Below, one piece after another: positions 1 through 64,000 of a DNA stretch of 64,000 nt (positions are counted from its first letter, which is position 1; each line of letters begins with the position of its first letter). The stretch lies in the UHGV virus genome UHGV-0279745. The stretch is one strand, 5' to 3'. The position numbers and the translations under genes are program-made. The DNA is from a virus. The notes under the pieces were generated by a model. The model was given only the letters and a program-made list of their open reading frames with translations, searched no databases and was not told where the DNA came from.

Positions 1-576
1 AATGATCTGTCTGACGAACAACGTAAGAACTACGCTTTTCGTACTTTGGAAACGTTTAACAAACGCGAATACTGGGCGTATTATTTAAAACGCATCGACA
101 TGCGCGCTGTAAAAACCACCGATTACGATATCAGGCGTGAGAACGGTGTTGAGACCGTCGAAGACTTTGTGTACACAGACACGGAATTAAACCCCGTACC
201 GAAGGTATTGCCGGACTACGATTACGACGACGATGGCACCGTTGCAATCCCAGATGGCCGTTATGTGGAGTCAGGTGCTGACCTGGTTATTCCGTGGACA
301 GACTTTGATGTTCAGGAATATATGAACGTAACGAGCATTATGCGTGGTAGCCCGCGTAGTTCAATTATCTCTGAACTGGCGCTCTGCTCAGGGTTAGACC
401 AGGTCGCGTCCGGGGATTCTGCAACTGGGTCTAAATTCAGTTATAACGAGGCTATCGGTGTTCAGGCGTTGTACTATATTTCGATGTTTACCAACCTGGC
501 ACAGACGAATGACAAATTGTCTTTGACCATTCGTATCGGACAGCCTGCACCGTTCTTCCTGGGGACAGCTAACTGA
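1..576 (+). CDS. hypothetical protein (5' partial; ORF open to window edge)
   Basis: Frame 1 is open from base 1 to the stop at 574-576; the stop overlaps the next start (TGATG). No motif recognised. Confidence 0.5.
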   Translation, partial: NDLSDEQRKNYAFRTLETFNKREYWAYYLKRIDMRAVKTTDYDIRRENGVETVEDFVYTDTELNPVPKVLPDYDYDDDGTVAIPDGRYVESGADLVIPWTDFDVQEYMNVTSIMRGSPRSSIISELALCSGLDQVASGDSATGSKFSYNEAIGVQALYYISMFTNLAQTNDKLSLTIRIGQPAPFFLGTAN

Positions 577-1220
577 TGTTGATACCCGAGCCGAGACTTC
601 CAGATAAGATGGTAAGAATCGCGGCAATAGACCCCGGTACGAGCCATCTTGGTATGGCAGTATTGGATTGGGAATACGGCAGCGATCAAGCCGAAGTGGT
701 TTGGGCTGATACCATGCATGTATTAGACCCAACGCATCCAAATGCGTTTGCAGAGTGTGTCGGTAAGCGTGACGATCGTTTAGTTAAGCTCGAAGCTTGT
801 TACCGTGAATTTCTTCGGATTGCCTGCCCAACTTTCGTTGCAACAGAGACACCGTTTATGCGGAGAGCAAAACTCTCCGCTTATGAATCTGGTGTCGAAC
901 TACAATTAATGTTGCGACGTACTTTGTGGGACGTTTACCCGGAGAAAATTTTACACGGCTTCAATCCTATCATTGTAAAATCATTCGTTGGGGTGGAAGC
1001 GAAGGGGACGGATAAAACCGATATGTTTCGGGCCGTGACCAAGCTCTATCGCGAACATGCTTTGTTTGATATTACAACGTTAGATGAGCACAGTATTGAT
1101 GCTGTGGCGGTGGGAAATATTTTCGTCAGGGTAAATCTGTTAAACTTAAACAGCCTGCTACCGCCTAAACAAAAGTCGACTAAGACCTCCAGGCGGAGAA
1201 GGCGTCGGAGAAAACGATAA
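576..1220 (+). CDS. RuvC-like Holliday junction resolvase (putative)
   Basis: N-terminal IAAIDPGTSHLGMAV resembles the RuvC-fold catalytic motif; Arg-rich C-terminal tail (RRRRRRRKR); start overlaps upstream stop. Confidence 0.55.
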   Translation: MLIPEPRLPDKMVRIAAIDPGTSHLGMAVLDWEYGSDQAEVVWADTMHVLDPTHPNAFAECVGKRDDRLVKLEACYREFLRIACPTFVATETPFMRRAKLSAYESGVELQLMLRRTLWDVYPEKILHGFNPIIVKSFVGVEAKGTDKTDMFRAVTKLYREHALFDITTLDEHSIDAVAVGNIFVRVNLLNLNSLLPPKQKSTKTSRRRRRRRKR

Positions 1221-1798
1221 TGGAACCGAGCACACAAGCACTACCCACTGAAATACTTGACTTATTGATCCAAGCTGGAAACAGAAAGTTAAGTAAAGAA
1301 CAGTCTGAACAGTTAACGAAACTCTTGAAAGCGGCGTATGGGGATGATGTCGATGTTGACGTCACCCGTTCGGGAACAAAGATTCTTTCCGACTTACGCC
1401 CGACGCTAATCGATAACTTAGGCAAACTGTCAGAACAATTCCATCAGCAGGCAACTGACGCTGTGGAATCTCTAGGGGATGAGATTAGCAAAGAAACCAT
1501 GCTAACCTTATGGCCGAAATTATCCGCTCCCCAGAAGTTCATTATTGCCCTCCTGACGTTAGCGACGGTTGTTGTAACCGGTTTCCTGGGTTACGACACG
1601 CATCAACATTTTCCAGAAGACAGTTTAGATGTTCTGATTGTGACGTTGGTACCGTTCTTTGCGTTGGTTGTTTTTGCGACTTGGCCGATTAAAACGTTGG
1701 CTTATAAGTCTCTTGAGATAGCCACAAAAGTTGTTGAGAAGAAGCTTGAGAAATCAGGCCAGCTTAAGTCGAAGACAGAAAGCCCAACAACGAAATAA
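1220..1798 (+). CDS. predicted membrane protein
   Basis: Two hydrophobic helix-length segments (FIIALLTLATVVVTGFLGY; LIVTLVPFFALVVFATW); TAATG overlap with upstream gene; terminator follows. Confidence 0.55.
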   Translation: MEPSTQALPTEILDLLIQAGNRKLSKEQSEQLTKLLKAAYGDDVDVDVTRSGTKILSDLRPTLIDNLGKLSEQFHQQATDAVESLGDEISKETMLTLWPKLSAPQKFIIALLTLATVVVTGFLGYDTHQHFPEDSLDVLIVTLVPFFALVVFATWPIKTLAYKSLEIATKVVEKKLEKSGQLKSKTESPTTK

Positions 1799-1802
1799 CA
1801 TT

Positions 1803-1842
1803 AACCTCTACCTTCGGGTAGAGGTTACTTCTTTTTATTTTT
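1803..1842 (+). terminator. rho-independent terminator
   Basis: Perfect 10-bp stem (AACCTCTACC/GGTAGAGGTT) with TTCG loop, then T-run. Confidence 0.75.
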
Positions 1843-1887
1843 ACAATTTTTAAACATACTGTGAGACTTAAAAGAAGGAGTGCTATT

Positions 1888-2541
1888 GTGGAACCATTAC
1901 GCTTAATGACCAGAACGTTACTGATACCTATTCAGGACCTGAAGGTTGGACCGTTGGTCACCTCTAATGGGGAAATTGTTGATTTCGTTAAAGAGGAAAA
2001 AATTCTTACGGCGGCTTTTCAAGAGACGCTCCATCGCTATTATCGTGCAGTACCTTTATCCGGCAGTCTAGATTGTCCGGGTGTAGAGGGGAGTACGTCT
2101 GCGTTAATAGCGGAGCATTTAGAAAAGAAAGGGTTTGGAGTCGGGAAAGGACAGGTTTTTGTAGACACTGTCACACTGAACAAATACCAAAACGACCTAA
2201 TGTTACAGATAAGGAGATTACTTGCCCGTTATGGTCTGTTCTCGATTAATTGTAAGTTTGACGACGTTCGGATGTTAGACCACGGTTTTACTACCAGCCT
2301 TAAAATCTGTCGTGGTAAAAGATTCATACAGTTTACCTGGTGGGTGCCGTCCCTACGTGGTGAGAGAAAAACAGTGGAGGGGTTGTACGGTTGGGCTTTA
2401 TGGGCCGAAGTTCCAGTAACGAAACTCGATGCGATTATTCCACAGCATCGAAACGTTCCACTTAGCAGTTTATTTACTTCTGGTGGGAACACCACGTGGG
2501 ATGAATTTGTTAAAAACGTTTTATCGATAGGGGAACAATAA
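1888..2541 (+). CDS. hypothetical protein
   Basis: ORF 1861-2541; start moved to GTG 1888, which sits 8 nt after AAGGAG (1874-1879). Confidence 0.5.
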   Translation: MEPLRLMTRTLLIPIQDLKVGPLVTSNGEIVDFVKEEKILTAAFQETLHRYYRAVPLSGSLDCPGVEGSTSALIAEHLEKKGFGVGKGQVFVDTVTLNKYQNDLMLQIRRLLARYGLFSINCKFDDVRMLDHGFTTSLKICRGKRFIQFTWWVPSLRGERKTVEGLYGWALWAEVPVTKLDAIIPQHRNVPLSSLFTSGGNTTWDEFVKNVLSIGEQ

Positions 2542-3017
2542 TGCAGCAGTTAGATATTACCGAAGACAAAATTTCCGCTAAATTTCCTGAATTACGTGAA
2601 TACGTCAAAGACTTAAATTCGATTCGGGAAACGCCAGTTAGAATCACGTTGGCTGTTGAAGACGATATTACACATGGGGTTGCAATCTGGGAGCCGGGGA
2701 ATCTTATCTACCTGGTAGTGGCCGAAGGTTCTCGACGTAGCGGTGTAGGTTCCTTTTTACTGAAATACGTTCAACTTAATTCAGATCGTCAAATGGTGAT
2801 GTGTCGTGTCCATCCCTCAAACATAGACGGGCTGTGTTTCTTTTCCAAAAAAGGCTTCCAAATAGACCGATGGTTTATTGCCAGTGACTCCCGTCGGTAT
2901 TTTCGTATGACGAACAGTAACGTTGATTCGTCATACGCCCCGCCGGAAGAAGGATATTTGGTGGATTTTATTGAAAACACCCCCATCTTTCTCTCTGTTG
3001 CGGATAAGATTTATTAG
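2541..3017 (+). CDS. GNAT-like acetyltransferase (putative)
   Basis: RRSGVGSFLLKYV resembles the GNAT acetyl-CoA binding motif (R-x-x-G-x-G/A). Confidence 0.4.
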   Translation: MQQLDITEDKISAKFPELREYVKDLNSIRETPVRITLAVEDDITHGVAIWEPGNLIYLVVAEGSRRSGVGSFLLKYVQLNSDRQMVMCRVHPSNIDGLCFFSKKGFQIDRWFIASDSRRYFRMTNSNVDSSYAPPEEGYLVDFIENTPIFLSVADKIY

Positions 3018-3036
3018 AAACAGTTGAGAGCCCAAA

Positions 3037-3516
3037 ATGATTCGTGTCGAATATGAGACGCGGTGCTTGGAAGGCAATAAAGCAAAAGTGTTACGTTGCG
3101 TTGAAGTTATCCCCGCACACGAGGTTGATTTACGTACAGGTCGTGTTCGGGGAGTTCCTGTAACGATACTACAACATAATCCTTGTTCGCAATTTAAAGA
3201 GAAGGCAACTCCAGCAGTACGTTCTCGTCGTCGAGAGGACTTTTCTGATCTCCGCAAATCTTTTACACGGCACTACCGACGCAGTAAATGGAAAGTGTTG
3301 GTATTAATTTTAGTGGACGATTTTATTAAAGACTTGGTTTGGGAGGAGGTGCTAAAAGAGCGCGGTTTTACACCCAAACCTTTCTCGTATCACTGGGAAC
3401 GTTTCAAAAAGAAATATCGTGAAGCGCTATGGTTTTCGCCGAACACACGGAATATGATTCCGCGCTTAGAGTCGATGCCATGGCTACGCGATCATCTTGA
3501 TGAGGTAGACCGATGA
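3037..3516 (+). CDS. hypothetical basic protein
   Basis: Long ORF in a co-directional array; no motif recognised. Confidence 0.5.
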   Translation: MIRVEYETRCLEGNKAKVLRCVEVIPAHEVDLRTGRVRGVPVTILQHNPCSQFKEKATPAVRSRRREDFSDLRKSFTRHYRRSKWKVLVLILVDDFIKDLVWEEVLKERGFTPKPFSYHWERFKKKYREALWFSPNTRNMIPRLESMPWLRDHLDEVDR

Positions 3517-3905
3517 AACGAACTGTCATTACCCTATTTCTAACGTTACTTTCATTTTCCGCGTTCGCGGAATTTAAACCGCACGATATTAGTCGTTTTG
3601 AACCTACAGTGCCGGGCGATAAACCCGTCGTTTTTAAATCTACCGACCAGCCAGTTGTTGCAGTTCAAAACGATGAGTTCGCCACGGTAAATTACGGTAA
3701 AACCGAATTGTGCCCGGCAGGCGGCTACTATTTGGTAAACATCAAACGGCGTACATATCAGTTTGTTGATCCGGGTAGTTGTTCTGCCAGTGTAAAGGTA
3801 ACGTTAGAAACTGTACCCTACGCAAATAAAAGTATTAATGTTCAACGTTTAACTTTCTATGTTGGTGATGAGATCACCGCACGGTACCCATTATACGGGT
3901 ATTAG
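3513..3905 (+). CDS. secreted/periplasmic protein (signal peptide)
   Basis: N-terminus MKRTVITLFLTLLSFSAFA has signal-peptide character (basic n-region, hydrophobic core, AFA site). Confidence 0.55.
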   Translation: MKRTVITLFLTLLSFSAFAEFKPHDISRFEPTVPGDKPVVFKSTDQPVVAVQNDEFATVNYGKTELCPAGGYYLVNIKRRTYQFVDPGSCSASVKVTLETVPYANKSINVQRLTFYVGDEITARYPLYGY

Positions 3906-3928
3906 TGATTAACCCCCGCGGAGTTTGT

Positions 3929-4567
3929 ATGTCTTTTGTAATTGATTTTGAAGTTGGTCATAGACAGAACTTACTCAACCTCGTTAGTTACTGTAATAGC
4001 GGCAGTGTACGTAAAAAGCTTTCGGCTGAGAAAGTGGATGTTTCTTTAATAGGCGCACCCACACCGGAAGGTCGGTATCGAGTAAAGTTAACTAACCGCA
4101 ATGATATTAACGACGCGGTGATGATATCTTACACGAAACTTCAATTGAACGACTTTCTTGATATTCCCGGTAAGTATCTGGATTGGTTCGATTTCGAAAA
4201 CGGCCAACCTAAAAATTACGATAAATGGGCAGAGTCCGCGAAAGTGTCGGTGGAGAAGATGTGTCAAGACCGTGGTATGGTTTTGTCGCGTGCATGGGAC
4301 ACGGGCTCGCAGTGTCACGTTGAGTATGATGAGGATCTCGAGCGCTATGTGGTAATTTACGAATGTGATTCGTTTATTTATAGCGCACGAAATAGATTTA
4401 TTCTACCGCTTCATATTGGGCAAATTATTACGAATAAAACCCTTGACGGACTTAATTACAACAACGAACTGAATAAACGTCCTTTAGGGGGCTTAGATGG
4501 TGAGTTGGACGTCTGGATGGGCAAAGCGTTACTCGAGACCGTCGTTTTAAGTGGTTTAGAAGCGTGA
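3929..4567 (+). CDS. hypothetical protein
   Basis: ORF 3905-4567; ATG 3929 follows GGAG; terminator hairpin follows at 4581-4624. Confidence 0.5.
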   Translation: MSFVIDFEVGHRQNLLNLVSYCNSGSVRKKLSAEKVDVSLIGAPTPEGRYRVKLTNRNDINDAVMISYTKLQLNDFLDIPGKYLDWFDFENGQPKNYDKWAESAKVSVEKMCQDRGMVLSRAWDTGSQCHVEYDEDLERYVVIYECDSFIYSARNRFILPLHIGQIITNKTLDGLNYNNELNKRPLGGLDGELDVWMGKALLETVVLSGLEA

Positions 4568-4580
4568 TAACATCACCGAT

Positions 4581-4624
4581 AGGAGAGAACCCTGAAAAGG
4601 TTCTCTCCTGCTTTCTTTTTTTTT
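4581..4624 (+). terminator. rho-independent terminator
   Basis: 11-bp stem AGGAGAGAACC/GGTTCTCTCCT followed by a T-run. Confidence 0.75.
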
Positions 4625-4654
4625 CACTTCACAACTTCAGTATGGAGGTGACAA

Positions 4655-5203
4655 ATGTATAAAATTGCTATTATTGGTTCTCGAGAAACGCCCGAAGACA
4701 CGATGCATGAAATGTTGGATGTGTTGCAACGTGGGTTCAAAATTCTTCGTAATAAACAGCACAGTATCGAAACGCGGTCAGGCGGTTGTTACAAAGGACC
4801 AGACCAATTACAGTTTATGTTAGCACGTACTGAACCAGGTCCACATATTTGTTATTTGCCTGACGAACGTAAGTTGTGGTTACGTAAGTTACATCCGAAA
4901 GTGGATTTTCGCGTTATTCCACAAGACGTCCGTTATCGTGGGATTGTGGCATCGCTTCACCCTAATCCTGATAAGCTATCGGAAATAGCTTGGGCGTTGC
5001 ATGGACGAAACTTAAATATTGTATCCGGTGATTCTTTGGACGATCATGTAGACGCCGTCTATTATTACGCCGAGCATGATAAAAAGGGAAATCCAAAAGG
5101 GGGTACGGCGATGGGTGTTCGCTACGCACAGTCACTGAACATCCCTTGTTATTATCATGTTACGGATGCATCTAAGTGGTTAGAAGACCTACGCTTATTA
5201 TGA
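4655..5203 (+). CDS. SLOG/DprA-like Rossmann-fold protein (putative)
   Basis: IAIIGSRE...RSGGCYKGPDQ resembles the DprA/Smf/LOG (SLOG) nucleotide-binding core; weak, motif level only. Confidence 0.4.
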   Translation: MYKIAIIGSRETPEDTMHEMLDVLQRGFKILRNKQHSIETRSGGCYKGPDQLQFMLARTEPGPHICYLPDERKLWLRKLHPKVDFRVIPQDVRYRGIVASLHPNPDKLSEIAWALHGRNLNIVSGDSLDDHVDAVYYYAEHDKKGNPKGGTAMGVRYAQSLNIPCYYHVTDASKWLEDLRLL

Positions 5204-5253
5204 AGTTAGTCAGGGCGGGCTTCTCCCCGCTTTAGCTTAAAATGGGGTAAAGG

Positions 5254-6387
5254 ATGTCAACATTAGATTCCGATTTAGAAGTCCTTTGCGATGACTACGA
5301 TCGATTGGTCGCGTTAGAATCGCTTAATGTTAAAGACAATTATCCGGCGGTTGTCGCTATCCGAAAACGGTGGGCTTTAGATGATGTCCACGTTGCGTTG
5401 GAGTCTGCAGCGATGATGGAACGCGCGCAATTTGTTGCGGACACCGAACCTTACGCAGGGGTAGGTAAAGCGGTCGCACGCGCGACCGGCAGAGCGGTTA
5501 AGGGAGTTGGACGCGTTGCTGGAAAAGCAGCAGTGGCAGGAGCCAAAGCGTCTGGAAAATTCGCAGGTAAACATTCTAAGCAATTGGCCTTACGTTTTAT
5601 CGACTTCGCGGAAGCCGCCGGTAAAGAAGTTATTAATGAACTGAAAGAAGCGACGTCCAAAGCATCGTCGTTAGAGCGCAAGCTACAGAAGTTAGAAGCA
5701 CGTTTAAGTTTACTCGGTATCAAGGACACTTTAGAACCGGTTGACTGTGACACGGGAAGTTGGACAACCAAAGTTTGTTTAGAAGACAAGCCTAACGTAA
5801 AAGCATGTATTGAGTTCAGTAAGAACCTGAGTGCAATGGATGCGATGGTCAACGAGTATACCGTTAAAACACGTACGTTAATCGGTAAGAGCAAGAAAGT
5901 TACCGAGAGCGGTTTGGAGAAAGTGGGCCGGTCAACGAACTGGGCGATTAAACGAAGCGCAGGGCTGTTCGGTATTATCGATCCGTTTAAAACGGTGAAG
6001 GCATATCCGTGGCCAGGTAACGTGGTGGTCGTTGAACACAACAACGGTAAGATTGAGTGGGCGATTGCCCGCGATGGTGATTTTGGTCACACAATCAAAT
6101 CTCTAAACTTGCACGAAATCGGTTCAGCTCTCGACGCCGTTAGAAACATTATCCGAGCGTTACGTCAGCGTGGTACGAAACGGCGTAGTGTTGGTTATAC
6201 CGGTATTTACGATGAAATTCAACGTATGCGTAAGGAACTTAAGTCGCTTGAAGGGCGGGAGTTACGCGACGCTACCGTACGTTATAAAAACGCACTGCGT
6301 TTAGAAGATGCGTTTACTACCTCGTTAGTGCGCGTTGCGGAAGGGTTACTGGAGTGGTGCAGGTTGTCACTGATTGAGGTTAAATAA
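5254..6387 (+). CDS. hypothetical protein (Ala/Gly/Lys-rich N-terminal half, coiled-coil segment)
   Basis: 377-aa ORF; no catalytic motif recognised. Confidence 0.55.
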   Translation: MSTLDSDLEVLCDDYDRLVALESLNVKDNYPAVVAIRKRWALDDVHVALESAAMMERAQFVADTEPYAGVGKAVARATGRAVKGVGRVAGKAAVAGAKASGKFAGKHSKQLALRFIDFAEAAGKEVINELKEATSKASSLERKLQKLEARLSLLGIKDTLEPVDCDTGSWTTKVCLEDKPNVKACIEFSKNLSAMDAMVNEYTVKTRTLIGKSKKVTESGLEKVGRSTNWAIKRSAGLFGIIDPFKTVKAYPWPGNVVVVEHNNGKIEWAIARDGDFGHTIKSLNLHEIGSALDAVRNIIRALRQRGTKRRSVGYTGIYDEIQRMRKELKSLEGRELRDATVRYKNALRLEDAFTTSLVRVAEGLLEWCRLSLIEVK

Positions 6388-6854
6388 TGCGTATCACTAT
6401 TATTCTCAAACCCGACAGTAAATACGGAAAGTTATACGGAGATCAGGTACTCAAACTGCACAACATGTTGTTCGCAGAAGAGAAAGTGCGTATTAGTCAG
6501 TTAACCGGACGTGACACGTTCAACCCAATTGAACACTTAGAAGAGATCTGGCCCCAAGATTATCTCTGTGCCTGTGCCGTGGATGACAACGAACAGATTC
6601 TGGGTTTCATGACGTTCTCAATAGGTTCTTGCTCGAAGGACACGTTTGTTTATATTGGGAACTACTACGTGATTCCCGAAGCGCGTTCTCAAGGGGTGGG
6701 TCGTGCGCTTATGGACAAAGTACGTGAATACGGAAAGTCCAAAGGTTGTGGTTGGATGAGTTTGGATGTGTTGGACAACAACGTTAAAGCTATCTCCTTG
6801 TATGAGAAAATGGGATTCCGTACTGAATGCAGGGAAATGATAAAGGAAATCTAA
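6387..6854 (+). CDS. GNAT family N-acetyltransferase
   Basis: RSQGVGRALMDKV...YEKMGF matches GNAT motifs A/B; ATAATG overlap with upstream stop. Confidence 0.7.
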   Translation: MRITIILKPDSKYGKLYGDQVLKLHNMLFAEEKVRISQLTGRDTFNPIEHLEEIWPQDYLCACAVDDNEQILGFMTFSIGSCSKDTFVYIGNYYVIPEARSQGVGRALMDKVREYGKSKGCGWMSLDVLDNNVKAISLYEKMGFRTECREMIKEI

Positions 6855-6855
6855 A

Positions 6856-7488
6856 ATGGCTGCAAGATTCGTACCGTTTCACGACGGGTCTAGATATACT
6901 TTTGGTGTAGAGCGTTACGCTGTGGGTTTTCGTCCTGGTTGGAGAGTGGTACGAATCGATAAGGCGTGCTGGTATTTACCGACGGGCATTTTTGATTACT
7001 TTACACCTGAAGCTTTAACGCGGTTTGTTTCTCTGGGTTCTCCCACGCAACGTGCTGCGTGGGAAAAGAATATCCGTTGTCGATATTTAGGCAAAACAAG
7101 AAACGCCACAGTACGGGCAGTTTATCATGTTGGGAGCCGTTGGTTACACGTCGAACCAACACGTCCACGATGTGCAGTGACGCCCTTTAATGGGGAGTAC
7201 AAAGGTCAGGTATACACAGGGTTGCATTTTGCTTTTCCAGACAACCCCGATCTTAATTACTTCTTAGCCACCCCGAAAGACGTTACGTTAGCTACGTTCT
7301 ATAAATACCTTTTGTTCTATCCTGCGTATGTCGTTGCAGAATTTGAACACAAAGCATTTCCTCTGCCATACGGTAGAGACAGGAGATTAGCAGGATGTTC
7401 TATCGAGAACTTCAGCAATACACCGACGCTCTCCGAAAAGCGACCATCGATGCGGACAACAACCTCAGAGATGTCGTTAGCACTATAG
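6856..7488 (+). CDS. hypothetical protein
   Basis: 210-aa ORF; its 3' 94 nt overlaps the next ORF, so the true end is uncertain. Confidence 0.45.
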   Translation: MAARFVPFHDGSRYTFGVERYAVGFRPGWRVVRIDKACWYLPTGIFDYFTPEALTRFVSLGSPTQRAAWEKNIRCRYLGKTRNATVRAVYHVGSRWLHVEPTRPRCAVTPFNGEYKGQVYTGLHFAFPDNPDLNYFLATPKDVTLATFYKYLLFYPAYVVAEFEHKAFPLPYGRDRRLAGCSIENFSNTPTLSEKRPSMRTTTSEMSLAL

Positions 7489-7766
7489 AACAGTGTTCGG
7501 ATGTATTGTATGCGGAAACGATTGAATCGCCGTCTCATGACGGTGTGAAATCGCTCCAGCTACACGTTTGTAGTAAACACGGGAGTCTGTCGTTAAACTT
7601 CCGTGTAGGTTTAGATTATTACATGGTTCGTAAGAGCTATTTAAGTTGTGACGGCGACCTCTATCCGGTTGTCTGGAACAACGATTATTCTAAGTTTGTT
7701 TATCCGCTTGAAGAACACCGACGCACGGTTTATGAATTTGTGAAAGCTGTTCTTGAGGGGTTCTAA
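7395..7766 (+). CDS. hypothetical protein
   Basis: ATG 7395 is preceded by AGGAGA at 8 nt spacing. Confidence 0.5.
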   Translation: MFYRELQQYTDALRKATIDADNNLRDVVSTIEQCSDVLYAETIESPSHDGVKSLQLHVCSKHGSLSLNFRVGLDYYMVRKSYLSCDGDLYPVVWNNDYSKFVYPLEEHRRTVYEFVKAVLEGF

Positions 7767-7780
7767 GAGAGGGCCTTGTA

Positions 7781-8386
7781 ATGTCAGAGATGATTCTCGA
7801 TTCATTACTATTGATTACAGTATCGTATATCAACAAAACGGGCAAGTTGCCTAAACGTGGCGTTACTATCGAACGTGACGGGTTTAAACACCGCTATCCC
7901 TTAACGAAAATTTTGGATTTAGCTGCACGTTTAGCCAAGATGCGTCGACCGAATAGCGAAGCGGCTCCGAAATACGTATTGCTGGTTTTACAACGCGCGA
8001 TTTCTGAGGTGCGACGTAAACGTCGCCGTGCCGCGTTTCGATTTTATCCCAATTCGACGCAACAAGTGGTGGGGGAATACAACGATATGGTTGTCGATCT
8101 TCGTGCAGGTCGGAGTAATGTAACTGGGCTGGCGTATAACCGCCTTAAACGCATTCTGGACGACAGTGATGCTTTAACCACACCGCAAGAGGGTCAAGCG
8201 GCTCTAACGCTTCTACGTGGCACTGAGCTCGTTATTGTGGACACCGCCGTGGAGGCAGCAAGAATGCAACACTATCTTGCTAAACAAGGGTTAGTCTTGC
8301 TGTGCGTAACGTCTGCACAGGCTGCTAACCTCACCGCACCACAAACGTCTGAAGTGTGGAGTGATCCGATTGTTGATCACCAATAA
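7781..8386 (+). CDS. hypothetical protein
   Basis: 201-aa ORF followed by terminator 8394-8428. Confidence 0.5.
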   Translation: MSEMILDSLLLITVSYINKTGKLPKRGVTIERDGFKHRYPLTKILDLAARLAKMRRPNSEAAPKYVLLVLQRAISEVRRKRRRAAFRFYPNSTQQVVGEYNDMVVDLRAGRSNVTGLAYNRLKRILDDSDALTTPQEGQAALTLLRGTELVIVDTAVEAARMQHYLAKQGLVLLCVTSAQAANLTAPQTSEVWSDPIVDHQ

Positions 8387-8393
8387 AACCTTA

Positions 8394-8428
8394 CCCCTAC
8401 TTAACGGTAGGGGCGGGTTTCTTTTTTT
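8394..8428 (+). terminator. rho-independent terminator
   Basis: CCCCTAC-ttaacg-GTAGGGG followed by a T-run. Confidence 0.7.
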
Positions 8429-8514
8429 ACCCTAAATTTTATTACAGATTGATATTATCAATGTGACAACCGTAGTGAGTCGGTAACTCACCAATTTAAA
8501 AAGAGAGATAAATT

Positions 8515-9129
8515 ATGGAAATTAAGCGCTTTGAACTCCCTAACAACTACACTTTAGTTGAAGTTGCTGAAAATGAAATTGGCGAAAATAGAAAGAATGC
8601 GGGCTTTGTCTCGAAAAATTCGCTTTTGATTTATGAAGGTGAGAAATTAAAGTATACCGTTGGTCATCTCTTCACTGAAAATGGAAAACTCTGGGAATCG
8701 CAGTACGAAAGACTGTTGTCGAAATTCCGTTCCCAATTATTGTTGAGATACCTTCGCGATGAGGAAGACTATAAACTCTTTGTAACAAAAGAACAACTAT
8801 TGGCTGATAAATATCCCGCTTATACGGCATGTTTAGCAGCTCTTAAATTGGTCGGCGGTTATGAGGAGTTCGTGGCGGGCAGTAGCAATTTTGCTATCTC
8901 ACGACACAGAGATCGCGTTATCATCAAAGATTTTGAGGTGACCCATATACGTACCGTCACGCTCAGCCTCAAGCATCCTGAAAAGGTGAGTATCGATGAC
9001 CGGTACGTCGTTGCAAACAAGGCCATTTCTTTTACAGCGAAATACCATACCGTCGGTTACCCTACGAGTAAGGAAGTGTACGAAGAACGTAACCTTGAGA
9101 GCTTAATTTCCACATATTTTGAATTGTAA
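8515..9129 (+). CDS. hypothetical protein
   Basis: 204-aa ORF with AGAGAGA upstream; terminator follows. Confidence 0.55.
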   Translation: MEIKRFELPNNYTLVEVAENEIGENRKNAGFVSKNSLLIYEGEKLKYTVGHLFTENGKLWESQYERLLSKFRSQLLLRYLRDEEDYKLFVTKEQLLADKYPAYTACLAALKLVGGYEEFVAGSSNFAISRHRDRVIIKDFEVTHIRTVTLSLKHPEKVSIDDRYVVANKAISFTAKYHTVGYPTSKEVYEERNLESLISTYFEL

Positions 9130-9137
9130 GTAAAACT

Positions 9138-9164
9138 AAGGGGTGTTTTTACACCCCTTTTATC
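9138..9164 (+). terminator. rho-independent terminator
   Basis: AGGGGTG-ttttta-CACCCCT followed by TTTTAT. Confidence 0.6.
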
Positions 9165-9190
9165 TAAAAGCGCGTAAAGGTAAAACAATA

Positions 9191-9814
9191 ATGCTTAAGA
9201 CCGTGTCTATTGATGGTCCTGATTTTTCTGGGAAATCAACGTTGTGTAAAATGGTAAAAGCGATGTTGGAATCCGCAGGGTTAAAAGTTTGTATTCGGAA
9301 CCATCCGACGTCTGAAACCGAGGCAGGCATTCGTGCACGTAGCTTGGTTGTACAGTCTGCTTCGAAAACAAAAATTGCTGAAGCAATGTGTGATGACTTC
9401 CTTCACACGTTAGACCATGTTGTTGACGAGTATGATGTCGTTATTTTCGATCGCTTCTGTCCTTCAACGATCGTTTATCAGGGGACAGATGGTAAGGACG
9501 TGGTTTTCCAACGTAAGCTAACTCGTCATTTCCATACACCAGACCTTTATATTTGGACAGATGTTGATTACCCAACAGCGTTAGCGCGATTTAAGAAACG
9601 TGTAGAAGAACAAGGTAAGAATTGGGACGATGAGGTACTTACGGTTAAGTACCTAAAGGACAATCAATCTTGGGATGGCTTACGCGACCATTATCGTTTC
9701 GCGCATCACATCTTAACAGAAGGTGGTTGTCTTCACGCATTATTACCAGTAACGCAGAATGACGATTACCGTTTGAAAGCCGCTGAGATTGTTACGCACA
9801 TTTTAGCAAACTAA
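9191..9814 (+). CDS. dNMP/thymidylate-kinase-like P-loop kinase
   Basis: Walker A GPDFSGKST and a DR-containing segment (FDRFCPSTIVYQG) as in thymidylate/dNMP kinases. The ORF-track start 9143 lies inside the upstream terminator hairpin, so ATG 9191 is used. Confidence 0.6.
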   Translation: MLKTVSIDGPDFSGKSTLCKMVKAMLESAGLKVCIRNHPTSETEAGIRARSLVVQSASKTKIAEAMCDDFLHTLDHVVDEYDVVIFDRFCPSTIVYQGTDGKDVVFQRKLTRHFHTPDLYIWTDVDYPTALARFKKRVEEQGKNWDDEVLTVKYLKDNQSWDGLRDHYRFAHHILTEGGCLHALLPVTQNDDYRLKAAEIVTHILAN

Positions 9815-9820
9815 CCGCTT

Positions 9821-9858
9821 AGGTACCACCCAACGGTGGTACCTATATTTTATTTTTT
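9821..9858 (+). terminator. rho-independent terminator
   Basis: AGGTACCACC-caac-GGTGGTACCT followed by a T-rich run. Confidence 0.75.
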
Positions 9859-9899
9859 CTCAGATATATTTTACTTAGGTGAGAGTTATGATTAACTCT
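9854..9899 (+). promoter_or_regulatory. conserved promoter-like motif (copy 1) with downstream stem-loop
   Basis: TTTTTTCTCAGATATATTTTACTTAGGTGAGAG; one of four near-identical copies, each after a terminator and before a gene start. Confidence 0.5.
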
Positions 9900-9934
9900 T
9901 TACACCGACTTGTTAACCTAAAGGAGTATTTACA

Positions 9935-10294
9935 ATGGCTTACAATCACAATTCCATCATTCTGGCAAAGCGTAAATTCGGTCTTCACTTGTCTTACGTA
10001 ATTCGTCATTTGACCACAAAAGACATTACTCAGCGTGAACTTGCCCAGCTTGCGAAAGTTTCACAACCTGTTATCTCGTCTATTAAGAACGATCACTCAG
10101 AACGTTTAAGCTTGCCGATTATGATGAAAGTTGCTGATGCGATTCGTCTGAAATACCAGATTAGTTTTAATTCCGTTAAGGGTCGTTGCTCAGTAACCGT
10201 TCACGTAGAGTCCGCGTTGGACTACGTTGCAAACACGTCCATTAAACGCACCACGAAGAATGTGCGTTTTATCACTAACACCGCAACGCACTAA
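9935..10294 (+). CDS. helix-turn-helix (XRE-like) DNA-binding protein
   Basis: ITQRELAQLAKVSQPVISSIKND fits the HTH_XRE pattern; preceded by promoter-like motif and AAGGAG. Confidence 0.6.
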   Translation: MAYNHNSIILAKRKFGLHLSYVIRHLTTKDITQRELAQLAKVSQPVISSIKNDHSERLSLPIMMKVADAIRLKYQISFNSVKGRCSVTVHVESALDYVANTSIKRTTKNVRFITNTATH

Positions 10295-10315
10295 TCAACC
10301 TGAAGGAGTATTATC

Positions 10316-10987
10316 ATGCCACCGAAAATTGGTAAAACTGTAATTGAAGAAACTGTAAAGAACGAGACTAAAGTTAACGAAGCTCAACCGCCTGTGAAAG
10401 TTGAGCTTTTACCCTGCGTTAATGAAATACTCGGGGTGAAATTCTTAACTTTTAGCCCGTATACTGACCTGGTTTTCGAACTTTATCAAGACCAGCCTTT
10501 CAACTTATTCACACTTGTCTGCACTTATAATGGTGATGTTTTGGCGGTTGCACCTGGTCTCAATAGAGACAAATTACTTACAGGCACGGTTATTACTGAA
10601 ATTCTTCTGCGGTTAATGCATAAGTTTGAAGGGCCTGAACTTGACAAAATCGCTGTTAAGTTAGCGGACTTGCTAATCAATGCCGCCACCTGGTTGTGTT
10701 TTAACCCTTCTATCTATTTCCATTTCAGTACAAATATTCTTCACGCCGTAACAGACGACGGTAAAAAGTATCGCATCTTAATTAAGGGTGGGGTGCAACA
10801 ACCTTTGTTCTCTAGACAAAACTGCCATATTAAGTTTTCGCCTGACTTGGTAGAAGTTTACGGCCAGCGAGTAGCGGCTGGCCACTACGATGCCCATCTC
10901 AGATTTTTCAACTACCTGTATGAAAAATTAGGGAAAGCTGGCTTGACACCCAATCTTGCTTTTACAAACTCTGCCCCTTCTGCATGA
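10316..10987 (+). CDS. hypothetical protein
   Basis: 223-aa ORF with GAAGGAG upstream; terminator follows. Confidence 0.55.
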   Translation: MPPKIGKTVIEETVKNETKVNEAQPPVKVELLPCVNEILGVKFLTFSPYTDLVFELYQDQPFNLFTLVCTYNGDVLAVAPGLNRDKLLTGTVITEILLRLMHKFEGPELDKIAVKLADLLINAATWLCFNPSIYFHFSTNILHAVTDDGKKYRILIKGGVQQPLFSRQNCHIKFSPDLVEVYGQRVAAGHYDAHLRFFNYLYEKLGKAGLTPNLAFTNSAPSA

Positions 10988-10999
10988 TGTTTAATAATT

Positions 11000-11035
11000 G
11001 GGGAACTTCGGTTCCCCTTTCTTTTTTGTTTTTAC
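11000..11035 (+). terminator. rho-independent terminator
   Basis: GGGGAAC-ttcg-GTTCCCC followed by a T-run. Confidence 0.75.
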
Positions 11036-11081
11036 AACTTTAGCGTATTGTTTTGAGACGACCTTTTAAGGAGTAATTAAC

Positions 11082-12080
11082 ATGGCTTTTATGAAGATTA
11101 TAAAACATACCGCCACGGATTTAACAGTAGGTCGGTTAGCACGTAGAGATATTCGCAACCCTCAACTTCAGGCATGTTTATCGGGCCCTAACGGTGCTGT
11201 GATTCGTGAGGCGTTGTGCAATAGTGAACTGAATACGTTCTCTTTACAAAAAGGAAAAACAATCCAAGGGTTTATCATCACAAAACACATTTACGGCGAC
11301 CCAACGTTACACTGCTTGTATATGCATGAAATTGTACCGGGTTGTTTGAACAAACTGAACCTGCTACTGGTACTCGACTATACCGGTTTTACGTATCTTA
11401 ATCGAATCGCCAGTGGTGTAGAAGAAATCGCTGAGCTTAACGACTTAGGATTTAGACACACTCACACTACGTATCGCTTAGGTACACGCTCGTTGTTGGA
11501 TATCGCTCTACCAACAAACGTGAAGAACATCTCCGGCGATTTTTATAAAGAGCTAACCGCTGCACAACGTGAACAGCTTATGTTGCTTTTGGGTACGAGT
11601 GTCGTTGAAAACATCAACGCTGACCCTGTGAGTCGCTCACGTCAAATCATGCCACAAGTCGAAACGTTGGTGGAGTTAGTACGTCATGTCAACCACCACA
11701 CCTACGTTTGGATGGATGGCAATGATATTGTGGGCGCGGTGCAAGTTAAATTGCGTAATCTTAACGAGTGTGAATTAAAAGCCATTGCGGTAAGTGAGAC
11801 ACATCGGGGTCGTGGTATCGGACGGACTTTATTGTATCGTGCTCTACAAATTGCATCGACAACAGCGGCACCATTAGAGATAGGGTGTTTCAATAACAAC
11901 CCTGCATTCAGGCACCTGGCCGTCGAATTATTTAAATTTCGCCCCTACGAATACGAACTTGTTTTAGTGCGTGACGAAAACGTCGTCAGTTGGGAGCGTC
12001 AGAAAAATCATGTCAGATTGGTGTTAGTCGACGAAGCGTCATCGTTACAAGGCGGATATAATGCGGAAACCGATAATTAA
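11082..12080 (+). CDS. hypothetical protein with C-terminal GNAT-like domain
   Basis: C-terminal HRGRGIGRTLLYRALQ resembles GNAT motif A; N-terminal 200 aa unknown. Confidence 0.5.
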   Translation: MAFMKIIKHTATDLTVGRLARRDIRNPQLQACLSGPNGAVIREALCNSELNTFSLQKGKTIQGFIITKHIYGDPTLHCLYMHEIVPGCLNKLNLLLVLDYTGFTYLNRIASGVEEIAELNDLGFRHTHTTYRLGTRSLLDIALPTNVKNISGDFYKELTAAQREQLMLLLGTSVVENINADPVSRSRQIMPQVETLVELVRHVNHHTYVWMDGNDIVGAVQVKLRNLNECELKAIAVSETHRGRGIGRTLLYRALQIASTTAAPLEIGCFNNNPAFRHLAVELFKFRPYEYELVLVRDENVVSWERQKNHVRLVLVDEASSLQGGYNAETDN

Positions 12081-12876
12081 ATGGATGGGTGGGAAAACAC
12101 GCGTTTTGGGTGAATTACAAAAGGTCTTACCTAAACGTACAACCTTTGTAGAACCGTTTGTGGGCGCAGGGTCTGTTTTCCTAAATACGAATTACAGCCG
12201 GTATATTCTATCGGATTCTAACCCCGATTTGATACGCTTACTTTGTGTTGCGCGTGAACAGCCTGAAGAACTGATCGCTGCATCGCAACCGTTGTTCTTA
12301 GACGGTAATACCACTGTAAAGTATATGGAACGTCGTGAACTGTTTAATAGCGGTAAATCGATGTCCGAAGTTGAACGTGCTGCAATGTTTTTATACTTAA
12401 TGCGTCACGGCTATAACGGGATGTGTCGTTATAACAGTAGTGGTGGGTTCAATGTTCCGTTTGGACGTTACCCGAATGGCGTTTATTATCCATTAGAAGA
12501 AATTCGGGATTGGGCTAAACGTTGCGCAGAAGTTGAGTATCTGGAAATTGTTTGTGAAGACTTTCGTTCTGTATTAGCACGGACACCTGAAGATGCCGTG
12601 ATTTATGCTGATCCTCCTTATATTCCGTTATCGGATACCGCGAAACACGCGCAATACCACCGTAAGGAATTCTCACAAACGGATCATCGTGAATTAGCCA
12701 AGTTACTACAGCAGCAGGTGGAACGTGGCAACAGCGTCGTGCTGTCAAATGCAGACACCCTACTCACCCGAGAAATTTATTACGGTTTTGAGTGGCGCAG
12801 TATTGAGGTTGGTCGCTATATGGGTGCGTCTGGTGCCGCTCGGAAAACAGTGACTGAATTACTGGGAGTGCTCTAA
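12061..12876 (+). CDS. dam: DNA adenine methyltransferase (Dam, GATC-type)
   Basis: Near-colinear match to E. coli Dam as recalled: KWMGGK, VEPFVGAGSVFLNT, GYNGMCRYN..GGFNVPFGRY, and catalytic DPPY (ADPPYIPLS). Confidence 0.92.
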   Translation: MRKPIIKWMGGKTRVLGELQKVLPKRTTFVEPFVGAGSVFLNTNYSRYILSDSNPDLIRLLCVAREQPEELIAASQPLFLDGNTTVKYMERRELFNSGKSMSEVERAAMFLYLMRHGYNGMCRYNSSGGFNVPFGRYPNGVYYPLEEIRDWAKRCAEVEYLEIVCEDFRSVLARTPEDAVIYADPPYIPLSDTAKHAQYHRKEFSQTDHRELAKLLQQQVERGNSVVLSNADTLLTREIYYGFEWRSIEVGRYMGASGAARKTVTELLGVL

Positions 12877-13649
12877 TGCGCATAGTGGATATCCACGATT
12901 ATCGTAATGACCATTTAGCAATCGGTGTGGATGGCAAAATGGTTTCGCTAACCCGTGTACGGAAAGGGTTACTGGAAAAGGACGTCATTCGCGAATCTGA
13001 AGATCCGACCTTTATCATTCTTTCGAACACGAATCAGCTGCAAGGAATTTTCTCCGGTCGCACTGACGGTAAGATTTTCTACATGTCAGCAATCGTTGTG
13101 TTTGCGAAGAAGAACATCAATTTCGCACAACTCAAACGGTTGTTAAATGTGGAGGTGTTTGATATAACCTACCCTGCCAACGACCTAAAACGTCGCGATC
13201 AGTTAATGGCGTTTTTGGGTATGCAGCCGACGTCTATCGACTATGAGCTGACGTTTACTGAAAAACCTGAGGTTCGTACCGATTTACCTGATGTCGATGA
13301 TATTGAATCTCTAACGTTAGAAGAAACGTTTACGATTCCTAAGGTGGCTAATGTCAGTTTGGATACGTACTGCCTGGGTTTGTTAGCGATTGGGGCTGCC
13401 GAAGGGCTGTGCTGTCGTAAAGACGGTAAAGTTGAAGGTATCTTAGTCTATTCGAAAATCAACGAAAAGACGTTTGCCACCGAAGGTTTCTTCTATAATG
13501 ACTGTACTTACGGGAATGCACTCTTAACCACATACTGTCGTATTGCGTATTTAAAGGGTGCAGCCGTGCGTCTTACTTTTCCATACTCAGCACCACCGGC
13601 GATGCCTGGTGTTGAAGTAGAAGCTTTAACTGGCCATTTTATCTTTTAA
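12876..13649 (+). CDS. hypothetical protein
   Basis: 257-aa ORF; start overlaps the Dam stop (TAATG). Confidence 0.55.
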   Translation: MRIVDIHDYRNDHLAIGVDGKMVSLTRVRKGLLEKDVIRESEDPTFIILSNTNQLQGIFSGRTDGKIFYMSAIVVFAKKNINFAQLKRLLNVEVFDITYPANDLKRRDQLMAFLGMQPTSIDYELTFTEKPEVRTDLPDVDDIESLTLEETFTIPKVANVSLDTYCLGLLAIGAAEGLCCRKDGKVEGILVYSKINEKTFATEGFFYNDCTYGNALLTTYCRIAYLKGAAVRLTFPYSAPPAMPGVEVEALTGHFIF

Positions 13650-13658
13650 GGACATTGA

Positions 13659-13886
13659 ATGGAAATCAAACGTATTGTAACCAAAGACAAAAAGATTACT
13701 TACGTCGCAGGTGATAACGAATTCTCGGCGGTTATTAATACTGAGAACGTGCTGATTATCGGTTATCCAGGTAAAGTCATTACTCGTAGCCATCAGCGCG
13801 TGATTGACAAGCTCATCGCCAAAGCAAAAGCGCGTGATGGTGTTGGTTCAGTAGAAACCCATACCGGGTTAACGTTGGCACTCTAA
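13659..13886 (+). CDS. hypothetical small protein
   Basis: 75-aa ORF in co-directional array. Confidence 0.45.
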   Translation: MEIKRIVTKDKKITYVAGDNEFSAVINTENVLIIGYPGKVITRSHQRVIDKLIAKAKARDGVGSVETHTGLTLAL

Positions 13887-13924
13887 CCAGCAGGTAATAT
13901 GACCTCTTAACTGGAGACTTAGAG

Positions 13925-14431
13925 ATGAAAGAGACTCTGGATTTTAATCAGCTTGAGCAGCACGATTTTGATCTCGGTGTTCGCGACTTAGAAGCTGACT
14001 ACGAAACGCGTTGTAAAGAATTCTTTAATCGCTACGGGCAATTGATTACCGGGGCATCTGAAGACACCGAATTCTCGTTAGACGATTTCGAAAAGATTCT
14101 ATCTTGCTTTATCACCGACAGCTTAGCGAAACAGGCGTTGCTGGTAGAACAGAACCTGCAAATGGTGGAGCCTACGGATGCTCACGCCGTGCTAAAAGAA
14201 TCCATTATTCCGAACGACGAAATTATGGATGCGGTAGCAGGTATTCGTGGTACGTTCGACAGCGCTGTGGAAGACTATACCGAGCAGCTTCGTGAGTCTG
14301 GGCTAACGTTATGTGCACCTGCGGGCGAACAGTTACCTTCTGAAGAAGAAACGGAAGAAGCACGCAGTCGCTTAGCACGTTATGTGATTACTTCTATTTT
14401 AGTAGACGATCGCGAAGAAAACGTACTGTAA
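13925..14431 (+). CDS. hypothetical acidic protein
   Basis: 168-aa Asp/Glu-rich ORF; terminator follows. Confidence 0.5.
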   Translation: MKETLDFNQLEQHDFDLGVRDLEADYETRCKEFFNRYGQLITGASEDTEFSLDDFEKILSCFITDSLAKQALLVEQNLQMVEPTDAHAVLKESIIPNDEIMDAVAGIRGTFDSAVEDYTEQLRESGLTLCAPAGEQLPSEEETEEARSRLARYVITSILVDDREENVL

Positions 14432-14435
14432 ACTT

Positions 14436-14474
14436 CCCCTCTCTCCGTTTGGAGGGAGGGAGTATTTATTTTTA
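14436..14474 (+). terminator. rho-independent terminator
   Basis: CCCCTCTCTCC-gttt-GGAGGGAGGG followed by a T-run; near-duplicate of the terminator at 15501. Confidence 0.7.
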
Positions 14475-14528
14475 CGCTTTCGTGTCTAATTATGCACACG
14501 TAAACAAAATTAATTGAGGAACAGCTAA

Positions 14529-14864
14529 ATGTGGTTAAGTGCGATTCACCGTGATTTACCAAAACAAGAAATGGTATTTACTGTTGGCGAGCCAGCAACT
14601 GTAGTAGGTGTTGCTAAGTTCGAAAGGGTAGAAGAAGGTCAATTCGTCGTAGTGGACGACAACGAAAACGAATTCATGCTGTTCCACCCTGAGGTCGATA
14701 CCTCTGAAATCTGTGAGGGTTCTCTTTTGTTGTCCTGGCAAGATCCTGAAACCGGTGCATGGAAGTGGCGTGTCGCTAAACCGACGCTTGAAACAGAATC
14801 TGCATACGTGACTGAACACGTATACGTGTTTGGGGAAACTTATGTCGAACCAAAACCACACTAA
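14529..14864 (+). CDS. hypothetical protein
   Basis: 111-aa ORF. Confidence 0.45.
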   Translation: MWLSAIHRDLPKQEMVFTVGEPATVVGVAKFERVEEGQFVVVDDNENEFMLFHPEVDTSEICEGSLLLSWQDPETGAWKWRVAKPTLETESAYVTEHVYVFGETYVEPKPH

Positions 14865-15150
14865 TACCGACGAAACGAATTTACAGCGCTTGCAACGGGC
14901 ACTAACTGCACCGCTAGGTGGCGAGATTCACGAACGCTGGGTAATTGCGAGGGTGGTAGAAATTGACTATTCTCAGGATCAGTTACTGTTAAATAACTGC
15001 TCGACGAACGTGTCCTTCACGCTACCTCGCACTGTATTCCGTCTTACGCCCAACGTTGATGAAATACTGACTATTGACAGGAAACTTCTGTCGATAGAAC
15101 TACAGCATTTCCCGCTACCTGGTAAGTCGGTTAACATCGCGTTATGCTGA
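14842..15150 (+). CDS. hypothetical protein
   Basis: ORF 14830-15150; ATG 14842 preferred over the TTG at 14830. Confidence 0.45.
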   Translation: MSNQNHTNTDETNLQRLQRALTAPLGGEIHERWVIARVVEIDYSQDQLLLNNCSTNVSFTLPRTVFRLTPNVDEILTIDRKLLSIELQHFPLPGKSVNIALC

Positions 15151-15160
15151 TAATTGTCTA

Positions 15161-15206
15161 AAAAATTTAAGATATATTTCATCTATGTGAGAATTCTCAC
15201 TTAACT
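15161..15206 (+). promoter_or_regulatory. conserved promoter-like motif (copy 2, diverged) with palindromic stem-loop
   Basis: AAGATATATTTCATCTATGTGAGAATTCTCACTTAAC; the GTGAGA...TCTCACTTAAC part matches copy 4. Confidence 0.4.
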
Positions 15207-15223
15207 AAATGGAGTAATCTAAA

Positions 15224-15493
15224 ATGGGTAAGATTTATATTGTTGAAAAACGTGCAGGTAATGTTCTTTCCTATTACGAAGAAGGTAAACCTGAAAAGGT
15301 TAAAACACTCAAACTCGACGGATTTGATGTGAAGAGTTTACGCAAGGGTGTGAAGATTACCTTTAAAGGTCTGACTCGCGTAAATAACTTACACATTGTT
15401 AAGGCCGATGGTACGATGGCTGCGTTAGCGCCTGTCAGTGCTGCGAAAACTACAGCCGGTCGTGGTTGCTACGGTAGCAGTCGTAAGATTTAA
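15224..15493 (+). CDS. hypothetical small protein
   Basis: 89-aa ORF downstream of promoter-like motif copy; terminator follows. Confidence 0.5.
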   Translation: MGKIYIVEKRAGNVLSYYEEGKPEKVKTLKLDGFDVKSLRKGVKITFKGLTRVNNLHIVKADGTMAALAPVSAAKTTAGRGCYGSSRKI

Positions 15494-15500
15494 GCAGTGC

Positions 15501-15540
15501 CCCTCTCTCCGTTAGGAGAGAGGGTACTTTTATTTTTCTT
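15501..15540 (+). terminator. rho-independent terminator
   Basis: CCCTCTCTCC-gtta-GGAGAGAGGG followed by a T-run. Confidence 0.75.
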
Positions 15541-15548
15541 CGAGGTGT

Positions 15549-16040
15549 GTGATGACAACAGTTTTAGTAACAAACGATTACATTTTAGCTGATCGGTTGG
15601 TTGATTATGGCGGTACAGTTAAAGCGACACCTAAATTACACAAGTACAAAAACAAATTCGTTGTTTATACTGGGGAACGCGTATTGGACTCGGATTTCTG
15701 GAAAAAGACGATGATGGCCGCAGTAGAAAAATATTTGATTGAAGAAAAGCGAGCCAAGGTTGAAGGATTATTTAAAGATCTTATCGAAAAAGAGCAGTTT
15801 TACGATCAGTTGATCATTTACACAGCTGAGGAAACACACTGGCTCGGTCTGCTAGAGGGTAAATTTGAATCTCGTGTACTGAATAAAAACACGGTTTGGG
15901 CAACGGGCTCTGGTGGAGGATTTGCGCGGGCTGCTTGGGCAACTGGAATATCAGAAAAGAATATTATTCCATTAGTAGGTTCGATTGATACAGCTACATC
16001 ACAAACGTACGACTTATTTTACAGGAAGCACTTACGATGA
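15549..16040 (+). CDS. hypothetical protein
   Basis: 163-aa ORF. Confidence 0.5.
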   Translation: MMTTVLVTNDYILADRLVDYGGTVKATPKLHKYKNKFVVYTGERVLDSDFWKKTMMAAVEKYLIEEKRAKVEGLFKDLIEKEQFYDQLIIYTAEETHWLGLLEGKFESRVLNKNTVWATGSGGGFARAAWATGISEKNIIPLVGSIDTATSQTYDLFYRKHLR

Positions 16041-16558
16041 AGATAAACGCTGTCTTAATTGGCGATGAAATATTCGTTAATACAAAAACGCAATATCTGT
16101 ATTACGAAGGCATTACTGTAATAGAGGATTATTACGGTAAGTACGGTTGGTGGATTCCGTCCCCTAACTCCTTACGATTAGAAGAAGCATTAACTGCTGA
16201 AGAGAACAAACTAGAAGGAGAGTGGACTTATATTAGTTCTATAATTGATGTTAGTGGACGTATTAAGGATGTCTATTGGGCTAAAGAGTCAGGGTGGCGT
16301 GTTACGCTACACCAACTAACACCAGTAAGATTGTTGTACGACCACTCGGACAGTTCAGAGTTAGCGTTTACCATTGAGACGCTCTCGGTACGTAAGGATC
16401 TAGACAACGTAGGGAAAGGGAAGTGGTCTATTGAGCGCATTGAGGAGATTCTCAGCCGCTTTAAAGCTAACAACCAATTTAAACGTTGGTGTACATTGCC
16501 TGAGTTAGTAGAGGAGTTGAAAAAGCGGGATTGCAAGCCGCTACCTTTTAACCCGTAG
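16037..16558 (+). CDS. hypothetical protein
   Basis: 173-aa ORF; ATGA overlap with upstream gene. Confidence 0.5.
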   Translation: MKINAVLIGDEIFVNTKTQYLYYEGITVIEDYYGKYGWWIPSPNSLRLEEALTAEENKLEGEWTYISSIIDVSGRIKDVYWAKESGWRVTLHQLTPVRLLYDHSDSSELAFTIETLSVRKDLDNVGKGKWSIERIEEILSRFKANNQFKRWCTLPELVEELKKRDCKPLPFNP

Positions 16559-16604
16559 TCTTTTTTACAACTGCGGCTATTTTAATGATTAGGAGAATAT
16601 AGAG

Positions 16605-17000
16605 ATGACCGCAATAATAGGTATAATGTCAAGAAAAGCTGATGTCATTAAGACATTTATCGACCAATATAACAACTCACCGTATACGCGTCTTAGATTG
16701 CGTAAACCCCAGAATAGCACAGAATGGGTTCGCTGGTTTAATATTTGGGATAAAACAATAAGTAAAATCAATCCGTTATTCAGAATTAAGGTTGAGCCTG
16801 CTTATTGGATTGTAATGGAAATATCGCTATTACGTATTCTCGAAAAACGTCCTATAGACGTAAAGACGATGTTTGGAATAGATACGTATAAAATGTTGAA
16901 CAATGGTTTTGTGGGTAATGGGGAACACACATTGTATCAAGCGATGCTGGAAATGTGTTTGTTCGATTTAGTTACTTACGAATTGGGGATTTCAAAATGA
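16605..17000 (+). CDS. hypothetical protein
   Basis: 131-aa ORF. Confidence 0.5.
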   Translation: MTAIIGIMSRKADVIKTFIDQYNNSPYTRLRLRKPQNSTEWVRWFNIWDKTISKINPLFRIKVEPAYWIVMEISLLRILEKRPIDVKTMFGIDTYKMLNNGFVGNGEHTLYQAMLEMCLFDLVTYELGISK

Positions 17001-17461
17001 ATTACTTCGAATCTAAAGAAATTGTTGAGTTGTTTAAACAGCGTGAGAAAACTGCATTCCGTGACTTGTACGATTCTGATTATCGCCCACTGTTTGCGGT
17101 ATTAATGCGTCTGGATAAAGAACCCGAAGTCGCGTTAGCAGAGGTACAGCACCACCACGTCAGTTTCGTATTAACCGAAAACATGAGTCGGTGGGTAGAT
17201 GGTATGCTGATCCGTATTGGGCTCTTGGAAACGCCGCATCGTTGGGAAGTGGTTATTCAGAAATCACTGTTCCCACGGGAAGATATTTTCAACAAATATC
17301 GTCCGAAGCAGTATTACAATCACGACGGGTCACCAAAACGTCCTTTCCTGGCACCCCAACATTTTGTAACCTACGTAACGCTACGTTATAAAGACACTGT
17401 GGTGCCGTTTGACACCTACCTGGAAATGCGTGAGATAATTTTAGGGAAGAATCCAACATGA
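16997..17461 (+). CDS. hypothetical protein
   Basis: ORF 16955-17461; ATG 16997 preferred (ATGA coupling with upstream stop). Confidence 0.5.
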   Translation: MNYFESKEIVELFKQREKTAFRDLYDSDYRPLFAVLMRLDKEPEVALAEVQHHHVSFVLTENMSRWVDGMLIRIGLLETPHRWEVVIQKSLFPREDIFNKYRPKQYYNHDGSPKRPFLAPQHFVTYVTLRYKDTVVPFDTYLEMREIILGKNPT

Positions 17462-17940
17462 ATCAATTTTCTGTTGATGCAGAAAGACTAGCGTCATTTA
17501 AAGAACGTGCTCAGTCTGCAGCCAAAAACGGCTATATCGAAAAAGGGGTTCGTGACACCTGCAAGCTAATCAACGACCATCCACACTTGGCGACAATGTG
17601 GAGTTGTGAAGGTCACGGTATGTATTCTAAGTCACCTGGAAATCTGCATATCGTTTTTGCAACAGACGCTATTGGAAGTCAGATTCCAATGCAGGTTATG
17701 ACTGAACTTGCAAAATCGGATTTACCGAATTTCTGGAATCTTAGTTTGTGTCGTCTTTATATACCAGATGCATACACGGATTTGGTATATCTTGAACCTG
17801 ACTATGGATTAAATACCGATGACACTTCTTACTGGTCTTGGAAAATCGGATACATGTGCTTGATTAATCGTCCCGCGTTAATTGAGGCACGTCAAGCTCT
17901 TTATAAAGCATTTCACACAGTATTAGTTGAGAATAAATAA
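17458..17940 (+). CDS. hypothetical protein
   Basis: 160-aa ORF; ATGA overlap. Confidence 0.5.
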   Translation: MNQFSVDAERLASFKERAQSAAKNGYIEKGVRDTCKLINDHPHLATMWSCEGHGMYSKSPGNLHIVFATDAIGSQIPMQVMTELAKSDLPNFWNLSLCRLYIPDAYTDLVYLEPDYGLNTDDTSYWSWKIGYMCLINRPALIEARQALYKAFHTVLVENK

Positions 17941-18632
17941 TGGCTACCAAACAAAAGAAACCGCGTAACAAAAAGTATAACCCGAAAGCCGCTGCTAACC
18001 GTACTGCGCACACCATTGCTGAAAATGCGCTAAACCGCATTACTTTCGTCGGTAGCTCTATTCGTCCTATCGGTCCGTACGCAGGTCGTGGTTTCCAGTT
18101 TACAACGTCACCGCGTATGCGCATGGCGGCTACCGACATGTTAATCGGTGGTTTGTTTGACGAGCCACGTAACTGGAAACTGTGGGTTGCGCATCTGTAC
18201 GAAACAGATAATGGTGTGCAAGCAGAAACCATCGTGGCAACGCTTGACGACTACACGTTAAGTGATTTCTGTCAACACGGTGACAAGATCATCAAGTCGC
18301 TACGTGAGACGGAAGAAAACTACTTCGGTTATGCTTTCGTTGCTGCACCTAACGAACGTTATGATTTTGACCAGGGAGAAGAACGCTTACTGGAAAACTT
18401 CATGCATTCGGGTCTGTTAGACAAATCCTTACACTTACCTGAAGAAGAACTGATGGTTACACGTAAGGACATGGTAACGTTGTTGTTAGCCGATCGTGGT
18501 CGTTTTGATATTACCGAATCACATGTACGTAAAGTACAGAAACTTGTGGATAAGGTAGACGAAACTGACCTGGACACTAACGAAGTCGCATCCCGTATCC
18601 AATCGGTAGTGAATCAGGAAGAGGATTACTAA
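17940..18632 (+). CDS. hypothetical protein (basic N-terminus)
   Basis: 230-aa ORF; TAATG overlap. Confidence 0.55.
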   Translation: MATKQKKPRNKKYNPKAAANRTAHTIAENALNRITFVGSSIRPIGPYAGRGFQFTTSPRMRMAATDMLIGGLFDEPRNWKLWVAHLYETDNGVQAETIVATLDDYTLSDFCQHGDKIIKSLRETEENYFGYAFVAAPNERYDFDQGEERLLENFMHSGLLDKSLHLPEEELMVTRKDMVTLLLADRGRFDITESHVRKVQKLVDKVDETDLDTNEVASRIQSVVNQEEDY

Positions 18633-18634
18633 GC

Positions 18635-19156
18635 GTGATAGCGCGACTTGCGAGTTGGTTTAAGCAACGTCGGGCAAAGGCGGTCGAATGGCCGCCTATT
18701 ACGCACGATGAAAAGGTGGTTGCTTTTCTGAACTATAACAAAGACTTGAAAAGATTAGGCGAGTTAATGCGCTTAACGGAACGTCAGGTTTTTGCTAAGA
18801 TTTCAAGCAGCGCGTTACGTAAAGAAGTGTTCCCACACTTATCCTTTATGGAACAAATCCATGCTGAAAGTGTGGAGAAATTTCTTTCGTTAGTAAATAA
18901 TGAGACTCCACGAATACGGTACTCGGTTACGGATTCATCTGATGCTGTCGGTACGGTCGATTTCGGACGATTGTATCAGAGCATTAAAGACGTGGGCCAT
19001 ATACATGTTAAACGAGTATCAGAAACATCTGTAGTGATTTATCACCATACTGAGCATGATTTGTTAGGGTGCGTTATAACACTAACAAATTTACATAGTT
19101 TTTACGTTGATTTACTTACAGGGTTTTATCCAGAACCATGGTGTTTTATACGATGA
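18635..19156 (+). CDS. hypothetical protein
   Basis: 173-aa ORF with GTG start. Confidence 0.5.
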   Translation: MIARLASWFKQRRAKAVEWPPITHDEKVVAFLNYNKDLKRLGELMRLTERQVFAKISSSALRKEVFPHLSFMEQIHAESVEKFLSLVNNETPRIRYSVTDSSDAVGTVDFGRLYQSIKDVGHIHVKRVSETSVVIYHHTEHDLLGCVITLTNLHSFYVDLLTGFYPEPWCFIR

Positions 19157-19362
19157 AAAGAGCTAATGGATACATCATCTCAGCGATTGTTTCAACCGTG
19201 CTGGTTGTGACGATGCTGATGTTTTATGTCCGTGTGTCAGATGACTCGCGCAAAGAAAGCCTTTATCGTGAGTGTATGTCAGGAAAGACCGTAGACGATC
19301 CACGTTACGCCGAATTAGTAATGGCGTGTACGGAATACGCTAAACGAATGGGAGATGGATGA
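19138..19362 (+). CDS. small membrane-anchored protein (paralog 1 of a pair)
   Basis: One hydrophobic helix (YIISAIVSTVLVVTMLMFYV) then LYREC...C domain, paralogous to the next ORF. Confidence 0.45.
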   Translation: MVFYTMKRANGYIISAIVSTVLVVTMLMFYVRVSDDSRKESLYRECMSGKTVDDPRYAELVMACTEYAKRMGDG

Positions 19363-19559
19363 TGAAAATTTGGTTGCCGATTCTAGTTTTTATCCTTATC
19401 GCAGGTGCACTAGCAAGTGCTGAGTACGATAATCGTGTTCTAGAAACAAAACGTGAATTGTATCAGGATTGTATAAAGGATTACACACCCGGTACAGAGC
19501 TTCATGCACAGGCTGTGAAAAGTTGTGCGTTGATGGCTGAATCGCAGACTCGTTCCTAA
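19359..19559 (+). CDS. small signal-peptide/membrane protein (paralog 2 of a pair)
   Basis: N-terminal MMKIWLPILVFILIAGALASA then LYQDC...C, paralogous to the previous ORF. Confidence 0.45.
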   Translation: MMKIWLPILVFILIAGALASAEYDNRVLETKRELYQDCIKDYTPGTELHAQAVKSCALMAESQTRS

Positions 19560-19933
19560 TGCGTATCTGGACGTTACAGCTCGCTAAGTGGCGGTTAGCT
19601 AAGCAGAAAGGGTTTCACGCAGTGGATATCACTGTGAAGTCAGGGCGAAAGGAACTCGCCCCCGACTGGGATTTCTTAATGGCGTATAAAAACTCTGCAA
19701 AGGATGCAGCTGCTGAACGCGAGTACACGATAAAGTATTTGTACAAACTCGAACGACTGTTAGATACCGACGCCGAAACTTTAGTGTCGTTACTTAGGCA
19801 CGATGACTTGGTTTTGATGTGTTATTGTCCCGCAGGTAAGTTTTGCCATCGTCATCTACTGGCGAGCAAGCTTCAAGAGGTGGGATTGATATTCGGTATC
19901 GACATTGTGTTGTGTGGAGAATTAACGGACTGA
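19559..19933 (+). CDS. hypothetical protein with CxC...CHRH motif (DUF4326/DUF488-like?)
   Basis: LVLMCYCPAGKFCHRHLL resembles the conserved Cys/CHR motif of DUF4326/DUF488-type families; recall-level only. Confidence 0.4.
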   Translation: MRIWTLQLAKWRLAKQKGFHAVDITVKSGRKELAPDWDFLMAYKNSAKDAAAEREYTIKYLYKLERLLDTDAETLVSLLRHDDLVLMCYCPAGKFCHRHLLASKLQEVGLIFGIDIVLCGELTD

Positions 19934-19960
19934 TTTGATTTTTTAGCTGTAAAATGACTT

Positions 19961-20005
19961 CCTACCGCCCGATTCTATGGGCGGTAGGTGTTTTTATTTT
20001 TTTTG
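19961..20005 (+). terminator. rho-independent terminator
   Basis: CCTACCGCCC-gattctat-GGGCGGTAGG followed by a T-run. Confidence 0.75.
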
Positions 20006-20020
20006 ATCTGGGAGGTTTTA

Positions 20021-20581
20021 GTGACTACTTACGTACCTGATTTAAGTCTGGCCTCAGCCGAATTAGTGGTCGCTTTAATCAACCACGATAACGGTTCACG
20101 GTTGTCTCTAAACGAAATCCGTATTAGCAACACTATGGCAAACCCGTCCCCGACCACTTCGCGTCGTAACACACTGACAGAGATTACAAAAATCAGGAAA
20201 CCTGATGGTGCTTCTGTGGTTGTTTATTACGACCGTCTGGATGCGGACGAAGTGTTAGCGTCTGAACCTATTTTGATTTCGTTAGACGGTACTGAAGACA
20301 ACCTTCGTGACATTTTAGGTGTTGTAAATGAATTCTGCGGAACGAACTTACAACCCGAAGATTTACGTGCTGCAGATATCACCTTAGGTAACGAACCCAT
20401 TGCTGTTAACGTTGCTGACGATTCTCCTGCGTGGATGAATGCGTTCATGGTAACGTTATTCGATACAACAGAACGAGCATTAGCAAACGAAGATGATGCG
20501 ATCTTCTGTATTGGTGATGATGCCGTTCTTACCTTTGAGGTTCCAGATGACGATTCAGCTGAAGAAAACCCGGCTACATGA
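20021..20581 (+). CDS. family-X paralog (fibre-associated hypothetical protein)
   Basis: Start placed at GTG 20021, 5 nt after GGAGG; the ORF-track start 19988 lies in the terminator. N-terminus VPDLSLASAELVVALINHD and ...VVVYYDRL match five other paralogs. Confidence 0.55.
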   Translation: MTTYVPDLSLASAELVVALINHDNGSRLSLNEIRISNTMANPSPTTSRRNTLTEITKIRKPDGASVVVYYDRLDADEVLASEPILISLDGTEDNLRDILGVVNEFCGTNLQPEDLRAADITLGNEPIAVNVADDSPAWMNAFMVTLFDTTERALANEDDAIFCIGDDAVLTFEVPDDDSAEENPAT

Positions 20582-20783
20582 ACTTGACCGTTTTACCGGT
20601 AATGGAGGCCAAAGCAAACTTTTATCAAAACTTAACAATCCCAAATCATGAAGCGCGGAGTTGGGCATCACTTTCACGTTAGAAGATGATGGATTAAAAC
20701 CAGTATAATAATCCGCTTATAAAAATGTTGAGGGGTAAAACACTTCCTCAGATCTTTTAGCTCCCGATAGAGAATTAAATATC

Positions 20784-23700
20784 ATGGCTAAAGCGGTAAA
20801 GAAAATTCGTTTACACGATTTACGTCCATACACCGGGGATATCGGTGAAGGCGTTTTACTTTTTTCGAAAGACGAAAGGGATTATCAGTTACCTGTCCGC
20901 GAGATTGTTGCGGATATTGACACCGTCAGAAACGCGGTTGCTGACGCACAAACGGCGGCGGCCAAATCGCAACAGTCTGCAACAGAAGCCACACAAGCAA
21001 AAGACTTAGCAGAAACAGCGAAGCAACAAACTGACACGTTAGCTTCCACAGTTAGCGAGCAAGCGGGAACCGTTGCCACTAAAACTGCCGAGGTTAGCAA
21101 AAAACACGCTGAAGTTTTAGCCGCGAAAACTGCCGTAGATACTGTATTACAGTCGGTAAATGAGAAAGCTCAAGCTGTCGCTACAAGCGAACAATCGGTG
21201 ACGGCTGCAGCGGCTGACGTAACTAAGAAAGCAGAAACGGTTACGCAACAGGCCGGACAAGTCCAACAGACGGCTACCGGTGTCGAGAATACTGCGGCTT
21301 CAGTTGAGGCCAGTAAGGGCGCAGTGGAGAAGATTGCTGCACAGGTCGCGAAAGATAAAGAAAGTTCAGAAGGCGCAGCAACACGTTCGGAGTCAGCTGC
21401 CTTACGTGCGGAGAAAATCGCTGCGCAGGGCTTAATCGACGCTAGTACAACCGGTAAAGGTATCGTTAAACTTAACGATACACTGACTAGCGAATCCGTG
21501 ACTGAGGCCGCCACACCGTCCACGGTTAAACAGCTGAATGACGAATTACAGTTAAAAGCCAATAAACATTCGCCGAATTTTACGGGTAAACCGTCATCCC
21601 CAACACCCCCGAAAGATTCAAACGACACGAGTATTTCCACAACGGCCTGGGTGCGTGACGCGATTGCGGAACTGGTTGGTTCTTCACCCGAGACGTTAAA
21701 TACCTTAGCGGAATTAGCTGAGGCGTTAGGTAATGACCCTAACTTCGCAACAACGATTACTGGGGAACTTGCGCAGAAACAACCTCTCAGTCCGTTGCTC
21801 ACCGCCATTGCCGCAGTCACCACAGCGGCAAATAAACTCATGTATTTCACTGGCAGTAATAAAGTCGGATTAACGGATTTTACAGAAACTGCCAGATCCT
21901 TGTTAGCGAAAGGGTCAACTGCGGATATCATCAATTTCTTGGGATTAAAGGCTACTGTAGATAAAGCGAATGGCGCGTTACAGAAAAACTCTAACGGCGC
22001 TGATATCCCAGATAAAGAAACGTTTGCTCGCAATATCGGTCTGTCTCCTGACACCTATCTGCGTTTCCGTGGCGAAATGCCAGTAGATGCTGATATTAAC
22101 ACATTTGCTCCAGATGCCAATTACACAGGAACGTGGGCTAAGTCGACGTCAACCAATGCGTCGATGGCAAAACATTTCCCAGAAGACGGTGCAGTCGGTT
22201 ATCTGGAAGTGTATAAAGCCGGTAATTACAGTGGCGCACAGCGTTTTACCTGCCGTAATGGTAACGTGTACAACCGTATGCTGAGTGGCGCGTGGAATGG
22301 TGCCAATGGACCCTGGTCACCGTGGAGAATGGTAACTACTGGTGTACGTCCATTATCTACCTCTATAGACTTGAACAGTTTGGGTGGCGCTGAGCATATG
22401 GGTAACTGGCGAAACTCAAGCAGTTCGCTGGCTGTTTTTAGCAGACATTACCCTGAAGAAGGTGGCGGTGCGCAAGGCGTACTAGAAGTAATGGAAGGTG
22501 GTCTTTTCGGACGGTTGCAGCGATACACCACACGTCGTGGTACGATGTATGTTCGTGGTTTGACCGCAACGTGGGATTCATCAAACCCGCAATGGGAAGA
22601 TTGGATTCAGGTTGGTTATCAGACTGACGGTGCTTTCTTTAAAGCCAATTTTAACGATCTCGTTAAACCGGGACGTTTCAGTGTCACTGGTGAAGCAACT
22701 AACGGTCCACTTACCGGTTCTTCTGGTGAAACCATATTAGGCGTTTGTGAAGTTACCTTACGCTTAGACGGTACAGGGGTCGAACAGAATTATACTACAT
22801 ACGGTACGGGTACAGAAACTAAAGGTCGTAAATTCCAACGTATCCGTACGGGTAACGCTTGGAGTGACTGGCGTGAGGTTTTCACATCGTATTCGCTTCC
22901 GTTGGTATTAGGTATCGGCGGTGAACGTGCGAATGTTGATCCTTTAGACTGGCAAACCTATGACTTTAAACCAGGTGAGTTAATCTGTACGCCGCTTAAC
23001 ACCATGAAAAATATTCCTACGGGAATGGATTGGGGTGTTATTGACGGTAACTTAGTTAGCATTCTGGTTGGTCCATCAGATGGCGCTACATCAGGCCGGA
23101 GTATGTTGGTTTGGCGTAGTACGGTGTCTACTGCCAACTATCGATTCTTTGCAGTACGTATCGCTGGTGATAAAGGTAGTCGTACGATTACACCACGCCA
23201 GATGCCTGTATTGAATGCAGCACACACCTGGGCAGAAAAACAGACCTTTGCAAAAGGGTTAGCAGGTGAGTTAACAGGCAATGCTTCAACCGCAACGAAA
23301 TTAAAGACCGCACGTAGAATTGGTGGGGTCGCCTTCGACGGTAGTGGTGATATTAACCTCCCAGGTGTTAACCAACAGGGTAATCAAAACACCACGGGTA
23401 ATGCCGGGACAGCCACTAAACTTCAAACTGCCAGAAATATTAACGGTGTGAGATTCGATGGTTCTGCTGACATCAATATCAACACCCTGGTAGGTCGTGG
23501 TCGGGTTACTGCACTAACCGGTTCAAACAAAGGTACGCCTGGTATTCAGATGTACGAAGTTTACAATAACGGTTATCCGACCGCTTATGGTAACTTACTG
23601 CATTTGGGTGGTTCTGCCGCATTAGGTGAAGGTGAACTGTTAATCGGTTGGTCGGGCACGAGTGGTGCGCACGCGCCCGTTTATATTCGTAGTCGACGTG

Positions 23701-25385
23701 ATACAGCGGATGCGCCGTGGTCAGATTGGGCACAAGTTTATACTGCCCGTGATAGTATTCCTGGTGTAAATACCACAGGTAATCAAGATACTACTGGTAA
23801 CGCTGCTACCGCGACGAAACTGAAAACTGCTCGCAGAATCGGGGGCGTTACCTTTGACGGTACTGGGGATATCAATTTACCGGGGGTTAACCAGCAAGGT
23901 AACCAGAATACGACAGGTAATGCAGCAACCGCTACTAAGTTACAAACAGCACGTAAGATCGGCGGTGTTAACTTTGACGGTTCGCAAGACATTAGTCTGC
24001 CCGGTGTGAACCAAACCGGTAACCAATCGACTACGGGGAATGCTGCGACAGCGACTAAGCTCCAGACTGCGCGAAATATAGGTGGCGTAGCTTTTGATGG
24101 TACTAAAGACATCAACTTACCTGGCGTAAACCAAACGGGCAATCAGTCGACCACCGGAAACGCGGCCACTGCAACAAAATTGCAGACAGCGCGTACCATT
24201 AACGGTATCGCATTTGACGGCACCAAAAACATCGAAATAACGGCTGAAAGTTTAAATCTTGGCCAAACTGTAGAATTGGCCGGTGGGTCATTGCAGAAGA
24301 AACAGAATGGTGCCGATATTCCAGATAAGAGAAAATTCTTACGAAATGTTGGTGCCGCGAACACAACAACTGTGTCTTTTAATGGTGGTGCCGGATGGTT
24401 CAAACTGGCAACTGTAACGATGCCGCAAGCCAGTTCCGTGGTTTACATAAGCCTGATTGGTGGTGCAGGGTTTAACGTTGGTTCCCCACATCAAGCAGGT
24501 ATCTCTGAGCTGGTTCTGCGCGCAGGAAATGGGAATCCAAAAGGTATTACTGGTGCGTTATGGCGACTGACCTCAGTCGGCTTCACTAATTTTGCATGGG
24601 TGAATACATCTGGTGACACTTACGATATTTATGTTGAAATAGGTAATTACGCCACCGGTGTTAATATTCAGTGGGATTACACTAGTAATGCCAACGTAAC
24701 GATTCATACATCGCCAAGTTATACGGCTAATAAACCCGCAGGACTAACAGACGGTACCGTCTATCTGATTTACAGCACACACAACAAGCCTAACGCTGGT
24801 GACATCGGTGCGTTACCGTCAGGGGGCGGTACTATAGGTGGCGATTTAACCGTTAACGGTAAATTGGTCACTAAGTACCCTGATTTTCGAATCGCTTACG
24901 GCAACTACGGCTTTATGTTACGTAACGATGGTGCCAATACCTATTTCTTAGTAACCGACGCCGGTCAAGCTGCAACGGGTTCCTGGAACGGTCTACGTCC
25001 GTTGTATTTTAATAATGCTAACGGTCAAGTAACCTTTGGTCATAACGTTACTGGCAGCGGTAACGGTTCGTTTAACGACGTACAGATTCGTTCTGACCGT
25101 CGTAACAAACGTAATCTGGTGAAACTAGATAAAGCTTTGGATCGGTTAGAGTTACTAACCGGTTATTTGTACGAAATTCAGCATCCTGACGACGGCTGGC
25201 AGACCTCTGTAGGTCTAATTGCTCAAGACGCATTAGAAGCGTTACCTGAACTTGTGTCTGAGGATGATGATGTCATTTCAGGCGAAAAACGTTTACGTCT
25301 AAACTACAATGGTGTTATTGCGCTGTTAGTAGAGGGTATGAAAGCGTTGCGTCAAGAGATTAACGAAATCAAAGGGAGATCCTAG
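20784..25385 (+). CDS. long tail fibre protein with C-terminal intramolecular chaperone (S74-like) domain
   Basis: 1533 aa: Ala/Thr/Gln-rich N-terminal region, six 40-aa repeats (GNQxTTGNAATATKLQTAR..GV.FDG..DINLPGVNQ), and C-terminal SDRRNKRN...GLIAQDALEALPELV resembling the autoproteolytic chaperone domain of endosialidase-type fibres. Confidence 0.88.
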   Translation: MAKAVKKIRLHDLRPYTGDIGEGVLLFSKDERDYQLPVREIVADIDTVRNAVADAQTAAAKSQQSATEATQAKDLAETAKQQTDTLASTVSEQAGTVATKTAEVSKKHAEVLAAKTAVDTVLQSVNEKAQAVATSEQSVTAAAADVTKKAETVTQQAGQVQQTATGVENTAASVEASKGAVEKIAAQVAKDKESSEGAATRSESAALRAEKIAAQGLIDASTTGKGIVKLNDTLTSESVTEAATPSTVKQLNDELQLKANKHSPNFTGKPSSPTPPKDSNDTSISTTAWVRDAIAELVGSSPETLNTLAELAEALGNDPNFATTITGELAQKQPLSPLLTAIAAVTTAANKLMYFTGSNKVGLTDFTETARSLLAKGSTADIINFLGLKATVDKANGALQKNSNGADIPDKETFARNIGLSPDTYLRFRGEMPVDADINTFAPDANYTGTWAKSTSTNASMAKHFPEDGAVGYLEVYKAGNYSGAQRFTCRNGNVYNRMLSGAWNGANGPWSPWRMVTTGVRPLSTSIDLNSLGGAEHMGNWRNSSSSLAVFSRHYPEEGGGAQGVLEVMEGGLFGRLQRYTTRRGTMYVRGLTATWDSSNPQWEDWIQVGYQTDGAFFKANFNDLVKPGRFSVTGEATNGPLTGSSGETILGVCEVTLRLDGTGVEQNYTTYGTGTETKGRKFQRIRTGNAWSDWREVFTSYSLPLVLGIGGERANVDPLDWQTYDFKPGELICTPLNTMKNIPTGMDWGVIDGNLVSILVGPSDGATSGRSMLVWRSTVSTANYRFFAVRIAGDKGSRTITPRQMPVLNAAHTWAEKQTFAKGLAGELTGNASTATKLKTARRIGGVAFDGSGDINLPGVNQQGNQNTTGNAGTATKLQTARNINGVRFDGSADININTLVGRGRVTALTGSNKGTPGIQMYEVYNNGYPTAYGNLLHLGGSAALGEGELLIGWSGTSGAHAPVYIRSRRDTADAPWSDWAQVYTARDSIPGVNTTGNQDTTGNAATATKLKTARRIGGVTFDGTGDINLPGVNQQGNQNTTGNAATATKLQTARKIGGVNFDGSQDISLPGVNQTGNQSTTGNAATATKLQTARNIGGVAFDGTKDINLPGVNQTGNQSTTGNAATATKLQTARTINGIAFDGTKNIEITAESLNLGQTVELAGGSLQKKQNGADIPDKRKFLRNVGAANTTTVSFNGGAGWFKLATVTMPQASSVVYISLIGGAGFNVGSPHQAGISELVLRAGNGNPKGITGALWRLTSVGFTNFAWVNTSGDTYDIYVEIGNYATGVNIQWDYTSNANVTIHTSPSYTANKPAGLTDGTVYLIYSTHNKPNAGDIGALPSGGGTIGGDLTVNGKLVTKYPDFRIAYGNYGFMLRNDGANTYFLVTDAGQAATGSWNGLRPLYFNNANGQVTFGHNVTGSGNGSFNDVQIRSDRRNKRNLVKLDKALDRLELLTGYLYEIQHPDDGWQTSVGLIAQDALEALPELVSEDDDVISGEKRLRLNYNGVIALLVEGMKALRQEINEIKGRS
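23265..23483 (+). repeat. tandem 120-bp (40-aa) repeat block 1 within the tail fibre gene
   Basis: Two units encoding G(E/N).(T/N)TGNA.TATKL.TAR.I.GV.FDGS.DIN.... Confidence 0.8.
23778..24240 (+). repeat. tandem 120-bp (40-aa) repeat block 2 within the tail fibre gene
   Basis: About four consecutive units GNQ(D/N/S)TTGNAATATKLQTAR.IGGV.FDG..DI.LPGVNQ. with high DNA-level identity. Confidence 0.85.
25091..25382 (+). other. C-terminal intramolecular chaperone / autoproteolysis domain of the tail fibre
   Basis: SDRRNKRN...LTGYLYEI...GLIAQDALEALPELV matches the conserved pattern of endosialidase-type C-terminal chaperone domains as recalled. Confidence 0.7.
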
Positions 25386-26167
25386 TGGCAGTTGTCGGCG
25401 TAGGTGGTTGGATTGGTTCTTCAGCAAAAGCTGAAACTGGTAACGATTGGATGTCTGGCGCGATGCGCACACTTGGTGTGCCGGTTCCAGGCTGGATGTC
25501 GCAATTGGCGGGAAAATCAAAAGAGGTCCATTATTCTATTGGTGCTAACCATAGCTATAATAAGGATACTCTTATTAACTATTTACGTTCTTTAGGCTCT
25601 ACTGCTGTCGTTGTGACTATTACGGGGGATTTAGTGTCTTATAGTAGCGGAGTTCCTTGTTTAGAGTTCCCTGGCGACCTACCGAACTCCTCCATTACAC
25701 TCGTTATCAATCCTGGGGTTACAGTATACGGCAGAGGAGGCAACGGTGGTTCTAACTCGCCAGGCGGTGCAGGTGGAACCGCAGTACAGAACGGAATAGG
25801 AAACAGGTTACGTATAACTAACCGTGGCGCTATTGCCGGAGGCGGTGGCGGCGGTGGCGGCGGTAACAGGGGTAGACTAATATTTGGTGGTGGCGGTGGT
25901 CGCCCATTCGGTGCTGGTGGGTCTTCCTCTCATATGAGTTCCGGTGCAACTGCTGGTACTATTTCCGCTCCTGGTAAAGGATCTGTTGGTGAGGGGTCTC
26001 TTAGTGCATATACAGGCGGTTCGGGTGGTAATGTCGGTGCTGCTGGAGGAAGATGTAATACTCAAGGTAACGGTACAGAATATAACGGCGGAGCAGCTGG
26101 TAAAGCTGTTACTGGTAATGCGCCAAGATGGGACGCAGTAGGTGCAATATACGGTTCACGTGTTTAA
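25385..26167 (+). CDS. glycine-rich protein (poly-Gly tract), fibre-associated
   Basis: GTG start overlaps the fibre stop by 1 nt (TAGTG); contains GGGGGGGGGN and many GG/GGS tracts. Confidence 0.6.
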   Translation: MAVVGVGGWIGSSAKAETGNDWMSGAMRTLGVPVPGWMSQLAGKSKEVHYSIGANHSYNKDTLINYLRSLGSTAVVVTITGDLVSYSSGVPCLEFPGDLPNSSITLVINPGVTVYGRGGNGGSNSPGGAGGTAVQNGIGNRLRITNRGAIAGGGGGGGGGNRGRLIFGGGGGRPFGAGGSSSHMSSGATAGTISAPGKGSVGEGSLSAYTGGSGGNVGAAGGRCNTQGNGTEYNGGAAGKAVTGNAPRWDAVGAIYGSRV

Positions 26168-26242
26168 TTAAAAAGGAGGGTAGATGGGGTAGCGTCAGGA
26201 TGGGTCGGATCTTCAGCTAGGAATGAAACGGGCGAACAATGG

Positions 26243-26686
26243 ATGAGCGCTGCTGGTAGTAAATTAGGATTGGGTAGACCTTTTATGATGAGTCAAATGG
26301 TGGGAAGATCTATGGGCTGTAAAATTGCAACTGCTGCATATAGCGATTCTTTAGGTAAGAAATGGGGCGCGGTAGGGCCAAGCTGGCCGTTAAACCAGAA
26401 AAATCAGGGAACCATTCAAAACGCGGGTAACTGCGGGGTGGGAACTTTAGTAGGTATCGAGTTACAGTTAACGACGATAGTTGCTAACGCAAAACCCACT
26501 TTAGCGGTTTACTTACAAGGTGGGAGAGCCTCTAACATTACCGTAAATTTAGGTGGCAACACTTGTACGCTGACCTATCAGCAGGTTATTAACGGACAGC
26601 ATTATTACTGGACTAATAACATCAGCGCTGCGTTCCAAAACGTAATGAAATCAACAGGCGCGCTACGTGATTTGCGAATTAGTTAA
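26243..26686 (+). CDS. paralog of the glycine-rich protein N-terminus (5' end uncertain)
   Basis: Homology to the N-terminus of the 25385 ORF (GW[IV]GSSA+xETGxxWMS[AG]A) begins in frame upstream of ATG 26243, directly after the TAA of the preceding gene. Confidence 0.5.
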   Translation: MSAAGSKLGLGRPFMMSQMVGRSMGCKIATAAYSDSLGKKWGAVGPSWPLNQKNQGTIQNAGNCGVGTLVGIELQLTTIVANAKPTLAVYLQGGRASNITVNLGGNTCTLTYQQVINGQHYYWTNNISAAFQNVMKSTGALRDLRIS

Positions 26687-26773
26687 TTATTTTCAACTGA
26701 AATCGTAATTGAGGGGAGGGGGGTGAAATGATTCTAGTAACATTTTATCCCCCTACTGTAGGGGGTAAACTTT

Positions 26774-27289
26774 ATGGGACAATTCGTGCCGGATTTGTCA
26801 CTGACCTCACCTAACATGGTTATTTCGTTGATCAATCACGACCTTCAGCTTGATCTGCAAGAAACCGATGTTGAGTTTAGCGAACTAAAATCTAGCGACG
26901 CGATGGATCGTGATACCACTGCTGTTGTAAAGATCAAACGTCCGGGCAGCAGAACGTTACAGATCTATTACAATCGTTTAACCGCAGAGCGGTGGTTAAA
27001 CCAGCAACCTATTCTGGTAAAGGTCACCGGTAATGGCTTTACTACGCACGATCTGATCGACGGAATTAATGCGGTCTGTGGTAGTAATTTACAAGCCGAC
27101 GATCTTACCGACGAATCATTTACCGTAGGGAGGGACGCTGTAACATTACAAGTTTCACCCAACTCGCTAGGTTATAAAGGCCAATTCTCCGTTCTGGTTT
27201 TCGGTAACGATGAAGAAGCCGCAGTAACAAAAGACAACGATTTGATCGTTACTGCAGATAATCGTGTCTTAACATTCGGAGGTCACTAA
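26774..27289 (+). CDS. family-X paralog (fibre-associated hypothetical protein)
   Basis: MGQFVPDLSLTSPNMVISLINHD and ...LQIYYNRL are paralogous to 20021-20581; precedes the second fibre-like gene. Confidence 0.55.
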   Translation: MGQFVPDLSLTSPNMVISLINHDLQLDLQETDVEFSELKSSDAMDRDTTAVVKIKRPGSRTLQIYYNRLTAERWLNQQPILVKVTGNGFTTHDLIDGINAVCGSNLQADDLTDESFTVGRDAVTLQVSPNSLGYKGQFSVLVFGNDEEAAVTKDNDLIVTADNRVLTFGGH

Positions 27290-27909
27290 TGGCTGAACTG
27301 GTAGGAAAGGTACGCGTTCACGAACTACCGACACTTTCAGAAGACGTCACAGGTGTAGTCGTCTTAGCGTCTAAAGAACAAACTGAATACCAACTCCCGA
27401 TTGAAAAATTAGGGGGTGGTGAGGTTACAGTGAGTCCGTCGGCGAATAACATCCTTAAGTCTAACAGTGATGGGTTGTTTGTTAATGGTGCGCATCCGAT
27501 TGTACCAAAAATAGATGCAAAAACCGTATCGGGAAATATGGTAGTAGAAAAAACGTTGACGGGTGGTGCGGTAATCTGCAAAACAACGGTTGACGTTAAT
27601 AACAGGCTGGGTGTTACGCAATTATCAGGGGTATCAATTTATAGCCAGTGTCTGTTGGAAAATAAACTGGTTTACCTGGCAGCAGATGGTGGTATTATTG
27701 ATGCGTACTTCTACGTTAGTGGTACAAAAACCACAGCGAGTACAATAACCCACACCATTCGGGTTGTCTTAGCGAAAGTACCTTCTAAAGTTGTCGATAT
27801 CACCGATTTGTCTGAAACCGAAGTACAATACGAGAATAGTAATTTACCTGTTAAGATCGTTATTAAACATCTTGCAGGGACAACACTTTCTCAGAACGGA
27901 ATGAAATAA
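27289..27909 (+). CDS. short tail-fibre-like protein (fibre N-terminal domain paralog)
   Basis: N-terminus MAELVGKVRVHELPTLSEDVTGVVVLASKEQTEYQLPIEKL is paralogous to the N-terminus of the 1533-aa fibre; ATGA coupling with upstream gene. Confidence 0.6.
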   Translation: MAELVGKVRVHELPTLSEDVTGVVVLASKEQTEYQLPIEKLGGGEVTVSPSANNILKSNSDGLFVNGAHPIVPKIDAKTVSGNMVVEKTLTGGAVICKTTVDVNNRLGVTQLSGVSIYSQCLLENKLVYLAADGGIIDAYFYVSGTKTTASTITHTIRVVLAKVPSKVVDITDLSETEVQYENSNLPVKIVIKHLAGTTLSQNGMK

Positions 27910-27916
27910 TTTTTAG

Positions 27917-27956
27917 GTAGTAGGGGCTTAGCCCCTACTACCTTTTTTATTTTTTC
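27917..27956 (+). terminator. rho-independent terminator
   Basis: GGTAGTAGGGGC-tta-GCCCCTACTACC followed by a T-run. Confidence 0.8.
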
Positions 27957-28002
27957 TCAGATATATATTACCTAGAGGAGAGTGAAATTTACGTTCACTC
28001 CA
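27951..28002 (+). promoter_or_regulatory. conserved promoter-like motif (copy 3) with downstream stem-loop
   Basis: TTTTTTCTCAGATATATATTACCTAGAGGAGAG, then stem-loop GGAGAGTGAA...TTCACTCC. Confidence 0.5.
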
Positions 28003-28029
28003 TTAGTTATAGCCGAAAAGGAGGATTAG

Positions 28030-28881
28030 ATGCATCACCCGTATTATCTCCCGCACATTCTAGCAAATAGGGACCCCGCTTATTATTACGGACAAACAGA
28101 AGGATCTTTTAATCGACTATACATTCGTGAATTTGATACCGATGAAATGACGGATGACCAGTACCTAGAGTATCTAAAAGACCTTTACAGTTTTTCAAAA
28201 TCGAATAAAGATGGCTTTGGACGCCTCTCAGTCATTAGCGATGGTGAATATCGTCATTTAGCTAAGCCTGTTACGTACCCTATTATTACGCGAGCTTATA
28301 CATCGGATAGGCAATATCTTGCTGAACTAAAAATTCCTCTACGGATAGACGGGCCCCAAATTAGCTGTATGGAAGTAGAAATTCAACCAATTGCTGAAGA
28401 CTATATTGAGGACTACTTCAAGAAAGCTAAAGACGTACTCGACGAGGGTTTAAGTTTCTCTGAAGAAGGCACGATTTGTCTTCTCTCGCTACTCTCGAAG
28501 ACTTATGTCACAGCAAATTTCCGTGTCTCTGATTCCAGTAACTACAATACACTTACTCCCTCTAAGACAAAACCGGTTTATTGGGACGATCGGTTAGTCG
28601 ACAGACACCGTTGGCTTACTATCTTAGATAAAGTAAAATTCGAACCCCCTAAACACACCGAAGACAATTTTACTTTATTACACAACTTCGAACCGATCTA
28701 TATCCCGACGCATTTTGAACAAGCCTTACGTCATCGGTTGAAATATGTGTTGGAATTACGGTACGGAAAGATAAATGGGCTAACCTGTTCTGGTGAATTG
28801 AATGAAGATGAACGCGAGAAAATAAAAATCGTGTTTGATAAGTTGGTTGAAGATTACATTAAGAAGGAAGGGCAATTATGA
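28030..28881 (+). CDS. hypothetical protein
   Basis: 283-aa ORF; AAGGAGG upstream; first gene after promoter-like motif copy at 27957. Confidence 0.55.
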   Translation: MHHPYYLPHILANRDPAYYYGQTEGSFNRLYIREFDTDEMTDDQYLEYLKDLYSFSKSNKDGFGRLSVISDGEYRHLAKPVTYPIITRAYTSDRQYLAELKIPLRIDGPQISCMEVEIQPIAEDYIEDYFKKAKDVLDEGLSFSEEGTICLLSLLSKTYVTANFRVSDSSNYNTLTPSKTKPVYWDDRLVDRHRWLTILDKVKFEPPKHTEDNFTLLHNFEPIYIPTHFEQALRHRLKYVLELRYGKINGLTCSGELNEDEREKIKIVFDKLVEDYIKKEGQL

Positions 28882-29321
28882 AACCAAATACTACTAACGG
28901 CATTATGTTACTTTGTGATTCTGAAACGTTAGCAAACCGTATTCGTGGTTTGATGCAAGTACGTTGGCAGCAAAAAGTTCTCGTCGACTATGCTGCCCCA
29001 TTTGTTCACATTACCTGGTTGCCAGAAGCCAGCGATTTCAAAGAACGTATAACCACAAGAAGAATTAAAGAATGGTTATCAGCAATCATTAATAAGCAGA
29101 TTACCGTTATCAATTTCCAACTTTTCGGTACCGCTGAAGAACATGAAATCTTGAAACAGTGTTTAAGAGCGTTGGCTGTTTCCTTTTCTGTTCGTGGTAG
29201 CTGCTACACGGCTTATTTTATCGGTTCGCTTGAACTGTTTAAGAATACGCTAATGCTTCAGCTAAAAGATGACTACAAACTTTTAGATAAAATCGATTTC
29301 GAATTCCCAGGCATGATTTAA
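28878..29321 (+). CDS. hypothetical protein
   Basis: 147-aa ORF; ATGA overlap. Confidence 0.5.
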   Translation: MKPNTTNGIMLLCDSETLANRIRGLMQVRWQQKVLVDYAAPFVHITWLPEASDFKERITTRRIKEWLSAIINKQITVINFQLFGTAEEHEILKQCLRALAVSFSVRGSCYTAYFIGSLELFKNTLMLQLKDDYKLLDKIDFEFPGMI

Positions 29322-29332
29322 GGAACTATAAC

Positions 29333-30178
29333 ATGTTACAGTTCGAACTCACCAAAGAAGAAAAAGTCATTAACAGATTTAAGATCTCCCCTATCCCTAC
29401 TGAAGAACAAATTAAGGAAATCGCTGAGCTACAAAAAACGTACACTTTTTACTATAAAGTTAAATCGGAAACATTTAACATTTTCTGGGTAGAAGGTGAT
29501 GTCGATTTTCCTAACAAACTCATTAGTGCGATTACGGATATTTTAGTACGGTCTGTTGAGGTGTCTAAAGATCCAGAATTACCAGAACAATCGACTTGTG
29601 GGCTAATGGACAAGCCAACTATGAAAGACACCGCTCGTTACACAAGCGAGTTTCCACTTACCCCTAAACAAGCAGATAAAATTGAACCAATACTACACCA
29701 TTTTTTCAGCGATAAATTCACGTATGTGATTGAAGACAACGTGCTTAAAGCGAGCTATAAATATACTGGTTATCGTGCTCTTATAGATCAACTATTGAAA
29801 GATATAGAGGACGAGAATATTCTGCTATTTACCGTTGAAAATATCACAGAAGCCGATGCTGATGAGCTTATTATCCGCGCCGTGGATGTTGAAAAAGAAC
29901 TCGGTGGATTTATAATTTGTCAAAGCAAGTATCTTAAAGATAACTTACATCTCCTGATCAGAAACAAACCACGGTTTCTTAAAGCTTTGAAAACTCATGT
30001 GCGGGAAATTAAGAGATGTAATGAATCTTTTAAACACGTTCTCGAGAAATACGAAAAGGAAGTCAGCGAACGTCTTTCACGCCACTTTTTTGGGGAGTTC
30101 GAAAAACACGTTGACAAATACGCCCAGTTGTTTGATAAGTTTTGTAACGAGATGAGAGAAATTCGAAATCTTAAATAA
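29333..30178 (+). CDS. hypothetical protein
   Basis: 281-aa ORF. Confidence 0.5.
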   Translation: MLQFELTKEEKVINRFKISPIPTEEQIKEIAELQKTYTFYYKVKSETFNIFWVEGDVDFPNKLISAITDILVRSVEVSKDPELPEQSTCGLMDKPTMKDTARYTSEFPLTPKQADKIEPILHHFFSDKFTYVIEDNVLKASYKYTGYRALIDQLLKDIEDENILLFTVENITEADADELIIRAVDVEKELGGFIICQSKYLKDNLHLLIRNKPRFLKALKTHVREIKRCNESFKHVLEKYEKEVSERLSRHFFGEFEKHVDKYAQLFDKFCNEMREIRNLK

Positions 30179-30220
30179 CGAAGGCTTAAACACCACACTA
30201 TCTACCTAAAGGAGCATTAA

Positions 30221-30736
30221 ATGTCAGTAAATATTAACATGAATCTTTATACTAAACGTGAACGTCAGATTCTGGCGAATCAACCTGGCGTTACGACCAT
30301 CGACGGTAAACCTATTGACCGTTTAAAAGTTATCGTTGCGCGAAATTGTCATGAACGCGATTGGGATATCACCTACTTCCGTTGCTGTTCGGTCGCAAAC
30401 GCGCTTACTCAACTCTCTAACTATCACCCAGGACCGCTATTAAAAGACTGGGTTTGGTTAGTCCCTAAAACTCCCTCAGCAATTGAGTATCCCGCTGGGT
30501 TAGTCTATATTCGACCTGTCGCTTACCCAGAACGTCTGAAAGAGTATCTTGAAGTTATCTGGAACCGCCCTCGTAAAGAGCTGGCGTCGATTATTAATTT
30601 ACTGCAGCAGATCGATATCCCCGGTGTTTCGAATTTGAAACTCACGTCTCGCGATATTAACCAAGCTTACTGGGAACTGGAGTGGACTGAACCGAAATTC
30701 GAAAACACTAACCGTATTTTCTTGCACCGGGGGTAA
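30221..30736 (+). CDS. hypothetical protein
   Basis: 171-aa ORF preceded by ACCTAAAGGAGCATT. Confidence 0.5.
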   Translation: MSVNINMNLYTKRERQILANQPGVTTIDGKPIDRLKVIVARNCHERDWDITYFRCCSVANALTQLSNYHPGPLLKDWVWLVPKTPSAIEYPAGLVYIRPVAYPERLKEYLEVIWNRPRKELASIINLLQQIDIPGVSNLKLTSRDINQAYWELEWTEPKFENTNRIFLHRG

Positions 30737-30738
30737 AA

Positions 30739-31020
30739 ATGTTAGATTGGTTGTTGGGATTAATTAACTCACGTCAACAGGAGCTTTATAAAGAAAACGC
30801 ACGGTTACGGCAGGAACTTAGTAACAATCGTCAAACCAAACGACAATTAATTCGGATGGTAAAACAACAGGCGCGTTGTATACGGGATATCGATTATCAG
30901 TATCACCGTCTGAATACCTTAGACCCAACAACAAAAGCTTTAGGCAGTACGATTGGACATGCACGTAAAGTCAGTCACGATGCGTTAGTTCGATTAGATA
31001 CAATAGAAGAGAAACTGTGA
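30739..31020 (+). CDS. hypothetical small protein
   Basis: 93-aa ORF; basic/coiled-coil character. Confidence 0.45.
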   Translation: MLDWLLGLINSRQQELYKENARLRQELSNNRQTKRQLIRMVKQQARCIRDIDYQYHRLNTLDPTTKALGSTIGHARKVSHDALVRLDTIEEKL

Positions 31021-31054
31021 TTAGCTCTCCCTCGGGAACGCCGAGGGAGATAAG

Positions 31055-31453
31055 GTGATTTACATGATGCGTTTAGTTTACTTAAAAAGGCGTTTGTTAT
31101 TAAAAGCCCAACTGTTTGTTAACGGGAAAGTTAAAAACTGGCTGTGTGGTAAAAGAGTACAATATGTCGTTAAAGAAGGCGACTGGTATACGGAGGTTGT
31201 GACTTCCCCTAACGGTGAACTTATAAACGTTACTATTCGTGACGTTATGGTTAAGGTTGGCAGGGGAGGCGGTCGGTTGTTTGAATCGGAAACTATAAGA
31301 GTCGCTGCTAAACAATTGAAAGAAGGTCGAGTTATATTCAACTCTACTGCCCAGAAATACTACGACAATTTATTCGAGTGTCAACGAGCAATGGAGAGAA
31401 TGACCCGTGAGATGCGAAAAATGCACATCACGGAGATCACTATAGGAGTTTAA
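31055..31453 (+). CDS. hypothetical protein
   Basis: 132-aa ORF; start ambiguous between GTG 31055 and ATG 31064. Confidence 0.45.
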   Translation: MIYMMRLVYLKRRLLLKAQLFVNGKVKNWLCGKRVQYVVKEGDWYTEVVTSPNGELINVTIRDVMVKVGRGGGRLFESETIRVAAKQLKEGRVIFNSTAQKYYDNLFECQRAMERMTREMRKMHITEITIGV

Positions 31454-31455
31454 CG

Positions 31456-31764
31456 ATGGAAAGTAAAATCACAAACACATCGGTACCTGAGAACATTGTC
31501 AACTATATTCTCCGCGGTGGGTTGTTAGAAGACAATAAAGAAACGTGCGATAAACTCGTTTCTCAACTACTGCCTATTCGTTCAGAATACTGCGAAATCG
31601 TTATCTTAGGTTCCGAGTATTGCGTACGCTCTTACTGCCGTCGTTTCGAAGCCTTACGCGTTCCACGTACGTTAGGTGGCGTGATCTTACTGATTTCGTC
31701 TTTTCAAGACGCTCATGTGCGTGTGGCGACCTGGATTGCCAAAGGAGGCGATAGTGGTTTTTAA
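31456..31764 (+). CDS. hypothetical protein
   Basis: 102-aa ORF. Confidence 0.45.
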   Translation: MESKITNTSVPENIVNYILRGGLLEDNKETCDKLVSQLLPIRSEYCEIVILGSEYCVRSYCRRFEALRVPRTLGGVILLISSFQDAHVRVATWIAKGGDSGF

Positions 31765-32062
31765 ATTGCTAGGTTTCGGAAAATGCAAAGCGTGCGCAGA
31801 GCACGAAGAATTTATCAAGCTATTAGAAGAAACAGTTGAAACACAACAAGAACTTATCTCTGAATACCGTGCGAAAACAGGTTCAGTAGAATATTTGACT
31901 GTTCTCGTTTGTGCTATTGCTGAATTGGGTTGTGAGGGTAAATTGCCTAAAGAGGAGATATTAAAACTATTAAAAGAAAAAACGTCGTTTTACCGTAAAG
32001 ATATTGAAGACTGTAAACGTGAGATTATAAGAGCGAATTGGGAGATTATCAATGAAGCGTGA
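31754..32062 (+). CDS. hypothetical protein
   Basis: ORF 31715-32062; start placed at GTG 31754 after AAAGGAGG (31741-31748). Confidence 0.45.
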   Translation: MVFKLLGFGKCKACAEHEEFIKLLEETVETQQELISEYRAKTGSVEYLTVLVCAIAELGCEGKLPKEEILKLLKEKTSFYRKDIEDCKREIIRANWEIINEA

Positions 32063-32333
32063 AACAATTGTATTTTGTCAAAACGGTGATGTAAAACAGT
32101 ACCGGGGTAAGAAGTTAATTCGTACGTTAGATTATCGCGAAGCAAAACGTTTCGTTGAAGAGTGTGCGTGGTTAATGCATTACGAAGGGAACTATCGTGC
32201 CATCTTAGAAGCGCCGCGTTTAGAACGTGCAGTTGCGCAGATGGCAATAGGTAATCCTAAGAACTGTTACCTAGCACGCAAACCAAAATACCTACAGCGT
32301 GTCTCGCTAGGCAGTTTTATTGCGGGATTTTAA
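32052..32333 (+). CDS. hypothetical protein
   Basis: 93-aa ORF. Confidence 0.45.
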   Translation: MKRETIVFCQNGDVKQYRGKKLIRTLDYREAKRFVEECAWLMHYEGNYRAILEAPRLERAVAQMAIGNPKNCYLARKPKYLQRVSLGSFIAGF

Positions 32334-32337
32334 TAAA

Positions 32338-32390
32338 AATAATTTCAGATATATATTACTTAGGTGAGAGTACAAAAGCTCTCACTTAAC
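32338..32390 (+). promoter_or_regulatory. conserved promoter-like motif (copy 4) with downstream stem-loop
   Basis: ATTTCAGATATATATTACTTAGGTGAGAG, then stem-loop GTGAGAG-tacaaaag-CTCTCAC. Confidence 0.5.
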
Positions 32391-32415
32391 GAAAACCATT
32401 TTAGGAGAATATACC

Positions 32416-32910
32416 ATGAACTTCACTAGACTTGATTACACTAACGAATTAGTCGACAAAGAAAAATACAAATTCACAGTTGACTTGGGTTATGGGCTGT
32501 GGGACGTAGAAAAAGACGTCCTATACAAAGAATTCCGTGAGCAGTTCGGTGCTTTGTTCTGCGCAGGTTTCCGTAGAAACTCTATCGATGTCGGTTATAG
32601 CGCAACACCGTATACCGACGAAGAAATGTTTAAGCTGATAACAGAGATTGTCGGAACACGTGTGGCTAAACGTTTTAATTATTCTAACGAACTTGTTTCG
32701 AAAGACCATTACAAATTCACCGTTAGATTACACGTACCCCTCACCGAAGAAGATAAGAATACACTCTATAAAGCCCTACAAACCGAATTCGGTAAAACAC
32801 TCAAAGTCGGGTTCCGTAGTCGTAGTATCGACATCGGTATTAGCGTAGACTTGTGCAGTGACGATGACCTTTACGAATTAGTTTCGGAAGTTATCAGAAA
32901 ACATCTCTAA
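32416..32910 (+). CDS. hypothetical protein with internal tandem duplication (2 x ~80 aa)
   Basis: Two repeats: YTNELVDKEKYKFTVDL...GFRRNSIDVGYS and YSNELVSKDHYKFTVRL...GFRSRSIDIGIS. Confidence 0.55.
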   Translation: MNFTRLDYTNELVDKEKYKFTVDLGYGLWDVEKDVLYKEFREQFGALFCAGFRRNSIDVGYSATPYTDEEMFKLITEIVGTRVAKRFNYSNELVSKDHYKFTVRLHVPLTEEDKNTLYKALQTEFGKTLKVGFRSRSIDIGISVDLCSDDDLYELVSEVIRKHL

Positions 32911-32965
32911 GCATAAATCAACTCATTATCACTTCGACATGTAAAAACTAAAAAGGAAGATAAAA

Positions 32966-33742
32966 ATGAAAACTGTTGAGTTTAAAAATAGCAGTCTTTG
33001 GGCATACTCGCACATCATTACGAGTTTCCTGAAAAACGTTACTTCGCACCTCGCTTATCAGTTTTGTGGAAATGAGCTCACTATCGGTGGTTTTAACGAG
33101 GAAGAATTAAAACGTGCAAAAGAGTTCATTGACGATGTTCTTCATGGTGATGCGACGTGTTTAGTTGCGAGTTACGTTGCTAAAGACAAAGGAAGATTAA
33201 ACATCATGGCAATTTTCAGGGCGCTCTCCGAAAAAGTATACGAAGTTGAGAAGGTTAGTCATGGCGTTTATATTGTTTACTTTAAACGTTCGGCGGAGAA
33301 AAACGCTGATAAACTTCTGGAGTATTTCGACTGTAACCCAGGGGAAGGTATGGATGTTTATACGCTCGGTTATGATGGGGTACCTCACCGGAATAACCTT
33401 ATTCGTATTGACGAACCTTTTTCAGTCAATGATAGCTCCACGCCTATAGAGTTGGTTCTGGTACACAAAGATCGATTCGCGCATTACGATTCTGATACTA
33501 TTCAACGTGTCCTGAACAACGTTAATATACAGTTTTCACAAACCGAACACCTGGTACGTGCTTGTGTTAGGTCTAACGGCACAACATCATTTTTCCTCGA
33601 ACGTCAAATCGTTTGGCAGACTTATCTGGCTTTGATGGAAGAACTCGATAGGATCGAACCAGTTCAGGTTGGTACAAATTGCTTATATTGGATAAAAACA
33701 AAGGGGTTCATGAATGAAAACACTCAATTCAGATTTGCGTGA
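32966..33742 (+). CDS. hypothetical protein
   Basis: 258-aa ORF. Confidence 0.5.
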   Translation: MKTVEFKNSSLWAYSHIITSFLKNVTSHLAYQFCGNELTIGGFNEEELKRAKEFIDDVLHGDATCLVASYVAKDKGRLNIMAIFRALSEKVYEVEKVSHGVYIVYFKRSAEKNADKLLEYFDCNPGEGMDVYTLGYDGVPHRNNLIRIDEPFSVNDSSTPIELVLVHKDRFAHYDSDTIQRVLNNVNIQFSQTEHLVRACVRSNGTTSFFLERQIVWQTYLALMEELDRIEPVQVGTNCLYWIKTKGFMNENTQFRFA

Positions 33743-34142
33743 TTATATCCGTAAGTATCCAGCCAGTATTCCTGTACTGGCTTCACTTACGCTTTCAGGT
33801 ACTGACGTTAACGTCTTAACTGTGGAACAATTTCACGAGATAATAAAAACCGCATATAACTCCATTACCGCAACGTCAGTACGTAAACGTTGCGATTACC
33901 CAGACGGTGATTTCGGTACAGAGATGTTTACCGATTACGCGGTTGCGTTTCTGTTAGGCCGACACTGTCTCGATAAACTTAACACTGCTGTAGAAGGGGA
34001 AACAGTGACGGAAATAGTCAATGCTTGGCAGCAACGTATTCTGAATGACCCTTACTGTCGCCAAGCGTTAAAACGTATGTCCACAACGGCGATTACAAAC
34101 GACCAGCGTGCTTTAGAGTTCTTTAAGCACAACTACAGCTAA
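33714..34142 (+). CDS. hypothetical protein (paralog of 35008-35439)
   Basis: Shares L+DxIRNYIR..P and W..R..NDP...MS.T with the 35008 ORF. Confidence 0.5.
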   Translation: MKTLNSDLRDYIRKYPASIPVLASLTLSGTDVNVLTVEQFHEIIKTAYNSITATSVRKRCDYPDGDFGTEMFTDYAVAFLLGRHCLDKLNTAVEGETVTEIVNAWQQRILNDPYCRQALKRMSTTAITNDQRALEFFKHNYS

Positions 34143-34163
34143 TTTACCAAAAGGAAAAATGAC

Positions 34164-34931
34164 ATGTTTAATATCGAAATTACCCCGCTCGTTAAAACTG
34201 AAATCCGTCCGGTTCCCGAAGCACAATTACTCGATCAACTTTATCGCATATTCCTGGATAAAGGTGTACATTTCCGTGTAGAACAAGTCAATGATGAAAG
34301 CATCGTGTTCTACTGGACTCACAGCAACGATTATCTTTGTGACACTATTGCGAAAGAAATCGGTGAGTTACTCAACCCAGCAGAAGGTACCACGAACGCC
34401 TGGGTAGAAACGACCGAGACTGAACAACCGAAAGCCGAGGCCGAAAAACAGCAGAAAGACGAACCGCACGTCCTCTGGTACGAAGGTAAGAAGATTAAGG
34501 AAATTAAAGAAGCGTTAGAGACCCTCTATCACGACGATTTAGGCATTTACTGGGATAACAGCAAGCTCGTCGTTCGATTGAAGAAAGACGATCGTAACCT
34601 CATGGAAGATATTCGTTCTATCGTTAAGCTGATCGATAACGACGCTGTTCGACTTATTTCGATTCATGGTATCGGAAAAGATACCGCTGATGAACTCATG
34701 CGTGTGGCTGTTCACGAACATAAGGAGAAAATTCATCAATCCGTTTACAAAGGTGAAACGCTCACCGTTTTGATCGACAACGATGTTGAGGTTTTCAAAT
34801 CATTAACGAACTTTATGCGAATAGTTTCAACGGATTCTTATATCGAAAAAGCACGTGCCATGGTTCTCGAAAAGATTTTTGATATTTACAACAAAGATTG
34901 CGATTGTCCTAATTGTCAAAAACGTCGATAA
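34164..34931 (+). CDS. hypothetical protein (C-terminal CDCPNC motif)
   Basis: 255-aa ORF ending in DCDCPNCQKRR. Confidence 0.5.
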   Translation: MFNIEITPLVKTEIRPVPEAQLLDQLYRIFLDKGVHFRVEQVNDESIVFYWTHSNDYLCDTIAKEIGELLNPAEGTTNAWVETTETEQPKAEAEKQQKDEPHVLWYEGKKIKEIKEALETLYHDDLGIYWDNSKLVVRLKKDDRNLMEDIRSIVKLIDNDAVRLISIHGIGKDTADELMRVAVHEHKEKIHQSVYKGETLTVLIDNDVEVFKSLTNFMRIVSTDSYIEKARAMVLEKIFDIYNKDCDCPNCQKRR

Positions 34932-35007
34932 TTAACGACGTTCTAAATTCATCTAAGGGGTGGTAATCCGCCCCTCTATTATTGTATTTACCTAAAGGAG
35001 TATTAAA

Positions 35008-35439
35008 ATGTTTTTCGTACTAAAAGATGAAATCCGTAACTACATTCGTAACAACCCGATTGCTCTGGGCGTTTTAGCAGGTTTCTGTCGTCCAAATACT
35101 GATTTCGATTTAGTTAAGTTAGAAGAATATCAGGAAATTGTGAATACTAACTACTTGCACATCTGTAGCTGGGGTAAACGCCCTCGCGAAGAGTACCCTG
35201 TAGGTGAGTTAGGTGACACTATGCACCGTGACCAGAATCTGATGCACGAATTCGTTGAATACACACTGGAAAATCTTAACTATCCGCTTCTGGTCGACAC
35301 TGTACCAGAAATGGTTGACGAGTGGTTAAGTCGTGTTTACAATGATCCTACTGCCAGCACCCTGCTGAGCCAGATGTCGCAAACTTCTCGCGATATCGAC
35401 ACCCGCACGCTGATGTACTTAGCACACAACGTTCGTTAA
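35008..35439 (+). CDS. hypothetical protein (paralog of 33714-34142)
   Basis: Paralogous N- and C-terminal motifs; terminator follows. Confidence 0.5.
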   Translation: MFFVLKDEIRNYIRNNPIALGVLAGFCRPNTDFDLVKLEEYQEIVNTNYLHICSWGKRPREEYPVGELGDTMHRDQNLMHEFVEYTLENLNYPLLVDTVPEMVDEWLSRVYNDPTASTLLSQMSQTSRDIDTRTLMYLAHNVR

Positions 35440-35446
35440 TCTCACT

Positions 35447-35500
35447 CCGCTATAGGCTTCGGTCTATAGCGGAATTAATTTTCTTTCCCTTTTCTTTTTT
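35447..35500 (+). terminator. rho-independent terminator
   Basis: CCGCTATAG-gcttcggt-CTATAGCGG followed by a T-rich tract. Confidence 0.65.
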
Positions 35501-35605
35501 GTTATTTTGACACTACTTTACTTACCCTCTACTCGACTATTCCTATGCTGGCTGAGGGATGTAAAACGACCTCTTAAACCTTTTTACTTATTGTGAGTTA
35601 ACGCG

Positions 35606-36454
35606 ATGTCTCTTACGTCAAAACAGAAACTGCTAAAACTCATCAACACTGAAAACAATATTGTTCCGCCATTGACCTTCAGTGATGTTGATATCGGCGA
35701 ACCTACTGGTACTAGGGTTGATACCCAGGTGGTTCTGACTTCTAAACTCAAAGGCGATGAGTCTACTACTTTAACAGTGACTTACCATCGTCGTAATTTG
35801 CCCGAATACCTAACAGGTGAATTGGTATTCGGTAACGACGGTGTTGTAACCGCTACAGATTTGCTTAATGCAATCAACGCAAAATACGATTTAAATATCC
35901 TGCCGTCGGATATCGTTGATGCGAAAGTTGAAGGTGAAACCCATCAGCTTACCGCTAACGAGAAATCCTACGAATGGTGTGGCGAGGTGACACTTACGCT
36001 ACGCGATCCTATTGATCTGGCTAAACTGTTACCTGTTACTCAATTAGAAAACCTGGTAGAGTATCCGTCCACTAAGAAAGGTAACGCAGCGGTTTATTCT
36101 TATCCAATTGACTTCACCGCAGAAAAAGATTACCTCGATCCGATTACCATTAACGACACTGTCGACCTGGCTGAGTTAGCCACTAAACTGGTCAACGTCG
36201 TTGATGAGAAATGGGTAAGCGTACCTAAAAACGCTGCTAATAACCTCTACGGTGCTAAGGTTATCTACGATGGCCCTACCGCAGGTTACGAAGGTGCAAA
36301 TACGAAGTACACGCGTGTGCTGGTACTCGCACTCAGTGGACTGTGTGCTAACCTGACCGGTAATCTGTTAATCCACTTTAACGGTACCGATCGTCCGAAG
36401 TCGAAGATTGAATTAGCTAAAACTAATTCGGTCTTACCGGGATTCTTAGATTAA
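35606..36454 (+). CDS. family-X paralog (putative virion-associated protein)
   Basis: N-terminal KLINTENN...LTFSDVDIGEP...TLTVTYHRRNL matches the family-X signature. Confidence 0.55.
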   Translation: MSLTSKQKLLKLINTENNIVPPLTFSDVDIGEPTGTRVDTQVVLTSKLKGDESTTLTVTYHRRNLPEYLTGELVFGNDGVVTATDLLNAINAKYDLNILPSDIVDAKVEGETHQLTANEKSYEWCGEVTLTLRDPIDLAKLLPVTQLENLVEYPSTKKGNAAVYSYPIDFTAEKDYLDPITINDTVDLAELATKLVNVVDEKWVSVPKNAANNLYGAKVIYDGPTAGYEGANTKYTRVLVLALSGLCANLTGNLLIHFNGTDRPKSKIELAKTNSVLPGFLD

Positions 36455-36467
36455 GAGGATTACAGTA

Positions 36468-36944
36468 ATGACCAGTCAAGAAACTATCTTCGACCTTATT
36501 AAAAAGGCTAACCCAGACGCTGAGCTTGACACCGCCAAAGTTACATTGGGTGAGCCCGTCGTAAGTACCGGTGCGTACAACACCGAAGTTACGGTTGCGT
36601 CAATTAAGAATCTCGGTTATGCTAATAAGCAAACGTTCCAGTATAACCGCATCGATGCAGGTTTGTATTTCCTCAACGTATTGCCGAAACTGTTAGTTGA
36701 ATCAGCCACCACGACTGCGGACCTGTTGCCTGTAATTAACGAACAATATGGCTTAACCCTTACTGAAGACGACGTATGGGTAGAGCAGGTTGGTGAGTTA
36801 CCGCTGGACGGCAGCGCAATCGAGCACGGCATTTTCTTCCGTCCTGAGTGCCTAACCTGGGTCGGTGGTTTTACAGTGCGCGTTGCGCGTAAACCGACTG
36901 TTGAAACACCGCCAGCTAATCCATCGCGCGCTAAGAAGAAATAA
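36468..36944 (+). CDS. family-X paralog (putative virion-associated protein)
   Basis: DLIKKANPDAELDTAKVTLGEP...TFQYNRID matches the family-X signature; terminator follows. Confidence 0.55.
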   Translation: MTSQETIFDLIKKANPDAELDTAKVTLGEPVVSTGAYNTEVTVASIKNLGYANKQTFQYNRIDAGLYFLNVLPKLLVESATTTADLLPVINEQYGLTLTEDDVWVEQVGELPLDGSAIEHGIFFRPECLTWVGGFTVRVARKPTVETPPANPSRAKKK

Positions 36945-36947
36945 CGA

Positions 36948-36984
36948 CAGGGTGGGGTAATCCCACCCTCTTTTCTTTTTTTGT
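36948..36984 (+). terminator. rho-independent terminator
   Basis: AGGGTGGG-gtaat-CCCACCCT followed by a T-run. Confidence 0.75.
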
Positions 36985-37005
36985 GTAAAAGAGGAGTTAA
37001 ACAAA

Positions 37006-37596
37006 ATGGCCGAACGTTGGACTAAAGAAGGTATTATTGCTTCGAAAACAGATTTAGAAGGAGGGTACGTAAACGACCCTGACGATAAAGGTGGGGAAAC
37101 CTGTCACGGTGTAACACTAACAACTGCACGCGAATACGGGTATAAAGGGAGAATGAAGGATCTGACCCGTGCGCAGGCGTTTGATATTTACGATCGCGGT
37201 TGGTGGAAGAAACTTAAACTCGATGAGATTTTAGCTATCTCACCCTTACTCGCAGACCGGATGTTTGATTTTGCTATTAACTCTGGCCGCGTTAACTGTG
37301 TGAAATCGTTACAACGTATTCTGAACGTTTTAAATAACGAAGGGAAACTTTACGCAGATATTGACACTGATGGCGGTATGGGACCTAAAACGCTAGGTGC
37401 CCTGAATGCTTATCTGAATTACCGTAAAGACGAGGGGTTAGGCATCTTAATCTTTGCCTTAATCTCACACCAGGTAACTTACTACACAGAAATCTCCGAA
37501 AAGCGTAAGAAGAATGAAAAATTCGCTTACGGTTGGTATGCGCGTGTGTTCAGGGAAATGCCGGATTATGTGGCGAAGGCGGGGTTAGTAAAATGA
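37006..37596 (+). CDS. GH108-family lysozyme-like peptidoglycan hydrolase (putative endolysin)
   Basis: N-terminal KTDLEGGYVNDPDDKGGETCHGVT matches the GH108 signature (EGG..D..D.GG.T..G[IV]T) as recalled. Confidence 0.7.
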   Translation: MAERWTKEGIIASKTDLEGGYVNDPDDKGGETCHGVTLTTAREYGYKGRMKDLTRAQAFDIYDRGWWKKLKLDEILAISPLLADRMFDFAINSGRVNCVKSLQRILNVLNNEGKLYADIDTDGGMGPKTLGALNAYLNYRKDEGLGILIFALISHQVTYYTEISEKRKKNEKFAYGWYARVFREMPDYVAKAGLVK

Positions 37597-37697
37597 ACTG
37601 GTTTGCTAAACTCTTAGCACTATTGTGGAAAGCGTTAACGTCTGGACGGAAACGTAAAGACGAAAAGCGTGGGTACGAATTTTTCTGGTTTCTATAA
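37593..37697 (+). CDS. 34-aa amphipathic/basic peptide, translationally coupled to the lysozyme gene
   Basis: ATG 37593 overlaps the lysozyme TGA (ATGA); translates to MNWFAKLLALLWKALTSGRKRKDEKRGYEFFWFL; below the ORF-track size cutoff. Confidence 0.3.
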   Translation: MNWFAKLLALLWKALTSGRKRKDEKRGYEFFWFL

Positions 37698-37712
37698 GGG
37701 AAGGTGTGGGTA

Positions 37713-38378
37713 ATGGAGAAGCTTCAATATAAACGTTTAGACAATAAGTGGTTTGTATTAACGGAGGATTACCATTATCCGTTTACGTTACGTGAAATTT
37801 ATCACGACCACGTACACTTAGACCGTGCGGTTTATTTAACGGGTGTATTGCCTGACACACAACTGTGGTTAACGGCACCGAAAGGGTTCGTTACCGATTT
37901 AGCGTCGATTCCTGAACACCTCCAGGGAATTTTCCATCCTGACGGGCCGTGGGCACCTGCGGCCTGCATTCACGACCTACTCTATCAAAAATGCAGTACG
38001 GAACGTAGCTATCCCATGACACCGGGTGGTAACGTTTCGCGTATTATCGACAAAGAGTTTTCTGACTTAACGTTCCTGCGTATTATGCAGTCGTTAGAAA
38101 TCTCGCCTTATATCTGCCAAACATTTTATAAGGCCGTCGTTGAATTCGGCTGGGATTCCTACGTAGATCCTAATGCAAAGCCATCCTACAACACTAACGC
38201 GTTTCGTACGTTAGATTATAATCGAAACTATTTATTCGTTCGCGAGTTTAAGGAACCTGCAATCCCTGACCACGAACGTATTGATATCACCACAGATCAG
38301 CCCGTTAATGTCAAATACCTGAACATCAAACGTGCTTTTCTGTCTGGGAGGGAAGATGTTTCATCCAAATCCGAGTAA
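37713..38378 (+). CDS. DUF1353-like protein
   Basis: GFVTDLASIPEHL...ACIHDLLY resembles the DUF1353 signature (F.TDGASIP...HD.LY); ATG 37713 preferred over GTG 37704. Confidence 0.45.
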   Translation: MEKLQYKRLDNKWFVLTEDYHYPFTLREIYHDHVHLDRAVYLTGVLPDTQLWLTAPKGFVTDLASIPEHLQGIFHPDGPWAPAACIHDLLYQKCSTERSYPMTPGGNVSRIIDKEFSDLTFLRIMQSLEISPYICQTFYKAVVEFGWDSYVDPNAKPSYNTNAFRTLDYNRNYLFVREFKEPAIPDHERIDITTDQPVNVKYLNIKRAFLSGREDVSSKSE

Positions 38379-38871
38379 CTTTAAACTCAAAGAGTTAGTA
38401 CCACAGTCTTATATTGCCAAATACGGCGATTCTGCAATTCGGTTTATGAATCCGTTGTTAATGATTTCGCTACAACAGATTCGTAACCGTTTCGGTAGAA
38501 TGGTGATTAACTCGCCTGCTGCGCAACAGCGTGGCCTAAGAACCTTAGACTTTTTCATCAACCAAGAAAAGCCTAAAGGCGGTAACTATAAACAACGTGC
38601 TTTACAACTCTACTCTGATTCGGGGAGTCAGCACAAGTTCGGTAATGCGATTGATGCAACGTTGTTGGACAGTACCGTAAAGCAGGTTCACGACTACATC
38701 GCCGCTAACCCTGATGAGTTTCCGTTCATTCACTTTATTGAATGCGACATCAGTTGGTTACACATCGACGTTCGTAACCAACCTAACATTACTTTCTGGT
38801 CACCAAATCGAGGTACTGTGAAAGTGGTTAAGCAAAAACCAATCGACTGGAGCTCCTTAGTCGAGATTTAA
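38356..38871 (+). CDS. peptidase M15-like (zinc D,D-/L,D-peptidase fold) cell-wall hydrolase (putative)
   Basis: SGSQHKFGNAIDAT and SWLHIDVRN resemble the M15 zinc-ligand motifs (SxHxxGxAxD ... H.D); ATG 38356 follows GGGAGGGAAG. Confidence 0.5.
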   Translation: MFHPNPSNFKLKELVPQSYIAKYGDSAIRFMNPLLMISLQQIRNRFGRMVINSPAAQQRGLRTLDFFINQEKPKGGNYKQRALQLYSDSGSQHKFGNAIDATLLDSTVKQVHDYIAANPDEFPFIHFIECDISWLHIDVRNQPNITFWSPNRGTVKVVKQKPIDWSSLVEI

Positions 38872-38954
38872 CTATTTCTAAGGTGTTTATACCTTATTTT
38901 GTATAAAGACGCTTAGAATGCGTTCTACGCACGATTTGACGGTTAAAATGAATA

Positions 38955-38990
38955 TACCCTACTCCTTATCGGGAGTAGGGTAGTTTTTAT
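38955..38990. terminator. terminator between convergent genes
   Basis: ACCCTACTCC-ttatcg-GGAGTAGGGT followed by TTTTTAT on the plus strand. Confidence 0.65.
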
Positions 38991-39469
38991 TATTCCGCAG
39001 GATGGAGCATTGTTCCGGTGTCAGGAGCTACACCTTCTTTACAGTGGAAGAAAGTAATGCCTTTACCATCACCCGTTTTATATTCTAAAGTAGAATACGC
39101 AAACGTTGGTGTTTTTGAAAGTAACCCATTTACACGGTAGTAACGTTGCCCCGTGATAGGATCGATATTTCCATTAACTTTACCTAATAAATCTTTATAA
39201 AGTTGGGGTGACTCAATCTTACCATTTGGCCAAGTGGCTACCCAGTTAGCGCCAGTATCGATCACAGTTACTGAACCTAACATTAGGTTAGTCGAACTAA
39301 CGACAGGTTTGTAATTTACAAAATCCTGCTCTACACCCATACAGGTGTAAATAACCATGTCGTGTGGCTCTACGGGTACAGTTGAGAATTGGCCGTTAGC
39401 GGTGGGTTGTAAAGCACATCCTGCTAATGAAAAAACACCAACCATAGCGATAAGAAAACGTTTTAGCAT
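38990..39469 (-). CDS. lipoprotein (signal peptide with lipobox LAGC)
   Basis: MLKRFLIAMVGVFSLAGCALQP has a type II signal peptide/lipobox; start trimmed from the ORF-track 39529 to ATG 39469. Confidence 0.6.
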   Translation of the reverse strand: MLKRFLIAMVGVFSLAGCALQPTANGQFSTVPVEPHDMVIYTCMGVEQDFVNYKPVVSSTNLMLGSVTVIDTGANWVATWPNGKIESPQLYKDLLGKVNGNIDPITGQRYYRVNGLLSKTPTFAYSTLEYKTGDGKGITFFHCKEGVAPDTGTMLHPAE

Positions 39470-39531
39470 GTTTTCACCTTTTATAAAAAAGTTAAAAATA
39501 ATAATTTTACAGACGACCCTTACTGCCATCT

Positions 39532-39560
39532 GTCATAACTATTAAAACCACTTCTATAAT
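39532..39560 (+). promoter_or_regulatory. putative sigma70-like -10 element upstream of high-expression family-X gene
   Basis: TATAAT at 39555-39560, 48 nt upstream of ATG 39608, in a divergent intergenic region; -35 match is weak (GTCATA). Confidence 0.3.
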
Positions 39561-39607
39561 CCGAACAATACTATGCAATCCACCCTGCCACACACGAGGT
39601 AAAAACG

Positions 39608-40144
39608 ATGGCTAAAGCTTTCAATCTGCAGCTCATTGAAGCTGTTAAAGCTAAAAACCCAGACACTGCGTCTAAACTGACCGTAGAAGACGTTGATTTT
39701 GGCGCTGTTGCTGCGTTCAGCGGCAAATCTGGACGTAATACTAAAATTACGCTGACTGCAAAAGAAAAAAGTGCTAACTTTACCGGCAGCAAAGAATTCC
39801 ATTATATCCGTCTGGCATCCCAAGACCTGATCGGTGCTAAAGCTTACCAGCAGGAAGGTAGCCTCGAACTGGAAAACGCTGCCATTGTAGCCAAACTGAA
39901 CGAAGAGATGGTTACTAAAGGTTATGTAGATGACGCGTTTGCAGAAGGCGAACTCACCATCGAAAAATCTGATGGCGAAAGCGGTGCTAAAGTTTACACC
40001 GTTAAAGTAAACGATGCGCACATCAAATTCTTAGCCGGTACCATTGCCACCTTCACCTATACCAACCCGGTTCCTCCGAAGGTAGCTCTGAGCGGCCTGG
40101 AAGGTGAACTGGATAGCTTCACCGCTCCGGGTATCGGGGGCTAA
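39608..40144 (+). CDS. family-X paralog with high-expression codon usage (putative abundant virion protein)
   Basis: Family signature (TKITLTA...FHYIRL); strongly biased codon choice (CTG, CCG, GGT/GGC, CGT, AAA, GAA) unlike neighbours. Confidence 0.65.
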   Translation: MAKAFNLQLIEAVKAKNPDTASKLTVEDVDFGAVAAFSGKSGRNTKITLTAKEKSANFTGSKEFHYIRLASQDLIGAKAYQQEGSLELENAAIVAKLNEEMVTKGYVDDAFAEGELTIEKSDGESGAKVYTVKVNDAHIKFLAGTIATFTYTNPVPPKVALSGLEGELDSFTAPGIGG

Positions 40145-40214
40145 GTAAGTTAAATCGGGGAGGGGGTAACCTCCCCGATATTTCTTTAACTCGTACTATT
40201 AAGGATTTAAGATA

Positions 40215-40745
40215 ATGGCAGCTACTAACCAGATGATGTTGGTCGCGCTTTATAATGCTGCTAACACTGAGCTACCACATCAGATTACTGATAAAGAAGT
40301 GTCCTTTGGTCTCCCTACTGCGCTGGAAGGCGAAGGTAAGAATACCAAAGTTACCATGACTGCACTGCCGGGTTCTGAGAATTTCAAAGGCGCAATCGAA
40401 CTGAAATACGATCGTCTGGAGCCGGGTGTTGTAGGTCGTATTGAGCTAACTGACGATCTGTCTCGCTGGGTTCAAGAAAATGAACTGCGCGCTTGGTTAC
40501 AATATTACATCAACAAAGTAAAACCTGACGACGCTATCGCACCAGCTGACGTTGTGTACAACACCGAAGACCAGAAAGACGAACATGAAAACGTCACTCT
40601 GCGTACCGTGACGTGCACCGTTACTGAAAGAAACCTCCGTTATAAACCAGGTGTAATGGCAACTTTCGTAATTACGCCGAAAGTTGTTGATAATCGTATT
40701 GACCTGGCCACCACCAACGGCGAGCTGGACGGTTTTACGTCCTAA
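40215..40745 (+). CDS. family-X paralog with high-expression codon usage (putative abundant virion protein)
   Basis: Family signature (TKVTMTAL...LKYDRL); similar codon bias; bidirectional terminator follows. Confidence 0.65.
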   Translation: MAATNQMMLVALYNAANTELPHQITDKEVSFGLPTALEGEGKNTKVTMTALPGSENFKGAIELKYDRLEPGVVGRIELTDDLSRWVQENELRAWLQYYINKVKPDDAIAPADVVYNTEDQKDEHENVTLRTVTCTVTERNLRYKPGVMATFVITPKVVDNRIDLATTNGELDGFTS

Positions 40746-40801
40746 GAAAAAATAAAAATACCTACCTCCTATTACGGGAGGTAGGTATACTATTTTTTTT
40801 C
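40746..40801. terminator. bidirectional rho-independent terminator
   Basis: TACCTACCTCC-tattacg-GGAGGTAGGTA flanked by an A-run (left) and T-run (right), between convergent genes. Confidence 0.8.
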
Positions 40802-40809
40802 GCTGTCGA

Positions 40810-41481
40810 TTACAGCCCTTGCTCTAACGCAAACGCTTTTATCGAATCGTAATCACGTGCTTCAGCCCAAGCCCTGACTTCTCTTTTCTGCTCAGACATT
40901 GCGTGGTGTAGTTTTTGATCGCGCTCAACGATTGCTGCCAGCAACGTCTTGCACTGTTCTAACGTAAACGGTTCGATACGGGTGTTGTTAGCCGTTAACC
41001 AATACGCTGGCGCAGTTTCTGACTGGATATAACGACTCAGTGCTACCTGTGACTTCTCATCTGCCTGGAAAGTGAAATCACCTACCTGAATCTCAGCATA
41101 GCGTGCATCCTGATAACGGAATTCCAAAGCGCTTAGAATTTTCTGAACATCGGTAAAGATGTACCGCACCGTGGAACGTAAACCTGTACGAATTTCTTCC
41201 AGGTCAATCCCCAACGTGTCGTTAACAAAGTCTTTCGCTTTCTGTAGCGTAAACCGTGCTTCGATTTCAGACATGTCGTAGTTACGCATTTGTTCCAATG
41301 CTTCGCGATCAGACATCCCATCAATCAACTTATAGTGCAGTAACGCACAAAACCCTGTACGGCCGTGATCTTCGCTACCGATTTTCTCCATGTAGTTACC
41401 ATGACGATCAATCGGTAAATCGTGCGCAAAATAACGGCGACGGATTTCTTCTTTCGTTAAGCCTTCACCAGTAGCAGACAT
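40810..41481 (-). CDS. hypothetical protein (last gene of rSAM-containing operon)
   Basis: 223-aa ORF overlapping the upstream gene end by 25 nt. Confidence 0.55.
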   Translation of the reverse strand: MSATGEGLTKEEIRRRYFAHDLPIDRHGNYMEKIGSEDHGRTGFCALLHYKLIDGMSDREALEQMRNYDMSEIEARFTLQKAKDFVNDTLGIDLEEIRTGLRSTVRYIFTDVQKILSALEFRYQDARYAEIQVGDFTFQADEKSQVALSRYIQSETAPAYWLTANNTRIEPFTLEQCKTLLAAIVERDQKLHHAMSEQKREVRAWAEARDYDSIKAFALEQGL

Positions 41482-42029
41482 TCATCGTCTCCTTTAATCA
41501 ACCCTAATTCGATTAACAGTTCAAAATCGATATGACGGAATCTTGTGTCGAAGTCCGATTCCCAATCGATACGGATACCCTGGCATTCTTCTGGCGTTAG
41601 CTCAGGAAAAATCACGCTATTAAATTTCTCCCGCTCATCGTAAAACCCATCAATCGGTGAGTTCGGGTTACGTGTTGCGAAGATAGTAATGCCGGGGAAG
41701 GACAATGCCAACACAGTGATAGATTCTGCGCTGGGTTCGCTTAAAGAGCGGCGTAGAAACGCAATTTTGTGACGTGGGAAATCCAATACCCGTTCTTCAA
41801 ACCCTGGGTTACGTTTTTCAATTTCCGCGACCGACAGGTCAGTAAGTTCGGTGCAGTACATTGGGATGATTACAGTCACACCGTGACGAATCAGCAAGCG
41901 TTTTACGTCATCGGTGAAATCTTCACCGTTAATCACCACATAACAACCAAATAGCTTACTGTTTTCCAGAAACTTATCCAGAAGTCGAATTCTACGCTTC
42001 GTAATATTGTTGATCAGAATTGGTTTCAT
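41457..42029 (-). CDS. hypothetical protein (rSAM-operon accessory)
   Basis: 190-aa ORF; start overlaps the 3' end of the radical SAM gene. Confidence 0.5.
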   Translation of the reverse strand: MKPILINNITKRRIRLLDKFLENSKLFGCYVVINGEDFTDDVKRLLIRHGVTVIIPMYCTELTDLSVAEIEKRNPGFEERVLDFPRHKIAFLRRSLSEPSAESITVLALSFPGITIFATRNPNSPIDGFYDEREKFNSVIFPELTPEECQGIRIDWESDFDTRFRHIDFELLIELGLIKGDDECLLLVKA

Positions 42030-43314
42030 CTTTGGCTTCTCTTAATAATTTTTCCTTTTGGGCACGTTCACGAACACAGCGTGGGCAATAACACATGCTC
42101 GTGTCGTGGAACGCTTTTGCTGACGTCGTACCCATCTTCTGTTTCCAGTATTCCGCCACCATCAGTTTCGCTGTCGTCCAGCCACACTGACGTCGTTCAG
42201 CGTGATACGCTTTACGGTCTTCTAACGTTCCTTCCCCGTTCTCGTAAGAAGCCGCCGCGCAGCTACCACAAGCGTGTTTCATCGGACAACCTAAACAGGT
42301 CTCTGGGTAGTTGGTATATTGCGTTTGAATCTCTTCTAACAATTTACCGTTGTCCAGACTGACGAATTCCCGACCTACCAACTCAAACACCGCAGAACGC
42401 GACGTTACCGTTGACATAAAGCGGTTACAGCCAAAGATCTTACGGTCAAATCCTAAGCACGTCATGTGCGTTAACGTCCCACAGAACGGACGTAAGCGTT
42501 CTGGGTTCAGCCGTACGGTGTCATTATACAGTAACTGGTCACGCCAGTTCGGTTCCCAAATCGTATCGAAATCCAACCCTTCTGGAATGATGTGCGATAA
42601 GATATTACGTGGGTTGGTGTGTAATCCTTTCTCAACCCAGTAATCTATCACATCCATCATCTGTAAAGCGATTGACGTCGCCATGCTACGTGGCATAACG
42701 TCTTCGAAAGTTACGTTTCCAGAAATTGTCCCACCGCCAGTAATGTCAATTAATGACTTCATCCCCGCAGCATAGAACGGCAGCGTTTCTAACGTAAAGG
42801 TTGCTTTTACGCCGAGCTCTGCAATGCCAACCTCTTTTAAGTAGTTATAGCCACGTACTGCGGCTTCGTAAGAACCCTGGCGTGTTGTTGTGAATATACG
42901 ATAACGGTCATGGGATTCAGGTAAGCCGTCAATCGAAACCCCAACCGAAAGTTTGTCTTTCCAACGTTCTACAATCTCACGGTTCAACGGACGATCTAAC
43001 AGCGTTCCGTTCGTGGAGATACTAAACATAAACGGTCGGTTGTGTTCTTTACACAACTGCTCAGCGGTTTCAAACGCAGCCAGCAGCAGTTTAGGTTGCA
43101 TGAACGGTTCACCACCGATAATGTCAATAATAACTTCAACATTCGGTTCGTTTTTATCACGTTCAAAACAGGCGTGTAAGAAATCAACAATATCTGCCGC
43201 TTTGTTGTTACGCGGGTACTTACGTTCGTAACAATACTCGCAGTCCAGGTTACACGAAAGGTTGGTTACGATCTGATACGTTAACTGCTTAGGGAATTCA
43301 TTTACTTGACTCAT
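41992..43314 (-). CDS. radical SAM enzyme with C-terminal SPASM-like Cys cluster
   Basis: CNLDCEYC (CxxxCxxC) near the N-terminus, GGEPFM glycine-rich SAM motif, and C-terminal clusters CGTLTHMTC...C and CLGCPMKHACGSC; GAGGGG SD before ATG. Confidence 0.85.
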   Translation of the reverse strand: MSQVNEFPKQLTYQIVTNLSCNLDCEYCYERKYPRNNKAADIVDFLHACFERDKNEPNVEVIIDIIGGEPFMQPKLLLAAFETAEQLCKEHNRPFMFSISTNGTLLDRPLNREIVERWKDKLSVGVSIDGLPESHDRYRIFTTTRQGSYEAAVRGYNYLKEVGIAELGVKATFTLETLPFYAAGMKSLIDITGGGTISGNVTFEDVMPRSMATSIALQMMDVIDYWVEKGLHTNPRNILSHIIPEGLDFDTIWEPNWRDQLLYNDTVRLNPERLRPFCGTLTHMTCLGFDRKIFGCNRFMSTVTSRSAVFELVGREFVSLDNGKLLEEIQTQYTNYPETCLGCPMKHACGSCAAASYENGEGTLEDRKAYHAERRQCGWTTAKLMVAEYWKQKMGTTSAKAFHDTSMCYCPRCVRERAQKEKLLREAKDETNSDQQYYEA

Positions 43315-44221
43315 TTGCCGCCCCTCTATTACGCCCTGCCATCACCACACGACGAATATATTCGTACGCCTCTACACCGATAGAGAAGGCCAGTTGGTTA
43401 CATCCCGATTCCAGAACGTTAGGTGCATTCTGGAGTTGGTGCTCACCACCGTCTGCATTAATCCAAAGACTTTCGCTGCAAACGTTACACCCTTCTTCAA
43501 ACACTTTACTTACTGTAAAGCCGCATTCACGACTATTTACTACATTCAGTCGTTCAATGTTATCCTGAACCTGATAGTAGCCGTAAATAAAGTTCATGAC
43601 GTGGTCGGGCGATAAAGGTTTTGGCATTTTCGCATCTAAGAGTAACGTCATTGCACGGAAACCGTAATGGTAAATCGCGCTGTGCAGCTGAATAATATCT
43701 TCGTGCCAGCGTTTGTCCCCTAAACGGTCCCGTGTCAGGACACCCCAAGTCTGGACATTATCCAGCTCGTAGATCGTTTCCAGTGCTTCGTAACAGCCTT
43801 CGTCAATAAAGCGCATAAACGGGCGCTCAGACGACTTAAACCCATCGATGCTAACGTAGACATTGTCAAACTGTTTTAGCAACGGGAGATGCGATTTACG
43901 CATCTTTAAGCCATTGGTATACAACTGGTGTTTGAGTTCTGGACGAATCACTTTTAATTCGTCAACAAACGCCTCAATTTTACGGGTTGCCAGTAATGGC
44001 TCACCACCCGTCCACTGAATTTCGGTAATGGTTGGATTAGCTTCCAACGCTTCCAAAATTCGTTCACGTTGAAACTCTCGCGGAGAATCTTCACGATTCA
44101 TGTAATAGGCTCCACCGCAGAAGCTACAATCCAGGTTGCACTTGGACGTAGCGACTACGGACAATACGGTGGGTTTATCGTATAAACGATTCGATAACCT
44201 TGGTTCTGCATTGGTTGTCAT
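43298..44221 (-). CDS. radical SAM enzyme (second, shorter; twitch-like C-terminal Cys)
   Basis: CNLDCSFC (CxxxCxxC), GGEPLL motif, C-terminal C-x14-C-x2-C...C; 3' end overlaps the next rSAM start by 17 nt. Confidence 0.85.
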   Translation of the reverse strand: MTTNAEPRLSNRLYDKPTVLSVVATSKCNLDCSFCGGAYYMNREDSPREFQRERILEALEANPTITEIQWTGGEPLLATRKIEAFVDELKVIRPELKHQLYTNGLKMRKSHLPLLKQFDNVYVSIDGFKSSERPFMRFIDEGCYEALETIYELDNVQTWGVLTRDRLGDKRWHEDIIQLHSAIYHYGFRAMTLLLDAKMPKPLSPDHVMNFIYGYYQVQDNIERLNVVNSRECGFTVSKVFEEGCNVCSESLWINADGGEHQLQNAPNVLESGCNQLAFSIGVEAYEYIRRVVMAGRNRGAANESSK

Positions 44222-44242
44222 TGCAGGTGACTCCGGTCGTTT

Positions 44243-45130
44243 TTAAATATAATCAATGGCGAACAAAGGATCGTCGTCTACGTTAGCACCAGGGGTTAAC
44301 AAGAATGGAGAGTTATACGCTTCCAAAATACGGTTAAGGTCTTTATAACGGACATTTAAACGTTCTAAATCCGCTAACGTTACGTTACGGTCCAACACCG
44401 CCGACACTGCTGCTTTCTCTTCGTCAGTTAACGTGACTTTCGTCATTAAGAAACTAACGAGTTTTGCCAGATCCGCTTCTGTTGACGGATGCTCGCCAAT
44501 ACGCGTTTGAATCAAATGCTGCATCCAAGGCTTACGGATGCGTTTTGTGATTTCGTGTTCATCCGTCAGGGCAACCCACACGGAACGTTCACGATCCCAC
44601 ACGAACTTATAGCTATACGCCATTAAATCCGCTAAGCAATTAATCCCTAACGCTTCGTACCCTTCAATTTCGATATACGATTCCGTATCGAAATAGTTCT
44701 TCGTTTCTGGTGTTACCAGGGTAAAGAAATACGGGAACGAACCTAAGTAATCCGGCGACCACCAACGACGGGCAACCGGTTTTGCGCCCATTTCTTCAAA
44801 TGGGGTAAAGAACAATTCCATATCTACGGAGTTATTCAAAATCCCGTCACTAAAGAAATATTTACCCGCAACCAGTTTACCACGCAACTCGGAGTCACCG
44901 GTAAAGACCACTACACTTTCTGCCGTCAGATCACGAATCTTAAACGTATTTTCTACACGATAGTTTTTACGATCGGTGAAGAAACGTCCGCGCACTTTAG
45001 GCCATTCGCCCGGCAACTGAGTCAACAGACGAACTTCATCTGCTAAGTGTGCACGTACGGAATCAGGGGAAGAAATGTGAAGTGGATGATTGAAAATTGT
45101 TTTGTACGCTAAATGTAAATCATTCTTCAT
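44243..45130 (-). CDS. hypothetical protein (rSAM-operon accessory)
   Basis: ORF 44243-45142; ATG 45130 preferred (TGGAG 7 nt upstream). No motif recognised. Confidence 0.5.
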   Translation of the reverse strand: MKNDLHLAYKTIFNHPLHISSPDSVRAHLADEVRLLTQLPGEWPKVRGRFFTDRKNYRVENTFKIRDLTAESVVVFTGDSELRGKLVAGKYFFSDGILNNSVDMELFFTPFEEMGAKPVARRWWSPDYLGSFPYFFTLVTPETKNYFDTESYIEIEGYEALGINCLADLMAYSYKFVWDRERSVWVALTDEHEITKRIRKPWMQHLIQTRIGEHPSTEADLAKLVSFLMTKVTLTDEEKAAVSAVLDRNVTLADLERLNVRYKDLNRILEAYNSPFLLTPGANVDDDPLFAIDYI

Positions 45131-45279
45131 TGATTGCTCCAATTATTTCACGGTCAAACGGACATTCAGGGTATAGAAACCACCGCACCGTTGCCTACCG
45201 ATAACTTGAAACTCAGTAGTAAACCCGTACAATTAACTCAGTTATTGCGTAATAGACATACTACCACTGGAGGGCTTAG

Positions 45280-45486
45280 TTACCTTCCCCCCGCACCTTT
45301 ACTACAGCTACCACTGCACGACCAGCTACATCCGCCGTTACAGTTATAATGGCTTAAAGGTAAACCGGCAAGGTTATTGGTTGAAGACACAGTGCCCTGG
45401 TTTGCAATATAGTTGTTTGCGTTAGCGGTCGTAATATACCCTTCCGCTGTTACTAACCGATCACGAAGGTTCTTAAGGCTAATCAC
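45280..45486 (-). CDS. Cys-rich repeat protein C (short paralog)
   Basis: GTG start 2 nt after the stop of paralog B with GGGAGG SD; N-terminal ISLKNLRDRL then NCNGGCSWSCSGSC. Confidence 0.55.
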   Translation of the reverse strand: MISLKNLRDRLVTAEGYITTANANNYIANQGTVSSTNNLAGLPLSHYNCNGGCSWSCSGSCSKGAGGR

Positions 45487-45488
45487 AA

Positions 45489-45887
45489 TTACCTCCCAGA
45501 ACACCCACCAGAACAACTACCTGAGCAGCCTGCAGAACAGTTTCCTACACACGAGTTAGAACAACTCCCCGTACAGCTTCCTGAACAGCCACCAGAACAG
45601 GTATTCGAACATCCACTACAGCCTGCACTACAACCTGATACACAGTTTGCAGAACAGGAAGAACCACAGCCGCCTGATGCGTTCCCTGTACAACCACCAG
45701 AACAGCTCGAACAGGTCCAGCTACAGCTCCCACCACAGTCATAGTGGTTGCGAGCTTGCCCACCGAATAAGTCTGCGTTGTTCGTCGCTTTCCCACGAAT
45801 ATAGTTTTGTACTGCACCCGTATTCTTCAATGCAGTGTTGTCAATGTTATTTAGCCGCGCTTGTAGCGCAGGTAATCCAATTGCCAT
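45489..45887 (-). CDS. Cys/Gly/Ser-rich CxxxC-repeat protein B
   Basis: Strong SD (AAGAGGTGA); ~45-aa N-terminal region then DCGGSCSWTCS and ~20 CxxxC-spaced Cys. Confidence 0.65.
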   Translation of the reverse strand: MAIGLPALQARLNNIDNTALKNTGAVQNYIRGKATNNADLFGGQARNHYDCGGSCSWTCSSCSGGCTGNASGGCGSSCSANCVSGCSAGCSGCSNTCSGGCSGSCTGSCSNSCVGNCSAGCSGSCSGGCSGR

Positions 45888-45897
45888 TTTTCACCTC

Positions 45898-46293
45898 TTA
45901 GGTTGGGCCAGAACAGCCACCAGAGCAAGCACCAGAACAACCCGTAGAACAACGGCCCGAGCAAGCACCCCCACAGGTCCCACTGCAACCTGAGCAGCCA
46001 CCGGAACACGTTGAACTACATCCAGTACACTGGTTACCGCACGCAGAGGAGCAGCTACCTACACACACTGACGTACAGGTGCCCGAACAACTCGTACAGC
46101 CATGCGTACAACCGTTTGAGCACGTCCAGCTGCAACTCCCCCCGCAGTCTAACCGACTTGGCGTCCAACCCGAAAAAGTGTCGGCGGCATTATGTGCTTT
46201 CGACGCAACTTGCGGATCAACACGTGGGCCAGTTGCCATTTGGTTCTCTACGTTGGTGATTCGGTCACGTACATTTTTAACACTGATCGCCAT
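45898..46293 (-). CDS. Cys/Gly/Ser-rich CxxxC-repeat protein A
   Basis: N-terminal MAISVKNVRDRITNVENQ... then DCGGSCSWTCS and a CxxxC-repeat core; first gene after the minus-strand terminator. Confidence 0.65.
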   Translation of the reverse strand: MAISVKNVRDRITNVENQMATGPRVDPQVASKAHNAADTFSGWTPSRLDCGGSCSWTCSNGCTHGCTSCSGTCTSVCVGSCSSACGNQCTGCSSTCSGGCSGCSGTCGGACSGRCSTGCSGACSGGCSGPT

Positions 46294-46304
46294 CACGTAT
46301 CCTT

Positions 46305-46350
46305 AAAATAAAAAAGAATGGAGGACTACGCCCATAAGCATAGTTCCTCC
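46305..46350 (-). terminator. rho-independent terminator (minus strand) between fibritin-like gene and Cys-rich gene A
   Basis: Minus-strand RNA forms GGAGGAACUAUGC-uuaugg-GCGUAGUCCUCC followed by a U-run (A-run 46307-46315 on plus). Confidence 0.65.
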
Positions 46351-46360
46351 TGTAATAAAG

Positions 46361-47560
46361 TTATTTCGTACCCGCTTCTGCCTGAACGTCATCACGGGAC
46401 GTCAAGTTAGCGTTAACGTGTACTGAAGCCTGAACCACACCACCGTATTTCTTGTGGAGATAGCCTGTGTGTGGGTTATCTGCCGCAATATGGTTTTGCA
46501 GGTTCTGATTCGCCTGACTGATCGCGTTCGTGTTATTCGCGACCTGTTGTTTAAGCGCATCCAAGTTTTGTTGCAGATTATCAATTTTCTGATCGGACTC
46601 ATTACCCCGCTGTTCTAACGCAGCAATGCGCTGAATCGCTTGATTGAGTTTGGTGCTCAGATCGTTGATATTTTTCTGTAACTGTAACACTAGCGAATTT
46701 AGGTTCGCCAATGCCAATGCCATTTTCTGGTAGTTTTGTGCAACGATGTTAAGTTGGTCGTTCCACGCTTCCAAAGATTTGACAACAGCATCAATACGTT
46801 TTCCTAACGCTTCATCCGCTTTCTTCAACGCATTAATATCAGTAATGGTTGCATCGATGGCAGACTGTACGTCACGGATAAGTGCACGGATCTCCGTTTC
46901 TGTTAACCCGTTAACCTGGTGAATATCCAGATGGTGGACGTTACCCGTGGCGTTAATGTGCGCGTTCAGCGCGTCCAGGAAATCGTTTTTCAGGCTTTCG
47001 AGAATCGCTTTGATGTTCTCAAGCTGTACAGCATCGCCCGCCGTTATCGCATCTTTAATGCCAGCGAGCACTGTAATGATATATTCGAAGCCGTAAATAT
47101 CGCCGACGTCTTTATACGTCGGTGCCGACGGAAATGTATCAGGAACATTTCGCAAGTCTTTAAAGCCAACAGTTCGATTATCGAGATTCAACTCAGCAAT
47201 CGCCTGTTCTATCGCAGTCACGTTTGCCGACTGCGGACCCCCGACTACTTGCGCCGATACCGTGATATCGGTCGGAATCGCGGTGTTCGTTACAACAACC
47301 GCCATTACCACTTCCCGGTTCTTCGTCAATTTCTCGTAAGCCGGGTGTGCAAAAATCAACTCATAGTCCGTTCCGCGCTCATACGTCGCATCGGGGCGGT
47401 TAGCAACCCGCAAGCGGAACGTATCAGCATAAAACGGACCGTCAGGAAAAGCAAACGCACGGTTAACTTTACCTGTGCCTAACGTAACCTGACGCTCCAC
47501 GGCGTTAGAGGTTAGGGTTCCCGTTAAATCTAAAGGGTATTGGTATACAATGGAGGCCAT
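46361..47560 (-). CDS. fibritin-like coiled-coil fibre protein
   Basis: N-terminal domain shared with the three giant fibre proteins (PDGPFY...GTDYELIF); long Asn/Gln/Leu/Ala-rich heptad region; start trimmed to ATG 47560 after AAGGAGAG. Confidence 0.7.
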   Translation of the reverse strand: MASIVYQYPLDLTGTLTSNAVERQVTLGTGKVNRAFAFPDGPFYADTFRLRVANRPDATYERGTDYELIFAHPAYEKLTKNREVVMAVVVTNTAIPTDITVSAQVVGGPQSANVTAIEQAIAELNLDNRTVGFKDLRNVPDTFPSAPTYKDVGDIYGFEYIITVLAGIKDAITAGDAVQLENIKAILESLKNDFLDALNAHINATGNVHHLDIHQVNGLTETEIRALIRDVQSAIDATITDINALKKADEALGKRIDAVVKSLEAWNDQLNIVAQNYQKMALALANLNSLVLQLQKNINDLSTKLNQAIQRIAALEQRGNESDQKIDNLQQNLDALKQQVANNTNAISQANQNLQNHIAADNPHTGYLHKKYGGVVQASVHVNANLTSRDDVQAEAGTK

Positions 47561-47600
47561 GGCCACTCTCCTTAATCCGAGACGTCCTTGTCTCGTGGCG

Positions 47601-50600
47601 TTAAGATGTAAACATAAGATTGAACTGGAGCTTATCGATATCGCGGGTTTGTGCTGGGTTAACCGCATCGTACGTGGTTGCCACGTAGACCGTTAATGTC
47701 CCGTCAGCAAACGAAGTTTTCACCGGTGGCGTAGTCCCTGTCTGTCCATCAGTTACAATGACGACAGGTTGAGCCGGGAGTTGATGGAACTGACCCTTAA
47801 CCGCTTTATACACCAAACCAGATTGCGCTGATAACTCCGTGTCGGTATAGACGATAAACGGCGTGTCGATATCTGTCTGTTTAATGACAGTGTTCGTCTC
47901 AACGTCAATCAGCTGAACAGCACCGAACTTCGTACGGTAGCTATCGTATTCATTTTTTGGAATGACAAACGTAGCATGTACACGGACTTCTTCGGCGGGC
48001 TTAAATCCGGCGTGTTCTTTTTCCAGATAGCTGTTAGCAGTTAACGTTACTGTCTGTTCAGTCATCGTACCACCAGACTGGTTTAACCCGTAACGAACTT
48101 GGGTTATACCTGTCGGAGCCGCAAGCCTGATTTTTAGTCTACGGTTAGCGGTGCCGGGATTACCAGGCACTCTAACACGCAGGCTCAAAGCCAGATATGC
48201 ATTCGTACCGGTAGTCGGTTTCGTATACGCACCCAACCACTTCATATTCGCGGTTGCCGCTTGACTGTTCTCAGAAGCAGTAGCCGCTACAACGTTTGCA
48301 GCGACCGCTTTCTGCCAGAACTGGTCAGCGCAGTTCTCATACGCTACTCTACCGATACTTTTATAACCTGCATAGGTTTCCTGTATCGGCAGATTGGGGC
48401 GTGTTGTGATCCCGCTCAACGCATTCCATCTCTGACCATCGACATACCCCGCACCATTGCTCGCGGATGCCGTGGGGGCTTTCAGCGGTTGGTTAACCAA
48501 GGTTTGGAGTGGACCCGTTTTTCGATCGTACGCCGCTGCAACGTCGTGCTGATCTCTAACAGCAGCGTGTTCTTCTAATTCACGAACCCTGCCTAACCGT
48601 TTCACTTTATCGATGTTAATAGCAACTATGCGCTTTTTATCGGTTGTAACTGTACCAACAAATAATCGCGAAGTCGTATCCGGCAGCTTTTCCAGCCCGA
48701 TCCGATATTGAGCTTTCGAACCTACAAGAGCAGCATGAACATAGAACGTCTGGTTAGCATGGTTTTCTGGGAATTCGTTGCTTAAATCCACCGACCACGT
48801 CGGTAATGTATAGCTATTACTACCGAAATCTAACCTGACCTCTTCCGTCAAGTATAGAATCCAACCTTCCGCAGTCTCCACGCCTGCAATAATAACCGCC
48901 TGCCCCGCTGTTGAGAATGTGGTATCATTAACGAACTCTTCGACTGTATATGCGTTACCTGAACAGAAAACGCGGTCAGCTTTAGAGAAAATTCGTGCCA
49001 TCTTGTCCCAATTACCCGCACCCATGTAACAACCAGATTCTGGGTTGTGGGCAGGAGCCATCTGACGCAACTGTGACTTACCGGGAACGCGAGTCCAACC
49101 CGACCCAGGGTTAAAGGTATACTTCGCAGCGTAACCCAAAGCATTTAGGTCCCCGATATTCCGTATTGTCAGCGTATAAGGCAACCATAGACCGAAGTTT
49201 ACACCGTCGGCAGAAGCAAAAATTGGCTGGCCTACACGTCGCGTTTTATTGCCCGCTTCTTCCCTCAGAGACTGATAACTTAAGCCGTAATCAAGGTCTA
49301 AGAACCAATCAACGAGTTTGAAAGTAGCCGAGTTAAAACGTAGATAACCGTTTTCTTTGGTCGGACTTACCATGAAGTAATAGATGTCGAGAACTCGACG
49401 TCCGTTACTCAGGGTTTTCATACATGAGACTTGTAATAAGTCGAACTCACAAACAGTGTTAATGCCTAGCAACCAGAGCGCAAACAACGCGTTGCCGCTT
49501 TGGTGTGCTGCACTGATGCGTTCGTTCGCGTAACCGTTTGCTTGACCAGATGGTGCACCGTCGACAATCATCCTAATCATCTTCTGGCGATCCGCTTCCT
49601 CTAACGTCAGCCGTTCTGATGACAGGGCAAAGTTACCGTAGATGTTTCGATATGGGAAGGTTTCCGCTTTCGTCAAATACCAACCGTTTAATTGCCCGTG
49701 ACGCTCCTCAGGAGTCATGCAAGCAGCCATACAGCTTAACTGTTCGTAAAGGGTTGCATCAACTTCTCGACGGTTGTTGTTCGGACCATAACCACTATAT
49801 CCGGGAACGTCATAAGGTTTACTTGGGTCAACTTCTACTTCGATCGTATAGCGGTTGCGCGGATTGGATAGCCAAACCTTATTCGAACCACCAATACCGA
49901 CAGGATGAGAAAGACCGATTGTATAGATAGAACCGCGACCTTTATCCCATGTAAATGTTGCTTCGCCTGAGGTATTGTTTGGGTTATCATAACGCAGATA
50001 ATCAAAAAACTCTTTGCCTTGCGTACTTTTAATAGTAACGTTCGGCATCTGGTCCGCATCGTTAATCTGCCAGCAGGAAAGCATCATTCCCGAGACATTA
50101 GGTTTAGCATACGTCGCAAAACAACGATTGTTTGCTTGGCCGCCACCCCACTTACGACTGGTTTCTACAGTTGAGCCATCCGCGAACGTCAGTGTGGTAG
50201 TATCAACCTTAATGGGGAAACGTTCGGCACCCTCTAACGTAACTCTGCCCGTTAACGTATCGATTGTGAAACTTGTTGACCATTGACGGAAATTAATCGT
50301 CGAACCGTCGGCAGCCGCAAACCACACGGTGGGTACATGGTTCACACGAATCACGCTGTCGCGCACCGCACAAGCATGGCTACATTCTGGACCGTGAACA
50401 AAACTGTGACCGATTGTCCATTTAGCCCGTGCCTCTGGCGGGTAATACGTAAAGAACTGACCAGTCTGCGACTCTTCGGTCTTCTGACCAATTCGTAAAC
50501 AGAGGTTATCTCCGAATTGCCCCATTTCTCCGGTTAGGGTTACACGTTCAAATTCTAACTCAGTATTGTTAGTCAAATCGGCTTTACGTAAACGCCATGC

Positions 50601-52784
50601 CGCCACGGCATAAGCAGAGTTATTTACCGTGGAACGAAGAAGATAAACGTGGTCGTCAACTAACACAACATCGTCGGCTTCTGGCCAAGGATTCCAGGTT
50701 TGTTCCACAGTACCGCTGGGGTTGCCATTACGGTACTTAGGCATTGTAACACGACACACCACCGTGTGTTTACTGTGGTCCATCGAACCATTGAACAACA
50801 CCAAATAACGGTTATTGTCAGAACCCAGACAAATAATCGCTTCCTGACCACCGATCAATATCGCTTTTAAGGTCACCCCAGGGTATTTACTCATCCCAAC
50901 AGGATGGTATTTCACCGAAGTTTGCTGAGGGTTCACAAACACATTCGACGTATTGATATCAGCATAGCCGTAGTAAATAGCCTCTGTACCAGGTACACCA
51001 TTAGAAGCATTACGTAACGAATAAACTTTACCTTGTTGGAATCCTACAACGCCTTTCTGATAGGACTGGTTCTTTGTAAAACCTGAATAATTACCGAGCG
51101 CCGGAATGGGTAAGAAGTTTTTGTTACCGAACTTCGCCCCACCGACAGTCCACGCAGGTAAGATGGTATTCAGTTTATCAGAAACTTTCTTGATCTCTTT
51201 TGCGAACAACCACCCTTGACGCGAAGTGGCAGCTTTATCGTTCGTGGTATCAATCGCATCCCACAACTGTAAGATACCATCCACAGTCGCACTGCCAATC
51301 GGGACATTATCCAAATCGGCGGTAGTGTGCGTGTGCTCCTTCACACTTTTATTTTTCAGCACATTCGCTAACGCTTTTGTTACCGGTTTAGCGATCGGCA
51401 TGGTGTTATCCATCTTATCGATACCGAAATCGGTTTTCGTTAAGGTTAACACCATTTTATCGCCCGTCTTAACAAACCCTTTACCGTTAACCGTATAGTC
51501 ATCGTCAACGTACAGGTCCAAGCGGTCTTTTAATTCGGTCACCGCCTTTTGGGAAATAGCAGTGCCTAGTGCTACGGATGTTGCGATATTCGTAATCGAA
51601 AACACCCCATAAACCGACTCGGTTGCTGTGGGAATATTCGCGTTCAACGTTAGCGGATTAGACTGCTTCGCCGTACCGTACGGTTTTACGCTGTCTGATG
51701 GTTTGAAATAGGCATTCGCTTCAAGTAACGTTACAGACGTCAGGTACATGTTCACCATTTCTGGTGTAACCAAATACACAGAGTTGTAAACCGGCGCTAA
51801 TACATCCTGCTCTGACCCAGAGTGTACCCAAAGCGTATTCAGTCCCGCACTAAATTCAACCGCTAAACCCGATTCGTTGTTGTCCTGGTCCGCTTTAATC
51901 ACTAACGGTTGCGGTGAGGTAATTAACCACTTATCACCACGGATACTGATAATGTGCCCGCCTGCGGTTTTAAACGTCAGTTCGTTACCGTTCGTGCTCC
52001 CCCATCGACCGTAAACAGTGCCGAGGGCTTCACCCATTAACTGATCAACGTCTGACTGCTCAATACCCGCCGAACCCATCAGCGTAGCCAACTCGTCAAT
52101 CGTCAGTCCAAACGCTTTTGTCGCGTCAACAGCACGTCCCAAAACCGGAAGGGCACCAACGTCAGTGGTCGTATACTGGTGTGCGTTAGGATTAAGGTGG
52201 TGTTGGTATAACTCCTCGTCGAAAACCTTTTTACCGTTCTCGTAAATCAGGTTAGTGACTTCGGTAAACGCTGCATCTAACTCTGTTGAACGTTGAACGA
52301 TTTTCTTACGGATGTCGTTTAACGCTTTAACAACCTCATCCCTCAGAATAGCTTCTTCTAAGTTAGCAGGAGGATCGATGGGTTGAATAACTGGCGCATA
52401 CGCCATTAACTCTGACCAGTCCACGTTACGTGGGTCTTTCAGGTCAGTACGAACTAAGAACTTTCCGATTTCAGATTGCGGTACACGATACTGGCGTGCT
52501 ACCCCTAAAATCTCATATTCGATTTCTGTTGCGGTCAGCAACATGAACCCGCCGTAGATCTGATCTTGCTCAGCTTCTGCGAGTTCTTTAAAGTAATAGC
52601 CTAAATAGTAGTCCAACCCCTCAATCAGAGTACGACGTCCGTTAGGCGCGGTATCGTCGGCTACTGTGAGTTTTAATCCGATACGATAAAAAGGTCCTTC
52701 AGGCGGAATGACCACATTAAATCGGTTAGGGTACGTCGCTGTGCTTAACGTACCGTTAAACTGCGCCGCGTCTTCTCTCGGCAT
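47601..52784 (-). CDS. giant virion fibre/spike-like protein (1727 aa)
   Basis: N-terminal domain (PPEGPFYRIGLKLTV...GLDYYLGYYF) shared with neighbouring fibre proteins; AGGAG SD. Confidence 0.75.
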   Translation of the reverse strand: MPREDAAQFNGTLSTATYPNRFNVVIPPEGPFYRIGLKLTVADDTAPNGRRTLIEGLDYYLGYYFKELAEAEQDQIYGGFMLLTATEIEYEILGVARQYRVPQSEIGKFLVRTDLKDPRNVDWSELMAYAPVIQPIDPPANLEEAILRDEVVKALNDIRKKIVQRSTELDAAFTEVTNLIYENGKKVFDEELYQHHLNPNAHQYTTTDVGALPVLGRAVDATKAFGLTIDELATLMGSAGIEQSDVDQLMGEALGTVYGRWGSTNGNELTFKTAGGHIISIRGDKWLITSPQPLVIKADQDNNESGLAVEFSAGLNTLWVHSGSEQDVLAPVYNSVYLVTPEMVNMYLTSVTLLEANAYFKPSDSVKPYGTAKQSNPLTLNANIPTATESVYGVFSITNIATSVALGTAISQKAVTELKDRLDLYVDDDYTVNGKGFVKTGDKMVLTLTKTDFGIDKMDNTMPIAKPVTKALANVLKNKSVKEHTHTTADLDNVPIGSATVDGILQLWDAIDTTNDKAATSRQGWLFAKEIKKVSDKLNTILPAWTVGGAKFGNKNFLPIPALGNYSGFTKNQSYQKGVVGFQQGKVYSLRNASNGVPGTEAIYYGYADINTSNVFVNPQQTSVKYHPVGMSKYPGVTLKAILIGGQEAIICLGSDNNRYLVLFNGSMDHSKHTVVCRVTMPKYRNGNPSGTVEQTWNPWPEADDVVLVDDHVYLLRSTVNNSAYAVAAWRLRKADLTNNTELEFERVTLTGEMGQFGDNLCLRIGQKTEESQTGQFFTYYPPEARAKWTIGHSFVHGPECSHACAVRDSVIRVNHVPTVWFAAADGSTINFRQWSTSFTIDTLTGRVTLEGAERFPIKVDTTTLTFADGSTVETSRKWGGGQANNRCFATYAKPNVSGMMLSCWQINDADQMPNVTIKSTQGKEFFDYLRYDNPNNTSGEATFTWDKGRGSIYTIGLSHPVGIGGSNKVWLSNPRNRYTIEVEVDPSKPYDVPGYSGYGPNNNRREVDATLYEQLSCMAACMTPEERHGQLNGWYLTKAETFPYRNIYGNFALSSERLTLEEADRQKMIRMIVDGAPSGQANGYANERISAAHQSGNALFALWLLGINTVCEFDLLQVSCMKTLSNGRRVLDIYYFMVSPTKENGYLRFNSATFKLVDWFLDLDYGLSYQSLREEAGNKTRRVGQPIFASADGVNFGLWLPYTLTIRNIGDLNALGYAAKYTFNPGSGWTRVPGKSQLRQMAPAHNPESGCYMGAGNWDKMARIFSKADRVFCSGNAYTVEEFVNDTTFSTAGQAVIIAGVETAEGWILYLTEEVRLDFGSNSYTLPTWSVDLSNEFPENHANQTFYVHAALVGSKAQYRIGLEKLPDTTSRLFVGTVTTDKKRIVAINIDKVKRLGRVRELEEHAAVRDQHDVAAAYDRKTGPLQTLVNQPLKAPTASASNGAGYVDGQRWNALSGITTRPNLPIQETYAGYKSIGRVAYENCADQFWQKAVAANVVAATASENSQAATANMKWLGAYTKPTTGTNAYLALSLRVRVPGNPGTANRRLKIRLAAPTGITQVRYGLNQSGGTMTEQTVTLTANSYLEKEHAGFKPAEEVRVHATFVIPKNEYDSYRTKFGAVQLIDVETNTVIKQTDIDTPFIVYTDTELSAQSGLVYKAVKGQFHQLPAQPVVIVTDGQTGTTPPVKTSFADGTLTVYVATTYDAVNPAQTRDIDKLQFNLMFTS

Positions 52785-52878
52785 CGTAAAGACTCCTACT
52801 TTTAAATAAAATGGATACCCCTCCCCGTTACAGGGAGGGGTTACCTACGGACACACAACTGCCCGCAGGCAGCCTGTC

Positions 52879-55800
52879 CTAAGTACGATCCCCTAACTGC
52901 TTCCCGTTAAGTTCTCGTTTCAGTACAGCCAAAATCCACTTCCACGCTTTACTCGTGATGTGGTACGGATTGCGTTTCTCCATTAAGAACTGACTTTCGC
53001 CGCTACGGAGTTCGAAGCTCTGCGCATTGAGTTGGTCTTGGCGAACACCTTTCTCGTCAGTGACATCTAACGAACAGGTAAAGTTAAGCTCGTAGCCTTC
53101 AGGATTATTACCCGGTGGTTCTAAGACAATATAAATGTCCTGCCCTACACGTAGGTCCTTTGGCGTAAGGGTAACTGCTTTACCTGTGTCCGCGCTGGTC
53201 GAAAGCGCAAACGGCACGCTATCGATAGCTGATACATACGCGTCCTTCCCAGCATCACCGATAATCACCTTACCCGGCCAGTTACACTTCACCGTTCCTG
53301 TCACTTTTGCAACACGGTACTGCTGTTTATCAGCACCTTGTGCAAAGCGTAAAATGAGTTTATGCCGATACCGGTTTGCGGCAGCTTTGGATGTACTCCA
53401 CTCATTGTTCCAGGATGCATGAAGTTCACCTTTCTTGGCCATCAAAGCACCACGAGACAGCTTACGTGGGAAGAATTGTGCCGGAAGTTGCCCTTCGTGG
53501 GAAATCGCTACACTCCCTTGTCCGGTTGGAAGTGCTATTGTTTCCGTAGGGCAATAATTTAACTCGTACACGTGTGTTGTAGGATCGATCAATTTCTGAT
53601 AGTAATCGCCGTCCTTACTGTCCGCTAACCAACCAACGGAAGAGTCCGTATACGATTCAAACAGTGAACGTAAATAGTGATACTTATCGATATCGATGTT
53701 ACCCGTTTTTGGATCGATCAGGGCATGGTTAATAGTGAGGAAACACTTCTCACTCAAACCATTAAACGCCAGCCCCACTCCGTCGCCGGTAAAATAGTCT
53801 ACCAGGTCAAATGGAAGCGTCATTTCTATTTGTCGCAAGTTGATAGTCGTTGAACCAAACTGCGAAAAAGATAGCGCTAAACGAAGTACACGAGTATTAA
53901 CATTATAACGATAACGAATCATCCCACGCGGCGCATGGTTCGCGGAGATCTTATCACCGTTTGGACCCCACCCAATTAAATCGAGTATTTCGGCGTTTGC
54001 TACTTCACCATTAAACAAAACGTCTTTAGTCGTGATTTCAACTGACGTTTCCCTTCCGGCATCCATCAACATCGAACCGTTATTCAACTCGAAGCTCTTG
54101 TGCCAAACTTCAGAAGTCGAACCAGCACCTACACCCACCTTACAAGTTTTACTAGTAAGGTTAATACGCACATAACGGCGTCCCACTGTACCACCCTGCG
54201 AGCTTGCGCACAAAATAAGATCAGGTGCCGCAGACAGTGCCTTGGTCCCTCCAATGTCATCAACATCGAAAACGAATGAGCCTTCGAACGTTGGTGCGTT
54301 ATTTTCCTTCGGGTTAAATGGCGTGAACCAACAATAAGGCGTCGCGCCCTCGGTTGAGAAAATCAACTCTAAGTCAGATTTAACATTTAATCCGTGGGAA
54401 TAAGAAAAGAGACCGCGACTTAAGGTACAAAGCGTTCCACCGCTTCCGCTACCTAAGGTTTTTCGATATATTAAAGCGCGGGGTTCAGCAATAGCACGGT
54501 TTAATAACGGCAACCGTGGGTTATCCGTTAACGTCCAGTCGACAGAACTGAGTCCGTGTGCTTTACGAGCGTCGATGTGCTCACTAACCTCGGTACTTTT
54601 CCCGAAATCAAACGTAGTTTCAAAACTCACGGTTTTATTCGAGTAAGATTCACCGGCAACAATATCAACGTAGCCGATATAACCGCGCTCAGGGTCAACT
54701 GCAATACTCTGAATTGGCTCAGTACGCGAATACAGAGAGCCTGTGAGCATGTTAACGTACAGATAATGACGAATGCCTACGTGTGTTGTAACGAACTCTT
54801 GGAGAAGCTCTACGTGCGTTTCAGGGCCACTGAAATAAACGGGGTAGTCACCGTCGTAAATTTCGAATTGCACCGCTGCGGATTTAGCCGTGTCGCTACA
54901 CTCAGCTTTAACCGCCACGGTGTAGTTTTCAACGTCTGCTGATGTTTCATACACTGCAACGAGCGGAGACTGGCCTGTGGCTGCCTGGATACCGTTAATG
55001 TAAACTGTAACCGGGCCACCCCCTGCGGCATAAACCCAAAGCTTCGGCTGGCGTGCTCTTACCCGCGTTTTGGCCAACACAGTAACAACTGACTGGTCAC
55101 CCATCTGTGAGGCAGTTTTACCTACCGGAACAGATTGGAAACCCATTAGTGGTGGTTCTTCAATACCTGTCCAGTTAATGCCCTTACCAGCACTCACTTT
55201 CCCCGTAGGCCAAGTCGTCTCAATTTGGTTGTTCGGTGAGAACCAGTTAAACATCGGCGTAGTTTGCAGGTCAATCGAACCTGTAACGGCGCTATCAGCT
55301 TTCGCACCGTTCAGCAAATAGAAATACTTCAAATCTTGAACGGAGATTGCCGTACCCTGACTATTAAAACGCCAGTCTGCACCTTTTACCGCAGCAAAAT
55401 CCGTTACCGACCCTTCTTTCGCGTTTGCAATCGCCGCAGCAACCACATCTAAACGCGCCGAAAGTTCTTTTAAGATGTTCGGTACCACTGCACGGTTTTC
55501 AACCAAACCGTTCTGGTTAGTTGCGTAACGACCGATACCGTAAACGGATTGCGAGGCTTTATAAATGCCTAGTTCCGACCAATCGTGATGGTGACCCGCA
55601 TCCGCTAAGCCGCTAAGCGCCGCATTTAACTCGGTAGACAACGGCTTGTCAACGTCTGCGGTGTTATCCGCTTGCCCTAACCCCAGATCAGCTTTCGTGA
55701 TTGTCCTGGAGCCGTCGTTCATCGGCTTACCGTTAATCATGGTCGTTTTAGCCACATACCCCGATAGGTCAGTCGAGTATGGTGCTAACGACGCCGGTGT

Positions 55801-57081
55801 TGCAGCAACCCCAGTCGTTTCTGTACCTTTACCTGTTTTAAGTTTAGCGACGCCTTTTTCGGCGGTTGTCGCTTTTGTTGGGTCGATAGTCCCGACAATG
55901 GGATCGGCGCGAGAACCTTTACCGGTAAAGCTAATCCCATTACGACCTTCAATGTACACCTTCGAATCGTCAGGGTCGCCACCGCCACCAGAACCCGCAT
56001 CTGGATCTTGTTGGTATTCCATCAACGCCGTGGTAGTCAGTAACGGGTTACCGTTCAGGGTGAGTTTGTTCATCCCTAAAGCATCGCCTGTTGACTCGAT
56101 GCGTAATGTGTTTTTACCGGCACGCCAATTAATGTAACGTCCTGCACCTGTGCCTTCCAGATGTCCTACCGCTAATACCACAGAACCGTTGGATTTTAAC
56201 GTAAAACCATCGTTAGCAAAAATGATTTCGGACTCACCGTTTTTCGAACGGAACTGTGCGCGGTTTCCTGACAGCGTACAGTTAAACACGCCCCGTACTT
56301 CCGAAGAAATCCAGTGAGAGATATACGTGTCGATAACTGACTGGGGTAAACGAAACGCTTTCAGCTCATCCGTCAGTGCTTTCAACTTTAACCCGTAGGC
56401 CATAAAGGTGTCGGGCGTTTTCAAGTTAACAGGATGCGCGTTAATCTGCGCGGATGTGGTTTCGTGCGGGTTCTTCGCTGCGATATGTGCTGGGTAGTTA
56501 AATGCTTCGATTTCTTTACCCAACGCAGTCACTAACGCTTTAACTTCAGCTAATTTGTCTTTAATTAGCTGGTTAGCGTCGTCGGTTTTCAATTCAATAT
56601 CGTGAACTGCCGACGCTAAATATTTTTTGTTCAGCAAATCCGCCCAGGACGTTGCTGCTGGCGTCGCTGGATATAACGATGGTCTACCGTCTAATAACAA
56701 CCAGTCAGCACTGACTGGGTTATTCAAATATTTCACCAGTTCATCGAGAATATCAACAAACGGGTCGTAGAACGTACCGCCGAGCATTTGTCCTTCAAAG
56801 GTTACGATACCCTTGATGGATGGGTTGATAAGGTGTACCCCACAATACACGTTGGCTGCTACCGAGTCATCCAGTTCCGTCAGCTGATATTGCAGTTCGT
56901 AGTCCACCCCACGACTCAGTGGGGTGGTTGAACCTGGTTGTCTGACGACCAAATCTTCAAAGAACGGGCGGTGGTCTAAAATCACCACCCGATCGTTGTT
57001 ATTTTCTGACCCGATGATACGCTCCTCTAAGAAGTGATTCTCGGCTTTCGTCCCCCGAGGATCGTAAGGATACGCTTTCAT
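52879..57081 (-). CDS. tail fibre protein (~1400 aa)
   Basis: Shared N-terminal domain; typical tail-fibre motifs (AEKGVAKLKT; TKADLGLGQADNTADVDKPLS); ATG 57081 preferred over TTG 57084. Confidence 0.8.
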   Translation of the reverse strand: MKAYPYDPRGTKAENHFLEERIIGSENNNDRVVILDHRPFFEDLVVRQPGSTTPLSRGVDYELQYQLTELDDSVAANVYCGVHLINPSIKGIVTFEGQMLGGTFYDPFVDILDELVKYLNNPVSADWLLLDGRPSLYPATPAATSWADLLNKKYLASAVHDIELKTDDANQLIKDKLAEVKALVTALGKEIEAFNYPAHIAAKNPHETTSAQINAHPVNLKTPDTFMAYGLKLKALTDELKAFRLPQSVIDTYISHWISSEVRGVFNCTLSGNRAQFRSKNGESEIIFANDGFTLKSNGSVVLAVGHLEGTGAGRYINWRAGKNTLRIESTGDALGMNKLTLNGNPLLTTTALMEYQQDPDAGSGGGGDPDDSKVYIEGRNGISFTGKGSRADPIVGTIDPTKATTAEKGVAKLKTGKGTETTGVAATPASLAPYSTDLSGYVAKTTMINGKPMNDGSRTITKADLGLGQADNTADVDKPLSTELNAALSGLADAGHHHDWSELGIYKASQSVYGIGRYATNQNGLVENRAVVPNILKELSARLDVVAAAIANAKEGSVTDFAAVKGADWRFNSQGTAISVQDLKYFYLLNGAKADSAVTGSIDLQTTPMFNWFSPNNQIETTWPTGKVSAGKGINWTGIEEPPLMGFQSVPVGKTASQMGDQSVVTVLAKTRVRARQPKLWVYAAGGGPVTVYINGIQAATGQSPLVAVYETSADVENYTVAVKAECSDTAKSAAVQFEIYDGDYPVYFSGPETHVELLQEFVTTHVGIRHYLYVNMLTGSLYSRTEPIQSIAVDPERGYIGYVDIVAGESYSNKTVSFETTFDFGKSTEVSEHIDARKAHGLSSVDWTLTDNPRLPLLNRAIAEPRALIYRKTLGSGSGGTLCTLSRGLFSYSHGLNVKSDLELIFSTEGATPYCWFTPFNPKENNAPTFEGSFVFDVDDIGGTKALSAAPDLILCASSQGGTVGRRYVRINLTSKTCKVGVGAGSTSEVWHKSFELNNGSMLMDAGRETSVEITTKDVLFNGEVANAEILDLIGWGPNGDKISANHAPRGMIRYRYNVNTRVLRLALSFSQFGSTTINLRQIEMTLPFDLVDYFTGDGVGLAFNGLSEKCFLTINHALIDPKTGNIDIDKYHYLRSLFESYTDSSVGWLADSKDGDYYQKLIDPTTHVYELNYCPTETIALPTGQGSVAISHEGQLPAQFFPRKLSRGALMAKKGELHASWNNEWSTSKAAANRYRHKLILRFAQGADKQQYRVAKVTGTVKCNWPGKVIIGDAGKDAYVSAIDSVPFALSTSADTGKAVTLTPKDLRVGQDIYIVLEPPGNNPEGYELNFTCSLDVTDEKGVRQDQLNAQSFELRSGESQFLMEKRNPYHITSKAWKWILAVLKRELNGKQLGDRT

Positions 57082-57094
57082 CAAAAAATTCTCC

Positions 57095-60000
57095 TTAATC
57101 GCGAATGATTACCGCCTGCACTTTATTGTTGGTGTCGATAAACGACATTACGCGCTCCTTGTTAAGATAAGGAGGTATCGGTAACGCAGCGTAATCCGCC
57201 AGGTTGTTATTAAATTCAGTTGCCACTAACGCATTAAGCGTTTCGGGGTCTGAACTGACACCGGTCAATTCCATAACGCGCACACGATTTAATGAGGAAT
57301 AGTTGCTAATATAGTCTAACAACGTACCATAGACTTTATTCGCGGTTGCGCTGTCTGCCGTAGAACGGATGTTGGCACGAACCTCATCCTCATAAAGTCC
57401 CCCTAAACCGTAGTAAATAGGGGTATACGGATCGTTAACGATAGGTGCGATATTGAACCCTGTTAGACGGTCAGTTAGAGGGATTTTCTGCGTAGCTCCC
57501 CCTGCTGCCGTGCAACTTACGTATTTATCAGTCGCAGATAAAAACACCACGATGGTATACGTAGTGCCCGCTAAGGTCAATGTTGCGTTAAACGTTATTG
57601 CGTTATTTGCAGCACGGGTGTGGGTAAACGTTACGTCAGGTTGTAACGTATTCCACGGTGCAGGCGTAACACGCTTCGTTGGTGTGAAACCTAACACTAC
57701 CGATTTCCCGCTACCGAAGTTCAAACCGAACCCTGCGTAACAATATTCACCGTTGCTGTCAGTTAAACGATAACCACGAGTGATAAGTAACGACAACCGC
57801 ATAAACTCGCCGTCGGTGTTTTTCCAACAACCTAAAACAGTTTCTAGCACCGTGCCGGTTTTTGCGTTGCTTTCTGTTTCCCAACTGACTCGCATTCCTG
57901 CGTTCTTAAAAGCTGGGAACATGTTGTGGATAAACCCGTGTAGGTTATCGCTTACCCCTTTCGCGTCAAAAATCCACTTGGATGCGAGCTGGTCGTATTT
58001 CACCCCGTCTAAAGCTTTATACTGCCCACCGGCAACATAACGCCAATCTGCTTCACCGCGTACTACTGCCTGGAGTCCAGAAGCCCAGCAAGGCGCGCCT
58101 ACCGTTAAGTTAGCTAACCCAAGCGCTGCACGTGACGCGGAGCGCTGAATGTGTGCGTTGTCATCGGCTTTATGATCTTTCAGTTCACGGAAATCACCCA
58201 ACCGTGTGACATTACGCATTTCCGTAACGAACACCTCAGAAATGTCGTTAACACCAATCAACCCTACACGCGTCATGGTATCCGTTTCAGCCTGACTGTA
58301 GCTGTCGTGGACAATATACTTCGCTTTGTTGTCAACGATGTCAACAAAAATCCCTGCGTAGATTTCTGTATTCAATTTCGGAAAACGTTCACTGACGTTA
58401 ATCGTCATCAACGGAACGTCGTACGTTTCACCACCGATAAAATACGTTGAAGCTGGAAGCGTGACCAGAATTTTGTCTTTGACCGTAAGGTCTATTAAGT
58501 CGTTACCAGACTCACCAAAACGTATAATGTCAAGACGTGCCTCCGAGTCAACGCCGCCGACAGCGCGCTCCAATTTTTCAATCTGGGAAGTCTGCGCCAT
58601 TACCACACTCCCATCGAGTGCTAAAGTCGCATCATCCACATCCAGACCAAATTTAATCAGACCACGTTGCGCTGTGGTTGCGTTCCCAGTACCAAAAGCG
58701 GTAAACGGGTGTTGGTGAACTTTAGGCGAGTATTTATCTAACTCCGCACGTTGTGCTGTAGAAATCGGTAAATCAACATCAGGCGTATTCGCAACATTAC
58801 CTAAACCAAAGGTAATCTTATCGATAGTGACCGAGCTGGTAAGTTGCATGTCGTTAATGTACGATTTAACTGCAACTAACTTACCGGTGAACTCAGCATC
58901 GAGTTTTTTAATCAGTGCTGGCGTTGCTGCAAGGTTTTCAGCGGTACCGAACTCATCGGTCAACTGCCAAGCTGCCAGAGCTGTTGTATCAGTCGCGGTA
59001 GGGAGAATAAAGGTCGCTACGAACGGCGAGGCTTTTATCCCGCTACCGGTGATCGTAACCGTTGTTGTCGAGTTTGCGTAGAATAAACCTGTACCACCTG
59101 CGGTATTGCCTGGTAGATACGGGGCCACGGTGGTGGGGTCTAAAAGTTTTTTACCACGCCACAACAATCCTCGGTCATCAGGGTATAGCACAAGCTGGTT
59201 AGTACCTGCTTGGAACGTTACGGGGTTGTTACCCACGTTAACATCAGTTGAACCTTGGCCAATAAACTTGATGGATTTCGGATCAACGACAAACTGAGCG
59301 CCTAAACGTGTCTCGTCAACAACATCCGGTGCTTTCTTAATGGTAACCGTGTTACCTTTGTTTTGCGAACTAATGGTAACGGCGTCGGCAACATTATTGA
59401 TCAGCGATTTAAAGTGGTGCTGATTCTCTAATGCTTCTAACGCGGCGTCCATGTTATTGAAGTTAATCCGACCGCTATACGTTTTACTGTTTACGGTAAT
59501 AACGACGTCAAACACATTCCCTGTACGCTTCAGTTGAAAACGTAGCGCAAAATCCCCATCCGGTATTGCCGGATTAGGAGCTTGCGAAATATACCGAACT
59601 GCCGGTACCGGACTACCGTAACCGTGCAACGCCAGTTCGATAGTAAGAGTACCGGACCAGACTTCACCGCTAATCTCTACGTACTTACCGGAGTTACTAC
59701 CAGGATTTTCGTAGAAACGTAAACCAACCCTACCGACCGCTTCATTACCAGACGCTGTTTTACGTCCAGTAACAATAAAGTCAATATCTTGCAGGTTGGC
59801 AGGCACCGCATTAAAGTTAGCACTGAAACCGCTTTTCGCTCCTGTATAACGAAGCGCACCGTGATATCTGTGACCACTACTAACATAGCTTTCGCTAAAA
59901 TAAGGACTCACGTATTTCGACATCGAGACCGGATCAACTTCCGTCGTGAACGAAGTAAAACCCGGAAGTGTGGTAATCGTGCCGTTAACGTTCTTGCTCG

Positions 60001-61417
60001 CCGATTCACGAAGCAGTTTTTTCTGTGCGGTTAACGTTGCTTGTGTTGGGTACTTAGCATTAACGTAATCCGTTAACTGCTGTTTCGTTTTCCCGTAAGC
60101 TAACGCGGCATCCGACGCAATACCATTCAGTTCTAACGCACGGATCGGACCCCACGTATCGGTGTGCGGGTTGTCCTTACGTGTAACGTGTTCGTGTGCA
60201 GGCGCGTTACGATACAGCTGCTCAACTAACTGATGGTATTTAACTATTAACTGGTAAACATCGTTATCGACGTCAGGTTCTGGTGCGCCGGGTAAAGAAC
60301 GAATTTGAATATAATCGTTTTCGGCCGCATACCAGTTTAGATTAATGTTCGTTTTAAACTTCAACCATTTAGCAACATCCGTTTTCGAATACCCTGCCGA
60401 GAACTCATCAGGCGGCGTATCGACATTGAATGTGTAATCCATGGTCTGTTTATTTGTTTTTACTACGATGACGTAAACACCGTTTCCGGGTTGACGGGTT
60501 ACACTAAAATCGATATCGTTTTTTAACTCATCGTCAGTTAAACCGTTGATTAACGTATAATCGTAGTTTGTTGAACCGCTACCAATAGCGACCGTTAAGA
60601 CCAGTGAGATTTTGCGCTGTTTTAGCTGCAACCGTAGAATGCTTGCCCCGCCGTTAGCATAACAGAGCATCCAATCGATCTGTTCGTTTGGATTCAATTT
60701 CGTCATGTCTGGCAGAATAGCAGGAATTCTGTGTTTCACTGACAGGGCGTAGTCGTTAAAGGTTGCAGTTTTATAACTCAAGCTATAACGATGACGGGTA
60801 GTGTTGTAGGTGAAGCCACCTTTATTGTCGTATACGGCATACTGCTCGGAAGTGATAACCTTGCTATTAGCACGGTATTCTAAATCCAGGGTATTACGCG
60901 CGATGGGGTTAAGCCGACTCACGACTTCCCCTAACGAATCGCCTAATCCAGCAATAGCCTGCATTAATTCCAGTTCACCTTTCCAATTCTCCCAATCGAA
61001 CTGGATATCGACCGGCGGAAAGTAAACGTCCCCGATGACGGTGTCCCACTGACACGCAGACGGGTATTTATCTTTATTGAGTTCGCGTTCTGCGGTAATC
61101 TGTTGTTGGGTAGCCTGACCACAACCAACGGCGTGGTAATCTACCGTGAAATTCGATTTGTATTTGTCGTTAACAATCCAAATCATCCCGTGAATGAGAT
61201 AGGCTGTGCGCAACATACCGGTCTCGTACGGGTGTGTAATAACGTAATCGTCGCCTAAGGTCAGTGTTTTGCCGCCGCTCTTGACCACCAGGGATGTGGT
61301 GAAAAAAGGGGCGTGGGCAGGTACCAACATTCGGTATTTCGTACCAATGACGGCGACCGCTTCACCGGTTATTTTATTCCCCGGTTTTTTGAAGTGTGGG
61401 TCTAGGACGACAGCCAT
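57095..61417 (-). CDS. tail fibre protein (1440 aa)
   Basis: Shared N-terminal domain; tail-fibre motif ITFGLGNVANTPDVDLPIS; AGGAG SD; first gene of the minus-strand operon. Confidence 0.8.
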   Translation of the reverse strand: MAVVLDPHFKKPGNKITGEAVAVIGTKYRMLVPAHAPFFTTSLVVKSGGKTLTLGDDYVITHPYETGMLRTAYLIHGMIWIVNDKYKSNFTVDYHAVGCGQATQQQITAERELNKDKYPSACQWDTVIGDVYFPPVDIQFDWENWKGELELMQAIAGLGDSLGEVVSRLNPIARNTLDLEYRANSKVITSEQYAVYDNKGGFTYNTTRHRYSLSYKTATFNDYALSVKHRIPAILPDMTKLNPNEQIDWMLCYANGGASILRLQLKQRKISLVLTVAIGSGSTNYDYTLINGLTDDELKNDIDFSVTRQPGNGVYVIVVKTNKQTMDYTFNVDTPPDEFSAGYSKTDVAKWLKFKTNINLNWYAAENDYIQIRSLPGAPEPDVDNDVYQLIVKYHQLVEQLYRNAPAHEHVTRKDNPHTDTWGPIRALELNGIASDAALAYGKTKQQLTDYVNAKYPTQATLTAQKKLLRESASKNVNGTITTLPGFTSFTTEVDPVSMSKYVSPYFSESYVSSGHRYHGALRYTGAKSGFSANFNAVPANLQDIDFIVTGRKTASGNEAVGRVGLRFYENPGSNSGKYVEISGEVWSGTLTIELALHGYGSPVPAVRYISQAPNPAIPDGDFALRFQLKRTGNVFDVVITVNSKTYSGRINFNNMDAALEALENQHHFKSLINNVADAVTISSQNKGNTVTIKKAPDVVDETRLGAQFVVDPKSIKFIGQGSTDVNVGNNPVTFQAGTNQLVLYPDDRGLLWRGKKLLDPTTVAPYLPGNTAGGTGLFYANSTTTVTITGSGIKASPFVATFILPTATDTTALAAWQLTDEFGTAENLAATPALIKKLDAEFTGKLVAVKSYINDMQLTSSVTIDKITFGLGNVANTPDVDLPISTAQRAELDKYSPKVHQHPFTAFGTGNATTAQRGLIKFGLDVDDATLALDGSVVMAQTSQIEKLERAVGGVDSEARLDIIRFGESGNDLIDLTVKDKILVTLPASTYFIGGETYDVPLMTINVSERFPKLNTEIYAGIFVDIVDNKAKYIVHDSYSQAETDTMTRVGLIGVNDISEVFVTEMRNVTRLGDFRELKDHKADDNAHIQRSASRAALGLANLTVGAPCWASGLQAVVRGEADWRYVAGGQYKALDGVKYDQLASKWIFDAKGVSDNLHGFIHNMFPAFKNAGMRVSWETESNAKTGTVLETVLGCWKNTDGEFMRLSLLITRGYRLTDSNGEYCYAGFGLNFGSGKSVVLGFTPTKRVTPAPWNTLQPDVTFTHTRAANNAITFNATLTLAGTTYTIVVFLSATDKYVSCTAAGGATQKIPLTDRLTGFNIAPIVNDPYTPIYYGLGGLYEDEVRANIRSTADSATANKVYGTLLDYISNYSSLNRVRVMELTGVSSDPETLNALVATEFNNNLADYAALPIPPYLNKERVMSFIDTNNKVQAVIIRD

Positions 61418-61485
61418 TCTCTACTCCTATAGTCCGTGGGCGTCGAAGTTCATACTATGACTTGAATCTATAGAGGAAAAGAGCT

Positions 61486-62748
61486 GTGACTACTGCTTAT
61501 CAAGTGCGGCCCGACAGCGCTTTTGGCTTCTCTCGAGAGTCCCGTACCTGGGGAGCCATCGATGTCACGCAACCCTTAAATACGTTGTGTTCAGACTACC
61601 ACACCTTTGAGATCGGTTTAAGTGCACTTGGTAAAGACTATACGTTAGTCAGCCAATACCATCTTGCCGAACTACAAAACCGAACAGACACTTTACAAGA
61701 TTGGTTAAATGAAAAAGCCGGAAACGTCATCCCTACTCTAAAAGCCGGATTGCCGAAACTCGAATTCGGTTGGGCACATTACCAATCGATTAATGCCGAC
61801 GTACCCGTTGAAACATATCTGTGTCCGTCTGGGTACCACCACAGTCAAGATTTCAGCTTAGATGATGCTGATGACGTTGTCATCGTTTGTGAGGACAAGT
61901 GGAAGGACAAATACCGTAATAGTGTACTGTACAACATTAACGGTCAATGGGTACCGCACCAGACAGATACCGTAGGTGTCCGATTACCCGGGGCCGGTAA
62001 AATCGTACGGAGAGCCTGTACGCCAGATATCGGCTGTATGGTTTTTGGTCAGTTAGGGAATGTTAAAACTTACCCCATTGCCAACCTTACCCTAAACAAG
62101 CTCGACACTACACGTGACTATTACTCCACGTTAATGATTTCGCTACCTGAGTCTATTACGGGAAAAACGGTGGGTTTCGTCATCGGTGGACTGTTACGTT
62201 GGTTACCTCCTGGCGGTTATTTCTCCGACCGTGCGATCATGATTTCTTTACCGAATTTTGATCTTGCGCGGACCGTTCTGGAAACCCGTCGCTATTACGA
62301 CTGGGACGCCATCGGTGTAGGGGATTTATCAACGCCTACTAATGTCCAACGCATTCGCAACCCCGAAACATTAAAGGCGCTTTTACTCCACGAGTCTTCG
62401 TTTATCTTTACGGTAGATAATCCGTATTTAGAAGAAGAGGTTGTGGGTGTATCGCATAACGCAGTTTGGGGACGTTGTTATCTCAAGGACCCTAGCGATC
62501 CTGATTCTGAAAAACCATTAGGGTACTTAAATAATCGCTTCGGAAAGACGGTGGGCTATTGGCCTACATGGGAGGAGGGTGAGTGGGTATTTAACACCAC
62601 CGAATTCGACAGTCAAAACTACGTCTTTCGTGAAGCCCGGTGGTATAATCAGAAGAAGATTAACGACGCGCAAGCAATCGTCGGTCCATTCGGTCCCTGG
62701 GAAAAAGTGTATTTAGAAATGCATCGCTTTAGAGCACGAAAAAAATAA
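61486..62748 (+). CDS. hypothetical protein (possibly virion-associated)
   Basis: 420-aa ORF with GTG start after GAGGAAAAGAG; divergent from the fibre operon; bidirectional terminator follows. Confidence 0.55.
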   Translation: MTTAYQVRPDSAFGFSRESRTWGAIDVTQPLNTLCSDYHTFEIGLSALGKDYTLVSQYHLAELQNRTDTLQDWLNEKAGNVIPTLKAGLPKLEFGWAHYQSINADVPVETYLCPSGYHHSQDFSLDDADDVVIVCEDKWKDKYRNSVLYNINGQWVPHQTDTVGVRLPGAGKIVRRACTPDIGCMVFGQLGNVKTYPIANLTLNKLDTTRDYYSTLMISLPESITGKTVGFVIGGLLRWLPPGGYFSDRAIMISLPNFDLARTVLETRRYYDWDAIGVGDLSTPTNVQRIRNPETLKALLLHESSFIFTVDNPYLEEEVVGVSHNAVWGRCYLKDPSDPDSEKPLGYLNNRFGKTVGYWPTWEEGEWVFNTTEFDSQNYVFREARWYNQKKINDAQAIVGPFGPWEKVYLEMHRFRARKK

Positions 62749-62797
62749 AGTAACCTCCTACCCTCTAAGAGGGTAGGAGTAGCACGTTTTTTTTTCG
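62739..62797. terminator. bidirectional rho-independent terminator
   Basis: CTCCTACCCTC-taag-AGGGTAGGAG flanked by an A-run and T-run, between convergent genes. Confidence 0.8.
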
Positions 62798-62798
62798 C

Positions 62799-63026
62799 TT
62801 AGTCTTTTTTGTAGACAATTGCGTTACCGTGCAGTTTGTTGTTGCCGGAAATACCGATAACTTTGAATGCGTCGCCGCCAATTTTTTCAGCTTCAGCAGC
62901 CAGCTTACCCGTTACATGATCAACGGTGTCGCCGAAAGCGCTAACGTTACCGATTTTCTTAAACTCTTCTGGAATATGCTCAGCAGAAGAGAACTCTTTA
63001 ATAGACATAACAGCTCTCCATTTCAA
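62799..63026 (-). CDS. DUF1471-like (YdgH/BhsA/McbA-type) small protein, no signal peptide
   Basis: KKIGNVSAFGDTVDHVTGKLAAEAEKIGGDAFKVIGISG...NAIVYKK matches the DUF1471 pattern as recalled. Confidence 0.5.
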   Translation of the reverse strand: MKWRAVMSIKEFSSAEHIPEEFKKIGNVSAFGDTVDHVTGKLAAEAEKIGGDAFKVIGISGNNKLHGNAIVYKKD

Positions 63027-63214
63027 AAGGAAGGTGGTCTAAGACCGACGTGTGTTACAACCGAAGCATAAGATAGCTCCTCCCCGTAGGGAGGAGTAGA
63101 GTGCGCGAAAAAAGTGGCCTGCTTAACTAAACGATGGGTTTAAGAAAAGTGTTGATAAAAAGCTTTACCAACGTCAGGTCACAATATATAAACACAACGT
63201 AAGAAAAAGGGGAA

Positions 63215-64000
63215 TTATTGCGGAGGTGATGTCGGACCATGTTTACCTTGGTGAATGTGAACGCTAAAGGTAATACCGGAAATAATGGCATCTTTAACCG
63301 TAAAGACACCCACACCTTCACCCGTACCACCGTATTTGAAGTTCTTAGCGATTTCCAAATTACCGGTGAACATCGCTTCCTTCCCTTCTTGTTTAAAGTT
63401 CGGCGTTTTGAACGTTGTCGAACTGCCCGCTTCTGTTAACCAGGTTTGTGTTTTAAACGTAACGGAATTCGCTGCTTCCGTATTGCGGACTTCGCATTTT
63501 TCATTAATCGTTTTCGTTTCCAGGTTAATAGAACGCTTTGAATAAATGAACGCATCTTCTTTGTTGATGTTCACTTTTGAAAGCATCGCATTCTCAAACC
63601 CGAGATCATCTTCAACCGAGTTAATGTAATACTTATTCCCTTTGTGGTCAACACACTGCCACGTGCCATTTGCATTATCAAACTGAAATAACCACGCCGC
63701 TTTCTCACCGTTCACCATACTTGTTCTTAGCGTGATATGTTTGTCAATCGTCGAGATATTCAACACATACGCATTGGACAGGTCATCCGCCATCTGGTTT
63801 TCAGAATCAGCAGACCACGCGTAAACCGCATCCTCTAATCGCTTAACGTTAGCAAAGTTCAGATCAATCCAAAAATAAATATCGGTTTTCCCCAAACGTA
63901 ACAAGATAACGTAATCTTCTCGTTTAACGTCAGGGGAATTAATTCGGTTGGAGTTAAACTTCCACCACTTTGCTGTTATCGTGTTACCCGTCTTAATGGT
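63215..64000 (-). CDS. hypothetical protein (5' partial; frame open to window edge)
   Basis: The minus-strand frame of the 63215-63904 ORF stays open upstream to base 64000; the TTG at 63904 is probably internal. Confidence 0.45.
   Translation of the reverse strand, partial: TIKTGNTITAKWWKFNSNRINSPDVKREDYVILLRLGKTDIYFWIDLNFANVKRLEDAVYAWSADSENQMADDLSNAYVLNISTIDKHITLRTSMVNGEKAAWLFQFDNANGTWQCVDHKGNKYYINSVEDDLGFENAMLSKVNINKEDAFIYSKRSINLETKTINEKCEVRNTEAANSVTFKTQTWLTEAGSSTTFKTPNFKQEGKEAMFTGNLEIAKNFKYGGTGEGVGVFTVKDAIISGITFSVHIHQGKHGPTSPPQ

Follow-up and report, generated by a model that had tools for sequence, protein, structure and literature searches.

The stretch of DNA analysed here, referred to as the window, comprises 64,000 nucleotides of the virus genome UHGV-0279745 and carries three genes for GNAT-type acetyltransferases, which we designate GNAT-A, GNAT-B, and GNAT-C (Table 1). 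The three GNAT-like open reading frames (ORFs) of the original prediction were found on the plus strand at exactly the predicted coordinates, and profile searches supported all three rather than one of them. GNAT-B gave the strongest Pfam match (PF00583, 71.4 bits; E = 1e-19) and GNAT-C also exceeded the cut-off of 20.7 bits for this family (48.1 bits; E = 1.7e-12), with a match limited to residues 198-280, in agreement with the predicted location of its GNAT segment at the C-terminus. GNAT-A remained under the Pfam cut-off (PF13508, 22.9 bits against 27) but matched phrog_7861, annotated "acetyltransferase" (E = 1.7e-70), and PDB entry 7DQG, a "putative acetyltransferase" (E = 3.4e-61; residues 4-155). 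A Pfam scan of the 80 window ORFs returned exactly three GNAT matches, so that of the "three to four" genes first proposed three stand, and a fourth is not detected by sequence profiles. Two candidates could be called a fourth GNAT in another sense: a second fold within GNAT-C and the ORF at 12876-13649, for which structure modelling suggests a degenerate tandem-GNAT fold as probable. Translations revealed the acetyl-CoA pyrophosphate loop, Q/R-x-x-G-x-G/A, which in GNATs lies between beta4 and alpha3, in GNAT-A, GNAT-B, and the C-terminal domain of GNAT-C, where it is conserved in ortholog alignments; the loop is absent from the N-terminal domain of GNAT-C and from ORF 12876-13649. Evidence for the fold itself comes from an AF2 model and Foldseek for GNAT-C, from the approximately 60%-identical structure 7DQG for GNAT-A, and from sequence alignment to solved GNATs for GNAT-B.

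Table 1. Genes, domains, motifs, and terminator-like hairpins at the GNAT loci, numbered from the first nucleotide of the window.
Feature	Position	Strand	Basis or remark
Intrinsic terminator-like hairpin opening the GNAT-A unit	1802..1827	+	
GNAT-A unit	1861-4567		
GNAT-A, 158 aa, SPN3US gp88 ortholog (YP_009153382; PDB 7DQG)	2541..3017	+	phrog_7861, PDB match, synteny
GNAT-A acetyl-CoA loop RRSGVG	2733-2750	+	translation
Hairpin closing the GNAT-A unit	4580-4610		
GNAT-B unit	4655/5254-8386		
Internal head protein gene, phiKZ_IP / phrog_2497	5254..6387	+	stop overlaps GNAT-B start (TAATG)
GNAT-B, 155 aa, ortholog of phiEaH2 YP_007237670, Caitlin YP_009292176, and SPN3US gp95	6387..6854	+	Pfam, tblastn, synteny
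GNAT-B acetyl-CoA loop RSQGVG	6684-6701	+	translation
Terminator-like hairpin closing the GNAT-B unit	8394..8413	+	
Terminator-like hairpin just 5' of the GNAT-C unit	11000..11017	+	
GNAT-C unit	11082-14431		
GNAT-C, 332 aa, tandem GNAT, SPN3US gp104 ortholog	11082..12080	+	Pfam, tblastn, AF2 model, Foldseek
GNAT-C N-terminal GNAT fold (residues 14-133)	11121..11480	+	AF2 secondary-structure order, Foldseek
GNAT-C C-terminal GNAT fold (residues 147-296)	11520..11969	+	Pfam PF00583, AF2, Foldseek
GNAT-C acetyl-CoA loop RGRGIG, C-terminal domain	11805-11822	+	translation
Dam-type N6-adenine DNA methyltransferase gene	12061..12876	+	PF02086, 194.8 bits
257-aa ORF, phrog_9941; ortholog of SPN3US gp106, phiEaH2 gp029, and Kwan gp133	12876..13649	+	
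Hairpin closing the GNAT-C unit	14437-14460		

The window appears to derive from a jumbo phage of the E. coli/Shigella type, a member of the Chimalliviridae with a genome of about 225 kb; this family includes Seoulvirus and Erskinevirus. Megablast gave no match; judged by protein sequence and gene order, the phage is a distant relative of Salmonella phage SPN3US and of Erwinia phages phiEaH2, Asesino, Caitlin, and Kwan. The same jumbo phages were matched by all three GNAT proteins in tblastn (identity 59-68% for GNAT-A, 40-51% for GNAT-B, and 26-31% for GNAT-C), the gene order of the block is collinear with that of the five named phages, and the block recurs, with 93-99% nucleotide identity over the genes compared, in a metagenomic contig of 225,038 bp. 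GNAT-A, GNAT-B, and GNAT-C are the positional orthologs of SPN3US gp88, gp95, and gp104, respectively, with the same layout in Caitlin and Kwan, and tblastn found homologs of these genes in 62, 63, and 48 phage records, respectively, most of them already annotated as acetyltransferases. The cluster can thus hardly be called unusual, as it had been at first: the trio is already known and annotated in about 50-60 records of Chimalliviridae jumbo phages, and the window genes are members of known families. What this analysis adds is the tandem-GNAT architecture of GNAT-C and a probable degenerate tandem-GNAT fold in the 257-aa ORF. The dN/dS values in comparison with L006 were 0.045 for GNAT-A, 0.054 for GNAT-B, and 0.137 for GNAT-C. 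The sub-threshold Pfam score of GNAT-A could be taken to mean that the motif-A-like segments resemble GNATs by chance or that the ORFs are not genuine genes, but this explanation is refuted by E-values from 1.7e-12 (GNAT-C) and 1e-19 (GNAT-B) to 3.4e-61 (GNAT-A), by the retention of orthologs in dozens of phages, and by dN/dS values of 0.05-0.14, and we give it practically no credence. The trio was most likely inherited vertically, as three different enzymes and not as products of a recent local duplication, and purifying selection acts on each gene, which has a terminator-bounded transcription unit to itself.

GNAT-A, which begins in a TAATG overlap with the stop codon of the preceding ORF, is about 60% identical to SPN3US gp88 (7DQG) over residues 4-155 and occupies the same genomic position. 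Both proteins share the SRRxGxG loop and a C-terminal RYFRMTN...PPEE...PIFLS extension, while approximately 40% of the residues of GNAT-A differ. The title of the paper describing 7DQG (Ki et al.) gives a complex of this SPN3US ortholog with acetyl-CoA, for which a "novel dimeric arrangement" is reported, and GNAT-A would likewise be an acetyl-CoA-binding GNAT of the 7DQG family. Faint similarity to RimI, Ard1, and Naa50, together with a secondary citation of the structure paper, tentatively hints that GNAT-A may act in protein N-terminal acetylation, a role in which we place low confidence.

For GNAT-B, functional information is available from its orthologs. Expression of phiEaH2 YP_007237670 or Caitlin YP_009292176 in E. 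coli delta-speG leads to N-acetylspermidine, but SPN3US gp95 gave none, so that 2 of the 3 orthologs assayed were positive (Li et al. 2023, PNAS, PMC9992855). Like GNAT-B, each of the two active proteins is encoded directly 3' of the internal head protein gene, a position conserved in all genomes examined (SPN3US, Asesino, phiEaH2, Caitlin, and Kwan), and GNAT-B equals them in length (154-155 aa), with a full-length identity of 46-50% to the two and of 46-51% within the orthogroup. Across five orthologs, 54 columns are invariant, including the RxxGVG loop and Tyr139. Since the two active proteins share only 56.5% identity, spermidine acetylation is probably ancestral to the phage orthogroup. 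However, the inactive SPN3US gp95 is equally close to GNAT-B (48%), so activity in the window lineage is not assured. At the 13 positions that separate SPN3US gp95 from both active proteins, GNAT-B has the residue of the active proteins at 7 and that of SPN3US at 1. The best PDB sequence match of GNAT-B was the polyamine/diamine acetyltransferase 2bei (E = 4e-10), whose loop and Tyr at the catalytic position are aligned with those of GNAT-B, whereas the general-base Glu position of SSAT corresponds to Gly91/Asn92. Scores against the curated SpeG, PaiA, and SSAT families, as against all NCBIfam equivalogs, stayed under cut-off (PaiA-type NF053587, 26.1 bits against 250); the AAC(6') and streptothricin families were not reached either (best AAC_6p_group_E, 42 bits against 140). 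By these profile comparisons, GNAT-B is outside the SpeG, PaiA, and SSAT families though likened to them in function. Most likely, GNAT-B uses acetyl-CoA to acetylate spermidine, an activity demonstrated for the two orthologs, and infected cells would then contain less of the active, fully charged polyamine. Of the targets, given as unknown in the original prediction, that of GNAT-B is thus indicated by two syntenic orthologs that make N-acetylspermidine.

The AF2 model of GNAT-C, built on an 11-sequence alignment (pLDDT 80; pTM 0.73), contains the GNAT order of strands and helices twice, followed by a tail predicted to be disordered (residues 305-332). The leading Foldseek matches in the PDB were two-domain GNATs: 2WPW of the clavulanate pathway (1.8e-13), Legionella VipF (6WQB/7WX7; 6e-13), M. 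abscessus MAB_4324 (7Q3A), and MshD (1OZP), with E-values from 1e-13 to 6e-9 over 305-345 aligned columns. GNAT-C shares with these proteins the layout of two folds per chain, of which only the C-terminal one has a canonical acetyl-CoA loop; TM-scores to the PDB tandem GNATs were only 0.42-0.49, which leaves the domain orientation uncertain. In the N-terminal domain, EIVPGCLNK replaces the Q/RxxGxG loop and two motifs, GDxTLxC and LxLDxTG, are invariant; both halves have a dN/dS of about 0.09. In contrast to the shared layout, identity to the four tandem GNATs is 11-16%, the N-terminal motifs GDxTLxC and LDxTG are GNAT-C's own, and the MshD NCBIfam equivalog scored 20.5 bits against a cut-off of 163.1. 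GNAT-C thus shares only its architecture with 2WPW, VipF, MAB_4324, and MshD and is a member of none of these families. On the evidence of a confident structure model, GNAT-C combines two GNAT domains in tandem, the N-terminal one degenerate and the C-terminal one active-looking. The C-terminal domain with the acetyl-CoA loop is presumably catalytic, and the conserved, loop-less N-terminal domain would shape or bind the acceptor, as we infer from MshD and VipF.

Downstream, the Dam gene begins within the last 20 nt of GNAT-C, and its stop overlaps the start of the 257-aa ORF (TAATG). Pfam searches with 18 members of the 257-aa ORF family gave no match. Its AF2 model has a low pLDDT of 41, and the best 50 Foldseek matches were all GNATs or tandem GNATs (best E = 1e-3). 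In hhalign, this family and that of GNAT-C were collinear over 187 columns, at a probability of only 17.5%, and BFVD models from the family of the 257-aa ORF matched the GNAT-C model with 9e-9 (phiEaH2 gp030, J7KKF1) and 5e-10 (a 276-aa protein of Kwan). These comparisons of models suggest that the 257-aa ORF probably has a degenerate tandem-GNAT fold lacking the acetyl-CoA loop.

The three GNAT genes sit in three separate terminator-bounded units. The block also holds a fragment of a virion-protein gene (DUF7208) and a gene for a RuvC-like resolvase, and its sole strong promoter-like repeat, a 25-mer at 9861-9885, lies upstream of no GNAT gene. The start of GNAT-B within the TAATG overlap with the head protein gene is more in keeping with late than with early expression. 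Given these features, the region is not clearly early, contrary to its first description as early-type.

Together, these results make it quite probable that the window carries an inherited SPN3US-type trio in which GNAT-B acetylates spermidine, GNAT-A is a 7DQG-type enzyme, and GNAT-C is a tandem GNAT. Alternatively, GNAT-B could be an AAC(6')/streptothricin-type, another small-molecule, or a protein acetyltransferase with N-acetylspermidine as a side activity. This is consistent with the sub-threshold NCBIfam matches to AAC(6') group E (42 bits), PseH, and STAT, with nourseothricin acetyltransferase and AAC(6') among the PDB matches, and with the inactivity of SPN3US gp95 on spermidine and the missing SSAT catalytic Glu; yet two orthologs with 56.5% mutual identity are both spermidine-active, the top PDB match is a diamine acetyltransferase, and the resistance-family scores are all 4-10 fold under their cut-offs, which makes such an assignment improbable. 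Host-takeover or anti-defence roles, as originally proposed, are possible, although we consider it rather unlikely that the trio consists of early effectors acetylating host proteins in the manner of phiKMV Rac, which acts on RNA polymerase alpha, or of ribosome-directed GNATs. For the GNATs of jumbo phages, reviews have predicted roles that are Rac-like or ribosomal-protein-like, with Rac, itself a phage-encoded GNAT, as the model (PMC7824862; PMC13282480), and the PNAS authors suggest that spermidine depletion might weaken both CRISPR and restriction, provided that the enzyme is made early (PMC9992855). RimI was the top NCBIfam match for GNAT-B and GNAT-C and the second for GNAT-A, but all of these scores are far under the cut-off (TIGR01575, 86.4 bits; GNAT-A 18.6, GNAT-B 51.5, and GNAT-C 25.9). 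Moreover, orthologs of GNAT-B modify a small molecule (PMC9992855), and neither the overlap of this gene with the head protein gene nor the placement of the 25-mer favours early effectors. No phiKMV-like, Rac-bearing phage appeared among the tblastn matches of the three GNATs at E<=1e-5, PADLOC models matched none of the four proteins searched, and no TacT- or AtaT-type toxin structure was among the top structure matches listed.

The overlaps of Dam with GNAT-C and with the 257-aa ORF could also indicate that GNAT-C, Dam, and the degenerate GNAT-fold gene belong to a single module for DNA or nucleotide modification, in which adenine would receive a Mom-like acyl group in addition to N6-methylation. 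The order GNAT-C, Dam, paralog(s) is kept in SPN3US, Caitlin, and Kwan, and DNA-modifying Mom-type GNATs are known in jumbo phages (PMC7824862). However, Asesino and phiEaH2 have Dam and the paralogs with no GNAT-C at that position, so the genes can occur apart; Pfam gave no match to the Mom family, and the structural neighbours of GNAT-C are tandem GNATs acting on small molecules or proteins. We regard such a module as very unlikely. A more speculative view, which we hold to be doubtful, is a lineage-specific radiation of the GNAT fold, with up to six domains in four window genes (GNAT-A, GNAT-B, the tandem GNAT-C, and the 257-aa ORF), only three of these domains keeping the acetyl-CoA loop, and with the loop-less copies exapted as pseudo-enzymes; SPN3US gp107, phiEaH2 gp030, and Kwan gp127 would be further copies in relatives. 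On this view, the position of the loop-less copies, overlapping or next to Dam and the active tandem GNAT, would suggest translational coupling. If so, these copies, under purifying selection, might, for example, regulate GNAT-C, act as acceptor-targeting subunits, or serve as decoys for host GNAT-type factors. By analogy only, the N-terminal domain of GNAT-C and the 257-aa ORF may be compared to the C-terminal domain of the nuclear-shell protein chimallin in Chimalliviridae, a GNAT-like fold without active-site residues that has a structural role (PMC9365700).

Three open reading frames, here called GNAT-A, GNAT-B, and GNAT-C, had been predicted to encode GNAT-type acetyltransferases, with a possible fourth nearby. 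All three were confirmed by profile searches; they have the predicted boundaries and lie on the plus strand in a tightly packed same-strand gene run (see table). GNAT-B scored 71.4 bits (E = 1e-19) against a cut-off of 20.7 for the Pfam family Acetyltransf_1, and GNAT-C scored 48.1 bits for the same family (E = 1.7e-12) over residues 198-280 only, so that its GNAT signal is C-terminal, as predicted. The weakest was GNAT-A, with 22.9 bits for Acetyltransf_7, under the Pfam cut-off of 27; its assignment comes from an end-to-end match to PHROG 7861 'acetyltransferase' (1.7e-70) and a match of residues 4-155 to PDB entry 7DQG 'putative acetyltransferase' (3.4e-61). The acetyl-CoA loop Q/R-x-x-G-x-G/A is found in each protein, as RRSGVG, RSQGVG, and RGRGIG, respectively. 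The Pfam scan found GNAT families in exactly 3 of the 80 window ORFs and no fourth GNAT.

Coordinates of the features discussed in the text.
Feature	Coordinates	Strand	Length (aa)	Remarks
GNAT-A	2541-3017	+	158	
Internal head protein gene	5254-6387			
GNAT-B	6387-6854	+	155	
ORF	8515-9129	+	204	flanked by terminator-like hairpins
ORF	10316-10987	+	223	immediately upstream of GNAT-C
GNAT-C	11082-12080	+	332	
Dam methylase gene	12061-12876			
257-aa ORF	12876-13649		257	
ORF	19559-19933	+	124	
DUF7941 copy	19988-20581	+		
Long-tail-fibre gene, T4 type	20784-25385	+	1533	Phage_fiber_2, Gp34_trimer, Peptidase_S74 (intramolecular chaperone) domains
Gp38-type adhesin gene	25385-26167	+		PF05268 at 6e-69; directly after the 1533-aa gene
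Radical-SAM / 4Fe-4S gene	41992-43314	-	440	adjacent to and overlapping the next
Radical-SAM / 4Fe-4S gene	43298-44221	-	307	
Three consecutive very large ORFs	47601-61417	-	1727, 1401, 1440	
Terminator-like hairpin and T-run	1802-1827			
Terminator-like hairpin and T-run	4580-4610			
Terminator-like hairpin and T-run	8394-8413			
Terminator-like hairpin and T-run	9820-9845			
Terminator-like hairpin and T-run	11000-11017			
Terminator-like hairpin and T-run	14437-14460			
CAGATATATWTTACYTAGRKGAGAG copy	9861-9885	+		start codon at 9935
CAGATATATWTTACYTAGRKGAGAG copy	27958-27982	+		start codon at 28030
CAGATATATWTTACYTAGRKGAGAG copy	32346-32370	+		start codon at 32416
Degenerate CAGATATATWTTACYTAGRKGAGAG copy	near 15170-15200			

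Megablast of the whole 9.5-kb region against 50,697 phage genomes (INPHARED) returned no match, the phage being too divergent for this method, and searches were therefore made at the protein level. All three GNAT proteins matched one set of jumbo phages, Salmonella phage SPN3US and its relatives and the Erwinia phages phiEaH2, Asesino, Stratton, Caitlin, Kwan, and others; the nucleus-forming jumbo phages, Chimalliviridae, include Seoulvirus and Erskinevirus. Positions 1-16000 are collinear, gene for gene, with 84-100 kb of SPN3US, the shared order being virion protein, RuvC-like resolvase, GNAT-A, DprA-like protein, internal head protein, GNAT-B, thymidylate kinase, HTH protein, GNAT-C, Dam methylase, and a protein family with members of about 260 aa. 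The orthologs gp88, gp95, and gp104 (original SPN3US numbering) are all annotated as (putative) acetyltransferases in the SPN3US GenBank entry, JN641803. GNAT-C is absent from the syntenic position in Asesino and phiEaH2. The same block is present in L006, a 225,038-bp metagenomic contig with 93-99% nucleotide identity over the genes compared, and further close relatives were found on contigs of roughly 224-225 kb or in assemblies under the names Shigella sonnei and E. coli; these sizes and labels indicate that the window is part of an enterobacterial chimallivirus with a genome of about 225 kb. The same GNAT trio is present in this divergent lineage, which is associated with E. coli and Shigella and has no megablast-level relative in INPHARED.

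The trio had been regarded as unusual and as a possible sign of host takeover or anti-defence. The first point does not hold: the trio is an ordinary find, a conserved and already annotated gene set of SPN3US-like jumbo phages, and reviews (PMC7824862, PMC13282480) already describe jumbo phages with several GNATs, for which they propose, speculatively, Rac-like or ribosome-directed roles. We found no support for membership of the Rac, RimI, AAC, or toxin families with tblastn, NCBIfam, and PADLOC, and the PADLOC scan gave no matches. Papers on the SPN3US virion and its assembly do not mention gp88, gp95, or gp104 in their main texts, which contain no evidence that they are virion proteins. The functional interpretation is partly supported. 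The additions made here are modest: a tandem-GNAT architecture for the gp104 family, a probable GNAT fold in the gp106/gp107 family, the overlaps of GNAT genes with the internal head protein gene and with Dam, and the divergent lineage.

All three genes are under purifying selection, with dN/dS values against L006 of 0.045 for GNAT-A, 0.054 for GNAT-B, and 0.137 for GNAT-C. The positions of the terminator-like hairpins place them in three separate units. The start codons of GNAT-A and GNAT-B overlap (TAATG) the stop codons of a 226-aa ORF and of the internal head protein gene, respectively; GNAT-C is preceded by a ribosome-binding site of its own (AAGGAG) and shares its final 20 nt with the start of the Dam gene, whose stop is in turn overlapped by the start of the 257-aa ORF. 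Separately, we observed that dS against L006 was 0.25 for GNAT-B and 0.23 for GNAT-C, the values for most neighbouring genes being 3-10 times lower (0.02-0.08), which suggests that precisely these two loci recombined, in mosaic fashion, with a more distant relative.

GNAT-B can now be assigned a specific and testable biochemical role, the acetylation of spermidine. Li et al. 2023 (PMC9992855) looked for spermidine N-acetyltransferases in viruses and tested the candidates by expression in E. coli BL21 delta-speG. N-acetylspermidine accumulated with phiEaH2 YP_007237670 (154 aa) and Caitlin YP_009292176 (155 aa); it did not accumulate with SPN3US YP_009153389, which is gp95 (PMC9992855). In the annotations, the genes for both active proteins immediately follow the one for the internal head protein, so that by position they are orthologs of GNAT-B. 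The identity of GNAT-B is 50.0% to the phiEaH2 protein, 45.8% to the Caitlin protein, and 48.1% to the SPN3US protein. Between the two active proteins the identity is only 56.5%, an argument for spermidine acetylation being ancestral to the group. At the 13 positions where gp95 differs non-conservatively from both active proteins, GNAT-B is active-like at 7, SPN3US-like at 1, and like neither at 5, a weak but consistent indication of spermidine activity. Among solved structures, diamine acetyltransferase 2 (2bei, 4e-10) is nearest in sequence, and the polyamine acetyltransferase 8a9o is among the top four PDB matches. In the alignment of GNAT-B with SSAT, the acetyl-CoA loop and the tyrosine at the catalytic position (Tyr139) align; the SSAT glutamate does not, its position being occupied by Gly91/Asn92. 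GNAT-B reached none of the curated NCBIfam cut-offs (RimI, AAC(6'), PaiA), and our searches returned no record of the exact protein. On balance, spermidine would be its most likely substrate, and in this reading GNAT-B works like SpeG and SSAT without belonging to their families.

What such an activity would serve can be viewed in two ways. The authors of PMC9992855 suggested that early depletion of spermidine would impair CRISPR and restriction. The conserved coupling of GNAT-B to the internal head protein gene suggests to us co-expression with head genes, and the overlap of the two genes raises the question of whether polyamine acetylation might serve capsid charge balance or the packaging of DNA instead of early anti-defence. 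The targets had been described as unknown; for GNAT-B, the measured activity of two orthologs now points to spermidine.

GNAT-A is 59-68% identical to its SPN3US, phiEaH2, and Asesino orthologs and 49% identical to that of Caitlin, and a C-terminal extension (RYFRMTN...PPEE...PIFLS) is conserved in all of them. Judging by its title and citation, Ki et al. 2022 reported crystals of the SPN3US ortholog with acetyl-CoA, and a later paper cites that work for N-terminal acetylation aiding capsid assembly or phage proliferation. The sole other similarities of GNAT-A, all faint, were to RimI, Ard1, and Naa50. A protein N-terminus is our best guess for the acceptor, offered with low confidence.

GNAT-C was modelled with AlphaFold2 from an 11-sequence alignment (mean pLDDT 80, pTM 0.73). 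The GNAT order of strands and helices occurs twice in the model (residues 14-133 and 147-296), with disorder at residues 1-11 and 305-332. The leading Foldseek matches in the PDB were GNATs with two domains, the alignments spanning some 300 columns or more, with the clavulanate-pathway tandem GNAT 2WPW at 1.8e-13 and Legionella VipF at 6e-13; MAB_4324, MshD, and Eis-like proteins were also among the matches, and TM-scores were 0.42-0.49. The two halves showed no significant BLASTP similarity to each other. Although the N-domain lacks an acetyl-CoA loop, it equals the C-domain in number of invariant residues, with GDxTLxC and LxLDxTG among them, and is equally constrained (dN/dS of the halves against L006, 0.09 and 0.10). 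The two folds and the conservation of this loop-less domain identify GNAT-C as a tandem GNAT, in which the N-domain would be degenerate but functional and the C-domain is probably catalytic. GNAT-C shares its architecture with MshD and VipF but not their family membership (MshD model, 20.5 vs 163 bits). Its tandem status narrows the search for the acceptor and predicts an acceptor site formed by the conserved N-domain motifs.

A further GNAT fold is suggested for the 257-aa ORF (phrog_9941). The ORF and 17 relatives had no Pfam match, BLASTP against GNAT-C was not significant, and its profile gave only noise against PDB sequences. The family is tiny, with only 9 clusters found by HMMER among 1.84 billion representatives, and no deep alignment could be obtained for this reason. 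Its AF2 model is unusable as a structure (pLDDT 41); the 50 best Foldseek matches to it were all GNAT or tandem-GNAT proteins, at weak scores (best E = 1e-3). With hhalign, the family was collinear with the GNAT-C family over 187 columns at 17.5% probability using the deeper profile, and the shallow profile gave 3-4%. The reverse search lent independent support: the confident GNAT-C model, run against BFVD, recovered three kinds of match beyond GNAT-C orthologs: phiEaH2 J7KKF1 (256 aa, E = 9e-9, TMt 0.58), a 276-aa Kwan protein (5e-10), and Kwan A0A1B2IE03 (215 aa, 7e-8). J7KKF1 is phiEaH2 gp030, which belongs to the family profile of the 257-aa ORF. The 276-aa protein matches, by size and organism, Kwan gp133, which lies directly after Dam and is a full-length BLASTP homolog of the 257-aa ORF; A0A1B2IE03 is Kwan gp127, with no detectable window counterpart. 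A degenerate tandem-GNAT fold is thus probable for the 257-aa ORF, which is not to be called an acetyltransferase because the Q/RxxGxG loop is missing. For several 'hypothetical' neighbours a degenerate GNAT fold is probable, which suggests fold recycling in Chimalliviridae.

The 223-aa ORF upstream of GNAT-C has no Pfam or PHROG match. Its C-terminal 'FFNYLYEKLG' (with YLYEKLG) resembles the end of a GNAT core, and its only similarity is a weak BLASTP match (0.002) to Caitlin gp114, at the same position. From its sequence, it may be another degenerate GNAT-like protein.

Motifs in the intergenic regions were also considered. 'TTTTTTACAAC', suspected to follow terminators, was dropped since it was not enriched (46 matches vs 51 expected). 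The 25-nt motif CAGATATATWTTACYTAGRKGAGAG occurs in three copies (zero expected by chance), each intergenic, with a short inverted repeat (GAGAG..CTCTC) behind it and a start codon about 45-50 nt downstream; the first two copies lie directly 3' of a terminator hairpin. It contains TATATTAC, the core of the early promoters of phiKZ, which are used by the virion RNA polymerase. The octamer by itself was not enriched in the window, and a literature search on it was uninformative. CAGATATATWTTACYTAGRKGAGAG and the inverted repeat probably represent a phage promoter and a hairpin in the 5'-UTR; none of the copies stands directly in front of a GNAT gene.

Neither Pfam nor PHROG gave a match for the 204-aa ORF, which also lacks a counterpart in the collinear and closely related L006, where a 201-aa gene directly precedes thymidylate kinase; this ORF is a strain-specific accessory gene. 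The three very large ORFs had no Pfam match at E<=0.001. Six window ORFs match DUF7941 (best E = 2.9e-53) and form a local paralog family. The 124-aa ORF corresponds to L006 18479-18853, DUF488-N3a ('active DUF488-N3 subclade'). The radical-SAM genes could be a nucleotide or peptide modification pair. The fibre and adhesin genes are of T4 type in an SPN3US-like jumbo phage, which suggests exchange of a host-range module with T-even phages.

What the first reader, a model, noticed from the sequence alone, without database searches (positions are those of the whole stretch)
9854..32390. Four-copy conserved intergenic motif with a transcript-proximal stem-loop (putative phage-specific promoter class)
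CTCAGATATAT(A)TTAC.TAG(G/A)(T/G)GAGAG recurs at 9859, 27957 and 32344, with a diverged copy at 15168. Each copy lies just after a terminator and 50-70 nt before a gene start, and each is followed by a stem-loop built from the conserved GTGAGAG half (for example GTGAGAG-tacaaaag-CTCTCAC and GTGAGAATTCTCAC). This looks like a dedicated promoter with a 5' UTR hairpin; I do not recognise it as a canonical sigma70 or T4-type late promoter.
Basis: seen in the sequence. Interest (0 to 1): 0.65.

Follow-up and report, generated by a model that had tools for sequence, protein, structure and literature searches.

The report
Jumbo-phage early promoters with 5' hairpin
The repeated intergenic motif is the known early promoter used by the virion-carried RNA polymerase of phiKZ-like giant phages; the less expected part is that in this phage group its best-matching copies start transcripts with a conserved hairpin.

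Summary
Three near-identical copies (9861, 27958, 32346) and one diverged copy (15169) exist, and I found a fifth weak copy at 8445. All five are intergenic, on the + strand, and 35-54 nt upstream of a start codon.

The window comes from an uncultured giant phage of the SPN3US/phiEaH2 group (phiKZ-like). It is syntenic with SPN3US 84-161 kb.

The motif matches the published early-promoter consensus of the virion-packaged multisubunit RNA polymerase (vRNAP): phiKZ TATATTAC, and AR9 AAATATATATTAT-(6N)-G+1. The same 25-nt motif turns up in IMG/VR almost only on SPN3US-type giant-phage contigs. A 225-kb contig 94-95% identical to the window encodes the vRNAP betaN subunit.

The hairpin is also real. 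It starts at or within 2 nt of the predicted +1 and keeps pairing through compensatory changes: 32 non-redundant leaders have a 5.1-bp anchored stem versus 3.1 bp in shuffles.

The hairpin is tied to the high-consensus subclass. In SPN3US it occurs at 7 of 7 "class A" sites but only 2 of 14 "class B" sites. It is absent from 66 promoters of the 201phi2-1 type. I found no paper describing it.

The most likely role is a 5'-terminal stem-loop that protects early mRNA. This is inferred, not shown.

The parts
8394..8413 (+). Intrinsic terminator ending the upstream unit. Its T-run runs into the A/T-rich upstream part of the next promoter.
   Evidence: 8-bp stem, 5 GC pairs, T-run; sequence.
8433..8469 (+). 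Weak, class-B-like early promoter copy (CAGATTGATATTAT-CAATGT-G). Predicted +1 at 8465. Drives ORFs 8515-9129 and 9143-9814 (thymidylate kinase homologue).
   Evidence: PWM 19.6 bits; CM E = 3e-5. Positional orthologue of the SPN3US site with predicted +1 at 92559.
8475..8491 (+). Stem-loop GTGAGT-cggta-ACTCAC at +11 to +27 of the predicted transcript. It is displaced from the 5' end, unlike the strong copies.
   Evidence: MFE -6.5 kcal/mol, z -1.3.
9820..9845 (+). Intrinsic terminator of the 8465 unit.
   Evidence: 11-bp stem, T-run.
9849..9885 (+). Class A early promoter. Predicted +1 at 9881 (the G of GAGAG). Drives the HTH protein gene 9935-10294 and ORF 10316-10987. The unit ends at terminator 11000-11017.
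   Evidence: Orthologous to the SPN3US promoter upstream of the HTH gene (predicted +1 at 94258).
9881..9900 (+). 5'-terminal stem-loop GAGAGTTA-tgat-TAACTCTT, starting at the predicted +1.
   Evidence: leader MFE -10.4, z -2.0.
11000..11017 (+). Terminator closing the 9881 unit.
15157..15193 (+). Diverged early promoter copy (AAGATATATTTCAT-CTATGT-G). Predicted +1 at 15189. Drives the single gene 15224-15493, which ends at terminator 15501-15524.
   Evidence: 39.5 bits; E = 2e-7. Positional orthologue of the SPN3US site whose element starts at 100814.
15187..15200 (+). Short palindromic stem-loop GTGAG-aatt-CTCAC. Only 3 bp remain if the transcript starts at 15189.
   Evidence: weak, z -0.5.
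15501..15524 (+). Terminator closing the 15189 unit.
27915..27943 (+). Strong terminator after the tail-fibre module. Its T-run abuts the promoter.
   Evidence: 13-bp stem, 8 GC pairs.
27946..27982 (+). Class A early promoter. Predicted +1 at 27978. Drives 28030-28881 and following genes, which have no family match.
27978..28001 (+). 5' stem-loop; core GAGTGAA-atttacg-TTCACTC at 27980-28000.
   Evidence: leader MFE -10.3, z -2.2. A compensated variant, GAGCGAA/TTCGCTC, occurs in relative L020.
32334..32370 (+). Class A early promoter; best match to the clade consensus. Predicted +1 at 32366. Drives 32416-34931 (four ORFs). The unit ends at terminator 34956-34975.
   Evidence: 65 bits; 61 bits.
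32364..32385 (+). 5' stem-loop GTGAGAGT-acaaaa-GCTCTCAC. From the predicted +1 it reads GAGAGT/GCTCTC, 32366-32383.
   Evidence: leader MFE -8.8, z -3.1; 0 of 200 shuffles fold as well.
34956..34975 (+). Terminator closing the 32366 unit.

Best explanation
These are early promoters of a phiKZ-like (SPN3US-group) giant phage. They are read by the multisubunit RNA polymerase that is packaged in the virion and injected with the DNA.

The promoter spans about -32 to +5. It has an A/T-rich stretch (TAAAAATAATTT, or the T-run of the preceding terminator), then the nearly invariant CAGATATATATTAC at -20 to -7, then YTAGGT, then the start G of GAGAG. The start is placed by analogy with AR9, phiKZ and phiR1-37, where the TSS follows the element by 6 nt.

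The window holds three high-consensus ("class A") copies, one intermediate copy and one weak "class B" copy. Each heads a short early operon, and three of the five are visibly closed by a GC-rich terminator.

In class A copies the first 20-25 transcribed nucleotides fold into a stem-loop with 0-2 unpaired 5' nucleotides. About 15-25 unpaired nucleotides follow, then an AAGGAG ribosome site.

The hairpin most likely protects these first transcripts from 5'-end-dependent decay (RppH and RNase E need a single-stranded 5' end).

Shown here: the motif, its placement, its conservation, the polymerase gene in the lineage, and hairpin covariation. Inferred: the exact TSS, early timing, and the hairpin's function.
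For: Identity of the phage:
- The large virion-protein paralogues match PHROG families of phiKZ-like phages and are 41-50% identical to proteins of SPN3US, phiEaH2 and Asesino.
- 55 window ORFs are collinear with SPN3US 83.8-161 kb.

Match to the known promoter class:
- Published consensus sequences are phiKZ TATATTAC, 201phi2-1 TTTRARR_BTATATTACDWHDGTG, and OBP/N1M2 TTTCARRYAKATATTATYWAAGTG (PMC7058600).
- AR9 early promoters read AAATATATATTAT-(6N)-G+1, and the TSS lies 6 nt downstream of the element in phiKZ and phiR1-37 (PMC5312081).
- The review PMC7598289 places the AT-rich element at about -10 and assigns it to vRNAP.

Specificity:
- The 25-nt pattern gives 29 IMG/VR loci. All but two short fragments (5.9 and 7.4 kb) lie on 107-246 kb contigs, including SPN3US, phiEaH2 and Caitlin.
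- The motif stays identical while proteins are only about 40-50% identical.

Placement:
- 5 of 5 window copies are intergenic and co-oriented with the downstream gene.
- In SPN3US, 9 of 9 strong hits and 21 of 22 relaxed hits are intergenic, all on one strand. One sits directly upstream of a gene annotated as an RNA polymerase beta subunit, at 29014.
- All five window copies have positional orthologues in SPN3US.

Polymerase:
- A 225-kb contig 94-95% identical to the window encodes a 76%-identical homologue of SPN3US gp241.
- gp241 is the experimentally virion-associated vRNAP betaN subunit (PMC5105663).

Hairpin:
- 51 clade instances: mean MFE -7.7, z -1.9. 13 chance matches elsewhere: -3.5, z -0.2.
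- 32 non-redundant leaders: Watson-Crick stem anchored at +1 to +3 averages 5.06 bp versus 3.06 in shuffles, z 11.7.
- At least 10 different stem sequences keep pairing.
- SPN3US class A 7 of 7 versus class B 2 of 14.
- 5' secondary structure blocks RppH and RNase E (PMC3997798).
Against: - No transcript 5'-end or timing data exist for any SPN3US-group phage that I could find. The TSS is transferred from AR9, phiKZ and phiR1-37.
- The window itself holds no polymerase gene.
- In many copies the stem can be extended to include the GT at -2/-1. The start could therefore be 2 nt upstream of my prediction.
- Counts of G-U versus A-C pairs did not discriminate RNA-level from DNA-level pairing.
- The two diverged window copies have weak or displaced hairpins.
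- Pseudomonas relatives manage without a hairpin, so it is not required by the polymerase as such.
- A stabilising role is only one of several things a 5' hairpin can do.
Confidence: 0.78

Rival explanations
1. The promoter assignment is right, but the inverted repeat at +1 to +25 does something other than stabilise mRNA. Options: (a) a DNA-level element that helps the sigma-less vRNAP melt or leave the promoter; (b) an early pause or attenuation signal, since the stem is followed by TTT(T)A; (c) a tag bound by a phage or host protein, for example for export from the early infection vesicle or for translation.
For: - The hairpin is tied to the highest-consensus promoter subclass and begins exactly at the initially transcribed GAGAG. 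This fits a link with initiation.
- Many 3' arms end in CTCTTTTA.
- Early transcription of these phages happens inside a vesicle (PMC13282480).
- The G-U versus A-C test was inconclusive.
Against: - 66 promoters of the 201phi2-1 type share the TATATTAC-6N-G core but have no hairpin (mean z +0.07). SPN3US class B sites also largely lack one. The polymerase therefore does not need it.
- The stems are AU-rich and weak (-4 to -12 kcal/mol) with at most about 4 T. The phage's real terminators have 8-13-bp GC-rich stems and long T-runs.
- Stem sequences vary freely while pairing is kept, which argues against a sequence-specific protein site.
Confidence: 0.25
2. The motif is a promoter for a different polymerase: the phage's non-virion RNA polymerase (middle or late genes), or host sigma70 RNA polymerase using TATATT as a -10 box.
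For: - TATATT resembles TATAAT.
- One copy gives a 9/12 sigma70-like match (32330-32357).
- Promoters lie among structural genes on the same strand.
Against: - Sigma70-like matches in the window are no more frequent than in shuffles (24 versus 34.9 and 32 versus 33.7). Only one of the five copies gets one.
- Published middle and late promoters of phiKZ and AR9 look different: a weak AT-rich motif at -24, TATG+1, and AACA-6N-TA/G.
- 25 nt of identity across phages with about 40% protein identity is typical of a phage-polymerase promoter.
- phiKZ-type infection does not depend on host RNA polymerase.
- A related site precedes a polymerase beta-subunit gene that is not one of the listed virion subunits, and non-virion polymerase genes must be expressed early.
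Confidence: 0.07
3. The repeats are chiefly mobile or recombinogenic terminator-promoter cassettes that shuffle gene modules between related phages, like T4 PeSLs. Their conservation would then reflect that role rather than, or in addition to, transcription.
For: - Three of the five copies directly follow a terminator.
- Genes behind the 27978 and 32366 copies have no SPN3US homologue or family match.
- In relative L025 the first gene of the 27978 unit is missing, with the junction 38 nt after +1.
- The region 28-32 kb shows several gene-sized indels among close relatives.
- PeSL precedent: PMC4122927.
Against: - Only one junction was examined.
- The cassette idea does not explain the invariant core, the fixed G 6 nt downstream, or strict co-orientation with genes.
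- It is compatible with the promoter function rather than a replacement for it.
Confidence: 0.1

Closest known systems
vRNAP early promoters of phiKZ-related giant phages (phiKZ, AR9, phiR1-37, 201phi2-1, OBP, N1M2)
   Same: Extended AT-rich, highly conserved element containing TATATTA(C/T). G start 6 nt downstream. T-rich stretch further upstream. Intergenic, at the head of early operons. The lineage encodes a virion multisubunit RNA polymerase.
   Different: The clade-specific flanks CAGA...YTAGGTGAGAG are conserved over about 25 nt. The high-consensus copies carry a stem-loop anchored at +1 that 66 promoters of the 201phi2-1 type lack. None of the papers I could read mention it. No 5'-end mapping exists for this clade.
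5'-terminal stabiliser stem-loops of E. coli and phage mRNAs (ompA 5' UTR hairpin; the T7 gene 10 leader is cited from memory)
   Same: A hairpin with essentially no single-stranded 5' overhang, followed by an unpaired spacer and a ribosome site. RppH and RNase E need an unpaired 5' end (PMC3997798).
   Different: Here the 5' arm is the conserved initially transcribed sequence of a phage-polymerase promoter. No half-life data exist. The stems are short (5-9 bp) and AU-rich.
T4-type PeSL cassettes (promoter-early stem-loop)
   Same: A composite terminator stem-loop plus early promoter repeated between early genes in variable regions. One gene-sized indel has its junction in the cassette.
   Different: PeSL promoters are host sigma70 early promoters, and the stem-loop is the upstream terminator. 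Here the polymerase is phage-encoded, and a second stem-loop lies downstream of the start.
N4 virion RNA polymerase hairpin promoters
   Same: A virion-injected polymerase, early genes, and a promoter-associated inverted repeat.
   Different: From my own knowledge, the N4 hairpin lies upstream of +1, forms in DNA with a 3-nt loop, and is read by a single-subunit polymerase. Here the repeat is downstream of +1, loops are 3-13 nt, and the polymerase is multisubunit.
SP6/T7-type single-subunit polymerase promoters
   Same: About 23 bp of conserved sequence running into the start site, and a G start. From memory, the SP6 promoter ATTTAGGTGACACTATAGAAGAG shares TTAGGTGA.
   Different: No single-subunit polymerase is annotated in SPN3US. 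The shared octamer sits at a different distance from the start. The AT-rich core has no counterpart.

Membership tests
phiKZ-like vRNAP early promoter | Extended, highly conserved AT-rich element containing TATATTA(C/T) | tested here: met
   TATATATTAC at 27962-27971 and 32350-32359, TATATTTTAC at 9865-9874, GATATTAT at 8451-8458. Published consensus sequences.
phiKZ-like vRNAP early promoter | Conserved start purine (G) separated from the element by 6 nt | tested here: met
   G at the 7th position after TTAC/TTAT/TCAT in all 5 window copies. G in 46 of 48 clade instances and in 21 of 22 SPN3US sites. This is sequence only.
phiKZ-like vRNAP early promoter | A/T-rich or T-rich stretch upstream of about -19 | tested here: met
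   Count matrix (TAAAAATAATTT). Window copies use this stretch or the terminator T-run. phiKZ description.
phiKZ-like vRNAP early promoter | Intergenic, co-oriented with and at the head of operons | tested here: met
   5 of 5 in the window. 21 of 22 in SPN3US, all on one strand.
phiKZ-like vRNAP early promoter | The phage encodes a virion-packaged multisubunit RNA polymerase | tested here: met
   Not in the window. It is present in the 94-95% identical 225-kb contig (76% identity to SPN3US gp241, the vRNAP betaN subunit).
phiKZ-like vRNAP early promoter | Primary 5' ends at the predicted site, appearing early and without new protein synthesis or host RNA polymerase | not testable with these tools
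   No transcript data are available for this clade in the held literature.
sigma70 promoter | TTGACA and TATAAT hexamers 16-18 bp apart at the motif | tested here: not met
   Only the 32346 copy gives a 9/12 match. Counts in the window are at or below shuffle expectation.
N4-type hairpin promoter | DNA hairpin upstream of the start site | tested here: not met
   The inverted repeat lies at about +1 to +25, downstream of the predicted start. N4 properties are from my own knowledge.
5'-terminal stabiliser stem-loop | Stem begins within about 0-2 nt of the transcript 5' end | tested here: inconclusive
   Met for the three strong copies if the TSS is as predicted; the TSS is not measured. Not met for 8465, where the hairpin starts at +11.
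5'-terminal stabiliser stem-loop | Pairing maintained by selection (compensatory changes) | tested here: met
   Anchored Watson-Crick stem 5.06 versus 3.06 bp, z 11.7, over 32 non-redundant leaders. Varied stems listed.
5'-terminal stabiliser stem-loop | Lengthens mRNA half-life | not testable with these tools
   Needs decay measurements.
T4-type PeSL cassette | Composite terminator plus early promoter | tested here: inconclusive
   3 of the 5 copies have a clear upstream terminator. The promoter type differs from PeSLs.
T4-type PeSL cassette | Indel or replacement breakpoints at the cassette | tested here: inconclusive
   One junction 38 nt after +1, in L025 versus the window. No systematic survey was made.

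The most novel reading that the evidence does not exclude
Giant phages of the SPN3US/Erwinia clade have two subclasses of vRNAP promoter. The high-consensus subclass (CAGATATATATTACYTAGGTGAG) is hard-wired to a stem-loop that starts at +1. It would mark a distinct set of immediate-early transcripts whose 5' hairpin is needed during the vesicle stage of infection, for survival against host 5'-end-dependent decay or for handling or export of the RNA. Pseudomonas relatives of the 201phi2-1 type lack this solution.
Probability: 0.35. Interest if true: 0.55.

Novelty: new member of a known kind. Interest (0 to 1): 0.36.

Why it matters
- **Annotation.** It assigns five transcription units in an uncultured E. 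coli-type giant phage to the earliest, host-independent stage of infection. This flags their mostly unknown small proteins as candidates for host takeover.
- **Search tool.** It gives a sharp motif (about 25 nt, essentially absent outside the clade) for finding early genes in SPN3US-type phages, for which no transcript maps exist.
- **Testable lead.** The hairpin-bearing subclass shows how a sigma-less virion polymerase's first transcripts may be built to survive. The same polymerase family works without the hairpin in Pseudomonas phages, so comparing the two could reveal a host-specific RNA-decay pressure.
- **Practical use.** The promoter-hairpin-ribosome-site cassette is a compact, orthogonal expression module.

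Tried and rejected
- **Covariance model.** Model R1, built with an 8-bp/4-nt-loop structure, aligned every copy without gaps. It was useful as a window-wide scan but useless for counting covariation. I replaced it with an anchored-stem test against shuffles.
- **Forced +1-register pseudo-alignment for the count of structure pairs.** It mis-registered hairpins that begin at +3, so I abandoned it.
- **G-U versus A-C pair counts, to tell RNA-level from DNA-level or antisense pairing.** Inconclusive.
- **TSS spacing from phiKZ supplementary tables.** No supplements are held, and Ceyssens 2014 is not held. I took the spacing from the AR9 paper instead.
- **N4-like phage.** This was my first guess from the strand switch and AT-rich repeats. 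I rejected it once the proteins matched phiKZ-like virion families.
- **SP6-like promoter (shared TTAGGTGA).** Rejected; no single-subunit polymerase is annotated in SPN3US.
- **TATATTAC on the minus strand at 45438.** It lies in a small ORF without the flanking motif, so it is not a copy.
- **A [CT]GAC[CT]AT box between hairpin and ribosome site.** Enriched in SPN3US and Erwinia-phage leaders (16 of 53) but absent from the window copies. Its window occurrences are ordinary coding sequence.
- **Rfam.** No family matches in the window.
- **OBP/N1M2-type promoters.** Only 11 heterogeneous instances. Hairpins there are not anchored at +1, and the sample is too small to conclude anything.
- **Conservation of the two weak copies in the one close relative that covers them.** At 97-98% identity this is uninformative.

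Full report

The pattern CAGATATATNTTACNTAGRKGAGAG matches exactly at 9861-9885, 27958-27982 and 32346-32370, all on the + strand. None is expected in 100 shuffles. The diverged copy at 15169 shares AGATATAT and GTGAGA.

A weight matrix built from the four copies finds a fifth copy at 8445, CAGATTGATATTATCAATGTGAC. It scores 19.6 bits against a background maximum of about 7 and follows a terminator at 8394-8413.

A covariance-model scan of both strands with filters off returns exactly these five sites (E from 1e-13 to 3e-5). The next best hit has E = 1.6.

All five sites lie in the 5.9% of the window that is intergenic, with a chance probability of about 7e-7. All point toward the next gene.

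**2. What is the window?**

Genes run on the + strand to about 38.9 kb and mostly on the - strand after that.

Three giant paralogous ORFs at 47601-61417 match PHROG "virion structural protein" families. They are 41-50% identical to proteins of Salmonella phage SPN3US and of Erwinia phages phiEaH2, Asesino and pEa_SNUABM_29.

Fifty-five ORFs are collinear with SPN3US 83.8-161 kb.

The window is 94-95% identical in DNA to a 225-kb IMG/VR contig, IMGVR_UViG_3300029126_000001.

It is therefore part of an uncultured phiKZ-like giant phage. Its 1533-aa tail fibre is a mosaic of coliphage fibre segments, which suggests an E. coli-type host.

**3. What is the motif?**

phiKZ-like phages transcribe early genes with a multisubunit RNA polymerase carried in the virion (vRNAP). 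They transcribe later genes with a second, non-virion enzyme, independently of the host polymerase (PMC7598289; PMC13282480).

Published early-promoter consensus sequences are:
- phiKZ: TATATTAC
- 201phi2-1: TTTRARR_BTATATTACDWHDGTG
- OBP/N1M2: TTTCARRYAKATATTATYWAAGTG (PMC7058600)
- AR9: AAATATATATTAT-(6N)-G+1, with the TSS 6 nt downstream of the element in phiKZ and phiR1-37 as well (PMC5312081)

The window motif, TTTCAGATATATATTAC-TTAGGT-GAGAG, fits these position for position. By that spacing the predicted starts are 9881, 27978, 32366, 15189 and 8465. The leaders are then 35-54 nt long.

The 25-nt pattern gives 29 loci in IMG/VR. All but two short fragments (5.9 and 7.4 kb) lie on 107-246 kb contigs, including SPN3US, phiEaH2 and Caitlin. 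The motif is identical among phages whose proteins are only about 40-50% identical.

The lineage encodes the enzyme. The near-identical 225-kb contig carries a 76%-identical homologue of SPN3US gp241. In SPN3US, gp241 is the virion-associated vRNAP betaN subunit (PMC5105663).

**4. Genome-wide test in a complete relative**

In SPN3US the strict matrix gives 9 hits, all on one strand and all intergenic. A relaxed pattern gives 22 sites, all on one strand, 21 of them intergenic, and 21 with G at the seventh position after the element.

The sites fall into two subclasses.
- Class A (TATATATTAC...GGTGAG): 7 sites.
- Class B (AGATAGATATTATCT): 14 sites. This matches the OBP/N1M2 form.

One class B site sits directly upstream of the gene at 29014, annotated as an RNA polymerase beta subunit. 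That gene is not among the virion subunits listed for SPN3US, so I take it to be a non-virion subunit, and those must be expressed early.

All five window copies have positional orthologues in SPN3US. They sit upstream of the homologues of window ORFs 8515, 9935 and 15224, after the tail-fibre module, and before the gp131 region.

The window holds three class A copies, one intermediate copy (15169) and one class-B-like copy (8445).

**5. The hairpin**

I defined promoters only by their upstream half. That gave 51 unique clade instances and 13 chance matches on unrelated contigs.

| Set | n | Mean MFE of first 40 nt (kcal/mol) | Mean z |
|---|---|---|---|
| SPN3US-type clade | 51 | -7.7 | -1.9 |
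| Chance matches elsewhere | 13 | -3.5 | -0.2 |
| 201phi2-1-type promoters | 66 | -3.4 | +0.07 |
| SPN3US class A | 7 | -8.5 | -2.7 |
| SPN3US class B | 14 | -4.8 | -0.5 |

In the clade set the stem starts 1-5 nt after TAG and ends about 20-29 nt downstream.

After collapsing to 32 non-redundant leaders, the longest uninterrupted Watson-Crick stem anchored at +1 to +3 averages 5.06 bp. Shuffles give 3.06 ± 0.17 bp (z 11.7).

Stem sequences differ but stay complementary. Examples are GAGAGTTA/TAACTCTT, GAGATTAC/GTAATCTC, GAGCATTGA/TCAATGCTT, GATAGA/TCTATC, GAGTGAA/TTCACTC and AGAGCGAA/TTCGCTCT.

In the window the three strong leaders fold from +1 with z of -2.0, -2.2 and -3.1. The two diverged leaders have a 3-bp stem or a displaced stem.

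In SPN3US the hairpin goes with class A: 7 of 7 sites have a stem of at least 6 bp anchored at +1 to +3, against 2 of 14 class B sites. A Machinavirus Erwinia phage has the hairpin at the orthologous promoter. Klebsiella phage Miami has a variant core and no obvious hairpin. OBP/N1M2-type instances are few and mixed.

None of the papers I could read on phiKZ, 201phi2-1 or AR9 transcription mentions a hairpin at the 5' end of early transcripts. Ceyssens 2014 and Lavysh 2016 were not available to read.

**6. How it most likely works**

1. Injected vRNAP binds the promoter, about -32 to +5, and starts at the G of GAGAG. This step is inferred by homology.
2. In class A units the first 20-25 nt fold into a stem-loop with essentially no free 5' end. 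This step is computed and supported by covariation.
3. RppH and the 5' sensor of RNase E both need an unpaired 5' end, and 5' structures are long known to stabilise E. coli mRNAs (PMC3997798). The simplest role is therefore protection of the first phage transcripts. This step is inferred.
4. A single-stranded spacer and an AAGGAG site follow, so translation should not be blocked.
5. Three of the five units are closed by GC-rich terminators found in the scan (9820-9845, 11000-11017, 15501-15524, 34956-34975). A terminator often lies directly before the next promoter, so its T-run doubles as the upstream T-rich element.

**7. Rivals**

- *Host sigma70 or non-virion polymerase promoter.* Unlikely. 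Sigma70-like matches are no more frequent than in shuffles, and only one copy has a 9/12 match. Published middle and late motifs differ.
- *Hairpin with another role (promoter escape, attenuation, protein tag).* Cannot be excluded. However, the same polymerase family works without it, the stems are weak and AU-rich compared with the phage's real terminators, and the stem sequence is free to vary.
- *T4 PeSL-like recombination cassettes* (PMC4122927). This is compatible with promoter function rather than an alternative to it. One relative lacks the first gene of the 27978 unit, with the junction 38 nt after +1. That is a single case.

**8. Verdict**

The added value is twofold. There is a sharp clade-specific consensus. 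There is also a stem-loop anchored at +1 that is coupled to the high-consensus subclass, which I could not find described. Its function remains an inference.

Noticed in passing
window 41992-45516 (- strand): A small ORF at 45280-45516 probably starts at the GTG near 45485, after a GGGAGG ribosome site. It ends in a Cys-rich tail (...HYNCNGGCSWSCSGSCSKGAGGR). It lies upstream of a hypothetical gene (44243-45142) and two radical SAM genes (43298-44221, 41992-43314). This looks like a peptide-modification (RiPP-like) cassette. The radical SAM genes are conserved in SPN3US at 140-142 kb.
   Followed up: partly
L138-L142 (SPN3US), e.g. sites starting at 23809, 28968, 72683, 92541, 109892, 184043: A second promoter variant, AGATAGATATTATCT-(N5)-G, occurs at 14 sites. 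All are on one strand and 13 of 14 are intergenic. It matches the OBP/N1M2 consensus, mostly lacks the +1 hairpin, and has shorter leaders. One site sits just before the RNA polymerase beta-subunit gene at 29014.
   Followed up: partly
window 1838-1848, 11029-11039, 16562-16572 (+): TTTTTACAAYT recurs three times. Each is intergenic, just after a terminator and 20-50 nt before a gene that has no early-promoter motif. It may be another promoter class (middle?). The count alone is not above chance.
   Followed up: partly
window 28017-28845 versus L025: A close relative (IMGVR_UViG_3300045988_078609) lacks the gene at 28030-28881. The deletion junction is in the early leader, 38 nt after the predicted start. 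Region 28-32 kb shows several other gene-sized indels among relatives.
   Followed up: partly
L001, L016, L017, L032, L049, L056 and other loci, +20 to +45 of the early leaders: A box (C/T)GAC(C/T)AT, often as AATCGACTATTAATCTAAAGGAG or GACTATCAAGGA, lies between the hairpin and the ribosome site in 16 of 53 early leaders of SPN3US and Erwinia phages. About 0.6 are expected by chance. It is absent from the window's leaders.
   Followed up: partly
window 20784-27909 (+): The 1533-aa tail-fibre ORF is a mosaic of segments 47-66% identical to P1 S, P2 H-type and T-even long-tail-fibre proteins. It is followed by fibre-related ORFs. This suggests an E. coli or Shigella-type host and module exchange with unrelated coliphages.
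   Followed up: no
window 14437-14460 and 15501-15524 (+): Two nearly identical terminators (CCCTCTCTCCGTTTGGAGGGAGGG and CCCTCTCTCCGTTAGGAGAGAGGG) lie about 1 kb apart and bracket the region holding the diverged 15169 promoter and its single small gene.
   Followed up: no
L155 (Klebsiella phage Miami) 320-345: At the position orthologous to the 9861 promoter, upstream of the HTH gene, Miami has a different core: TTTTTTAAATCGATATTACCACTGTG. It has no obvious +1 hairpin. This shows how the element drifts between genera.
   Followed up: no

Follow-up and report, generated by a model that had tools for sequence, protein, structure and literature searches.

What kind of methyltransferase is encoded by the open reading frame (ORF) at 12061–12876 of this viral DNA, where did the phage obtain it, and what would such an enzyme do in a phage whose DNA may be hidden from host proteins? 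In the initial annotation, made from the sequence alone, the product was described as a Dam methyltransferase nearly colinear with that of Escherichia coli (EcoDam), which suggested acquisition from, or close co-evolution with, an enterobacterial host. Here, the enzyme, its gene neighbourhood, the phage lineage and the distribution of GATC sites were analysed across the whole 64-kb stretch (the window) and in related phage genomes. Coordinates of the features are collected in Table 1.

Table 1. Features at and around the dam gene (positions of the window)
Feature	Position	Strand	Basis and remarks
Terminator-like hairpin with T-run, putative 5′ boundary of the GNAT–dam unit	11000–11017	+	Consensus scan, sequence; predicted function
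Upstream 332-aa ORF, N-terminal region with no function assigned and C-terminal GNAT acetyltransferase domain	11082–12080	+	PF00583; phrog_8663
Shine-Dalgarno-like element AAGGCGGA	12049–12056	+	Read from sequence, 8 nt 5′ of the dam ATG, within the end of the upstream gene; predicted function
dam, 271-aa orphan Dam-family (alpha-group, D12-class) N6-adenine DNA methyltransferase, predicted GATC specificity	12061–12876	+	ORF, profiles, structure
FxGxG SAM-binding motif codons (F33-V-G-A-G37 = EcoDam F35–G39)	12157–12171	+	EcoDam alignment
DNA-recognition beta-hairpin codons	12412–12471	+	Residue mapping onto EcoDam; roles from PMC4417163
Catalytic DPPY codons (D184–Y187 = EcoDam D181–Y184)	12610–12621	+	Alignment, sequence
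Downstream 257-aa ORF (ORF257), fast-evolving family	12876–13649	+	phrog_9941 only; start overlaps dam stop
Strong terminator-like hairpin (10 bp, 7 GC) with T-run, putative 3′ unit boundary	14437–14460	+	Consensus scan

Identity and predicted specificity of the enzyme

The protein was matched end to end by Pfam PF02086 (D12-class N6-adenine methyltransferase; E=2.7e-57, 194.8 bits against a cut-off of 22, residues 8–249 on profile positions 1–248 of 253), passed the TIGR00571 'dam' subfamily model (254.5 bits, cut-off 114.85), and aligned colinearly with the sequences of E. coli Dam crystal structures (E=4.3e-65, query residues 3–269 against Dam 5–266), with 42.6% identity across 265 aligned residues and three short indels. 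The agreement is far beyond chance, and it is confirmed that 12061–12876 encodes a full-length Dam-family N6-adenine DNA methyltransferase, the enzyme family of E. coli Dam. As such the finding is ordinary, and the gene is already annotated: an identical protein is deposited in NCBI as "DNA adenine methylase", and Seoulvirus orthologues annotated DNA adenine methylase were noted in PMC6614189.

An AF2 model of the protein (pLDDT 89.6, pTM 0.89) was compared with the PDB using Foldseek, and the top matches were all EcoDam (E about 3e-29, TM 0.83–0.93, rmsd 2.1 Å), followed by DpnM (E=2.5e-21) and then T4 Dam (TM about 0.72). The comparison with enterobacterial and T-even Dam that the initial annotation had proposed gave the same ranking, with EcoDam at E=4e-65 and 43% identity, and T4 Dam far weaker at E=1.4e-10, with about 25% identity over 68% of the length (T4-like phages). 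The phage Dam is of the EcoDam type, not the T-even type.

Motifs stand in the alpha-group order, FxGxG (F33–G37) being followed by the hairpin (residues 118–137) and the C-terminal DPPY (D184–Y187); FxGxG is invariant or near-invariant among 27 jumbo-phage homologues, and the DPPY is the sole [DNS]PP[YFWH] motif across all ORFs of 80 aa or more in the window. EcoDam residues K9, W10, F35, G37, D54, Y119, N120, R124, N126, N132, P134, R137, Y138, DPPY and R249 are all kept, and the hairpin residues Y118, N119, M121, R123, N125, N131, P133, R136 and Y137 correspond to EcoDam Y119, N120, L122, R124, N126, N132, P134, R137 and Y138. Among the GATC-reading residues tested (K9, Y119, N120, L122, R124, P134 and Y138 in EcoDam numbering; roles in GATC recognition from PMC4417163), the sole change is L122 to M, and the equivalents of R124, N120 and P134 are invariant in the 27 homologues. 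The near-colinearity with E. coli Dam noted initially extends over the full length of the alignment and, with that one substitution, over the SAM-binding, catalytic and GATC-contact residues.

Methionine also occupies the L122-equivalent position in T4 Dam, which is GATC-specific. A specificity other than GATC, or a catalytically dead protein that merely binds DNA, is nonetheless conceivable from this substitution, from a hairpin that is one residue longer (PNGV in place of KKP), and from the binding of EcoDam itself to non-GATC sites (PMC4417163). Set against these points are the retention of catalytic, SAM-binding and base-contact residues, their conservation across the clade, and the superposition of the model on EcoDam at about 2 Å, and either departure is judged very improbable. 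In fold, motif order and contact residues the enzyme resembles EcoDam (PDB 2G1P, 4RTJ; NF008152), and base flipping with Y119-type intercalation and an R124-type guanine contact is most likely its mode of action too; it differs in being only ~43% identical, in lacking the 10-residue C-terminal tail of EcoDam, and in its branch of the tree.

Gene structure, neighbours and orphan status

The dam ORF is intact, with an ATG start and 271 codons, and its start at 12061 is backed by homology from residue 3 on, including the N-terminal loop with EcoDam K9/W10, as well as by an AAGG(CGGA) Shine-Dalgarno-like element 8 nt upstream. The 20-nt overlap with the GNAT-domain gene that had been reported is exact (upstream TAA at 12078–12080). 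It is not conserved, being 8 nt in a relative of 82% identity and absent from Salmonella phage SPFM3, and the GNAT gene itself is missing in Erwinia phage Asesino. A second overlap, absent from the initial annotation, joins the dam stop to the ATG of the next ORF (TAATG, 12874–12878).

In sequence arrangement, dam comes second in a closely packed putative five-gene unit, GNAT332-Dam-ORF257-ORF75-ORF168. The first gene of this putative operon carries the GNAT domain at residues 198–280 (PF00583, E=1.7e-12) and has syntenic counterparts in SPFM3 and the 82% relative. The hairpin proposed as the 3′ boundary has a near-identical copy at 15501–15524. Scanning of the window for sigma-70 promoters gave fewer matches than expected from shuffled sequence, as expected since the phage has its own RNA polymerases, and no Rfam families or tRNAs were found in the 64 kb.

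ORF257 had no Pfam, NCBIfam, PADLOC or PDB match, even by profile, and no nuclease signature; a word-indexed homologue search returned only relatives at 91% identity or more, and an AF2 model built from a shallow alignment was unusable (pLDDT 32.6). Its family is 14–25% identical between genera, keeps its position beside dam in relatives, and is present in one copy in the window phage and duplicated in SPFM3 and Asesino. A reading of ORF257 as a degenerate GNAT paralogue was dropped (hhalign against the upstream GNAT family, probability 0.13).

The overlap of stop and start codons on both flanks of dam, together with the conserved presence of a neighbour of unassigned function, would fit the modification half of a phage restriction-modification or toxin-like module, with ORF257 or the GNAT protein as its partner. 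Yet searches of Pfam, NCBIfam, PADLOC and PDB sequences matched no neighbour of dam to a nuclease, even profile searches gave ORF257 and the GNAT protein no nuclease or defence match, and the five neighbouring ORFs scanned hit no PADLOC defence or nuclease model. Moreover, the divergence and duplication of the ORF257 family are unlike those of a specificity-matched restriction endonuclease, the GNAT gene is dispensed with in Asesino, and the best PADLOC model for Dam is that of an orphan methyltransferase (PDLC03729, 287.6 bits). Such a module is judged highly unlikely, although ORF257, which has no assignable fold, might still act as a functional partner; Dam looks like an orphan enzyme with no recognisable nuclease partner.

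Phage lineage

Megablast of 6 kb around dam against 50,697 phage records returned two short patches only, at about 80% identity; the phage was therefore taken to have no close cultured relative, and searches were carried out at the protein level. The gene for chimallin (ChmA) lies outside the window and was found on related IMG/VR contigs. Two of these, 3300029126_000001 and 3300045988_113438 (225,000 and 220,786 bp), each encode both a Dam of 99% identity (L009, L010) and a full-length ChmA homologue (L023, L022), and the window DNA around dam is 93–96% identical to contigs of this kind. This linkage of chimallin and Dam on the same contigs came from a search with a 10-sequence alignment; a search with the single Asesino protein retrieved Asesino-like contigs only, and in an exact look-up of the chimallin cluster representative P0127 no Dam-bearing record matched.

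Assemblies of Shigella, Salmonella and E. coli contain contigs of ~225 kb that encode the identical Dam protein, in keeping with the proposed genus 'Bapsvirus' as described in PMC12768965. By these sequence relationships, the window phage matches that genus, as a ~225-kb nucleus-forming jumbo phage of the Chimalliviridae, and its likely hosts are Enterobacteriaceae. Phage nuclei are made by its relatives Asesino and SPN3US (PMC13282480, PMC11724907).

The Dams of Seoulvirus and Erskinevirus (Salmonella phage SPFM3, SPFM3_00226; Erwinia phage Asesino, gp121) are orthologues of 271–272 aa with 67–72% identity; they share its syntenic block (Tmk-HTH-...-Dam-hypothetical) and belong to chimalliviruses that form a nucleus and lack PhuZ. 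The phage differs from them as a separate ~225-kb Bapsvirus-like lineage with no DNA similarity at the megablast level, and shares the 332-aa GNAT gene with Seoulvirus.

Origin of the phage Dam

The proposed enterobacterial origin stood in part. The enzyme is indeed of the EcoDam type, and the likely hosts are indeed Enterobacteriaceae, both of which would be compatible with capture of a chromosomal dam gene; recent acquisition from the host did not stand. The protein failed the housekeeping equivalog NF008152 / PRK10904 (257.8 bits, cut-off 441), and its identity to EcoDam (about 43%) is below that of the non-enterobacterial housekeeping Dams of Rheinheimera and Alkalimonas (57–62%). In a neighbour-joining (NJ) tree, it fell within a jumbo-phage clade (bootstrap 99% for the core, 80% for the whole clade), and the jumbo-phage and P2-like prophage Dams were split from those of EcoDam, Rheinheimera and Alkalimonas with 100% bootstrap. 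Pairwise identities of Dam and chimallin correlate over nine phage genomes (Mantel r=0.85, p=2e-4); Dam divergence thus tracks chimallin divergence, which indicates vertical inheritance within the phage lineage. Recent capture of the host chromosomal dam, which this co-divergence also contradicts, is effectively refuted.

Synteny of the block Tmk-HTH-hyp-(GNAT)-Dam-hyp extends to Seoulvirus, Erskinevirus and metagenomic relatives, and on tree and synteny dam is judged an old resident of Bapsvirus-like phages, Erskinevirus and Seoulvirus, as well as of Erwinia jumbo phages at a greater distance. Outside jumbo phages, the nearest relatives by identity and tree position are accessory Dams of P2-like prophages in Enterobacterales (45–51% identity; Pectobacterium atrosepticum 'phage DNA adenine methylase' P0028 and Salmonella P0041), not the host housekeeping Dam. 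These are likewise phage-borne orphans and group with the jumbo clade (100% bootstrap); they differ in belonging to temperate ~35-kb phages, in being longer in many cases (up to 321 aa), and in adjoining the replication protein GPA and sometimes a second methyltransferase.

GATC sites

GATC occurs 154 times in the window (about one site per 416 bp), once within the DPPY codons of dam itself. GATC is significantly depleted in the window phage and even more so in Dam-encoding relatives, with observed/expected ratios (O/E) of 0.30–0.58 in Dam-encoding relatives against 0.69 in the Dam-less Goslar (n=4 genomes, three partly sampled). This depletion counts against a simple account in which methylation makes GATC harmless.

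T4 Dam (PDB 1YFJ/1Q0S) and P1 Dam (Dmt) are, like the present enzyme, phage-encoded orphan GATC adenine methyltransferases; GATC methylation is required for cleavage at P1 pac, and the role of T4 Dam in vivo remains unclear (PMC12707154). No GATC-rich pac-like element linked to dam was found in the 64-kb window, and GATC is not enriched in its non-coding DNA, where 5 of the 154 sites lie outside called genes in 6.7% of the sequence, a count that says nothing either way about targets in the host. The only GATC cluster, at 26830–27244 and weakly significant, was considered as a Dam-dependent pac- or ori-like element; with nine sites against 4.2 predicted from the amino-acid sequence (z=2.9 among 79 genes), and lying wholly inside a 171-aa ORF, it was judged insufficient.

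Proposed role

Taken together, the protein is probably an active orphan Dam of the EcoDam/DpnM branch that methylates 5′-GATC-3′, is vertically inherited, and marks phage DNA. The hosts are taken to be Dam+. Restriction evasion, together with possible interference with host mismatch repair or replication timing, had been offered as the function of the gene; these are generic possibilities, and the combination of a nucleus-forming phage with Dam+ hosts alters the context of the restriction-evasion argument. The most likely role would be GATC methylation of phage DNA, perhaps because the phage nucleus keeps host Dam away from it.

Dam would be made during infection and would methylate replicating phage DNA at GATC, such that packaged genomes would bear the same m6A mark as DNA of the Dam+ host. 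Replication of phage DNA within a chimallin shell that excludes many host proteins, and/or at a pace that host Dam cannot match, would plausibly make a copy in the phage necessary. The benefit may be protection from nucleases acting on unmethylated or hemimethylated GATC (MboI/DpnII-type enzymes, MutH) or, alternatively, correct Dam-dependent handling of phage DNA. Reviews hold that the nucleus makes DNA modification less necessary in this phage family (PMC7824862, PMC13282480), and a literature search on what Dam does in chimalliviruses, where it localises and whether virion DNA is methylated gave nothing specific.

The main target might instead be the host, if overproduction of Dam during infection or in a carrier-like state hypermethylated the host chromosome to the advantage of the phage, disturbing MutH-directed mismatch repair, SeqA/oriC sequestration and Dam-regulated genes. 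Asesino leaves host DNA undegraded (PMC11724907), and persistence in growing hosts, in a carrier-like state, has been proposed for Bapsvirus- and Seoulvirus-like phages (PMC12768965), so that host DNA would stay available as a substrate; in addition, a protein made in the cytoplasm has access to host DNA by default, whereas entry to the phage nucleus requires selective import (PMC12908238). Since the hosts would already be Dam+ with most GATC sites presumably fully methylated, any extra effect would be limited to a shorter hemimethylated period, and host DNA is an unlikely main target.

For methylation of phage DNA, a more specific but tentative possibility, which we consider rather doubtful, is that in PhuZ-less chimalliviruses (Bapsvirus-like, Seoulvirus, Erskinevirus) the nucleus bars host Dam, and phage Dam is imported to supply a host-like GATC mark. 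Unmethylated GATC would then be a non-self signal in Dam+ Enterobacterales, which would explain the carriage of Dam together with strong purging of GATC.

Significance

As found, dam matters little, being a textbook orphan Dam whose identical protein is already annotated. What is gained is a correction, in that 'host-like' denotes the same enzyme family and not recent capture of a host gene, and the assignment of the window to a chimallivirus lineage that is uncultivated and was described recently. If nuclear exclusion of host Dam and import of the phage enzyme were true, a conserved DNA-modifying enzyme in a family presumed to rely on physical shielding would mean that shielding is insufficient, and the DpnI/MboI sensitivity of phage DNA would be a simple read-out of which host and phage proteins reach nuclear DNA. 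In that case Dam would serve as a defined cargo of selective nuclear import that is easy to assay, and as a counter-defence on top of the nucleus.

Enzyme identity and specificity

The dam product was matched end to end by PF02086 (D12-class N6-adenine methyltransferase, Pfam, E = 2.7e-57), and passed the NCBIfam model TIGR00571 'dam' (254.5 bits, cut-off 114.85). The top matches among PDB sequences were E. coli Dam (EcoDam) entries (2G1P, 4RTJ and others, E ~4e-65, query residues 3–269 on EcoDam 5–266), followed by DpnM (6e-40), with T4 Dam found only at 1e-10, placing EcoDam far nearer than T4 Dam. Of 265 aligned residues, 42.6% were identical in EcoDam, and gaps were limited to three short indels. 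The alignment kept the SAM-motif residues F35, G37, G39 and D54, the catalytic DPPY (EcoDam 181–184) and R249, the GATC readers/intercalators K9, Y119, N120, R124, P134 and Y138, and the phosphate contacts R95, N126, N132 and R137, and the sole substitution among the EcoDam functional residues checked was L122 to Met (roles of K9, Y119, N120, L122, R124, P134, Y138 and R249 from PMC4417163). An AlphaFold2 model produced from 45 homologues was confident (pLDDT 89.6), and its best PDB matches were all EcoDam (TM 0.83/0.92, rmsd about 2 Å), then DpnM, then T4 Dam (TM about 0.72). The initial annotation was therefore correct in calling the protein colinear with EcoDam in all motifs, and from these residues and the model GATC specificity can reasonably be inferred; an altered specificity is an unlikely alternative. 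Dam is thus predicted to work like EcoDam and shares its family (TIGR00571/PF02086), but belongs neither to the housekeeping Dam equivalog nor to the T-even Dam group. Some MAG-derived NCBI records of identical or near-identical copies (DAG37541.1, DAY66627.1) are named 'Cytosine specific methyltransferase', which is a mis-annotation.

Gene context

The coordinates, strand and length first assigned to dam were reproduced, as was its 20-nt overlap with GNAT332, the 5' neighbour; the dam stop also shares bases with the ATG of ORF257, the 3' neighbour (TAATG), which the earlier description lacked. The start is well supported, since EcoDam homology runs from residue 3, covering the K9/W10 loop, and a AAGGCGGA element lies 8 nt 5' of the ATG.

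Features of the dam region and of the virion-protein genes
Feature	Coordinates	Strand	Remarks
dam	ATG 12061 to TAA 12874–12876	+	ORF call, 271 aa
GNAT332	11082–12080	+	332 aa; GNAT domain PF00583 at the C terminus (E = 1.7e-12, residues 198–280); phrog_8663
ORF257	12876–13649	+	257 aa; phrog_9941
Terminator-like hairpin	11000–11017	+	Consensus scan; 5' of five-gene set
Terminator-like hairpin	14437–14460	+	Consensus scan; 3' of five-gene set
Four tandem paralogous giant virion-protein genes, with a radical-SAM gene nearby	46361–61417 and 41992–43314	-	434, 1726, 1400 and 1439 aa; phrog_2163/7449/8078/7557; radical-SAM gene, phrog_1802

Five tightly packed same-strand genes (GNAT332, Dam, ORF257, ORF75, ORF168) lie between the first two hairpins, and the consensus scan suggests that they form a single transcription unit. 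The hairpin 3' of this set is GC-rich and almost identical to one at 15501–15524 on the same strand (CCCTCTCTCCGTTWGGAGRGAGGG), and behind each come a T-run and the next gene's strong AGGAG ribosome-binding site. The window holds no third copy, and the pair probably represents terminator or regulatory cassettes that have been reused.

Among PADLOC models, 'orphan methyltransferase' fitted Dam best (287.6 bits; the top type II methyltransferase model reached 265.5), the five neighbouring ORFs that were scanned matched no PADLOC defence model, and no other (D/N/S)PP(Y/F/W/H) motif was present in any other ORF of at least 80 aa in the 64-kb window. Less probably, Dam could work with an unrecognised partner gene. 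ORF257 gave no domain match in Pfam, NCBIfam or PDB sequences, profile included, and its AF2 model had no usable fold (pLDDT 32.6); because of these results and the lack of defence hits among the neighbours, a nuclease partner of Dam is graded as undetected at the sequence level. The uncharacterised phage family of ORF257 is diverging rapidly (14–25% identity to the homologues in Erwinia phage Asesino and Salmonella phage SPFM3), with two tandem, mutually divergent copies in Asesino and SPFM3 (L001:6830–8463; L002:6823–8448) and one in the window, always 3' of dam.

GNAT332 carries about 190 uncharacterised N-terminal residues ahead of its acetyltransferase domain. Seoulvirus has it beside dam (SPFM3_00225, 30% identity, no overlap in SPFM3), as does a metagenomic relative whose Dam is 82% identical (overlap of 8 nt), and Asesino lacks it. 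The full-length Asesino dam ORF spans L001:6001–6819 (KX397364.2 98255–99073); the GenBank CDS of gp121 begins at 98342, 87 nt downstream of the homologous start (MIKPILKWMGGK...), so that the deposited protein is without the conserved N-terminal 29 residues, the K9/W10-equivalent loop among them.

Phage lineage and origin of dam

No close cultured phage was found by megablast. The nearest Dams by protein were those of Asesino (71.8%) and the Seoulvirus SPFM3 (66.8%), and the block thymidylate kinase, HTH protein, hypothetical, GNAT332, Dam, hypothetical was syntenic with SPFM3 and, save for GNAT332, with Asesino. Among the window's products are an internal head protein and giant virion-protein paralogues of the phiKZ/SPN3US type; these paralogues and a radical-SAM gene, also present, are typical SPN3US-like features. 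In public assemblies, 58 blocks contained the exact Dam protein, their contigs being 224–226 kb long, and NCBI lists it (as 'DNA adenine methylase') from isolates filed as Shigella flexneri, Salmonella enterica and E. coli. IMG/VR contigs of 225,000 and 220,786 bp each carried a 99%-identical Dam and a full-length chimallin homologue, and contigs of this kind showed 93–96% DNA identity to the window around dam. The phage agrees with what is published on the proposed genus 'Bapsvirus' (Chimalliviridae, ~220–226 kb, no PhuZ, Seoulvirus synteny), which was seen in assemblies of Salmonella, E. coli and Shigella and may exist in a carrier-like state (PMC12768965).

Homologues were searched over 5.8 billion proteins and ranked by identity, giving the same phage species (99%), the sister lineage (82%), Erskinevirus/Seoulvirus (67–72%), further jumbo Erwinia phages (50–58%) and, last, Enterobacterales proteins (44–49%). 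The latter were only 42–52% identical to EcoDam, against 57–62% for the housekeeping Dams of Rheinheimera and Alkalimonas, and the two bacterial homologues looked up both lay in P2-like prophages (integrase, Cox, Fil, GPA, portal). Neighbour-joining bootstrap was 99% for the core jumbo-phage Dam clade, 80% for the whole jumbo-like clade, and 100% for the split of jumbo and prophage Dams from EcoDam-type housekeeping Dams, and the NCBI housekeeping-Dam equivalog was missed widely (257.8 bits, cut-off 441). Across nine chimallivirus genomes, pairwise Dam and chimallin identities correlated (Pearson/Mantel r = 0.85, permutation p = 2e-4), the window giving 82% and 72%, respectively, with the 82% lineage, 73% and 51% with Asesino-like phages, 67% and 50% with Seoulvirus, and 52% and 44% with Caitlin. 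Together, the ranking, tree, equivalog miss and co-divergence indicate that Dam has long been inherited vertically within the jumbo-phage lineage. The proposal of a host-like Dam, acquired from or co-evolved with an enterobacterium, thus stands at the level of enzyme family only, and is not supported as a recent acquisition from the host. A 273-aa Dam (P0057, 46% identical) labelled 'MAG: Shewanella sp.' branched off basally in the clade of jumbo-phage Dams, and its 223,477-bp contig may be a further jumbo phage binned as a bacterium.

GATC content and proposed role

GATC was under-represented in the window (154 observed, 264 expected, O/E 0.58, second-order Markov) and within its 79 ORFs (149 against 206 ± 10.5 by synonymous-codon shuffling, z = -5.5), the palindromes CTAG, AATT and GGCC being likewise depleted. 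Codon shuffling also showed an excess of ACGT (z = +7.2) and a shortage of AATT (z = -8.1). The same Markov estimator gave GATC O/E of 0.30 for Asesino (45 kb) and 0.38 for SPFM3 (63 kb), both Dam-encoding, and 0.69 for the whole genome of the E. coli chimallivirus Goslar, in which neither a Dam homologue (tblastn) nor a DPPY-type ORF was found. The comparison of these four genomes does show that Dam carriage has not relaxed selection against GATC in these chimalliviruses; a link between carriage and depletion (n = 4) is only a lead. Depletion and self-methylation fit as two answers to one pressure, and pressure from methyl-dependent nucleases fits the depletion equally well.

Nine GATC sites clustered in 415 bp (26830–27244; eight in 272 bp), against a window mean of one per 416 bp, wholly within a 171-aa ORF (26774–27289, +) just 3' of the tail-fibre genes (20784–26686). 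This ORF was the lone outlier among 79 genes (4.2 sites expected by codon shuffling, z = 2.9); either chance or a tail module that was gained horizontally and is not depleted in GATC could explain it.

In this chimallivirus, Dam is an intact enzyme of the EcoDam type that seems to be solitary. It would methylate GATC of phage DNA during replication, for which about 154 sites per 64 kb are available. The hosts are taken to be themselves Dam+. Chimalliviruses replicate their DNA within a protein shell that imports selectively (PMC12908238), and phage nuclei are built by Asesino and SPN3US (PMC11724907, PMC13282480); we propose that phage Dam is retained despite Dam+ hosts because host Dam may be unable to reach the shelled DNA. 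A literature search on chimallivirus Dam found no paper on host Dam access to phage DNA. Alternatively, and less probably, Dam may act on an undegraded host chromosome, and Asesino does not degrade host DNA (PMC11724907).

The gene itself is ordinary: the identical protein is already annotated in NCBI, and an earlier paper pointed to the Seoulvirus orthologues as potential anti-restriction genes (PMC6614189). According to reviews, chimalliviruses comparatively seldom carry DNA-modification genes (PMC7824862, PMC13282480). Of modest interest is only that a nucleus-forming phage clade has kept Dam and is at the same time depleted in GATC.
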